This document shows positions 1 to 32,452 of a stretch of DNA of 32,452 nt, piece after piece (positions within the stretch are counted from its first letter, which is position 1; each line of letters starts with the position of its first letter). The DNA comes from Chiloscyllium plagiosum. Lineage: Eukaryota. The notes under the pieces are model-generated. The model saw only the letters and a list, made by a program, of their open reading frames with translations. It was not told the origin of the DNA and searched no databases. The translations under genes were made by a program, and so were the position numbers. The DNA lies in contig NC_057757.1 in the NCBI RefSeq assembly GCF_004010195.1, positions 3,903,763 to 3,936,214 of the forward strand, in the 5' to 3' direction.

Positions 1-2224
1 GAGAGTGAGGGGATGTCTCAGTATGACTGTCTCCGTGGGGACTGAGAGATTGTCTCAGTGTGACTGACCCTGGGTGTGAGGGGGTGTCTCGTTTGGACTG
101 ACCCTGGGGAGTGAGGGATGTCTCAGTGCCTCTGACCCTGGGGAGTGAGGGGGTGTCTCAGTGTGACTGACCCTGGGGAGTGACGGGGTGTCTCAGTGCC
201 ACTGACTCTGTGGAGTGTGGGGGTGTCTCATTGTCTCTGACCCTGTGGAGTGAGGGGGTGTCTCAGTGTCACTGACCCTGGGGAATGAGGGGCTGTCTCA
301 GTGTCTCTGACCCTGGGGGGTGAGGGGATGCGTCAGTGTGACTGACCCCGAGAGTGAGGGGATGTCTCAGTATGACTGTCTCCGTGGGGACTGAGAGAGT
401 GTCTCAGTGTGACTGACCCTGGGGAGTGAGGGGGTTGTCTCAGTGTGACTCACCGTGGGGATTGTGGGGGTGTCTCAGTGTGACTGACCCTGGGGAATGA
501 GTGGGTGTCTCAGTGTGACTGACCCTGGGGAATGAGGGGCTCTCTCAGTGTCTCAGACCTTGGGGGGTGAGGGGATGCGTCAGTGTGACTGACCCTGAGA
601 GTGAGGGGATGTCTCAGTATGACTGTCTCCGTGGGGACTGAGAGGGTGTCTCAGTGTGACTGACCCTGGGGAGTGAGGGGGTGTGTCAGTGTGACTGACC
701 CTGGGTGTGAGGGGGTGTCTCGTTGTGACTGACCCTGGGGAGTGAGGGGGTGTCTCAGTGTCTCTGACCCTGAGAGTGAGGGGATGTCTCAGTGTGACTG
801 TCCCTGGGGAGTGAGGGGGTGTCTCAGTGTCACTGACCCTGGGGAGTGAGGGGGTGTGTCAGTGTGACTGATCCTGAGAGTGAGAGGGTGTCTCAATGTG
901 ACTGACCATGGGGAGTGAGGGGTGTCTCAGTGTGACTGACCCTGGAGAGAGAGGGGGTGTCTCAGTGTCTCTGACCCTAGGGAGTGAGGGGGTGTATCAA
1001 TGTGACTAACCCTGAGAGTGAGGGGGTGTCTCAGTGTGACTGACTCTGGGGAGTGAGGGGGTGTCTCGGTGTGACTGACCCTGGGGGTGAGGGGGTGTCT
1101 CAGTGTGACTAACCCTGAGAGTGAGGAGGTTGTATCAGTGTGACTGACTCTGGGGAGTGAGGGGGTGTCTCGGTGTGACTGACCCTGGGGGTGAGGGGGT
1201 GTCTCAGTGTGACTAACCCTGAGAGTGAGGAGGTTGTATCAGTGTGACTGACTCTGGGGAGTGAGGGGGTGTCTCGGTGTGACTGACCCTGGGGGTGAGG
1301 GGGTGTCTCAGTGTGACTAACCCTGAGAGTGAGGAGGTTGTATCAGTGTGACTGACTCTGGGGAGTGAGGGGGTGTCTCGGTGTGACTGACCCTGGGGGT
1401 GAGGGGGTGTCTCAGTGTGACTAACCCTGAGAGTGAGGAGGTTGTATCAGTGTGACTGACTCTGGGGAGTGAGGGGGTGTCTCGGTGTGACTGACCCTGG
1501 GGGTGAGGGGGTGTCTCAGTGTGACTAACCCTGAGAGTGAGGAGGTTGTATCAGTGTGACTGACTCTGGGGAGTGAGGGGGTGTCTCGGTGTGACTGACC
1601 CTGGGGGTGAGGGGGTGTCTCAGTGTGACTAACCCTGAGAGTGAGGAGGTTGTATCAGTGTGACTGACTCTGGGGAGTGAGGGGGTGTCTCGGTGTGACT
1701 GACCCTGGGGGTGAGGGGGTGTCTCAGTGTGACTAACCCTGAGAGTGAGGAGGTTGTATCAGTGTGACTGACTCTGGGGAGTGAGGGGGTGTCTCGGTGT
1801 GACTGACCCTGGGGGTGAGGGGGTGTCTCAGTGTGACTAACCCTGAGAGTGAGGAGGTTGTATCAGTGTGACTGACTCTGGGGAGTGAGGGGGTGTCTCG
1901 GTGTGACTGACCCTGGGGGTGAGGGGGTGTCTCAGTGTGACTAACCCTGAGAGTGAGGAGGTTGTATCAGTGTGACTGACTCTGGGGAGTGAGGGGGTGT
2001 CTCGGTGTGACTGACCCTGGGGGTGAGGGGGTGTCTCAGTGTGACTAACCCTGAGAGTGAGGAGGTTGTATCAGTGTGACTGACTCTGGGGAGTGAGGGG
2101 GTGTCTCGGTGTGACTGACCCTGGGGGTGAGGGGGTGTCTCAGTGTGACTAACCCTGAGAGTGAGGAGGTTGTATCAGTGTGACTGACTCTGGGGAGTGA
2201 GGGGGTGTCTCGGTGTGACTGACT
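1..2224. repeat. G-rich ~35-bp minisatellite with a 104-bp higher-order repeat; lies in the intron downstream of the minus-strand V exon
   Basis: Unit ~GGGGAGTGAGGGGGTGTCTCAGTGTGACTGACCCT. From ~1030 to 2224 a three-monomer unit recurs every 104 bp (CCCTGAGAGTGAGGAGG at 1113, 1217, 1321, 1425 ... 2153). Confidence 0.97.
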
Positions 2225-2503
2225 GGGAGTGAAGGGGTGAGTTTGGGAGATGTCCCAGTCCCAGGGGGAGGTGCCCTGAAAGTGTTTGTGTCCAAAGAGA
2301 TTTTCCGGGAGCTGGGTCCCTCCCAGACGCTGCTGAATTTCTCCAGCTCTCTCTTTTTCTTTCCCAGTTGCTGCCTCCACTGGGAATGGATTGGATTTGA
2401 CAATCCCACGTGATCCCGAGTGTGGGAGAGACTGAATCTGGGATCACTCTCACCAGCATCGAGTCAATGTGAGGGGAATTGGGGAAAAGGAGATGGAACT
2501 TAC

Positions 2504-2872
2504 CTCGGACAGTGAGGTAGGTCCCTGAGACGCTTTGCCAGACCGCATAACGATTTCCTGTTGTCGTCAACCGACAGAAATAGCGGTTTGTATCCCTTGT
2601 TTTCAGCTGCTTTATCCGGATGGTCCCTGTCCTCTCCTTGGCCGGATCTCCCAGGAATTCAATTCGCCCTTGGTATTCAGGGTGAGTGTATCCCCGAGAC
2701 TTATTGAGGATAAATTCCCCGTGAAACTCGTTTCTTCTCCAGGCAATGTCATACCCTGTGGGTTTGTGTGTATCTGGGTAGGTGAATGTACACGGGATCT
2801 CGATCGACCCCCCTTCCACACCCTCCAGTCGATCCGGTTGGCTCACTGTGAAACCATCTCCATGGATCATTC
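2504..2872 (-). CDS. Ig V-set exon of a PILR-like (paired Ig-like type 2 receptor/Siglec-related) receptor
   Basis: 369-nt open exon, phase 1/1. Acceptor ctgtttcgctctctccctcag|GA, donor CGAG|gtaagt. Encodes GMIHGDGFTVSQPDRLEGVEGGSIEIPCTFTYP...IAWRRNEFHGEF...YQGRIEF...GTIRIKQLKTRDTNRYFCRL...WQSVSGTYLTVR. The WRRxxFHG, YFCR and WQSxxGT motifs match recalled PILRA/PILRB V domains. Confidence 0.9.
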
Positions 2873-3039
2873 CTGAGGGAGAGCGAAACAGCAAACAGTC
2901 ATTTAGGAATCCCGAATAAATCTCTCCTGGCTGGAGACCAGCCCCCAGGATATCCCCCAGTGACAGAGAGACTGTGTAACTGAGACAGCAAAATGTGACT
3001 CACCCCCAGGTATCTGTCACTCTGTATATAAACCACCCT

Positions 3040-3830
3040 GAATCCCTGTAACCCCCTCCAGCCCTTACACCCCCTCCCTATATCTGTACCCCCCTCCAGC
3101 CCCTACACCCCTCCCTATCTTTGGGACCCCCTCCAGCCCCTACACCCCTCCCTATCTCTGTAANNNNNNNNNNNNNNNNNNNNNNNNNNNNNNNNNNNNN
3201 NNNNNNNNNNNNNNNNNNNNNNNNNNNNNNNNNNNNNNNNNNNNNNNNNNNNNNNNNNNNNNNNNNNNNNNNNNNNNNNNNNNNNNNNNNNNNNNNNNNN
3301 NNNNNNNNNNNNNNNNNNNNNNNNNNNNNNNNNNNNNNNNNNNNNNNNNNNNNNNNNNNNNNNNNNNNNNNNNNNNNNNNNNNNNNNNNNNNNNNNNNNN
3401 NNNNNNNNNNNNNNNNNNNNNNNNNNNNNNNNNNNNNNNNNNNNNNNNNNNNNNNNNNNNNNNNNNNNNNNNNNNNNNNNNNNNNNNNNNNNNNNNNNNN
3501 NNNNNNNNNNNNNNNNNNNNNNNNNNCCCCTCCCTATCTCAGTATGCTCGTCCAGCTCCTACACCCCTCCCATTCTCTGTCACCTCCTCCAGACCTTACA
3601 CCTCCAACCATATCTCCGTAAATTCCTCCAGCCCTTACACCCCTCCTATCTCTAAATTCCTCCTTTCGCTATACCCTTCCTCTCCCTATCATTATCACCC
3701 CTGCAGCCCGTATATCCCTCCCTATCTCTGTAACCTCCATCAGTCCTCCTTGGTCTCTGCCTCCCTTTCAATCCCTACATCTCTCCCTATCCCTCTTACC
3801 CCTCCAGCCCCTATAATCCTCTTAGATCTC
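3040..3830. repeat. C-rich ~35-37-bp minisatellite spanning an assembly gap (N 3164-3526)
   Basis: Repeated CCCCTCCAGCCCCTACACCCCTCCCTATCTCTGTAA-like units on both sides of the gap, decaying towards 3830. Confidence 0.88.
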
Positions 3831-4054
3831 CATGGCAGAGGTTGTGGTGAGGGGGTGTACCTTTGGAAGGTCTCAGTCTGTGGTTATAGAACCCTCCCCC
3901 CCCCCAAACCTCTCCCTCTCCTGCAATCTCTCTTTCCTCATGTTCCCCCGTAAATCCCTCCCTCTGTCTGATCACTGGTTTAATTCTCCTAAAACCTCCT
4001 TTGGAACCCTGTCCTTTCACTGGGATGGATCTGGGGACTGCCTCGAGGAGCAGA

Positions 4055-4275
4055 TTTGACTGAGTTGAGGAGGAACGTCTTCCCCCAAAGGATTATGAAT
4101 CTGTGGAATTCCCTGCCCAGTGAAGCAGCTGAGGTTACCCCGTTGGGTGTTTTTGGATAGATTTTTGAACAGTTAAGGAGTTAAGGATTATGGTGCTGAA
4201 TCCATGAAAAGTTGAGCAATAACCTATTGAAAGGGGGAGCAGGTCGGAGGGGCCAGCTGGTTTAATTCTGTTCTT
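4055..4275 (+). mobile_element. Degenerate CR1-type LINE 3' fragment
   Basis: GAGGAGGAAC...AATCTGTGGAATTCCCTGCCCAG...GATAGATTTTTG matches the NFF.QRVV.LWNSLP...DRFL terminal region seen in other CR1 copies in this window. Confidence 0.65.
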
Positions 4276-4480
4276 GTAATCAAAGGGCTCCCCCCCAACC
4301 CTGTTGTAATTTCATCCACCCTCTTCCCTCGAGCAGATGGTATAAACATTTATAAACACATACAAACAGATTCAAGAACAGCTTCTTCCCCGTGCGACCA
4401 TGCTGCCCCTTTAACAAGGTTATTGTCACCCATGGTTTCTTTGAAGAGGGGTTGCAAAGGCAGAGCTTCCGATATGTCTG

Positions 4481-7400
4481 ATGTACACCTGAACTAGAGG
4501 AGTGCCAATAACCGGGGATGGAGGGTTTGGGAAATTTGCTAATGAGCTTCGGGAGGGTTTAAACTAATTCACCAGGGGTTTGGGAACCTGAATTGTAGCT
4601 CTAGTGTACAGGAGGTTGAAAGTAGTGAGGTCATAAATAAGATTGCAAGGTCACAAGAGTGTACTGGTGGCAAGAAGGTGGTTTGAAGGGTGTCTACCTC
4701 GATGCCAGGAGCATCCGGAAGAACGTGTGAACATTGCAGCATGAGTTGGTACCTGGGACTTTGATGTTGTGGCCATTTTGGAGACATGGATAGGGCAGGG
4801 ACAGGAATGGTTGTTGCAGGTTCAGGGATTTAGATGTTTCAGTAAGAACAGGTAGGCTGGTAAAAGAGAGGGAGGTGTGGCACTGTTAGTCAAGGACAGT
4901 CTTACGGTGGCAGAGAGGATGTTTGTTGAGGACTTGTCGACTGAGTTAGTATGGACTGAGGTTAGAAACAGGAAAGGAGAGGTCACCCTGTTGGCAGTTT
5001 TCTATAGGCAGCCAAAAAGTTCCAGAGATGTAGAGGAAAGGATTGCAAAGATGATTCTCGATAGGAGTGAGAGAGACAGAGTAGTTGTTATGAGGGACTT
5101 TAACTTTCCAAATATTGACTGGAAATGCTATAGTTCAAGTTGTTTAGATGGATCAGTTTTTATCCAATGTGTGCAGGAGGGTTTCATGACACAGTATGTA
5201 GATAGGCCAACAAGGGGTAGGGCCACATTGGATTTGGTACTGGGGAATGAACTCAGACAGGTGTTAGATTTGGAGATAGGTAAGCACTTTGATGACAGTG
5301 ACCACAATTTGGTTGCATTTACTTTAGCAATGGAAAGAGATAGGTATATACCGCAGGGCAAGGTTTATAGCTGGGGGAAAGGGAATTATGATGCAATTAG
5401 GCAAGATTTAGGATGCATAGAAGGAGAAAGAAAACTGCAGGGGACGGGCACAAATGAAATATGGAGCTTATTCAAGGGACAGCTACTGTGTGTCCTTGAT
5501 AAGTATGTACCTGTCAGCCAGGGAGGAAGTGGTTGAGCAAGGGAACTGTGGTTTGCTAAAGAAGTTGAATCTCTTGTCAAGAGGAAGAAGGAGGCTTAGG
5601 TAAAGATGAGACATGAAGGCTCAGTTAGGGCGCTTGAGAGTTATAAGTTAGCCAGGAAGGACCTAAAGAGAGCTAAGAAGAGCCAGGAATGGACATGAGA
5701 AGTCTTTGGCTCGTAGGATCAAGGAAAACTCTAAAGCTTTCTCTAGGTATGTCAGGAATAAAAGAATGACTACAGTAAGGTTAAGACAGTAATGGGAAGT
5801 TGTCCATGGAGTCCAAGGAGATAGGAGAGGTGCTAAGTGAATACTTTTGTCAGCATTCACACTGGGAAAAGGCAATCTTGTCTGGAATACTGATATTCAG
5901 ACTGTTAGACTAGACAGGATTGAGGATCACAAGGAGGAGGTGTTAGCAATTCCAGAAAGTGTGAAAATACATAAGTCCGCTGGGGCAGATGGGATTTATC
6001 CTCAGGTTCTCTGTGAAGCAAGGGAGGAGATTGCAGAACCTTTGGCTTTGATTTTTATGTCATCATTGTCATCAGAAATAGTGCCAGAAGTTGGAAGATA
6101 GCAAATATCGTTCCCTTGTTTCAGAAGGGGAGTAGAGACAACCCTGGTAATTATAGACCAGTGAGCCTTACTTCGGTTGTGGGTAAAATGTTGGAAAGGA
6201 TTATACAAGGTACGATTTAGAAGCATCTAGAGAGGAATAGTGCGATTAGGGATAGTCAACATGGTTTCGTGAAGGGTAGGTCGTGCCTCACGAACCTTAT
6301 TGAGTTCATCAAGAAGGTGGCCAAACTGGTGGATGAGGGTAAAGCAGTTGATGTGGTGAATATGGATTTCAGTATGGCATTTGATAAGATTTCCCACAGT
6401 AGGCTATTGCAGAAAGTACACAGGCATGGGAATGCGGGTAATTTAGCAGTTTGGATCAGAAATTGGATAGCTGAAAGAAGACAGAGGATGGTGGTTGATG
6501 GGAAATATTCATCCTGGAGATCAGTTATGATTGGAGTACCGCAAGAATCTGTTTAGGGCCACTGCTGCTTGTCATTTTTATAAATGACCTGGATGATAGG
6601 GGTAGGTGGATGGGTTAGTAAATTTGTAGATGATACTAAGGTGGGTGGAGTTGTGGACAGTGCGGAAGGATGTTGCAGGTTACAGAGGGGCATAAATAAG
6701 CTGTAGAGCTGGGCTGAGAGGTGGCAAATGGAGTTTAATGCAGAAAAGTGTGAGGTGATTCATTTTGGAAGGAGTAACAGGAATACAGCGTACTAGACTA
6801 ATGGTAAGAATCTTGGCAACATGCATGAGCAGAGAGATCTTGGTGTCCATGTGCATAAATCCCTGGAAATTGCCACCCTGATTGATTGGGCTGTTAAGAA
6901 GGCATGGGGTGTGTTGACTCATATTGATAGAGGGATTGAGTTTCGCATCCACGAGGTCATGCTGGGCAAAACATTGGCGCGGCCGCATTTGGAGTATTGC
7001 GTACTGTTGTGGCCACTGCATTATAGGAAGGCCGTGTAAGCATTGGAAAGGGTGCAGAGGAGATTTACCAGAATGTTGTCTGGTATGGAGGGAGGGCCTT
7101 ATGATGAAAGGCTGAGGGACTTGAGGCTGTCTTTGTTAGAGAAAAGGTTGAGAGGTGACTTAATGGAGTCATACAAGATGATCAGAGGATTAGATAGGGT
7201 GGATAGTGAAAACCTTTTTCCTTGATGGTGATGGCTAGCATGAGGAGACATAGCTTTAAACTGAAGGGTGATAGATATAGGATAGATGTCAGAGGTAGGT
7301 TCTTCATTCAGAGAGTAGTAAGGGCATAGAATTCCCTGCCTGCAATAGTAGTAGACTTGCCATCTTTAAGGGCGTTTAAATGGTCATTGGATAGACATAT

Positions 7401-7508
7401 GGATGAGAATGGAATAGTGTAGGTTAGATGGGCTTCAGATTGGTTCCACAGGTTGGCACAACATCGAGGGCCGAAGGGCCTGTACTGCGCTGGAATTTCT
7501 ATGTTGTC
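4481..7508 (+). mobile_element. CR1/HER1-type LINE (ORF1 end, decayed ORF2 APE endonuclease + RT, 3' tail) inserted in the 5' LTR
   Basis: ORF fragments VFYRQP...VVMRDFNFPNIDW...ATLDLVLGN...DSDHN (APE), and KSAGADGIYP, GRSCLTNLIEF, DFSMAFDKISH, GVPQES (RT). Possible TSD TGTCTG. The 3' tail GGGCCGAAGGGCCTGT is shared with the HE1 SINEs. Confidence 0.95.
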
Positions 7509-8039
7509 TGTCTGGAAATGTCTTTTTGAAATGGCTTTGAAAGTTTTTATTTGGAAACACTTGTACAATGAAAGGGGAGTGGCCAGTTCTCCCGGTTCAG
7601 GGATTTTTTTTCTGTTTGGTTTTTTCGAGCAGTCTGTTTGAAGCTACTGGACAAAGAAAGCTGCTGGGGGAGAAGGTTCCCTGATCCAACAGAGGGTTCC
7701 TGACAGACCCTCCCTCTCCCTCTCGCTCTGCAATCTCTCTCCTGTAAGAACTCGTGTTTGAATTTACCTTTTTGCCAAAGGGTGTGTTATGGGATGTTGC
7801 AGAGAATTGGAATAGCTCTTTGTTAAGTTGCGTTTTTGTGTCGGTTGGGTTTTCACACAGTTATGTTATTCTAAATGGGTTTTCTCTTGTTCATGTGCAA
7901 ATGACTACCGAGTGGTTTGACCAGCTGTGTCAATCCTGGAATATCCACCTGACATCTGCTTAAAACAGCCAGAAAAACACAGGGTCTGGGATACCTGCTT
8001 AAAATACTTTGAGGGGGTCTTGCCTGGTCCATAACAGAT

Positions 8040-8057
8040 TGGGGGCTCGTCCAGGAT
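8040..8057 (+). promoter_or_regulatory. Primer-binding site complementary to tRNA-Pro
   Basis: TGGGGGCTCGTCCAGGAT begins 3 nt after the LTR end (CA at 8036). It is 17/18 identical to the classic tRNA-Pro PBS TGGGGGCTCGTCCGGGAT. Confidence 0.9.
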
Positions 8058-8178
8058 TTATTCTGTAGTTCTGATTTGGTATTAAGGTTGCTGTGCTCAA
8101 AGGTAGCGAGTGGAAGGTGTTAGTGTCTTTTGATCCAGGTGTTGAATTCGGATGGTTTAAACACTGCTTGGGGGAATA

Positions 8179-9645
8179 ATGGCTCTGTCAGTCACAAAGA
8201 GTATTCTGGGGGTGGGAGAAGTGACCTTGGGGGTTTTACAAAACAAGGCAAAGCAGCTGCAATTAGCAGACAGACTGAACTTGGGGTTATCTACATTCCT
8301 CAGAAAAAGGAGAGATAATTACAGCAATAGCTCAGCATTTAAATTTGCTGGAAATGTCATTTGAATCTTTGGAGATGCCGAAAATTCAATTGAAGATGAA
8401 GCAGCTTGAGTTAGAGGCAAAAGGAAAAGAGAACAAGAAATGTAACTGTTGAAATTACGATTCAAAGCAGAGGAAAGAGAAAAAGAATGAAAGGCCCTAG
8501 CAGAACAAAAAGAAATGGACAGAATCGTTTCAGCAGAACAAAAAGAGAGAGAGAGAGAGAGGGGGGGAAAGGAAAGGAAGAAAGAGAGGGAGTTTGAACT
8601 TAATAAATTGGCACTTTGACAGGAGAGTCAGCTTAAAAGGATGGAGATGAAGGCTGAAGGTAAACTCAGTGAAGAGTGAGGATGAGCAAACCCCTGGGAG
8701 CCAAAGGCCTGGTGGGGATCTGTTCCAATACATCCAAGCGTTGCCTCAATTTGATGAGAAGGATGTAGAAGTCTTTTTCATCTCAGGTGAGAAGGTGGCT
8801 AAACAAATGCAGTGGGCCGTGACTATGTGGATTTTCTTGATCCAAACAAAACTTTTAGATACAGCAAGTGAGGTATTCACATCCCTATCAGAGGCGGAGT
8901 GGGGGATGCGTATGAGGTGATGAAGAAAGCCATCTTAAGTGCATATGAACTTGTGCCAGATACTTACAGACAACTTACAGGCTCAGTGGTTAGCACTGCT
9001 GCCTCACAGTGCCAGGGACCCGGGTTCAATTCCCGCCTCGGGCAACTGTGTGGAGTTTGCACGTTCTTCCCGTGTCTGCGTGGGTTTCCTCCGGGTGCTC
9101 CGGTTTCCTCCCACAGTCCAAAGATGTGCAGGTTAGATGAATTGGCCATGCTAAATTGCCCATAGTGTTAGGTGTAGGGGTAAATGTAGGGGAATGGGTC
9201 TGGGTGGGTTGCTCTTTGGAGGGTCGGTGTGGACTTGTTGGGCCGAAGGGCCTGTTTCCACACTGTAAGTAATCTAAAAAAAAGTTTCAGGAATCTAAGG
9301 AGTGACCCTGGTCAAACCTACATTGAGTTTGAAAAGATTAAACAAAGTAATTTCAACAGATGGAGAAGGGCATTAAAAATAGAACAAAACTATGACACTC
9401 TTAGAGAGAGGATTATTTGGAGGAGTTTAAAAATTCACTTTCTGAGGGAGTGACAACCCCTGTGGAAGAGCAGAGAGTGAAGACAGCAAGATTAGCAGCT
9501 GAAATGGCTGATGGTTATGAGTTAGATCATAAATCAAAGTTTGGCTTCCAACATCAATTTCAATCCGTGAGCGATAGAAACTGGGGAAAAGAGAAATCCT
9601 CATGTGGAAAGGGAAAAGCAGATGTCAGTGAAGATCATCAGGATA
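8179..9645 (+). pseudogene. Degenerate gag with SCAN-like capsid C-terminal domain (LTR element 1)
   Basis: MALSV..., LPQFDEKDVEVFFI..EKVA, KKAILSAYELVPDTYRQ|SINE|FRNL...FNRW...LEEFKNSL...ARLAAEMADGY; frameshifts and stops. Confidence 0.85.
8974..9283 (+). mobile_element. HE1-type tRNA-derived V-SINE inside gag
   Basis: A/B-box head (GGCTCAGTGGTTAGC...GGTTCAATTCC), V-domain TGTGGAGTTTGCACGTTC...GGGTTTCCTCCGGGTGCTCCGGTTTCCTCCCAC, CR1-like tail ending AATCTA. Confidence 0.92.
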
Positions 9646-10594
9646 ACGCTGGAGCTGTTTAACTTCTCTTTCCCCTTCAAGGGTTTCTATTTTATCCTGT
9701 GGTAAGTTATCCTGATGGTCACATGTTTCCTGATTCAACAGAAGTTTCTGACTGACTCACCCCCTCTCTGCAATCCCTCTCCTGTAAGAACCCGTACTTG
9801 AATTTAGCATTTTGCCAAGGAAATTGGGACCGCTCTTTGTTGAGTTATATTTTCATGTTTGTTGGGTGTTCAAACAGTTACTTTATTCAAAACTTGGTTT
9901 CCTTTTGTTTGTGTATAAATAAATCCTGTTTCATTTCAAACCGAGTGGTTTGACCAGTTGTGTCGCTGCTGGAATATCCACCTGACCCCTGCTTAAAACA
10001 ACGAAAAAAGCTCGGGTCTGGGCTGCCTGCTTAAAATGTTTGGGGGTGGGGTCTGCATGGTCCCTAACACCCGGCATTATCAGACTTTTGAACAGACCTC
10101 CCAAATATTAATTCTGATCTCTCGCTCTCTGTGACTGTAACTCTGCATTCTGCACTCTGTTCTACTTTCCTGACACACTCCGTATGATACGATCTGCCTT
10201 TCGAGCACACAAAACAATACTTTTCACTATATCTCTGGACATGTGACAACAATAAATCAATCCACGAGCCCTGGACACTTCTAGAGACAGATACTGCTGT
10301 TTGGAACGGTGGCCCGATTCCACCATAAATTGCCAAGTCGGGATGTGAGTCTAAACTTGCTTCCTTGAGGGGTGTTATTTTTCTAGTTAATTGTTTTCTA
10401 GTCATTGTTTTGGAACTTGACGGTTTGCAAGTTCTCTTAATAAGCAGCCGAATGGAAAGGAACTCATGGCGATTTACCCACAAGACCAGGATAGAAAAAA
10501 GCTTGGAGTCACGGAGTGGCTGGTGAAGGGAAGGACTGAGTCCGAATCAGACGCCAAGTTGGTGACATATTGGAATGAGATTGAATTGACTCAC

Positions 10595-10637
10595 CGACAC
10601 AGAGAGACAGAAGGAGGAGGTGAAGAGCAGAGCCCAT
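10595..10637 (-). CDS. Signal-peptide (leader) exon of the PILR-like gene
   Basis: ATG at 10637 in strong Kozak context (gcgATGG). Encodes MGSALHLLLLSLCV+G with phase-1 donor G|gtgagt. Joins the V exon to give MGSALHLLLLSLCVGMIHG/DGFTV. Missed by the ORF track. Confidence 0.85.
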
Positions 10638-10699
10638 CGCCGTGCCTGCTCTCGCTCTGGTCGTCTGCTTTCAATGATTACAAGAGAAATGTAGTGGGG

Positions 10700-10790
10700 T
10701 TTTATAACACACCCAGTCACTCCACACAGTTAGTTCTGCTTTCATGTCTTCCTGTTTTTCTGTGCTCCGACCAACTCCAGGCAGGAAGTG
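10700..10790 (-). promoter_or_regulatory. Putative core promoter: TATA box plus two ETS/PU.1-type sites
   Basis: TATAAAA on minus (10706-10700), about 63 nt upstream of the ATG. ACAGGAAG on minus (10748-10755) and CAGGAAGTG on plus (10782-10790), all in non-repetitive DNA. Confidence 0.65.
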
Positions 10791-11666
10791 GTATCCTCAA
10801 ACCGACTGAGGAGAGACGGTGGGAGTGTTTTTCTCACTTATTTCTAGAATTCCGATCTGCAAAGCAGCGAGGGGAGGGGGATCCAGAGGAGGATCCTGGG
10901 GGTAAAGGGCTTGTTGTATCAAGAGCGGTTGAGGACACTGGGTCTGTATTCAATGGAGTTTAAAAGGATTGGGGGTGGGGGGAGAGGCTCTAATTGAAAC
11001 TTGCAGAATACCGAGAGGCCTGGATAGAGTGGGCGTAGAGAATTGAAATAAATTAGTTATTAACCTGATGTGGAGGAGCCAGTGGTGGACTGGGATGGAC
11101 AAAGTTACAAATCGCACAACACCAGGTTATAGTCCAATGGATTTATTTGGAAGCACTAGCTTTTGGAATGCTGCTCCTTATCTTTGGAACGTATGTTTGT
11201 GGGTGACCTTTCGTCTTGATAAAGCAGGAAAAATTTGCAATTCTCAGCACTTTTTATGATTTTGTTTGCCTTCATTGCTTGAACCATTGACGTGGAACGT
11301 CATGTTGGAGTTGGACAGGACATTGGTGAGGCCACTTTTGGAGTACCGTGTGTAACTCTGGTTTCCTTGCTGTAGGAAGGTGGTTATGAACCTGGAGAGG
11401 GTGCAGAAATTATTCACATGATAAAATCATGAGGGGCATGGATAAGGTAAACAGCAAAGGCCTTTTCCCCAGGATAGGGGAGTTCAAACCTCGGAGGGCA
11501 TAACGTTAAGGTGAGAGAGGATAGATTTAAAAGGAACTTGAAGTGACAAAGTTTTCACACAGCGAGCGGGTGGTTTGTGCAAGGAATGAACAGCCAGAGG
11601 AAGTGGTAGCTGTTGGTACAGTTGAAACCTTTAAAAAAGACATTTGGACAGGGACATGGATAGGAA

Positions 11667-11887
11667 CGAGCTGGAAATGTGTTGCTGGAAAAGCGCAGCA
11701 GGTCAGGCAGCATCCAGTGAACAGGGGAATCGACGTTTCGGGCATAAGCCCTTCTTCAGGAATGAAGAAGGGCTTATGCCCGAAACGTCGATTCTCCTGT
11801 TCCCTGGATGCTGCCTGACCTGCTGCGCTTTTCCAGCAACACATTTCCAGCTCTGATCTCCAGCATCTGCAGACCTCACTTTCTCCT
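11667..11887. mobile_element. 221-bp Penelope-derived fold-back element with hammerhead core
   Basis: 12-bp TSD CATGGATAGGAA (11655-11666 / 11888-11899). 91-bp inverted arms 11668-11758 and 11763-11853 with 2 mismatches and a GGAA loop. Confidence 0.9.
11728..11763 (-). ncRNA. Minimal type I hammerhead ribozyme motif, core intact
   Basis: Minus strand reads AUUC-CUGAAGA-A-GGGC-UUAU-GCCC-GAAA-CG-UC^GAUU, fitting CUGANGA / stem II / GAAA / UH. Confidence 0.7.
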
Positions 11888-12230
11888 CATGGATAGGAAA
11901 GGTTTGGAGGGATGTGGGCCAAATGCAGGCAAGTGGGATGAGTTAGTTTGGGAAATGTGGTCAGCATGGACGAGTTGGACTGAAGGGTCTGTTTCCGTGC
12001 TATATGAGTCTCTGAGAAGATATTTCCGCCAGTGGGAGAGACTGGGACCCAAGGGCACAGCCTCAGGAGTGAAGGGATGGACTGAGATGAGGAGGAATTT
12101 CTTCAGCCAGAGGGTGGGGACTCTGTGGAACTGATGGCCACAGAGGGCTGTGGGGGCCAAGTCATTGAGTGTCTTTAAGATGGAGAGAGATGGGGTCCTG
12201 ATTGGTAAGGGGGGATGGAGGGTCACGGGG

Positions 12231-12730
12231 NNNNNNNNNNNNNNNNNNNNNNNNNNNNNNNNNNNNNNNNNNNNNNNNNNNNNNNNNNNNNNNNNNNNNN
12301 NNNNNNNNNNNNNNNNNNNNNNNNNNNNNNNNNNNNNNNNNNNNNNNNNNNNNNNNNNNNNNNNNNNNNNNNNNNNNNNNNNNNNNNNNNNNNNNNNNNN
12401 NNNNNNNNNNNNNNNNNNNNNNNNNNNNNNNNNNNNNNNNNNNNNNNNNNNNNNNNNNNNNNNNNNNNNNNNNNNNNNNNNNNNNNNNNNNNNNNNNNNN
12501 NNNNNNNNNNNNNNNNNNNNNNNNNNNNNNNNNNNNNNNNNNNNNNNNNNNNNNNNNNNNNNNNNNNNNNNNNNNNNNNNNNNNNNNNNNNNNNNNNNNN
12601 NNNNNNNNNNNNNNNNNNNNNNNNNNNNNNNNNNNNNNNNNNNNNNNNNNNNNNNNNNNNNNNNNNNNNNNNNNNNNNNNNNNNNNNNNNNNNNNNNNNN
12701 NNNNNNNNNNNNNNNNNNNNNNNNNNNNNN
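12231..12730. other. Scaffold gap of exactly 500 N (probably an unsized join)
   Basis: Round-number N run that separates the minus-strand leader+V exons from the plus-strand TM/cytoplasmic exons. Confidence 0.95.
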
Positions 12731-13832
12731 AGTAAATTTGCAGATGACACTAAGGTCGGTAGAGTTGTGGGGAGTGATGAAAGATGTTTTAGGTTACAGA
12801 GGGACATAGATAAGCTGCAGAGCTGGGCTGAGAGGTGGCAAATGGAGTTTAATGCGGAAAAGTGTGAGGTGATTCACTTTGGAAGAAACAACAGGAATGC
12901 AGAGTACTCGGCTAATGGTAAACTTCTTGGTAGTGGAGATCAGCAGAGAGATCTTGGTATCCATATACTAGATCCTTGAAAGTTGCCACCCAGGTTGATA
13001 GGGTTATTAAGAATGGAAATGTGTTGCTGGAAAATCACTTTGGAAGAAACAACAGGAATGCAGAGTACTCGGCTAATGGTAAGCTTCTTGGTAGTGGAGA
13101 TCAGCAGAGAGATCTTGGTATCCATATACATAGATCCTTGAAAGTTGCCACCCAGGTTGATAGGGTTATTAAGAATGGAAATGTGTTGCTGGAAAAGCGC
13201 AGCAGGTCAGGTTATTAAGAAGGCATACAGTATGTTAGCTCTTATTGGTAAAAGGATTGAGTTTCAGAACCATGAGGTTATGCTGCAGCTGTACAAAACT
13301 GTGGTGCGGCCACACTTGGAGCTTTGCATACAGTTCTGGTCACCGCATTATAGGAAGGATGTGGAAGCTTTGGAAAGGGTTCAGAGGAGGTTTACCAGGA
13401 TGTTGTTCAGTATAGGGGGAAGGTCTGAGGGACTTGAGGTTGTTTTCATTACAGAGAAGAAGGTTGAGAGGTGACTTAATTGAGACATATGCAATAATCA
13501 GAGGGTTAGATAGGGTGGACAGAGAGAGTCTTTTTCCTCAGATGGTGATGGCCAGCATAAGGGGGCATAGCTTTAAATTGAGGGGTGATAGATATAGGAC
13601 AGATGTCAGAGGTAGGTTCTTTATTCAGAGAGTAGTGAGGGTATGGAATGCCCTGCCTGCAACAGTAGTAGACTCGCCATCTTTAAGGGCATTTAAATGG
13701 TCATTGGATAGACATATGGATGAGAATGGAATAGTGTAGGTTAGATGGGCTTCAGATTGGTTCCACAGGTTGGCGCAACATCGAGGGCTGAAAGGCCTGT
13801 TCTGTGCTGTGATGTTCTATATTTGATGTTCT
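12731..13832 (+). mobile_element. CR1/HER1-type LINE 3' portion with ~160-bp tandem duplication
   Basis: SKFADDTKVG...WAERWQMEFNAEKCEV...VRPHLE.CIQFWSPHY...FFIQRVVRVWNALP; very similar to 6620-7500. Confidence 0.95.
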
Positions 13833-13885
13833 CTGTAACCCCTTGAACCTTCCCTCCAACACCTGCCCTGTGTCCTGGCCCTCAG

Positions 13886-14425
13886 TGTCACCTCAATGGT
13901 TAAGGCTGCAACATGGGAACCATGCAATGGCTCCATCGAACCAAGAAACTATTCAGGATGATAGGGTTATTAACGTGTCACAAAACCTCAAAGGAAGTCT
14001 GGTATCCCGCTGCGTGTGCCATATTACTGCAGAGGGTGTTTACAAGAATGGCCCCTGGAGTGTGGAGAATGTGGTGGCCGAGTGGTATTAGATTAGATTC
14101 CCTACAGTGTGGAAACAGTTCCTTCGGCCCAACAAGTCCACACCGACCCTCCGAAGAGTTACCCACCCAGACCCATTTCCCCCTGACTAATGCATCTAAC
14201 ACTACAGGCAATTTAGCATGGCCAATTCACCCTGACCTGCACATCTTTGGACTGTGGGAGGAAACCGGAGCACCTGGAGGAAACCCACGCAGACACGGGG
14301 AGAACGTGCAAACTCCACACAGACAGTCATCCAAGGCTGGAATTGAACGTGGATCGCTAGTGCTGTGAGGCAGTAGTGCTAACCACTGAGCCACTGTGCC
14401 AGGCTGTTTGTCCAGAGAGACCCAG
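13886..14425 (+). pseudogene. Decayed Ig V-set exon interrupted by an HE1 SINE
   Basis: Reads C(13886)HLNG*GCNMGTMQW, then DDRVINVSQNLKGSL, then YYC(14022-14030). Removing a 2-nt AG duplication and the SINE gives YYCRVFTRMAPGVWRMWWPSGTRLFVQRDP with phase-1 donor CAG|gtaatg at 14425/14426. Confidence 0.72.
14088..14400 (-). mobile_element. HE1-type V-SINE
   Basis: Reverse complement of the 8974-9283 SINE; tail TTAGATTAGATT at 14088, head GGCACAGTGGCTCAGTGG at 14400. Confidence 0.93.
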
Positions 14426-15282
14426 GTAATGTTCCAGGGAACCTGGCTTTGCAATCTTCCCAGAGCAGAGAGTGGAACTTGAATTCAATTTTTTTTTTAA
14501 ACAACCTGGAAATAATAGTCCCCTGTTGGCGATGAATCGAATTGTCAGAAAACTAATGTCCATCCCGGAAGGAAACTGCCATCCTTACCCAGTCTGGCCT
14601 ACACGTGACTCCAGACCCACAGTCATGTGGTTGGCTCTCAACAGCCCCCCAGGCAATTAGGGAGGGGCCTAGCCAGTGCCACCTTCACCTGGGAATCGTG
14701 ATCGGGAAAAGGGTGATTGGGAAATGGTCGAATTGTTACTCCCTTCCCAACCTCCTGTCCTTTCACGGGGAATCTGAAATAAAAATGGCAAGGCAATGGA
14801 AAATCTCAGCAGGTCTTTGGAGAGAGAGAGAGAGAGAGAGAGAGTTTAACATTTCCGTTCCGTCTATTTTAGAGCATAAATTCCGAAGAGTTACGTCAGA
14901 CTGGAAACGTTAACTCTTTCTTTCACCACAAACGGAGAAATATCAGTTAGGGTCAGAGTGAAGGTGAGGGTTAGGAGCACAAGTTAGGCCATTCGGTCCC
15001 TCAGGCCTATTCTGCTGTTCAATGGGATCATGGCTGATCATCCAACACTGTCCCTGTTTGTATTTGAACCCTCCATGCACTGACTGGTTGGGGCCTACAG
15101 GTGACTCCCATCCCACATCAACATGGCCGACTTCTGAATGACCCTCTGGAGTGTCTGCTGGCAGTTTGAGATGATGCCTTCCCAGGAATAAGTCTCAGCC
15201 TTTTCCAGAGGGTCTGGTATACCTGACAATGAACAGGTGGACAGGGAGGTCAGTAATTTTTCATTAAATACACATATTTGTG

Positions 15283-15872
15283 ATTTCTGAGAAGATTTGT
15301 AGCTCAGGGTGAGGTTCGGGTTGTAAGTTTGCTCGCTGAGCTGGAAGGTTTGTTCTCAGATGGTTCGTCACCATGCTAGGTAACATCATCAGTGAGGAGA
15401 CAGTGAAGTCTGCAAATGCTGGAGATCAGAGTTGAGAGTGTGTTGCTGGAAAAGCACAGCAGGTCAGGCAGCATCCAAGGAGCAGGAGGATCGATGTTTC
15501 GGGCCGGAGCCCTTCATTGGACATCATCAGTGAGCCTCCTGCGAAGCACTGGTGTTATGTTCAACTTTATGTGTCTTGGTCTGGTAAATTGGATGATATC
15601 ATTTCCTTATTCTCAGAGGTTGATAAATGGGGTCCAAATCGATGTGTTTATTGATGGAGTTCCGGTTTGAATGCCAGGCCTTTAGGAATTCCCGTGCATG
15701 TCTCTGTTAGCCTGTCCCAGGCTGGATGTGTTGTCCCAGTCAAAATGGTGTCCTCCTTCATCCGTATGTCAGGATACGAGTGACAGTGGGTCATGCCTTT
15801 TGGTGACTAGTTGATGTTCGTGTATCCTGGTGGCTAGTTTGCTGCCTGTCTGTCCGATGTAGTGTTTGCTGC
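15283..15872 (-). mobile_element. Penelope-like element fragment (GIY-YIG endonuclease + 3' terminal repeat with hammerhead remnant)
   Basis: KHYIGQTGSKLATRIHEHQLVTKRHDPLSLVS*H...HHFDWDN...INKHIDLDPIY. Downstream CUCA-CUGAUGA-U-GUUAC...GUGAC-GAACCAUC-UGAG at 15355-15396. Confidence 0.85.
15397..15520 (-). mobile_element. Single-arm copy of the short Penelope-derived element
   Basis: Same sequence family as 11667-11887; 14-bp TSD ACATCATCAGTGAG (15383-15396 / 15521-15534). Confidence 0.85.
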
Positions 15873-16712
15873 CATCCAGCAATATGTATTTATATTGACC
15901 CTGGGGACATGGATGTTGCTGACTGGTCCAGCATTTATTGCTCATCCCTAATTGCCCCTTGAGAAGGTGGTGGTGAGCTGCCTTCTTGAACCACTTGTGA
16001 CATTGCTGCCCCTTTAACAAGGTTCTTTTGTCTTTAGATTTTTTTCAAGGGGGTCGTAAAGGCAGACGTGCCGAAATGCCTGGAGTGGGCTACTTTAAAC
16101 AAGGGCATGGGAGTGGCCAGTACTTCCAGTTCAGATTGTTTTCTCGTCTGTTTTTTATTAGGAGGCAGTCAGAAACATCTGGTAGCAGAGACACTGCTAC
16201 TGTGAAAAAGGGTCCCATGTTTCAACAAATGTTTCTTGCCTGACTCTTCTCATTGCAATCTCTCCTGACTTTAAGAACCTGTGTTTGAATTTGCTGAGGG
16301 GTGTGTCGATCGTAAAACATAGAACGGTACAGGCCCTTCGGCCCTCGTTGTTATGCCTGCCTTTTATCCTACTCTAAGATCAGACTAACCGACATACCCT
16401 TCATTGTACTATCTTCCATGTGCCAATCCAAGAATCACTTAAATGTCCCTAATGTCTCTGACTCTACTGGTTCTGCCGGCAGTGCCTTCCACGCACCCAC
16501 CACGCTCCGAGTAAAGAACCTATCTCTGATATTTCCCCTAAACCTTCCTCTAATCACCTTAAAACTGTGCCCCCTCATTCCCGCCTTGGGAAAAAGTGTC
16601 TGGCTGTCCACTCTATCTATGCCTCTCAATATCTTGTACACCTCTATCAAGTCACCTCTCATCCTTCTTCGCTCCACTGAAAAAGATCTAGCTCCCTCAA
16701 CCGTTTTTGTAA

Positions 16713-17030
16713 GGCACGCCATGGTGGCACAGTGGTTAGCACTGCTGCCTCGCAGCGCCAGAGACCCGGGTTCATTTCCCATCTCAGGTGACTCTCTGTG
16801 TGGAGTTTGCACATGCTCCCCGTGTCTGCGTGGGTTTCCTCCGGGTTCTCCGGTTTCCTCCCACAATCCAAAAATGTTCAGCTTAGGTGAATTGGCCATG
16901 CTAAATTGCCCGTAGTGTTAGGTGAAGGGGTAAATGTAGGGGAATGGGTCTGGGTGGATTGTGCTTCAGCGGTTCGGTATGGACTTGTTGAGCTGAAGGG
17001 CCTGTTTCCACACTGTGAGTAATCTAATCT
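16713..17030 (+). mobile_element. HE1-type V-SINE nested in CR1
   Basis: tRNA-like head, V-domain and AATCTAATCT tail. Confidence 0.92.
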
Positions 17031-17440
17031 GAACATGCCGTCCGGTCCAGGCGACATCCTGGTAAATCTCCTCTGCACCCTCTCTAAAGCTTCCACATCT
17101 CTCATATAATGAGGCAACCAGAACTGAACACAATATTCTAAGTGTGGTCTAACCACGGCTTCATAGAGCTGCAGCGTAATCTTGTGGCTCTTAAACTCAA
17201 TCCCCTGCTATTGAAACTCAACACAATATACACCTTCTTAACAATCCGATCAACTAGGGTGGCAACTTTGAGGGATCTATGGACATGGACATTCGTCCAG
17301 ACTGCCAAGTGTTCTGCCTTTAACCCTGTATTCTGCATTCAAATTCAACCTTCCAAGATGAATGACTTCACACTTTTCCAGGTTGAGCTCCATCTGCCAC
17401 TTCTCAGCCCAGCTCTGCATCCTGTCAATGCCCGACTGAG

Positions 17441-17784
17441 TTAGCATCCCCAAATGTGGAAACAGGCCCTTTGGCCCAACAAATCCACATTGATCAAAGA
17501 GTAACCCACCCACATCCATTCCACTGCCCTTTATTTGCCCAATGCACCTAACCTACACATCCCTGAACAATATGGGCAGTTTAGCATGGCCCACTCACCT
17601 AACCTGCACATCCCTTAGCACAAAGGCAATTTAGCATGGACAATTCACCTAACCTGCACATCTTTGGATTGTGGGAGGAAACCCACGCAGACAGGGGAAA
17701 ATGTGCACACATCACATAGACAGTCGCCCAAGATCCCTGGCGCTGTGAGGCAGCAGTGCTAACCACTGAGCCACCGTGCCACCC
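17441..17784 (-). mobile_element. HE1-type V-SINE nested in CR1, with internal duplication
   Basis: Head GGGTGGCACGGTGGCTCAGTGG on minus; the TTTAGCATGG...CACCTAACCTGCACATC segment occurs twice. Confidence 0.88.
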
Positions 17785-18488
17785 ATCGCAACCTACAACA
17801 GCTCTCCACACTATCTACAACTCCACCAACCTTCGTGTCATTAGCAAACTTACTAACCCACCTTTCCACTTCCCCATCCAAGTCATTTATAAAAATCACA
17901 AAGAGCAGAGATCTCAGAACTGACCCCTGTGGAACACCTCTGTTCACCGAGCTCCAGGCTGAATACTTTCCATCTACCACCACCCTCTATCTTCTATGGG
18001 CCAGCCAATTCTGTATCCAGACAGACAGGTTCCCTATATTCCAAGCCTCCTTATTTTCTGAATGAGTATTCTTGGGATGTTGTGGGAATTGGAAAGGCTC
18101 CTTCGTTAAGTTGCGATTTCAAGTCAGTTGGGTTTTCAAATAGTGCAGTTATTGTAAATTCTCTTTTGTTTGTGTATTGCTTCAATAAATTCTGTTTTGC
18201 TTCAAGCTGGGTAGTATGACCAGCTGCATCACACCTGGACTATCCACGGCACATCTACCTTTAAAATATGACAAAGTTCAGGTCTGTTCCTAAAGTGGGC
18301 TCCGTTCCTAAAGTGTTTTGAGGAGGTCTGGCCTGGTCCATAACAGATTGCAAACTCTTGGCAGGATTTATTCGATAGTTCCAATTTGGGATTAGGGTGG
18401 TTGGACTCAAAGGCAGCGAGTGGTAGGTGTTATTGTCTTTTGTTCCGGATGTTGAATCCGGTTGGTTTAAACCCTGCTTGGGGGAGGA

Positions 18489-21400
18489 ATGGCTCTTTCG
18501 GTCGCTAAGAGTTTTTTGGGGGTGGAAGAGGTGACTTTGGGACCTTTACAAAAGGTGAACAAGGAAAAGCTTCTGGAATTGGTAGGCAAGTTGGAGTTGC
18601 CTTCATCCATGAGGAAAGGAGAGAACATTACAGCAACGGCTCAGCATTTCAAATTTGCTGGAAATGCCATCAGCATCTTTGGAAATGGCTAAAGTCCAGT
18701 TGAACATGAAGCAGCTTGAGTCACTGGCATAAGACAAAGGAAGAGAAATAGAAATCTCTGAAAGTTTTCTCTGAAAGTTGCCACCCAGGTAAATAGTGCG
18801 GTGAGGAAGGCATATGGCGTACTGGCTTTTATTGGTAGAGGAATTGAGTTCCGGAGCCCTGAGGTCATGATGCAGTTGTATAAGACCCTGGTACGGCCGC
18901 ATCTGGAATATTGTGTGCAGTTTTGGTCGCCATACTATAGAAAGGATGTGGAGGCACTGCCAGTAGCAGTGGTGGACTCTCCCTCTTTATGGGCATTTAA
19001 GCGGGCATTGGATAGGTATATGGAGGATAGTGGGTTAGTATAGGTTAGATGGGCTTGGATCGGTGCAACATCGAGGGCCAAAGGGCCTGTACTGCGCTGT
19101 ATTCTTCTATGTTCTATGTTCTAAATGAAATATGATTGGAAATAGAATAGTTTGACTTAAGAGAAAACGAACGCATCACCCGAACAGAACCAAAAGATAA
19201 ATAGTGAGAGGAAAGAGAGAAAGTGAGAGAAGAAAGGGAGAAAGAGAGGGAAATTGAACTTTGTGAATTGGCACTTAGCCAGGAAAATCAGCTTGAAAGG
19301 AAAAGGCAAGCTCAGGGAGGGAGAGAGTGAGGATGAGCAAACCCCTGGGAGCCGAAGGCCTGGTGGGGATCTGTTTCAATACATCCAAGCATTGCCTCAA
19401 TTTGATGAGAAGGATGTTAGAAGCCTTTTTCATCTCATCTGAGAAGGTGGCTAAACAAATGCAGTGGCCAGTGACCATGTGGGTTTTGTTGATCCAAACA
19501 AAGCTGGTAGGTAGAGCTACTGAGGTATTCACATCCCTATCAGAGGAGGTACCTGGGGATATGAGGAGGTGAAGAAAACCATCTTAAGTGCATATGAACT
19601 TGTGCCAGAAACTGACAGACAATGTTTTAGAAATCTAAGGACGGACCCTGGTCAAACCTATATTGAGTTTGAAATGATCAAAGTCATTTTGAGAAGTGGA
19701 GAAGGGCATTAAAAATGGAGGGAATCTATGATGCTCTTAGAGAGACAATTACCTTGGAAGATTCAAAAATTCACTTCCTGAGGTAGTGAGAGCCCCTGTG
19801 GAAGAGCAGAGAGTAAAAATGGTAAGATTAGCAGCTGAAATGGTTATGAGTTGGTTCATAAATCAAATTTTGGCTTCCAACATCAATTTGAATCCGTGAG
19901 GGATAGAAACTGGGGCAAAGAGAAATCCTCATGTGGAAAGGGAAAGGTAGCTCTCAGTGAAGATCATCAGGGTAACCTACCACAGGGTCAAAAGGAAACC
20001 CATGAAGGGGAAAGAGAAGTTAAACAGCTCTGGTGTTTTCACTGCCATGTGAAATCACAGTGTTAGTGAGTCTGGAAAAGCCAGATGTAGGAAACAGGAG
20101 AAGCCAGTGAATTCAGTTGGAGTGTTAACAGAAAGGACAGTGGGGGCTAGAAAGCTGCATCAGAATGTACAACCTGGTCAGAGGTTGGGTAAGGAGGAAG
20201 TGCTACATTGTCTTAAACCATTTATGTGCAAAGGTCAGGTTCACTCGCATAGGCCAGGAGCAGCAGGCAAAGAGGTTACACTATTAAGGGATATGGGATC
20301 ATGTCAATCTTTGATGTTGAGAGCTGAGGAGATATGTAACTCCAAAGGATTATTGCCAGAAAAAGTGCTAATACGTGGAACTCATGGTGAGACAAGAAGT
20401 GCTCAATTGTGTAGAGTGAGGTTACAGTGAAGAGTGGAGTCCGTCATGGTGGCAGGATTGGAAAAATTCTCAAATCCTGGAATACAATTTGTCCTTGCTA
20501 GCGATATAGCTGGGTCACATAGGAGTGCTGCCTACTGTGGTTGAAAAGCCAGTGGAAAATCAGGCAACTGAGATAGTACAGGAAAGATCTCCTGGGATTT
20601 TTTTCTGACTGTGTGGTAACGAGGTCACAAAGTCACCAGTCGGAACAAGAGGAGAAATCAAAGAATACAGATAAGAAAGTTGAAGTCGAATTATCAGAGA
20701 CCCTGGTTGATCAGATGGATGAGATGAAACAGGAACAGGTGGAGGACAACATGGATATCTTTAGCTCAGAGAAAGATGAAAAACTGAAGTGATTGTATCA
20801 AAAAGCATACTTGGACGAAGACTGTAGATGTATCCCAGTGTGCAACTATCATAAAAATGATGTCTTACTGAGGGAAATGGAAACCATCACATATTCAGGC
20901 AGATGGGAAATGGGCAGAAATTCATCAAGTCGTATTGCCAGTGGGTTATAGAAAGGAGGTATTGTGGGTCATGCATAAATTACCAGTAGGAGGTCATTTC
21001 GGGGTAGGAAAAACTCAAGCTAAAATATAAAAACATTTTTACTGGCCTGGACAGCTCAAGGATGTAGTTGTATTTTGCCCGACATGTCATGCACGTCAGG
21101 TAATTGGAAAAATGCAGGCATCTTTAATACCTATTCTTGCACTTGAGGAATGAGTTACAAGCATCCTACTTGATTTCACTGGACCCCTACTTAAAGCAAA
21201 AAGTTGGAATCAATATTTGTTAACAATAATGGATATGTCCACTCGAGTTTCAGAGGCCAATCCAATACATACTAAGAGTTACTCAAAGTTTTCACTTGAT
21301 ATCAATCCGATCAAAAGTCAAACTTTACATCAAAACTATTCAAGGAATTTATGGACAGCTTAGCAACAAAACAATTCAAATCCATTGCGAACATCCGGAA

Positions 21401-23350
21401 TCGTAGGGAGCATCAGACATTAAAGACCATGTTGAGGGCTTCTAGTCAAGACTATCCAGATGATGAGGATAGAGGAATTCCATTTGTGCTTTTTGCCATC
21501 AGAGATGCACCAAATGAATCGACCAAATGCAGAACATTTGAATTAGTTTTTTTTTGGCATGAGTGGACCACTAAAAATAATTAAGGAGAAATTGGTGAGT
21601 CAGAATTCAGCCACCATATGTTTGGTCTCTGTGTCAAATTTTCAGGAACAACTAAATAAAGTGAGGGAACTGGCTCAACAGCATTTAAAAATATCACAGC
21701 ATATGCCGAAACAGGAAGCAGACACGAAATTAAAAACTCGCAATTTTCCGGTTGGAGATAAAGTGCCAGTGTTACTACCAGTGACAGGTGCACATTTAAA
21801 AGCATAGCTTAGTAGACCTTATCAAGTCAAAAGGAGATTGAGTGAGGTGGACTATTTGATCAGGACTCGACAGAAATAAATCTCACAGAGTGTGTCATGA
21901 ATATGCTCAACAGATATTTTGACAGGGATGGAAAGCAAAAGGAGACTGTGCTACTGGTTACAACACAGAGGGAAGCACCAAGTTCGGAGGACTCTGAATT
22001 GGACATTCCTCAAACTAAATTAGACAATGAGGAAATTATCAAAAATTTGGAGAAATTATTGACTTACCTTCCAGAGGAAAACTTGCAAAGACTCAAAAGA
22101 GTTATTGTTATTGCATAGAGATATGTGGAAATAAACTAGGAAGTACTAACCCAATTATACACGATGTTGATATATGAAATTCTGTTTTGATTAAGCAACA
22201 TCTTTGAGACTTAACTCTCTAAATTTGGCAGAGGTTCAAAGAGATTGAACTCATGCCCCAAGACAACATAATCAAAGTGAGTTACAGTGTCTGGAGCTCA
22301 CCCATAATAATGGTGCCAAAACTGGATGGTACCCAATGGTGATGTGTTGGCTATCACAAAGTCAATGCAGTTACAAAGTCTGATTCATATCTGATTTCAC
22401 ATTTGGAAGACTGTATTGAAAAGGTGGGACAAGCAACTTCTATTTCTAAGTTGGGCTTACTCAGAGGATACTGGCAGGTACCTTTATTCGAAAGAGTGAA
22501 AGACAATTTTGCCTTTCGTTACGCCGAATGGACTGTACCAATTTAAAGTCATGTCATTTAGTGTGAAAAATGTGCTAGCCACATTTCAAATAACCAATCT
22601 GGTCATTTCTGGATTACCCAATTGTGTGGTATATATTGATGACCTGGTGATTTTTTTGTCACACACGGAAGGAAGATTTGCAACATTTATCAGAATTATT
22701 CGACTGGCTTCGCGGGGGCAGGCTTGGTGATAAACCTGGCCATGAGTGAACTTGCCAAAGCCCAAGTCACCTTCTGAGGCCATATTATCGAACATCAACA
22801 AATGGCCCCACAGAACATAAAACCAAAGGTTATTGGGGGGTTTTCCATACCATCAATCAAGAGAGCAGTACTATGATTCCTGGGATTGACTAGATTTTAT
22901 TGGAAACTTGTACCAAATTTTTGTAGGTGGCTGCTCCACACACTGAATTCTTAATAAAAGTAGGAAGTTTCAGTGGATACAGCTTGAGAGCTGTGTTAAT
23001 CACCACCCCAGTGTTAGCTACACTTAATTACACAAAGCCATTCAAGGTGGCTATTGATGTAAGTGATGTGGGTGTCGGTACTGTGCTCTTACAGGAAGAT
23101 GACGAGAAGAAATATCGACATTTGAAAAGGCGACTTTGAGCTTGGTGTTGGCGTTACAACATTTATGTTGCCAGCAATTTGCCTGAGACAATCATGTTTA
23201 CAGAGGATAACCCACTGAAGCTTTTGGAGAAATTTGAGGACAAAAATTCCAGACTGTTTAGATGGAATTTATTATTGCAACCATTCAATTTGAAAATTGT
23301 ACACGTGGCAAGGTGAAAAAACATGATTGCCAACACATTGTCAAGATTTG
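18489..23350 (+). pseudogene. Decayed gag-pol of element 2 in order gag/SCAN - Zn knuckle - PR - IN - RT - RNase H
   Basis: CFHC[del]HVKSQC ~20030; LLRDMGS ~20281; GGHFG..KT...FYWP...C.TC ~20990-21090; SDQKSNFTS ~21305; GDKVPV..RPYQV ~21750-21830; SSPIIMVPK ~22295; GYWQVP; YIDD 22632-22643; AIDVSDVGVGTVLLQ ~23050; RLFRWNLLLQPF, IANTLSR ~23250-23345. Confidence 0.92.
18768..19122 (+). mobile_element. Short, internally deleted CR1 3' end inserted in gag
   Basis: KAYGVLAFIGRGIEF...VRPHLEYCVQFWSP fused to LPVAVVDSPSL; tail (TTCTATG)n. Confidence 0.9.
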
Positions 23351-24658
23351 GATGAGAAATGGAGGTGTTCGGTGGCAGGAGTAAACAGACTGAGGCAGAA
23401 TGTTTGCGTGGTTATAGTTAATGTACATGTATTGTAGTGTACTCACAGGGTAAGACTAAGGGGTTTCAAAATGAAGCCATAATTTGTATATTGATGGTTC
23501 ATTTTTTAAGGGGGAGGCATGACGATGGTTGCCCCTTTAACAAGGATATTTTGTCCTTGGACTTTTTCAAGATGGGGCCATAAAGGCAGAGATACCGATG
23601 TGTCTGGATTGCTACTTTAAAGAATGACAGGGGAGTGGCCAGTTGTCCCAGTTAAGGTTTTTATTTCTAGTTTATTGTTTTTTTTTAGCTGGCAGTCGGA
23701 AACAGCTGGTAACAGAGAAGCAGTTACTGTGAAAAAGGCTTCCATGCTTCAACAGATGTTTCTTACCTGACTCTTCTCTCTGCAATCCCTCCCACCTGTA
23801 AGAACCTGTGCTTGAATTCACCATTTGCCAAGGGGTGTGTTCTTGGGATTTTGTGGGGACTGGAACAATTCCTTCATTAAGTAACGATTTTGAGTTTGTT
23901 GGCGTTTCCAAATAGTCAAGTTATGCTAAATTCTTTTTTTTGTGTTTCAACCATAGTGTGTAAATAAATTCTGTTTTGCTTAAAGCCGAGTGCTTTGACC
24001 AGCTGCATCTCTCCTGGAATATCCACTTTATAGCTGCCTTTAAAATAAGTACATGTTAGGGAATGGGCTACCTTCTTAAAGTGTTTGGAGGGGGTCTGGC
24101 CTGATCCATAACACGCCGCAGTCCACCCTGCTGTCAGCTGACCCACAATGCTATTAAGTCTGTGTGATGTAGGGACACCCACACAATGCCATTCGGGAAG
24201 GGGTTCCAGGAATTTGACCTAGTCAGGATGGTGTGGGTCTTGGAGAGGAATTTGCATGGGGTTGGTGTTCCCATGTATCTGCTGCCCTTGATCTTCTAGA
24301 TGAAGTGGTCGCGGGTTTGGAAGGTGTTAATTAAGGATCTTTGGTGAATTTCTGCAGTGCATCTTGTAGGTGGCACACACTGCTGCTCCTGAGTGTTGGT
24401 GGTGGAGGGAGTAGACATTTGTGGACGTGGTGCCAATCAAACGGGCTGCTTTGCCCTGGATGGTGTCAAGTGTCTTGAGTGTTATTGGAGCTGCACCCAT
24501 CCAGGCAAATGGGGAGTATTCCCTCACACTTTTGACTTGTGCCTTGTAGATGGCAGATAGGCTTTGGAGAGTCAGGAGGTGAGTTACTTGTTGCAGTATT
24601 CCCAGCTTCTGACCTGCTCATGTAGCCGCAGTGTTTATGTGGTGAATCCAGTTGAGTT

Positions 24659-25295
24659 TGTGACACTGCTATGCCTTCAAGAAGTGTTATTTTGTCCTGG
24701 TTTCTTTTAAGAGAGAGATTGAACAAGAGGCACTGAGCAGTCTGTGGTAATATTAGCAGCTGGTGAGACCGTTGAGCTTCTTTATAAGTTGGAACAATAG
24801 AAGCAGCCTGGATGGATGTTGGCACCTCTCACAGTACCAAGATTTCGAGCTTTTTTGTTAACTTTTACATTCAGCAGAACCTGCTGGGGTCTTGAAGAAA
24901 TTAAAGCTATTTTTCACCCTCTCTTGATTACAGCTAGAAACTGGGCTTTCTCTTCCTACAGCAGGCATTGCTTGTGGGAATATCTGATTTCTGAATTTTC
25001 CTTTGTGCCAAGGGGTGTGTTTATGGGATGTGACTATATTGGAACAGTTCATTAGTAATAGGTACCATAGCTATTATTCTGTTAAACTTTACAATAAAGT
25101 CAAGTTTTCTAAATTCATCTTTCTTCTGTTATAGTTTAACCATAGTGTTTGCATAAATTGGGTTTTGGTTAACGTTGAGTCATTTGACCAGTCGCATTGT
25201 ATTTGGAACACTGCACTTTACATTAATTTTCAAAATAAGAAAAAGTTACCTTCTTAACATGTTTTGAACAGCTCTGGTCTGGTTGATCCTTACCA
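24659..25295 (+). mobile_element. Solo LTR of a related Gypsy subfamily
   Basis: TGTGACAC...CCTTACCA termini. Shares TTTGTCCT, GCCAAGGGGTGTGTTTATGGGATG, TTTGACCAG and TACCTTCTTAA blocks with the other LTRs, and the host LINE resumes afterwards. TSD is not clean. Confidence 0.8.
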
Positions 25296-25733
25296 GCTTT
25301 CCAGTCAACGATAATGTTGATTCAGTGATGGTAACACCATAGAATGCTAAGGGGCAGTGGTTAGATTGTCTCCTATTGGAGATGGTCATTGCCTGGCATT
25401 TGTGTGTAACACGAATGTTACTTGCCACTTGTCAGACCAAGCCTGGATATTGTCCTGATCTTGTTAATACTAAAACAGATTATTTTTTATTCATAAAAGA
25501 AGCCTGGTGTGTGATACTTTTAGGGTGGACAGCAGAGAAAGTATTAGCCATTTTGGTAATTCAGTCTGAAAGCAACAAATGCTGGAGATCACAGCAGTCA
25601 GGCAGCGTCCATGGAGAGAGAGCAAGCTAACATTTCGAGTCTAGTTGATTCTTCATCAGAGAGGGTAATTCACAGTCATATAAACTGCATAATTGCCGGA
25701 GTGGTGGGTTTTAATCTTCCAGTTCAGTTTCTA

Positions 25734-25954
25734 GTCAAAACATGTGGTGGTGAGAAAGCACAGCAGGTCAGGCAGCATCCGAGGAGCAAGAGAATCGACG
25801 TTTCGGGCATTAGCCCCTTTATCACATTCCTGATGAAGGGCTAATGCCTGAAACGTCGAATCTCCTGCTCCTCAGATGCTGCCTGACCCCCTGTGCTTTC
25901 CCTGCAATGCCTTTTTTAACTCTGATCTCCAGCGTCTGCAGCCCTCACTTTCTC
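25734..25954. mobile_element. 221-bp Penelope-derived fold-back element, second and more diverged copy
   Basis: 15-bp TSD CCAGTTCAGTTTCTA (25719-25733 / 25955-25969); inverted arms centred at ~25827. Confidence 0.88.
25826..25861 (+). ncRNA. Minimal type I hammerhead ribozyme motif, core intact
   Basis: AUUC-CUGAUGA-A-GGGC-UAAU-GCCU-GAAA-CG-UC^GAAU. Stem I AUUC/GAAU is fully paired and ACGU is palindromic in place of stem III. Predicted cut after 25857. Confidence 0.72.
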
Positions 25955-26158
25955 CCAGTTCAGTTTCTACTCAGTGGTAACTCCTCCCCCCCACCCCACC
26001 CCACCGCCCAGGATGTTGATCGTGTGGGAGGGGATTCAGCCTTGGTAACACCACTGAATGTCAAACGGCAACAGTTCAGTTGTTGGAGACAGCCATTGCC
26101 TGGCATTCGTATGGCGCCGATCTTACTTTCATTAAAGTGGTCCTCTCTCTGTTTTCAG

Positions 26159-26365
26159 CGCGGCGATCAAATTCTTCCACATCCACGGTCAAAGCCATCA
26201 TGGTTTCAACATGGCAACCAATGTCTTCTACAACCATGGTAACAACCATGGGAAAATGTCAGAAGTTGCCCTGGATTGTAGCGATTGCGTGTGTAGTGAT
26301 AGTGCTCATTGCTATCATGGTGATAGCAGCTACCGTATACTGCAAGAAAAAACGTCAGCAGCGAG
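26159..26365 (+). CDS. Ser/Thr-rich stalk + transmembrane exon of an inhibitory-type Ig receptor
   Basis: 207 nt, phase 1/1. Acceptor tcctctctctgttttcag|CG, donor CGAG|gtaagg. Encodes ARRSNSSTSTVKAIMVSTWQPMSSTTMVTTMGKCQK-LPWIVAIACVVIVLIAIMVIAATVYC-KKKRQQR (uncharged TM, basic stop-transfer). Confidence 0.9.
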
Positions 26366-27494
26366 GTAAGGAGTCCGTCCCCAGTACCCACACCCCTCGC
26401 CATGGGCCATTTCCTCCAAGGGACCCGGGCATCACTTATGGGGTGCCAACGAGTACCCAGTTGCCCTCATGAAGGTGGCATTCTCCTCCCGTCTCCACAG
26501 GAGCACCCCCTTCCCTTCTCACAGAGCGACCCCTCTTTCCCAGAGGGCAGCTCAAGCGTCAACCTCCGTCGCCACGGGTCTGGAGTCACGTGTGCTGCCC
26601 GGACCGGGTAAGGGTGGCAGGGACCCCTTCCCCCTCGAGGGCGGGATTTTTAAACTCCGAGAGATGAATCCATTGGTTTTGGGGACCCAATAGAGATCTC
26701 ACCAGGTTTGGCTCCTGGAGTGACTTGCTTCACTGTGATTCCTCCCACCCATACCCCTCCCCCACCTCGGTGCCATCCCATACTCTGAGTCAACCAACCT
26801 GGCACTATTACTGTGCCCGTCTCGCTAGGTCATTGATGCCCATGTACCAATCGGAAAGCCATTCCTGGCACAGGTCATAGGGGCACCCGTTACCTCAGAG
26901 AGAACTCTCACCATCATTGCCCACTGCCTACTCAGAGGTTGGCGGGGCACAAAGGAAGAGGTTGGGCGGGCCTGAATTGATGTTGTCAGATTGAGGTACA
27001 GTGAAAGGTTTTGTTGTGCATCTCTCAGCACAAGCTGTTGGGCCCATTGTGCTAGTATGAGTTCCCCCTCTGATCCCCCTCCCCCCAGGTGCCAATGCTT
27101 ATCCGATTCCCTTCGGAAAGTTGCCAAGGGAGACTCTTCCCACATGGTGGGTGGCAATCCGAACCCCAAATTCTCCTCCCAAAGAGAAAATGGCATCTCG
27201 GGACAACACAAGGGCAAGAAGGTCAAGGAGCAAGCTTTCCTGAAAAGGGGAATAGGGACCAGGAACAGTGCATCATACCACCCTCTGCCATGTCTTCCAG
27301 ACCAAACCGCGGTCAGTCACAGATTTCAAGAGTGGGATTGGTGCATTTTTTGTTGTGGAGAAAGCGAGGGCAGATAGTATGCTCTGGTGGGGCTGAATGG
27401 CCTCCTCCTGTTCTGATAACCTGACCCTGAAACACATGCCAATCACAGGCCAGAGGCTGCAGTGAATCTGAAACCAAATGGAACTCTTTCAAAA

Positions 27495-27507
27495 CAGTTT
27501 CGGTTTC
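27495..27507 (+). promoter_or_regulatory. Candidate intronic ISRE/IRF site
   Basis: CAGTTTCGGTTTC fits the AGTTTCNNTTTC consensus and lies in apparently unique DNA. Confidence 0.4.
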
Positions 27508-27819
27508 TTCTTGGAATGTGTTTGGAAGTTGGAAGCGTGCCAGAGACACACGTCTTTGAGAGAAGGTGAAGAGCGATTTTGTCGGGTAATGTCTTTCGAG
27601 GCGCTTAGCCAATGACCACTCCCCACTGCCCTTTTCTGCGCTGCCTACCAAAGTCAAAGAGCTGCCTCCCCTTTCCAGAGAGAGAAAGGCGAGTGAGGGG
27701 AGAAAGAGGCAGAATGGGATAGAGGTGGAGAGTGAGATAGGCGCAGAAAGGGAGAATGGACAAAAGAATCTAACTTACCCATTCCTGGCTCTGTGTCTTA
27801 CAGCCCTACCTCTGTATCA

Positions 27820-28080
27820 GAGACAGAGAGACACAGTGTCACAGAGACATAGGGTCAGGCAGACATAGAGACACAGTGTCATAGAGACAGAGAGACATAG
27901 GATTGTACAGATGTAGAGACATGGGGTCATAGAAACATAGTGTCATAGGGTCATAGAGATATAGAGACATGGAGACATAAAGACTTAGGGTCATAGGGTC
28001 ATCAGGACATAGGGTCATAAAATCATAGAGTCATGGAGAAATGGAGACTTGAAGTCATACAGACCAAGAGACATAGAGAT
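27820..28080. repeat. Degenerate 8-bp microsatellite (CATAGAGA/CATAGGGT) expanded from a CR1 tail
   Basis: Repeated AGAGACAT / AGGGTCAT units abutting the 3' end of the minus-strand CR1. Confidence 0.8.
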
Positions 28081-28955
28081 GTACAGCATGGAAACAGACC
28101 CTTCGGTCCAACTTGTCCATGCTGGCCAGATATCCCAATCTAATCTAGTCCCATTTGGCAGCATTTGGCCCATATCCCTCTAAACCCTTCCTAATCCTGT
28201 ATCCATCCAGATGCCTTTTAAATGCTGTAATTGTAACAGCTTCTACTGCTTCCCCTGGTAGCTCATTCCATACATGCACCATCCTCGGTCTGATAAAATT
28301 GCCCCTCAGGTCCCTTTTAAATCTTTCCCCTCTCATCTTAAACCTTTGCTCTCTAGTTTCAGACTCCCCCACCCAGGGGAAAAAGGCCTTGTCTATTTAC
28401 CCTCTCCTTGACCCTCATGATTTCTATAAGGTCATAACTCAGCCTCCAACACTTGGGGTGGCACAGTGGCTCAGTGGCTAGCACTGTAGCCTCATAGCAC
28501 CAGCGTCTCAGGTTCAATTCCAGTCTTGGGTGACTGTCTGTATGGAGTTTGCACATTCTCCCTGTGCCGGCGTGGGTTTCCTCCTACAGTCCAAAGCAGT
28601 GCAGGTGTGGTGAATTGGCCATGCTAAATTGCCCCTAGTGTTAAGCGTGTCATTCAGAGGGAAATGGGTCTGGGTGGGTTACTCTTTGGAGGGTTGATGT
28701 GGACTGGTTGGGCCAAAGGGCCTGTTTCCACATTGTAGGGAATCTAATCTAAATACCCCAGCCTCTCCCTATAGCTCAAACCCCAGCAACATCCTTGTAA
28801 ATCTTTTCTGAACCCTTTCAAGTTTAACAACATCCTTCCTATAGCAGGGAGACCAGAATTGCACACAATATTCCACAAGTGGGCCGAACCAATGTCCTGT
28901 ACAGCCTCAACATGACCTCCCAACTCCTGTACTCGATTCACTGACCAATAAAGGT
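28075..28955 (-). mobile_element. CR1-type LINE 3' portion containing an HE1 SINE (28455-28752, +)
   Basis: Minus-strand RFKMRGERFKRDLRGNF...VWNELPGEAVEA. SINE head GGGGTGGCACAGTGGCTCAGTGG and tail AATCTAATCTAA. Confidence 0.88.
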
Positions 28956-29254
28956 AAGCTTCTTCACTACCCTGTCTCCCAGAGGGGCAACAACGCAGGT
29001 CCAAAGTGTGGGTATTGCTGTGCTCACCCATACTGAGGCAGCCAGAGGTTAACCACCAATGCAAGCAACCAAGATGGCAGGCAGCATGATTTGGCCAAAG
29101 CAACGATTGAGACATGCAGTTGTCACATTGGCATCTACCTGACAATATGGAAAGTTCTAGCAATAATAGAAATTGCCAAAGAAAGTCTTCAGCACCTAAC
29201 AAGGTATGTAAATAGAAAAATATAGTTACACTTTCGAGTCGAGTGACCCTTCCC

Positions 29255-30100
29255 TCAAAAAACAGGACAGATCCAACCCGGCTATTTACCGCCCCATCAG
29301 TCTCCTCTTGATCATCAGTAAAGTGTTGGAAGGTGTCATCAGCAAAACAGCACCCACTCAGCAATACCCTGCTCAGTGACGCCCAGTTTGGGTTCCCCCA
29401 GGGCCACTCAGTTCCTGCCCTCAGGTAACATTCATGTCACACAAAGGCCAGGCTATGACCATCACCGATAACAGACAATCTAACCACCGCCCCTTAACAT
29501 TCATCGGTGTTACCATCTCTGAATCCCTCCACTATCAATATCCTGGAGGTTATCATTGACCAAAAACTCAACTTGACCCGCCATATAAACACAGTGGCTA
29601 CAAGAGTAGGTCAGAGGCTAGGAATACTGCAGTGAGTAACTCACCTCCTGACTCCCCAAAGCCTGTCCACCATCGACAAGGCGCAACTCAGGAGAGTGAG
29701 GGAATACTCCCCACTGACCCTGGTGAACAACACTCGAGAAGCTTGACACCATCCAGGGACAAAGCAGCCCCTGCTTGACTGGCACCACATACACCTCCCT
29801 CCGCCGCTGACCCTCAGTAGCAGCAGTGTGTACCGTCTACAAGATGCACTGCTGAAACTCACTAAAGATCCTCAGACAGCATCTTCCAAACCCACGACCC
29901 CTTCCATTGAGAAGGACAAGGGTGGCAGATACATGGGAACACCATCCCCCTGCATATTCCCCTCCGCGCCCCTTCCCATCCCAACTTGGAAATATATCAG
30001 CCGTTCCTTCAGTGTTGCTGGGTCAGAATCCTGGAACTTCCTGCCTAACAGGACTGTGTGCGTGTCCCTACACCACATGGGACTGCAGTGGTACAAGAAG
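29255..30100 (+). mobile_element. Older CR1-like LINE family fragment, internally deleted RT to 3' region
   Basis: KKQDRSNPAIYRPISLL.IISKVLE...AQFGF, then a region homologous to the reverse complement of 24200-24650. Confidence 0.82.
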
Positions 30101-30256
30101 CCAACTGTCTCAAAAGGGACAGTGGCTAGAACTGAGAGGGGTGGGTGCTCAGGAGGGGTGGGTGTTGTAGTTTCACTGGTGGAGATGGTGGGGAATCGCT
30201 TACAAACACGAGAGCGTGTCCCCTGAGTGCTTTGCCATCTGCTTTGTATCTTTCAG

Positions 30257-30300
30257 ATTCCGGCGCACCGTGCCAACCTGAGACAGCGCCCGCTGGTGAG
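30257..30300 (+). CDS. Small cytoplasmic exon of the inhibitory receptor
   Basis: 44 nt. Acceptor ctgctttgtatctttcag|, donor GAG|gtaaga. Phase 1 to 0 exactly bridges the TM exon and the ITIM exon; encodes DSGAPCQPETAPAGE. Confidence 0.7.
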
Positions 30301-31104
30301 GTAAGACCCAGAGGTGGATGGAGGTGGGGCAAACTCGGGAAATGGCAAGGGGGTGTGGGTGGGGGAGGACACTTCCTCACAGCACCCTCGGGAATCTGAC
30401 GGGATAATGTTGGAAATAGGAGCGGGTGTAGGCCATTCGCTCACCCCCGTTCCCACCCCGAGCCCGCTCCCCAAGTGTTGGAGGCTGAGATGTGACCTTA
30501 TAGAGGTTTATAAAGTCATAAGGGTCAATATGGGAGCAATGTCAAAGGTCAGCTGCTAAGGTTGCTGCCAAGCGACGGGAATGGTCGACTCTTCCCATGC
30601 CTCTTTCTCATATCCCCAGTTTCCGTAATCTTCTTTTTTTGGCCTCGTCATGCTCCATGAACTCCGGCATTCTGGACAGAGCGGGGCCTAGCGGTACACA
30701 GCAAGATCCCATGGAGCTGTGGAACTGCTACCTCCCACTGGGTGACGGCTGAGCTCCCCTCTCCCCACCTTGCCCAGCCACTGTTTGTATCTCCCAGCCT
30801 CCCCGCGCTCCCCCATCCCCCGAATGTACCCGAACGGTGTCGTCAACACTGGATTGAGGCTTTCATTTCCATAGTGCCTTCCCTGGCCTCAGGACGATCC
30901 ACCAAGGACTCGGTCCTTACAAGTTATTTTTTCTCGGGAGGCATTTTCGTCTTCCCTCGCGCCACCTCACCTGAATGACGGCGTTCCAGAACCTTCTCCT
31001 CCTGGGGTCGGCCTGGAAACTCGACCGGGAGGGACGAGGCCTGAAGGTTTTGCCCATTGTCTTGGGGAACATGACTGGGGGGCTAGAGGGATCCAGGGGC
31101 CTGC

Positions 31105-31140
31105 ATGCGCGTGCGTGTGTGTATTCACGTGTGTCTGTGA

Positions 31141-31175
<35 letters not shown>

Positions 31176-31530
31176 CGTATCTGTGTGTGTGTGAGCGTGT
31201 GTTCACATCTGAGCGCACACGTGTGTGCTCGTGTCTATGCGTGCTCATATCTGTGTGTGTGTGCTTGTGTCTGCGTGTGCGTGTGCACGTGTCTGTGTGT
31301 GTGCGTGCATTTGTGTGCAAACGTGTCTGTATGTGTGCACGTGTTTGGTGTGTGCTCTCATGTCTGTGTGTGTGTGGACATGTGCGTGTGTTCGTAACTG
31401 TGTGCACGTGTCTGTACGTGAGCACACACGTATGTGCTCGTGTCTGTCTGTGCGTGCTCATATCTGTGTGTGCTTATGTCTCTGCATGCATGTGTGTGTG
31501 CAAATGTGTCTGTATGTGTGCACGTGTTTG
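31105..31530. repeat. Degenerate (GT)n / purine-pyrimidine alternating tract
   Basis: About 425 bp of GTGT/GCGT/GCAC alternation with internally duplicated blocks (GTGCTCATATCTGTGTGTG). Confidence 0.93.
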
Positions 31531-31896
31531 TAGGGATGGGCGGGCAGACAGGCACAACGTCGTGTGGCAACTGGTTGCCATGACAACAGCCAGGCCATTA
31601 AGTGAGACGCGGATCCGAGGTGACCCATTTCCACCCCCACACCCAGCCCTGGATATCTGAGGGGAGGGGAAAGGGGGTTGGGGGCAAGAGTTGGCCAAAC
31701 ATGAATCGATAACTCGCCCCACCCTGCCTCCTGCCTCCCACCTCCGGACCTCTATCCAGGTGGTGGACATGGAAGTGCAGGTCGGCGGAAACTCCCAATG
31801 GGATCACTCCCTCTGCAACCCCTTTCTCACCTCCCGTCCCCTCTCTCTCTCTGCTTCACCCACCACCCCCATCCACTGGACCCCCACCCTCATCAG

Positions 31897-32043
31897 CTCG
31901 CCCAGCCGGAAGGCCTGGGCTATGCCTCTCTGCAGGTCGGAGGAGGAGGAAGAAGAGAAGGCCCGATGACCAGGAGCAGGACCCTGCGAGAGGATGGAGA
32001 CGTTGTGAATGCGGCCGTGTTGTTTCAGACAGACTCTCGCTAG
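31897..32043 (+). CDS. Terminal ITIM-bearing cytoplasmic exon (PILRA-like tail)
   Basis: First AG after a ~115-nt AG-free pyrimidine-rich tract; phase 0. Encodes LAQPEGLGYASLQVGGGGRREGPMTRSRTLREDGDVVNAAVLFQTDSR*. LGYASL (31915-31932) fits the ITIM consensus. Confidence 0.78.
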   Translation, partial: LAQPEGLGYASLQVGGGGRREGPMTRSRTLREDGDVVNAAVLFQTDSR

Positions 32044-32200
32044 ATGTCGCCCCTCAAATTCCACCCCCACCCCATCCCCACCTTCCCCTCCCCCACTCTC
32101 AATCCCCTTGCTCCTTGCCCCACAGAGTGCTGAGGCCTACTGGGGGCAGAGATAGGCTTCAATCCTGCTGGCTTGAAGTAGGCCTTTCTCCATCACCTAG

Positions 32201-32452
32201 GAAAAAACAATGACTGCAGATGCTGGAAATCAGATTCTGGATTAGTGGTGCTGGAAAAGCACAGCAGTTCAGGCAGCATCCGAGGAGCAGTAATATCGAC
32301 GTTTTGGGCAAAAGCCCTTCATCAGGAATACAGGCAGAGTGCCTGAAGGGTGGAGAGATAAATAAGAGGAGGGTGGGTGTGGGGAGAAAGTAGCATAGAG
32401 TACAATAGGTGAGTGGGGGAGGGGATGAAGGTGATAGGTCAGGGAGGAGGGT
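32201..32452 (-). mobile_element. 3' end of a longer Penelope-derived element running off the window; hammerhead remnant 32294-32329
   Basis: Same terminal family as 11667-11887. Minus strand reads AUUC-CUGAUGA-A-GGGC-UUUU-GCCC-AAAACGUC (GAAA changed to AAAA). Confidence 0.8.

Follow-up and report, generated by a model that had tools for sequence, protein, structure and literature searches.

PILR-like receptor exons in the whitespotted bamboo shark lie on two strands and most likely derive from two paralogous genes

The stretch of Chiloscyllium plagiosum DNA analysed here (the window, 32,452 nucleotides) contains five exons of PILR-like receptors; the rest holds repeats only, with no other cellular gene. 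Two of the exons are on the minus strand and are referred to as gene A. The leader exon (10595-10637, 43 nt) opens with an ATG start, encodes MGSALHLLLLSLCV plus 1 base and ends at a GTGAGT donor. The V-set Ig exon (2504-2872, 369 nt) has the acceptor ...CTCCCTCAG and the donor GTAAGT, and is in phase 1 at both ends. The three remaining exons are on the plus strand and are referred to as gene B. These are a stalk/TM exon (26159-26365, 207 nt; in phase 1 on either side, between the acceptor ...TGTTTTCAG and the donor GTAAGG), a cytoplasmic exon (30257-30300, 44 nt; entered in phase 1 after the acceptor ...ATCTTTCAG and left in phase 0 at the donor GTAAGA) and the last coding exon, which carries an ITIM (31897-32043, 147 nt; acceptor ...CTCATCAG, stop codon TAG). 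An Rfam search at gathering scores over positions 1-28500 returned 0 matches.

The original prediction had joined these five exons into one complete gene for a 269-aa protein. Direct inspection reproduced the exon sizes (43, 369, 207, 44 and 147 nt, together 810 nt), the AG/GT splice sites and the compatible phases. The exons were searched singly, with no spliced protein as query, and all five proved homologous to the corresponding parts of shark RefSeq proteins. The ends of the alignments coincide with the exon boundaries, a degree of sequence agreement that is well beyond chance. The single gene model itself did not stand, since the leader and V exons lie on the minus strand and the stalk/TM, 44-nt and ITIM exons on the plus strand, so that no single transcript of the present assembly could encode the 269-aa protein. 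Relatives also have an exon-sized block that the 269-aa model omits. A tblastn search with the V peptide and a profile HMM of 14 shark proteins, run in six frames, recovered a single V exon and a single leader, both on the minus strand; even at full sensitivity the 14-protein profile gave no further V exon in the plus-strand frames, and neither did the V peptide.

In RefSeq, gene A is the C. plagiosum gene named 'PILR beta' (P0160). The leader exon is identical to residues 1-14 of this protein (14/14, with the profile match at 10593-10637) and the V exon to residues 16-137 (122/122); leader, split codon and V together are identical over 137/137 residues. Downstream of the V domain, P0160 and the window differ. 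The stalk/TM of P0160 matches the plus-strand stalk/TM exon at 55/65 residues, and the region of the 44-nt exon at 21/25, with a read-through tail matching at 23/25 in another frame. A 26-residue block of P0160, NIRKGS...QSQE, has no counterpart in the window, and the P0160 tail reads through the donor of the 44-nt exon and has no ITIM. These figures suggest that the 3' exons of P0160 are a paralogous copy located elsewhere. The V exon had been assigned to the stalk/TM exon of the window, whereas in RefSeq it is already joined to another stalk/TM sequence. As a computed model with an unusual tail, P0160 could itself be a chimera of neighbouring paralogues.

The stalk encoded by gene B is rich in Ser/Thr (14/35) and its TM is uncharged. 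The stalk/TM exon is closest to that of the C. punctatum 'PILR beta' P0164, which it matches at 62/72 residues without a frameshift, including ARRSNSSTSTVKA. Between the TM and ITIM exons there are 19 AG/GT-flanked candidates of 44 nt, 12 of them open in frame; the exon at 30257-30300, with the peptide (D)SGAPCQPETAPAGE, is the only one of the 19 whose peptide matches relatives (P0005, P0160 and P0162 were aligned). The last exon was matched by tblastn to P0005 (E 6.7e-11) and P0162 (E 1.1e-8). It encodes one ITIM, LGYASL, and a second motif, VVNAAV, in which Asn (codon AAT) replaces the Tyr of the relatives, where the second site reads VVYAAV, ILYAAV or VLYAAV.

The block omitted from the 269-aa model lies between the TM and 44-nt parts in 7/7 of the shark relatives examined whose TM is uncharged and followed by a tail (P0160, P0162, P0005, P0151, P0164, P0165 and P0017), and is 26 residues long in the four that were measured. 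In P0005 and P0162 the exon set runs leader, V, stalk/TM, a 78-nt block, a 44-nt block and a two-motif tail. In the window, the intron between the TM and 44-nt exons has no gaps, and we found no 78-nt juxtamembrane exon in it: local alignment scored 26 at best against a mean of 28.75 for shuffled peptides; motif scans and alignment of the peptides of four relatives gave nothing above the shuffled controls. As assembled, gene B is without leader, V exon and 78-nt exon, and it has lost the second tyrosine motif. Among C. plagiosum proteins of 123-392 and 155-493 aa, only P0160 has such a TM and tail, and none is a model of the plus-strand exons. We regard gene B as most likely a partial copy, incomplete and inverted. 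As its exons are all open and have canonical splice sites, it may still be a live gene.

The window is interrupted by two runs of N, neither of which touches any exon. Gap 1 (3164-3526) falls in the leader-to-V intron of gene A, within a 37-bp minisatellite. The tandem unit flanks the gap at 3042-3163 and 3527-3653 on the same strand, so that the two pieces look consistently oriented. Gap 2 (12231-12730, a length that is only estimated) separates the minus-strand 5' exons from the plus-strand 3' exons. Both of its flanks are repeats with further copies in the window, and the right flank is a LINE reverse-transcriptase fragment that begins mid-copy. Hence, continuity and orientation across gap 2 have no support within the window, and the strand switch of the 269-aa model must fall at this gap or nearby. 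Between gap 2 and the exons of gene B lie about 13 kb of retrotransposon debris, made of fragments of LINE, SINE and LTR elements. The segment at about 14090-14400 is a SINE, of which the window holds four further copies. A candidate dead V exon at 13886-14425 was discarded: the two ORFs searched there had no Pfam V-set match at E up to 10.

The most likely explanation, which we favour with modest confidence, is that two paralogues account for the window, which would be part of a PILR-like receptor gene cluster of the whitespotted bamboo shark. Gene A would run on the minus strand, with its leader and V exons inside the window and its stalk/TM and cytoplasmic exons beyond the left edge, a position that we place from the protein sequence of P0160. 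Gene B would be the 3' half of a second paralogue (stalk/TM, 44-nt and ITIM exons), located on the plus strand past gap 2; its 5' exons could lie in that gap. Two genes are preferred because P0160 shares the V sequence exactly but the stalk/TM at only 55/65 residues, and the 269-aa protein would, under this explanation, be a chimera of the two. A misoriented scaffold piece would look identical, with one copy of each exon type. In such a case there would be one gene and an error in the assembly, with either the leader/V piece or the TM/44-nt/ITIM piece misoriented at gap 2, and the exons would make up one inhibitory gene of PILR-like type, in which the 78-nt exon is naturally absent. The window does contain each exon type exactly once, in complementary halves on opposite strands, with compatible phases and with a repeat-flanked gap of unsupported orientation between the halves. 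The lack of a separate protein model for the plus-strand exons in the size ranges searched also agrees with one gene. Against it, the perfect match of P0160 ends with the V domain, and its divergent stalk/TM indicates that the assembly of this species has a second such exon, the one modelled with this V. Furthermore, the contig of the V exon extends left past the window, so that a simple flip would put further unseen sequence between V and TM, and the extra block present in all seven relatives would have to be missing. We regard a single misassembled gene as unlikely.

We likewise consider it improbable that the window holds two complete head-to-head genes, with an intact, expressed gene B whose leader and V are hidden in gap 2. 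The reading frames of the three gene B exons are open, their splice sites are canonical and one ITIM is intact, and the close match of the TM exon to P0164 runs without a frameshift. Several kb may be missing at gap 2, since the sequence to its right begins partway through a LINE copy. However, in an intact gene B the intron between V and TM would have to exceed 13 kb and be packed with pieces of LINEs, SINEs and LTR elements. Its 78-nt exon is missing from an intron without gaps, its second tyrosine motif is lost, and no C. plagiosum protein of 123-493 aa with its TM or tail was found.

The original prediction of a PILR-like V domain was borne out. The ORF of the V exon encodes one V-set Ig domain (Pfam V-set, E 6.8e-12), and a single V-set Ig domain in the ectodomain is described as a PILR feature (PMC3533184). 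In P0160 and the other single-V shark relatives, one V is followed by a stalk and then a TM. When the window V was searched against PDB with phmmer, the best single-domain matches were PILRA (65.6 bits) and PILRB (64.3 bits), followed at a distance by Siglec-15 (37.4), domain D1 of pIgR (37.3), sialoadhesin (32.7), NKp30 (27.4), CD33 (27.1) and the CD300-type CMRF35-like molecule 1 (23.8). Among the matches listed, no single pIgR domain exceeded 37.3 bits (30.5 within the full-length chains listed). A shark-only profile of 21 chondrichthyan sequences gave PILRA 105.8 and PILRB 101.4 bits, with PILRA 40 bits or more ahead of every other single-domain family: Siglec-15 reached 64.9, the lone pIgR D1 45-50 (50.1 at best), sialoadhesin 46.3, NKp30 35.8 and CD33 31.9 bits. 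No NITR chain was among the best 60 matches in either PDB search. As a reading of sequence similarity, the PILR assignment holds at the family level.

Siglecs have an N-terminal V-set domain followed by one or more C2-set domains, and pIgR and CD300 have pIgR-type V domains, which in pIgR occur several in tandem. It is very improbable that the shark V domain belongs to one of these families or to NKp30, with the PILR name in RefSeq being just a best-hit label. The whole-chain score of pIgR is high (83.7 bits), but it is a sum over several domains, none of which comes near PILRA on its own. The window has one V exon only, and its single-domain scores (up to 37.3 bits for pIgR, 23.8 for CMRF35-like molecule 1) led us to reject a pIgR or CD300 identity, although V domains of pIgR are the next-best sequence matches. 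Two relatives carry other labels, 'Siglec-14' for an amphibian protein and 'sialoadhesin-like' for a teleost protein, and the tree nodes that link the chondrichthyan clade to tetrapod PILRs or to other groups all have bootstrap values of 61 or less. Nevertheless, none of 13 single-V shark proteins examined has a C2-set domain after the V, which leads directly to stalk and TM, and the Pfam Ig_CD22 match (24.6 bits) is below its cut-off of 27; a Siglec identity was hence rejected. The motifs WRRxxFHG, YFCR and WQS align with tetrapod PILRA, as does the two-motif tail (G-I/L-V-Y-A-S/T-L ... L-Y-A-A-V). What Siglec-15, sialoadhesin (Siglec-1) and the CD33-related Siglecs share with the shark domain is the V-set fold and the F-strand arginine for sialic acid, and such an arginine is described as common to PILR and Siglecs (PMC6235402, PMC13358205). 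With the shark profile, the CD33-related Siglecs scored about 30-32 bits against 105.8 for PILRA.

We collected 258 V stretches from 164 proteins, of which 98 hand-picked stretches plus the window V (99 rows) entered a careful tree and 160 were left out. This tree contains a chondrichthyan clade of 30 V domains with support 98/91, from a bootstrap that had not settled (correlation 0.925). In the same bootstrap, the deeper nodes, involving tetrapod PILRs, amphibian 3-V proteins, teleosts, lungfish and lamprey, all reached 61 or less. With all 259 rows, FastTree grouped the sharks with the set of tetrapods and amphibians at a support of 82. The trees contain no named Siglec, CD300, pIgR, NKp30 or NITR sequence. 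A horn-shark model with three V domains (P0001) is labelled 'pIgR-like'; each of its V units has its own stalk/TM-like stretch, and the model looks like a fusion of tandem genes.

The likeness to human PILRA and PILRB (PDB 9pd2, 3wuz, 4nfb, 4nfd, 4nfc) extends from the single V-set ectodomain to its binding site. The residues that PMC6235402 describes as needed for ligand binding by PILRA include the sialic-acid-binding R126 together with Q140, R72 and F76. In the window V, R100, Q112, R45, F49 and G51 align with R126, Q140, R72, F76 and G78 of PILRA, and the W139 equivalent is also present; the reference for this alignment was the PILRA of Pongo (P0172), in which these residues stand at the human numbering. 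Related shark proteins also have the Ser/Thr-rich stalk, uncharged TM and two C-terminal tyrosine motifs of PILRA, in the same order. Meanwhile, the shark V is only 32-33% identical to the three primate PILR rows and 32-39% across 10 tetrapod rows. It keeps the B-strand Cys, which is Phe in the six mammalian sequences of the alignment, has Asp at the position of PILRA W59, and forms an F-G hairpin that is shorter by 2-3 residues than that of the primate rows. From the conserved residues we infer that the V domain would bind sialylated O-glycan ligands as PILRA does, with the R126-equivalent arginine, positioned by the Q140 equivalent, acting together with the R72 and F76 equivalents.

The prediction of a PILR-type paired system in sharks fared better in the relatives than in the window. 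The inhibitory features of the window, an uncharged TM exon and the LGYASL exon, lie on the strand opposite to the V exon, and a tblastn search with P0161 found no charged-TM exon in the window. The complete inhibitory form, with an uncharged TM and an ITIM tail, occurs in P0162, P0005, P0165 and P0017, and in the relatives the second tail motif has Tyr where the tail of the window has Asn. In H. ocellatum, P0161 has a K in the TM and a 17-aa tail and P0162 has two ITIM-like motifs, and their V domains match at 109/115 residues. P0163 and P0166 show a charged-TM, short-tail form similar to P0161. Thus, related sharks have a charged-TM partner as in the pairing of PILRA with PILRB. The V domains of the C. 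punctatum proteins P0164 and P0005 ('PILR alpha') and of the H. ocellatum proteins P0162 and P0161 are 81-87% identical to the window V. ITIM and charged-TM forms with near-identical V domains make a PILR-type paired system in cartilaginous fish plausible. In such a system, the ITIM-bearing members would recruit SH2 phosphatases, and the charged-TM members with short tails would signal via a DAP12-like adaptor.

The main result is thus a correction: an apparently complete gene was stitched from two strands, and the gene of its V exon is already a PILR in RefSeq. Such names are given to proteins of sharks, skates and a chimaera, C. plagiosum included, which answers the question whether the family was annotated in cartilaginous fishes: it is. 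In the literature searched, we found no published description of PILR in a cartilaginous fish. The locus is also an example of how gaps bounded by repeats can give rise to misleading exon sets in clusters of immune genes. At the level of the family, a modest but useful outcome is that receptors of PILR-like type occur in cartilaginous fishes, where they carry the ligand-binding residues of human PILRA and have both ITIM and charged-TM partners. When paired receptors began to sense sialylated O-glycans can now be tested, a question to which databases imply an answer through automatic names. We tentatively propose, as a possibility not far short of an even chance, that the jawed-vertebrate ancestor had a PILR-type paired system, with ITIM and charged-TM forms, a shared V with the full set of sialic-acid-binding residues, and a canonical B-F disulfide later lost in mammals. 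Multi-V proteins with the same V type also occur in lamprey (P0008, E 4e-51 over four stretches), a hint that the origin may be older than jawed vertebrates.

All five exons from which the original prediction had assembled a single inhibitory PILR-like receptor of 269 residues were located in the window (32,452 bases, G+C 47.5%, with two runs of N at 3164-3526 and 12231-12730, hereafter gap 1 and gap 2). The exons have the claimed sizes, for a total of 810 nt, and their phases are compatible (1, 1-1, 1-1, 1-0, 0). They are not chance ORFs, since each of them aligns with the corresponding part of shark RefSeq proteins, with alignments ending at the exon boundaries. The leader exon (10595-10637, 43 nt, starting with ATG, donor GTGAGT) and the V exon (2504-2872, 369 nt, acceptor CTCCCTCAG, donor GTAAGT) are encoded on the minus strand. 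Meanwhile, the stalk/TM exon (26159-26365, 207 nt, donor GTAAGG), the 44-nt exon (30257-30300, donor GTAAGA) and the last, ITIM exon (31897-32043, 147 nt, stop TAG) are encoded on the plus strand. A profile HMM built from 14 shark proteins, searched at full sensitivity in six frames, recovered a single V exon and a single leader on the minus strand, along with a single stalk/TM and a single ITIM exon on the plus strand. No second V exon was detected in the window, either by tblastn with the V peptide or with this profile. As the two exon sets lie on opposite strands, the 269-residue protein is impossible as one transcript of the present assembly, and the proposed gene model is wrong. Our best reading is that the locus contains two paralogues, gene A on the minus strand and gene B on the plus strand.

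When the V-exon ORF was used as query against a collection of 5.8 billion proteins, 10 proteins were returned from 33 candidates, nine of them bearing the NCBI name PILR alpha or beta. Residues 1-137 of P0160, the RefSeq 'PILR beta' model of C. plagiosum, are identical to the leader, split codon and V of the window (137/137 positions). Downstream of the V, P0160 matches the plus-strand stalk/TM exon at only 55/65 residues and the 44-nt-exon region at 21/25, and it contains a 26-residue block, unlike the window. These differences indicate that the 3′ exons of P0160 come from a paralogous copy absent from the window, presumably located on the minus strand, downstream past the window's left edge. 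The tail of P0160, which has no ITIM in the model, is a read-through of the donor of the 44-nt exon, matching the window read-through (30253-30404) at 23/25 in another frame; judging from this similarity, it is probably a retained intron and not the true C-terminus. P0160 is itself a computational prediction whose tail is unusual, so it is no proof of the two-gene reading.

The exon set of the 269-residue model was also incomplete, as it left out an exon-sized block that relatives display between the TM and the part encoded by the 44-nt exon. This block occurs in all seven available shark relatives whose TM is uncharged and followed by a tail (P0160, P0162, P0005, P0151, P0164, P0165 and P0017); in the four that were sliced, it is 26 residues long (NIRKGS...QSQE or a similar sequence). 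It was not found anywhere in the window, and in the ungapped intron between the TM and 44-nt exons its top local score was 26, compared to a shuffled-peptide mean of 28.75. Gene B as assembled is a 3′ half only, with no leader, no V exon and no 78-nt exon for this block. The nearest relative of its stalk/TM is P0164, a 'PILR beta' of C. punctatum (62/72 residues), and two targeted searches (3 matches from 5 candidates, and 4 from 68) revealed no C. plagiosum protein other than P0160 with this type of TM and tail. At its second tyrosine motif, the Tyr of relatives (VVYAAV, ILYAAV or VLYAAV) gives way to Asn (VVNAAV, codon AAT), and its TM exon is preceded by 13.4 kb packed with fragments of LINE, SINE and LTR elements.

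Both gaps lie outside the exons. Gap 1 falls in the leader-to-V intron, within a minisatellite whose 37-bp unit is repeated on the same strand on either side (3042-3163 and 3527-3653). Hence, the leader and V contigs look consistently oriented, and gap 1 is probably an unassembled portion of this array. Gap 2 separates the 5′ exons on the minus strand from the 3′ exons on the plus strand. It is flanked on the left by a fold-back repeat and a repeat in common with 28082-28193, and on the right by a LINE reverse-transcriptase copy resembling 6617-6900. Nothing within the window links its two sides or confirms the orientation across gap 2, which lends some weight to the possibility of one gene on a contig misoriented at this gap. 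We consider that unlikely, since P0160 has an identical leader and V yet departs from the window in the stalk/TM. It is likewise doubtful that gene B is complete, with its 5′ exons concealed in gap 2, because the 78-nt exon goes undetected in an intron free of gaps and the second tyrosine motif has been lost. According to the preferred reading of two paralogues, gene A would be the annotated gene, with its 5′ half inside the window, and gene B would be an inverted partial copy, probably decaying. Among 19 listed sequencing runs containing this stretch, none is recorded as RNA.

The PILR-like nature of the V domain, also part of the original prediction, held up. Pfam assigned it to the V-set domain only (E 6.8e-12). 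Against all PDB sequences, its top single-domain scores were those of human PILRA (65.6 bits) and PILRB (64.3 bits), over the whole length, compared to 37.4 for Siglec-15, 32.7 for sialoadhesin, 29.8 for Siglec-8, 27.4 for NKp30, 27.1 for CD33 and 23.8 for a CD300-type chain. Chains of pIgR reached 83.7 bits only as a multi-domain sum, with no single domain above 37.3. A profile of 21 chondrichthyan sequences only scored PILRA at 105.8 and PILRB at 101.4 bits, followed by Siglec-15 (64.9), lone pIgR D1 (50.1), sialoadhesin (46.3), NKp30 (35.8) and CD33 (31.9); the margin of PILR over other families is thus wider with this profile than with the window V alone.

An alignment that included 10 tetrapod proteins places residues R45, F49, G51, R100, W111 and Q112 of the window V opposite R72, F76, G78, R126, W139 and Q140 in PILRA of the orang-utan (P0172), where these fall at the human numbering. 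Passages of PMC6235402 describe a salt bridge from PILRA R126 to sialic acid, with Q140 positioning R126, and reduced ligand binding of R72A, F76A and Q140A. The shark V differs in retaining the B-strand Cys, replaced by Phe in the six mammalian rows of the alignment, and in having Asp at the position of PILRA W59. Both tyrosine motifs in the tails of related sharks align with those of tetrapod PILRA. The earlier functional inference of a putative PILR-type sensing of sialic acid seems reasonable. Related sharks encode both charged-TM (K or R), short-tail forms (P0161, P0163, P0166) and uncharged-TM forms with two ITIM-like motifs (P0162, P0005, P0165). The V domains of P0161 and P0162, both from H. 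ocellatum, match at 109/115 residues. The coexistence of these forms, with close V domains, fits the PILR definition in PMC3533184.

A phmmer search of the window V against 1.84 billion representatives retrieved 585 proteins (E <=0.001), and names were obtained for 30 of the best 150 of these, in three sets of 10. Eight members of the first set were 'PILR alpha/beta' of shark, skate or chimaera, including XP_007910027.1 of the elephant shark, and nine of the second were tetrapod PILRA or PILRB. The third set contained a single PILR, the others being mostly uncharacterised proteins with several V domains, from amphibians, lungfish, teleosts and lamprey, with one row each labelled 'Siglec-14' and 'sialoadhesin-like'. 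Trees were built from rows that included no named Siglec, CD300, pIgR, NKp30 or NITR sequence. FastTree on all 259 V stretches recovered a chondrichthyan clade (99) and joined it, with support 82, to the set of tetrapods and amphibians. IQ-TREE on 99 hand-picked rows recovered the same clade (98/91), with all deeper nodes at 61 or below and a bootstrap that had not settled. Kinship of the shark V with PILR is solid at the family level; the tree does not demonstrate one-to-one orthology.

The PILR-like gene is already known at database level, as RefSeq applies the PILR name to the gene owning the V exon and to relatives in at least 10 other cartilaginous fishes. In the library searched, we found no paper on PILR in cartilaginous or bony fish. 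Lamprey multi-V proteins (P0008, P0033, P0125) display the same V type (P0008: E 4e-51, four stretches, 29% identity). A horn-shark 'pIgR-like' model (P0001) repeats a unit of V plus stalk/TM-like sequence three times, and looks like a fusion of tandem PILR-like genes.

The window is also rich in repeats. A 104-bp minisatellite (3-2239, 21.5 copies, 91% matches) occupies the intron that immediately follows the V exon on the minus strand, and the long ORFs there are repeat artefacts. At 13886-14425, Pfam detected no V-set domain in two ORFs at E up to 10, and the shark PILR profile had no match; the stretch from about 14090 to 14400 is a SINE that recurs at 8980-9277, 16724-17030, 17441-17781 and one further place. 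Rfam returned no family at gathering scores in positions 1-28500. A family of fold-back repeats, each about 220 bp (11668-11889, 25742-25955, 15393-15515, 32214-32329), includes copies adjoining gap 2 and others some 200 bp before the stalk/TM exon. Among the retrotransposon debris (4877-7300, 12731-13750, 17100-18000, 22500-23140) are reverse-transcriptase fragments, an endonuclease from a LINE (Exo_endo_phos_2, E 4e-9) and an RNase H from an LTR element (RT_RNaseH_2, E 4e-10). The copy at 12874-13196 contains an internal direct duplication of 162 bp (98.8% identity). Finally, a low-complexity TG/CA-rich tract (30967-31660) in the intron preceding the ITIM exon produces spurious long ORFs (CVCVCV..., HTHTHT...) on both strands.

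Follow-up and report, generated by a model that had tools for sequence, protein, structure and literature searches.

A predicted activating and inhibitory PILR-like receptor pair in a probable three-gene cluster of the shark Chiloscyllium plagiosum

The window, i.e. the whole stretch of 32,452 nucleotides of Chiloscyllium plagiosum DNA that was analysed (contig NC_057757.1, positions 3,903,763 to 3,936,214), spans parts of two different genes of what is, with good confidence, a three-gene PILR-like cluster. From left to right, the likely order is gene B (minus strand, left of the window), gene A (minus), a divergent spacer of 4.6 kb, and gene C (plus). The two halves of the window are separated by a scaffolding gap of exactly 500 N (12231-12730). 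A second gap of 363 N (3164-3526) lies within intron 1 of gene A, and a minisatellite in intron 2 of the same gene (3-2239) runs into a 1618-N gap immediately left of window base 1. Near-identical duplicates are present in the cluster (about 1.5 kb at 99.5-100%). The layout described in an earlier note on this DNA was confirmed, namely a TATA-type promoter, leader and V exon on the minus strand left of the 500-N gap, a minus half ending in a minisatellite at the window edge, and transmembrane (TM) and cytoplasmic exons on the plus strand right of the gap. Its reading of the plus half as devoid of a leader and a V exon held too, as neither was found on that strand, both within the window and across 112 kb reaching rightward from the window start.

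The leader coding exon of gene A (10595-10637, minus; MGSALHLLLLSLCV-G) is followed directly by a GT donor and preceded by a TATA-like element (TTATAAAA; 10707-10700, minus). This leader is identical to that of the public gene model P0001, and its splice to the V exon was seen in an RNA contig of X13. The PILR-like V-set exon (2504-2872, minus; 369 nt, phase 1-1) ends in ...TVR G|GT and encodes both Ig cysteines, the FCR arginine and the WQS motif. Its contig cover in X12 and X13 was limited to the exon, save for a repeat at the edge of the stretch. Only two close V copies were retrieved in the searches, and a third was not found. The last exon of gene A (DSSDGNLCGEAK and a stop codon, minus) begins 3084 bases beyond the left window edge (G000:C48, about 3900678), between the V exon and the leader of gene B, and possesses an acceptor and a downstream AATAAA. 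As this exon lies on the minus strand, 3 kb left of the window, the window V is correctly oriented.

The third (stalk) exon of gene A, of which the first 30 bases were seen in this species, reads ALRPETTTDH and matches the stalks of P0024 (ARRPETTTDH..IIKVGF..DSSDGNLCGETK) and P0021, the short Lys-TM receptors of two related sharks. Judged from these stalks, the third exon of gene A is predicted to continue into an activating TM with a lysine. This lysine was read only in the relatives, since searches of the gapped assembly did not retrieve the activating TM exon, either by pattern (0 matches with up to 1 mismatch) or by protein query (0 matches; as a control, the inhibitory TM of the same species retrieved both of its copies). 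Similarly, tblastn gave 0 matches in 232 kb, and there were 0 matches in the unplaced scaffold G000:C97477. The stalk-TM exon of gene A is thus unassembled here, and the gene is predicted to encode a V domain, a Lys-TM and a short tail without tyrosine. The separate charged Lys/Arg TM anticipated in the earlier note was encountered in the two related sharks, its exon being unassembled in this genome.

Gene B, further left on the minus strand, is a colinear, inhibitory-type paralogue that is spliced in RNA. It comprises a V exon, mostly within a gap, an uncharged TM that also begins with |CG, and four tail exons. It is predicted to carry two ITIMs, its last exon falling in a 799-N gap. The public model P0001, which combines the window V with the TM of gene B, is probably chimeric.

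The stalk-TM exon that follows the window V was deduced from assembled contigs of one study with three samples, of unrecorded library type and probably from other individuals than the assembly. Among the X12 contigs listed, at least two extend beyond the V end. Their post-V consensus was explained for 30/30 by the TM of gene B together with the third exon, and only for 28/30 or 25/30 by pairs including the plus-strand TM of the window. A 969-nt contig, of which the V end differs from the window V, carries the TM of gene B: it shows 15 differences from the plus TM, which is gene B's own count there, and 9/9 listed letters match gene B. The V end of a 408-nt contig is exactly that of the window V and, as the 969-nt contig carries gene B's TM, this contig goes to the third exon by elimination, a link that spans 30 letters of that exon. 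X13 likewise shows the third exon following a V end.

These contigs bear on whether P0001 might be right after all, with the window leader-V splicing mainly to the TM of gene B and the left leader-V being a spare duplicate. Besides the existence of the model, V-end to V-start joints among the RNA contigs show that one V exon can be spliced to another, and the window V has the L in FIL and the H in TH of the congener's inhibitory protein. However, the sole contig joining a V to gene B's TM differs from the window V at five places in the V end, the gap over gene B's own V would push a gene model onto the window V, and single residues cannot assign V-TM partners because V domains group by species, all of which makes this reading very improbable. 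Pairing by single shared residues, which would match the window V to the left TM and the left V to the plus TM, was itself tried and rejected, the first of these pairs being contradicted by the RNA.

On the plus strand, the stalk-TM exon of gene C (26159-26365) starts with |CGCGGC (CGCGGCGATC...) and encodes a Ser/Thr-rich stalk (RRSNSS...) and an uncharged TM. It is identical to its counterpart in gene B at 186/207 bases, and its closest relative is the congener protein P0004. Intron 2 of gene C (13837-26158, plus) is an inverted paralogue of intron 2 of gene B (83-99% by block), the two having in common a retroelement, which we take to be of the LTR type. Downstream, a tail exon (30257-30300, plus; DSGAPCQPETAPAGE) and the last coding exon (31897-32043, plus; assigned from its sequence and the motifs of relatives) were retrieved. 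The two tail exons that precede the counterpart in gene B are lacking on the plus strand, about 5.7 kb being missing in gene C. A region at 27805, which has a match in both copies, was rejected as a tail exon, as no relative's protein maps there. In the last exon, the first ITIM-like motif, LGYASL, is kept, and the second has changed from VVYAAV to VVNAAV, with loss of the tyrosine.

In RNA, the stalk-TM exon of gene C was seen only unspliced, in 1/4 runs examined, and no spliced contig was seen in the four runs, contigs showing presence and not absence. Given the two missing tail exons, the missing ITIM tyrosine and the lack of a spliced transcript in these runs, gene C is likely decaying or a decoy. 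Within the same overall explanation, it is possible, albeit doubtful, that gene C is an intact and expressed decoy or weak inhibitory receptor, its V exon hidden in a gap and its TM spliced in frame to the remaining tail with one ITIM. In favour of this, frames are open and splice sites intact in the leader, in the TM exon and in both tail exons, the lost exons are all phase-symmetric, and the orthologue in the congener (P0004) has a leader, a V domain, a TM and a short tail. Against this stand not only the losses in the tail and the missing spliced contig, weak as the latter point is, but also a V exon that was not found and a Leu5Pro change in the core of the leader.

This leader was located on G000:C97477, an unplaced 21-kb scaffold that carries the promoter and leader of gene C on the plus strand (ATG at 15869). 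Its bases 12426-12893 overlap the left edge of the 500-N gap (11763-12230, plus; 467/468 bases identical), after which the scaffold continues into the gap. The overlap includes a repeat-in-repeat junction, and the next best match of its non-SINE part in 232 kb reached 80.7%. On the right, the last base of the scaffold is continued by the first base of a LINE fragment (12731-13830, plus), presumably CR1-like; the two ends adjoin to the base, at 6616|6617 on another LINE copy, a continuity found for 1/52 gap-side contig ends. Furthermore, C97477 and the three pieces enclosed by 500-N gaps all have lengths that are multiples of 125 bases (4/4, versus 1/25 ordinary contigs), as if these pieces were cut from longer scaffolds. 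On this sequence evidence, the 500-N gap would likely be filled by C97477:12894-21000. Because the scaffold overlaps the left edge of the gap and adjoins the right, genes A and C likely stand head-to-head, 4.6 kb apart, and the same old repeat occurs upstream of both leaders in mirror image, as predicted by an inverted duplication. The V exon of gene C may sit in a 1036-N gap of C97477, which looks too small for it. One part of the scaffold (C97477:1-7538, mostly an 8-base-period array) mismatches the window where contiguity of the whole scaffold would need a match, so either the scaffold contains a wrong join or the overlap of 468 bases arose by recent duplication.

The earlier note had favoured a single gene, with bases 1-12230 inverted and the leader-V splicing to the plus TM, a model that agrees with the exact 500-N size of the gap and with a plus half that starts near the point following V in gene B's intron. 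The in-frame phase-1 join of V and TM that it had adduced is real but uninformative as support for one gene, because the leader-V, V-TM and TM-tail joins are all of phase 1 and gene B's TM also begins with |CG. No V-to-plus-TM junction occurred among the four records on the plus TM exon in four runs; the raw single-cell run X14, of which about 2% was read, yielded four reads with none within the V exon, and X2 did not cover the TM, absence of cover not indicating silence. In addition, bases 1-12230 are joined to gene B via odd-sized gaps and not by 500-N joins. The inverted piece was rejected on the grounds of the RNA, which sends the window V to another stalk exon, of the last exon of gene A downstream on the same minus strand, and of a separate leader for the plus TM, carried by a scaffold spanning the gap as currently oriented; a single gene is hardly credible. 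The alternative in that note, two divergently transcribed receptors, gained support from the leader-bearing C97477 and the RNA junctions.

A different arrangement, with three genes in a true tandem array on one strand and the plus piece (the right part of C97477 plus 12731-54355) misoriented or misplaced, is improbable. It is in line with the minus-strand position of every other PILR part, with the 500-N joins flanking the plus piece, with the conflict between the left part of C97477 and the window, and with the last exon of gene A occurring twice in the plus piece, once within about 1.5 kb of sequence that matches the copy left of the window at 99.5-100%. However, the 467/468 overlap spans the repeat-in-repeat junction and has no nearby rival above 81%, and the mirror-image repeat upstream of the two leaders fits an inverted duplication. 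Genes A and C thus probably face away from each other across the gap in the assembled orientation, with the V of gene A going to the predicted Lys-TM exon and gene C likely being a degenerating inhibitory-type gene with its leader on the unplaced scaffold.

Among 24 shark proteins retrieved, 12 have a charged TM without an ITIM-like motif, 11 an uncharged TM (7/11 with an ITIM-like motif), and one lacks a TM. The activating type, defined by a positively charged TM residue and a short tail, comprised these 12 proteins from seven shark species, and ITIMs with an uncharged TM were present in P0002, P0003 and P0006. All three types also occur in the congener (P0003, P0004 and P0024); in protein searches, the activating gene of the present genome and gene C were absent as proteins. 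Trees were made with 18/24 proteins, omitting isoforms, the TM-less form and one fused model. In the V tree, the TM-type label needed six changes (385/500 shuffles as low), and in the stalk-TM tree one change (support 100/99, with a long-branch warning). Hence, as far as these sequences tell, shark V domains group by species and the tails fall into an activating and an inhibitory type, as in other paired receptors. Public sources give PILR names in eight shark species. The alpha and beta labels do not track TM type, P0002, with two ITIMs, being labelled 'beta' and P0007, with a TM arginine, 'alpha'.

The predicted role of gene A is that of activating partner to the inhibitory receptor B, just outside the window. 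Both would bind similar, probably sialylated ligands via near-identical V domains, which may be kept alike by gene conversion. Gene B might act as a brake through recruitment of phosphatases by its predicted ITIMs, gene A as an activator by way of an ITAM adaptor that couples to the predicted TM lysine, and gene C as a non-signalling remnant or decoy. Prediction of adaptor pairing from TM charge is given as a general rule in PMC4536121. More tentatively, and with somewhat less than even confidence, the PILR pair may be shark-wide and date to the jawed-vertebrate ancestor, with old Arg/Lys-TM and ITIM lineages swapping V by conversion in every shark species, the ancestral Ig disulfide kept, and bamboo sharks adding a head-to-head decoy gene and, through splicing across the cluster, two-V read-through and soluble forms without a TM. 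A pair with a conversion-homogenised V in seven shark species would, if true, indicate that sialic-acid checkpoint logic dates to early jawed vertebrates or arose twice. What seemed an assembly error thus becomes a resolved three-gene cluster, in which the activating receptor of a model shark is obscured by a public gene model that is probably chimeric, and the genes supply concrete constructs for ligand and adaptor tests in sharks. In the literature found, PILR is described from mammals, and no paper on shark PILR was encountered in searches of the openly accessible literature.

The window V belongs to the Pfam V-set (E 1.4e-12). With a profile of the shark relatives, PILR ranked first in the PDB (E 1.6e-27), and a fold search with a model of the V returned PILR as all top six matches. 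Regarding pIgR/CD300-type receptors, pIgR heads the single-sequence PDB list only by summing five weak domains, the best of which scored 30.5 bits versus 65 for PILR, and it ranks below PILR in the profile and fold searches. The Siglecs (sialoadhesin, Siglec-15, MAG and the paired Siglec-5/14) were the next fold matches (TM score 0.80-0.84) and resemble the shark V in their conserved F-strand arginine. However, identity is 22-25%, the Siglec-15 profile E value is 3e-13 versus 1.6e-27 for PILR, and Siglecs have C2-set domains that are absent from the shark genes, in which a single V exon lies between leader and stalk-TM and is followed directly by the latter, without a further Ig exon. We take the F-strand FCR arginine of the window V to be the critical arginine of PILR and Siglecs. 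Such an arginine, common to both families, as well as a paired ITIM versus adaptor logic in Siglecs, is described in PMC13358205.

Like the shark V, PILR has one V-set domain (33% identity, TM score 0.82-0.85; best profile and fold matches) and the common motifs WRR..FHG, YFCR and WQS..GT, YFCRL and WQSVSGT of the window V aligning with YFCRV and WQSIEGT of human PILR. Mammalian PILR loci neighbour MEPCE and NYAP1; on the present contig, one of two Bin3 (MEPCE-like) matches was found, 2.4 Mb away, and 0/6 NYAP_N matches. The shark V differs from PILR in retaining the first Ig cysteine, which is F in the human chains, and the cluster has an extra third gene, tail-degenerate and probably head-to-head. 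PILR binds sialylated O-glycopeptides such as CD99, and its activating form associates with DAP12. In the shark receptors, the charged residue, an arginine in five species and a lysine in two, is found close to the outer end of the TM; such a position is more typical of FcR-gamma- than of DAP12-coupled receptors. PILR itself is described in an ITIM form and a charged-TM form in PMC3533184 and PMC13358205. With a predicted ITIM form and a predicted form with a positively charged TM residue in neighbouring genes, the shark cluster would share the design of the mammalian PILR on/off pair.

All elements named in the earlier note were retrieved from the sequence of the window, G000:C48:3903763-3936214, namely a minus-strand leader (10637-10595) and V exon (2872-2504; 369 nt), assigned to gene A; a minisatellite (3-2239); a gap of 500 N (12231-12730); and a plus-strand stalk-transmembrane (TM) exon (26159-26365) and tail exons (30257-30300 and 31897-32043), assigned to gene C. 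That note had favoured a single gene split by a flipped contig (1-12230), the V joining the plus TM, over a divergent receptor pair. The head-to-head arrangement is likely real, inside a paired-receptor cluster. A search of 200 kb of flanks revealed an inhibitory-type paralogue, gene B, colinear on the minus strand left of the window (negative positions count leftwards from window base 1), with a leader (-10712), a V (from -13546, the remainder inside a gap of 2694 N), a TM (-27818 to -28024), and tail exons (about -32390, -35180, and -38056); its last exon presumably lies inside a gap of 799 N. The TMs of genes B and C both lack a charged residue.

The splice partner of the window V argues against the single gene. 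Contigs of sequencing runs X12 and X13 cover the V exon and not its flanking introns, except for a repeat at the edge of the stretch, and an X13 contig contains the leader-V splice; none of the runs that contain the V, X12 and X13 included, is recorded as RNA. Among the X12 matches listed, two contigs extend beyond the V: a 408-nt contig whose V end is exactly that of the window, and a 969-nt contig whose V end differs from it at five positions. The joint consensus of their loose ends (agreement 0.70) is explained in 30 of 30 letters by the gene B TM together with a third exon, whereas pairs with the plus TM never give a full letter-for-letter explanation. Alignment to the plus TM showed that the 969-nt contig runs from the variant V to the gene B TM and first tail exon; therefore, the exact window V goes to the third exon, a junction based on 30 letters of that exon in assembled contigs, not reads, of one study. 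An X13 contig also carries the third exon after a V end. Across four runs, four records aligned to the plus TM: two are spliced contigs of gene B type, and the other two, from X10, match the window exactly and are unspliced; none has a V-to-plus-TM splice. Other joints occur as well. In contigs of X10 and X13, a V end is joined to a V start (2871 to 2503); in X10 (depth 44) both sides of the joint are of the window-V type, and in X13 the end is of the window type and the start of the gene B type. As the V exon is phase-symmetric, the product is either a circular RNA or a transcript with two Vs, read through from gene A into gene B. An X10 loose end at window 2504 passes directly from the V to the gene B first tail exon and leaves out the TM, which predicts a soluble form; zebra shark P0005 shares this structure.

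The third exon (ALRPETTTDH), a predicted activating stalk, was not found in this assembly, in which the positive control was found. Its counterparts are ARRPETTTDH in P0024 of a congener (TM ..LILIIKVGF.., tail DSSDGNLCGETK) and AWRPETTTDR in P0021 (TM ..LILIIKAGF.., tail DSSDGN), so that the comparison with two related sharks supplied both a matching stalk and a TM lysine. A TM exon does lie left of the window, namely the uncharged one of gene B, and the predicted lysine-bearing one of gene A was not found in the assembly. The gene A last exon (DSSDGNLCGEAK*) was located on the minus strand at -3084, with an acceptor and an AATAAA 760 bases on. As it lies between the window V and the gene B leader, gene A is all minus as assembled, its predicted order being leader, V, minisatellite, gap, last exon, and then gene B. 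Two further copies of this exon, without AATAAA nearby, occur on the plus strand (41205 and 43128), in tandem (40077-44699) and with no leader, V, or TM ahead of them; one is 99.5-100% identical to that at -3084 over about 1.5 kb.

The 500-N gap is probably filled from C97477, an unplaced scaffold of exactly 21,000 bases carrying a third leader copy. Its plus-strand positions 14385-17581 match the gene B promoter, leader, and intron 1 (91.6%), and 12426-12893 are identical to window 11763-12230 at 467 of 468 positions, up to the gap edge (343 of 343 in the non-SINE part; next best match in 232 kb, 80.7%). With a LINE copy in the window as ruler, the last scaffold base is LINE position 6616 and window 12731 is 6617; only this one of 52 gap-side contig ends starts there, and one further end falls about 7 bases away, with 70% identity. 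In addition, C97477 and the pieces between 500-N gaps (17000, 92375, and 41625) are all multiples of 125, compared with 1 of 25 ordinary contigs, presumably the mark of contact-map scaffolding, with cuts at bin edges and 500 N placed at each join. Most simply, C97477 is the severed front end of the plus piece, with its right 8 kb belonging in the gap; the two ATGs would then stand head-to-head, 4569 bases apart. Against such bridging, its first 7.5 kb, largely an array of 8-base period, fail to match the window, and very recent duplicates are present in the cluster.

From 13837, the plus half is an inverted paralogue of the gene B 3' half, without about 5.7 kb carrying the first two gene B tail exons. 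Gene C has lost one ITIM tyrosine, that of the second ITIM-like motif (VVNAAV versus VVYAAV in relatives), its leader on C97477 carries Leu5Pro, and its V is unassembled (gap of 1036 N). Its uncharged TM is nearest to that of P0004 of the congener, which likewise lacks ITIMs. Gene C is either a decaying paralogue or a decoy. Retroelement remains, which we take to be of LTR type, occupy its intron 2 (about 16000-24100) and are shared with the gene B intron, which dates them before genes B and C duplicated; gene A intron 1 contains a related fragment (7570-10080). Identity between genes B and C ranges by block from 74% to 99.5%, suggesting patchy conversion.

Other immune-type sequences were encountered. 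A B7-family-like V exon (L017:7805-8326, minus; about 60.3-60.8 kb) best matches CD276 and VTCN1. A single-exon VJ-type Ig domain (L021:1-429, minus; about 92.5-92.9 kb) weakly resembles TCR-alpha V and CTLA-4, and could, we assume, belong to an NKp30- or PVRIG-like gene. Another chromosome-scale contig bears a lone copy of the promoter-leader region at 71% identity (G000:C5:99055460-99055821); it lacks the ATG, and the 30 kb examined there contained neither a V nor a TM match.

Among the 24 shark proteins collected, 12, from seven species, combine a TM Arg or Lys with the absence of an ITIM-like motif; in another 11 the TM is uncharged (seven of these with an ITIM-like motif), and one has no TM. 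The public model P0001, labelled C. plagiosum, joins the window leader-V to the gene B TM and tail. In trees of 18 of these proteins and the window parts, with V and stalk-TM treated separately, the V tree mixes activating and inhibitory types (six changes, a count no higher in 385 of 500 shuffles), pairing them within species, and the stalk-TM tree splits them cleanly (one change; support 100/99, with a long-branch warning). Gene conversion of the V between old signalling lineages would fit this pattern. The activating-type P0016 and P0017 of lamniform sharks form their own clade with FCL in place of FCR, and sialic-acid binding may have been lost in such copies. Genes A and B would bind similar sialylated ligands, gene B inhibiting via ITIMs and gene A activating via an ITAM adaptor that its predicted TM lysine would engage. 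The outer position of this charge presumably favours FcR-gamma or CD3-zeta over DAP12.

The window V is a Pfam V-set domain, 100% identical to P0001 over the V. A profile of 16 shark proteins has five PILR chains as its top PDB matches (E 1.6e-27 to 1.1e-24), with pIgR and Siglec-15 below them; similarly, the six best fold matches of the predicted V model (pLDDT 86.6) are all PILR, sialoadhesin being next. The PILR family is already known, and its shark members bear names assigned automatically; searches of an open-access library showed no publication on PILR in sharks. An inhibitory ITIM form and an activating adaptor form of PILR are described in two reviews (PMC3533184 and PMC13358205), and the TM charge rule for adaptors in PMC4536121. 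The shark V and the human PILR chains have WRR..FHG, YFCR, and WQS..GT in common, but the human chains carry F where the shark V retains the first Ig cysteine.

Follow-up and report, generated by a model that had tools for sequence, protein, structure and literature searches.

A near-perfect hairpin of 221 bases, carrying a hammerhead ribozyme motif, lies at positions 11667–11887 of a 32,452-nucleotide stretch of the Chiloscyllium plagiosum genome (contig NC_057757.1, 3,903,763 to 3,936,214; hereafter the window). The locus raises the question of whether such a hairpin is a mobile unit in its own right, transcribed, re-inserted and bounded by its ribozyme, or whether it is formed anew at each insertion from the ends of a larger element.

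The hairpin and its target site

Recomputed coordinates and folding bear out the inverted repeat as it was given in the preliminary description. The arms (11668–11758 and 11763–11853) are 91 nt each and 98% complementary, with two mismatches in total (11718/11803 and 11726/11795) and a 4-nt loop, GGAA. The structure folds at −198 kcal/mol (z −24.6), and none of 200 shuffles folded equally well. A 34-nt tail at 11854–11887 is unpaired and present on one side only, making the element asymmetric. A 12-bp repeat, CATGGATAGGAA, flanks the insert at 11655–11666 and 11888–11899, and when the insert is removed the joined flanks match a second copy of the host LINE tail, at 28341–28082, across the site (75.7%, 267 nt). 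Because the flanks align over the empty site of this paralog, the 12-mer was single-copy before insertion and is a true target site duplication (TSD). The earlier claims of a TSD and of a recent insertion were right. The host LINE at 11501–12010 we take to be CR1-type. The parts are listed below; q0 is the A of ATTCC at position 11763 on the minus strand, and pLTR stands for pseudo-LTR.

11655–11666, plus strand: left TSD, CATGGATAGGAA, from the empty-site paralog comparison
11667, no strand assigned: extra base C at the boundary between TSD and element
11668–11763, minus strand: long arm, pLTR q0–q95, terminating in the tail-less end cluster, a putative upstream RT start site
11728–11763, minus strand: minimal type I hammerhead, by the descriptor of PMC4209133
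11763–11760 and 11731–11728, minus strand: 5' and 3' strands of hammerhead helix I, with one U-U mismatch
11759–11753, minus strand: hammerhead core CUGAAGA, followed by the unpaired A at 11752 and helix II at 11751–11740
11739–11736 and 11735–11732, minus strand: hammerhead GAAA and CGUC, with the expected cut at 11732/11731
11759–11765, no strand assigned: head-to-head junction with loop GGAA and a T common to both; microhomology of up to 3 nt (TGA) if one cDNA went 2 nt beyond q0
11763–11853, plus strand: short-start arm, pLTR q5–q95, its hammerhead without C3 and without the helix I 5' strand
11854–11887, plus strand: one-sided tail of 34 nt, q96–q129, between two putative RT start sites (compare PMC11167929)
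11888–11899, plus strand: right TSD
11501–12010, plus strand: degraded LINE 3' end, the host sequence split by the insert (paralog at 28341–28082)

Several other features of the window surround the insertion. An Ig V-set exon with a weak CD22-like match lies within 2175–2999 on the minus strand, and a leader-like (signal-peptide-like) exon with its ATG at 10637 occupies 10594–10637 on the same strand; the two appear to belong to one gene. As the leader-like exon is 1.03 kb from the element, the earlier placement of the hairpin about 0.9 kb upstream of a receptor promoter is plausible from this arrangement of exons. The RNA data gave no evidence of transcription through the hairpin, and so none of the dsRNA proposed near the receptor: no RNA was listed for 10100–11660, a sample of about 2% of one read run had no depth at 10255–11047 and a second run gave no alignments, a coverage that does not bear on receptor expression or read-through. 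A transmembrane-like exon at 26020–26472 is on the plus strand, opposite to the Ig V-set and leader-like exons, and the three likely represent a paired Ig-like receptor gene cluster. Adjoining the Ig exon, at 540–2363, is a 104-bp tandem array of ∼99% identical copies, possibly the repeat of a mucin-like stalk, or else an artefact of assembly.

Related copies are also present. An older hairpin of the same family (25742–25955, ∼80% identity, 21-nt spacer) has its tail attached to the arm whose hammerhead is complete, a polarity opposite to that of the studied copy. Single-arm copies lie on the minus strand at 15393–15515 and 32214–32329, the former inside an apparent second Penelope family with a hammerhead-like motif near 15350–15395 and, at 15769–16044, a GIY-YIG-like peptide without a Pfam match. 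Within a LINE ORF, a piece at 13164–13221 with its own 12-bp TSD, GGTTATTAAGAA, contains 34–36 nt identical to the left end of the hairpin; a 162-bp duplication upstream of it repeats 21 nt of the insert at 13014–13034. This piece may derive from second-strand cDNA synthesis that was aborted, or from faulty assembly.

Penelope pseudo-LTRs and their hammerhead

Genome-wide counts, made as exact pattern matches over the 3.56-Gb genome, returned 57,181 matches to a 41-mer from the arm and 18,012 to a 36-mer over the hammerhead (q0–35). Upstream of q0, longer copies contain a C-rich UTR and beyond it a frame with a GIY-YIG domain (Pfam E 6.5e-5, above the cut-off); the frame recurs in long loci and is preceded by a CX4CX2C linker (CNRRRCKTC in locus L325). 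Locus L172 contains a broken RT, the linker, the endonuclease (EN) and then a diverged pLTR, and locus L097 contains RT/EN homology followed by a pLTR. Protein relatives at 47–51% identity are ∼900-aa RVT_1 plus GIY-YIG proteins, the best of them from carpet sharks. No intact full-length element was recovered; the interiors of young copies are assembly gaps, so the linkage of RT, EN and pLTR depends on older, broken copies. Long open frames were considered as coding candidates and discarded, as they consist mostly of N runs. From their identity with the pLTR downstream of RT, linker and GIY-YIG, the arms are, on sequence grounds, pseudo-LTRs of an RT plus GIY-YIG (EN+) Penelope-like element (PLE). 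The Penelope origin proposed earlier is thus borne out by an RT, a CxxC linker and a GIY-YIG domain upstream of the same pLTR. A CX2-5CxxC linker between RT and EN defines the Neptune and Nematis clades (PMC8557442); the parent element has such a linker and is probably Neptune-type. The published insertion pattern of EN+ PLEs is an inverted truncated pLTR with a one-sided tail of 30–40 bp and a TSD (PMC3846280, PMC8557442, PMC8969392), and the studied copy fits it with its inverted pLTR, 34-nt tail and TSD. We conclude that it is one recent insertion, of a known kind of Penelope stub, and likely dead on arrival.

The ribozyme motif is complete on one arm only. On the minus strand it reads CUGAAGA-A-GGGC(UUAU)GCCC-GAAA-CGUC from 11759, and the plus arm begins at U, without C3; the coordinates agree with the preliminary description, which gave a complete core on the minus strand and a plus-arm copy lacking the first C. 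The minus arm matches the minimal hammerhead descriptor of PMC4209133, and it was right to assign the motif to the minimal type I class, with stem III a CG palindrome. Across the window and 770 kb of tiles this descriptor gave 48 matches, against none in the reversed control. Among the 46 tile matches, Watson-Crick pairs at helix I positions 1–2 number 67 against a shuffle mean of 53 (0/2000), a value that related sequences inflate; the palindromic 15.2–16.2 pair is CG in 25, GC in 8 and TG in 9, and helix I pair 3 is U-U in 24, including the subfamily of the studied copy. The conserved core is therefore present, as is stem covariation, albeit that of helix I and the CG/GC palindrome is between Penelope families; within the studied family helix II is near-invariant and its loop varies. 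Hammerhead covariance models, which had been suggested as a check, gave no support: the eight Rfam matches at E≤5 include no hammerhead family, only weak miRNA-like hairpins below gathering.

At least two other minimal-hammerhead families occur in tiles L097, L114, L123, L126, L128, L130, L166, L173 and L180, with helix II GTTACC/GGTAAT or with helix II GGAGC/GCTCC, a GC palindrome and a CAC/GTG helix I.

The hairpin itself disfavors ribozyme folding. Stem II has a probability of ∼5e-15 in the hairpin versus 0.81–0.99 in single arms, at a cost of 20.5 kcal/mol. Any transcript through the studied copy would form a 91-bp duplex masking the ribozyme, which is predicted to be sequestered in both transcript directions with its cleavage blocked. 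Dimer cleavage of hammerheads is reportedly the subject of Lünse et al. 2017. In loci L285, L286 and L299, past locus position 1532, native sequence continues for ∼90 nt beyond the tail and then meets another pLTR, entered at q0 or close to it; by this layout these loci are candidate short tandems, arranged head to tail, that carry two hammerheads in the manner of a retrozyme and might cleave as dimers.

Nor is the element cleavage-bounded. A purine precedes the cleavage site in 885 copies; true junctions account for 16 of the 30 that were inspected, which puts this end roughly ninefold below q0. As few copies start at the cleavage site, the RNA templates were mostly uncut, and we rejected cleavage-defined 5' ends as the main class, although there may be a minor cleaved fraction.

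Formation of the inverted ends

The junction of the studied copy has 858 exact copies in the genome, and the first 30 of these were compared closely. A non-autonomous, SINE- or MITE-like hairpin, transcribed and re-inserted as a ribozyme-bounded unit, would be in keeping with so many exact junctions, with uniform sizes of ∼220 bp and TSDs, and with the prevalence of two junction types, which together cover about half of the 50 short-spacer hairpins examined first. Against it, 14 of the 30 copies have the tail on the full arm, 15 on the truncated arm and one on neither, and there are four loop II variants (TTAT 16, CTGT 8, TCAT 4, TAAT 2), the variant agreeing between both arms in nearly all copies. 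Arm mismatches are nearly all private. In the 25 of 31 arm pairs used (six short-arm pairs were excluded) the mean number of differences is 1.6 arm-to-arm versus 5.9 copy-to-copy, and seven private variants are present in both arms of their copy. There are 47 one-arm differences, of which the recurrent ones are at CpG except for q36 (twice) and a 3-nt deletion (twice) whose two carriers have tails on opposite arms; both arm mismatches of the studied copy are unique among the copies compared. Recurrence of the junction can come from the native TCA-TTCC-TGA, which supplies it with ready microhomology. A further 4,079 hairpins of one subfamily have spacers of ≤15 nt, with ∼20 spacer types among the first 50 loci by hand count. 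By analogy with PAc, whose RT requires downstream sequence (PMC11167929), the hairpin copies would end short of what they need. Members of a SINE- or MITE-like family descend from a master whose ends and internal structure are fixed, and these copies do not share one. Recurrent formation fits the data better than a master hairpin, and re-insertion as a unit is hardly credible. The earlier proposal of a ribozyme-bounded SINE-like family is thus unsupported, given the varied junctions, tail sides and loops, the private mismatches and the lack of an end pile-up at the cleavage site; the copy count and TSD survey suggested along with it did yield the 858 junction copies, with a TSD detected in 26 of 30, but they are not one family.

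How the two arms came together is addressed by an anchor sample selected by q48–88 only, comprising 84 insertions in the first 4.3 Mb of one contig. Nine that touch gaps were excluded, leaving 75 gap-free insertions in which long copies are consequently under-counted. Inverted insertions make up 41 of the 75, with exactly one tailed arm in 36, a 13–19 nt TSD in 33 (tolerating one mismatch and boundary slop) and the further-reaching arm beginning at q−2 to +6 in 36; 15 of the 34 single-arm copies reach upstream of q−3. The 3' ends form two clusters, at about q88–100 and q125–129. Of the 41 inversions, 21 have the tail on whichever arm starts later, as the studied copy does, and 15 have it on the further-reaching arm. 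Fold-back of one cDNA cannot yield a second arm that exceeds its template, so the geometry of the studied copy rules out a simple fold-back and points to two cDNAs. Very probably, then, the hairpin consists of two pLTR ends joined head to head within one insertion, from two cDNAs. Self-priming, whereby a single cDNA extends to the 5' end, folds back at TCA/TGA and then serves as its own template, has been proposed for PLEs (PMC3846280) and seen for R2 (PMC11371274). There is an imperfect natural 7-bp stem across the junction, private variants are common to both arms, and self-priming can produce the 15 inversions tailed on the further-reaching arm. However, it cannot place a tail on the later-starting arm, where the studied copy and 21 of the 41 have it, and it leaves unexplained why the second arm stops in the same cluster at q∼94; we consider it quite improbable.

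In the two-cDNA reading, the element's protein would nick both DNA strands ∼12–16 bp apart, and from each nick RT would be primed at one of two internal start sites that are separated by ∼34 nt. Synthesis would pass the uncut hammerhead and reach the 5' end of the RNA, which is probably capped and begins at the initiator-like TCA(+1)TTCC, and the cDNA 3' ends would unite through 1–3 nt of microhomology.

The 5' ends of insertions accumulate at q−3 to +7, and the initiator-like A is the ribozyme's first base. Exact counts fall from 39,178 (q9–35) to 18,012 (q0–35) and to 8,971 with the native CCTC, each drop being due partly to mutation and subfamily variation. At −1, where the native base is C, 2,926 copies have G versus at most 1,994 with A or T, the latter counted with a slightly shorter pattern (by hand count, the first 100 comprise 68 A and 32 T); the control count made at q32 contains few copies (G 9, A 7). 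This G excess in an AT-rich genome fits copying of the cap by RT, and an extra 5' G on full-length L1 has been attributed to the cap (PMC11702581). Many of the G residues equal the target or partner-arm base, so part of the excess could stem from a microhomology bias or from untemplated addition of C, and several of the G residues are clearly untemplated. A splice junction at q0 was ruled out, since the preceding base is not AG and the upstream sequences vary. TCATTCC matches the initiator consensus, with A+1 at q0. Molecule starts in family-mapped RNA reads do not pile up at q0; the reads are from both strands and have the appearance of passive read-through of genomic copies.

We lean towards a capped transcript start at q0. 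By the same insertion route, the pile-up could instead reflect stalling of RT or template release at the 5' edge of the hammerhead or the C-rich UTR, with no capped start. Helix I begins exactly at q0, the RNA reads lack a start there, half of the q0-reaching copies extend upstream, and the D. virilis start precedes the hammerhead by ∼120 nt (PMC2377424, PMC4209133). What makes stalling the less likely account is that the RT stop comes after the whole ribozyme has been traversed and that G at −1 exceeds A and T combined, with several instances clearly untemplated. The fit of TCATTCC to the initiator consensus also counts against stalling, which we regard as possible but unlikely. The fuller proposal is that thousands of the stubs are fossils of the Penelope reaction in vivo, in which the transcript has a capped start on the hammerhead's first base, a dimer primes both nicks with one subunit per start site, RT traverses the intact ribozyme and copies the cap as an extra G, and two strong-stop-like cDNAs are united head to head; we give this about an even chance. 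If true, a single model accounts for pLTR inversion, for a tail on one side only and for the TSD, and insertion ends are not set by ribozyme cleavage.

The studied copy is ordinary and probably inert. The family, in turn, is a large natural data set on inverted-end formation and hammerhead use in PLEs, both left open in PMC11167929. The counts for the studied junction and the short-spacer subfamily imply many perfect ∼90-bp hairpins genome-wide, and these are possible dsRNA sources, a candidate role.

Comparison with known systems

Judged by title and abstract opening, the open-access papers listed on these topics yielded nothing on shark Penelope stubs or a PLE cap G. The tail-side argument for two cDNAs and the genome-wide G count appear to be new here, although the insertion ends in Fig. 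S2 of PMC11167929 may bear on that.

The nearest counterparts are EN+ PLE units (Adineta Pen2a, PMC3846280; PMC8557442; D. virilis Penelope, PMC2377424), which are like the studied copy in their head-to-head pLTRs and TSD. Tail length is 34 nt here, 31 in Adineta Pen2a, and the repeat in D. virilis Penelope is 34 bp; those units and our family both have a pLTR hammerhead and a GIY-YIG domain at the ORF end. Unlike them, the studied copy is minimal (96 + 125 nt, without an ORF), and its family has tens of thousands of copies with 5' ends at one position.

In PAc, a Poseidon element of Anolis, two internal RT start sites bound the tail and both strands are nicked and extended; the protein is a predicted dimer, and uncut RNA is the main template in vitro (PMC11167929). 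The two 3'-end clusters of the studied family match these start sites, and its templates would likewise have been mostly uncut. It differs from PAc in its CX4CX2C linker, of Neptune/Nematis type, and the main text on PAc describes no 5'-end pile-up, extra G or inverted-end joining.

Metazoan PLE hammerheads (PMC4209133) share the CUGANGA core, the unpaired base after position 9, G10.1-C11.1, the palindromic 15.2–16.2 pair and a short helix I. They are dimer-dependent and weak in vitro, and opposite-strand pairs 100–700 bp apart were already known. By comparison, the motif here has a 4-bp helix II and, in this subfamily, a U-U mismatch in helix I, and it is trapped within a duplex of 91 bp. Animal non-LTR retrozymes (bioRxiv 10.64898/2026.07.22.740005) are similarly PLE-derived and non-coding with a type I hammerhead, although they are head-to-tail tandem units with at least two complete ribozymes; that identity was ruled out for the studied copy, which is inverted and has a single complete motif. 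Finally, there are parallels to twin priming by L1 (PMC11702581), which also shows an inversion, a preserved 12–18 bp TSD, microhomology and an extra G. L1, however, inverts adjacent non-overlapping segments, whereas the two cDNAs here derive from one and the same segment, which produces a palindrome.
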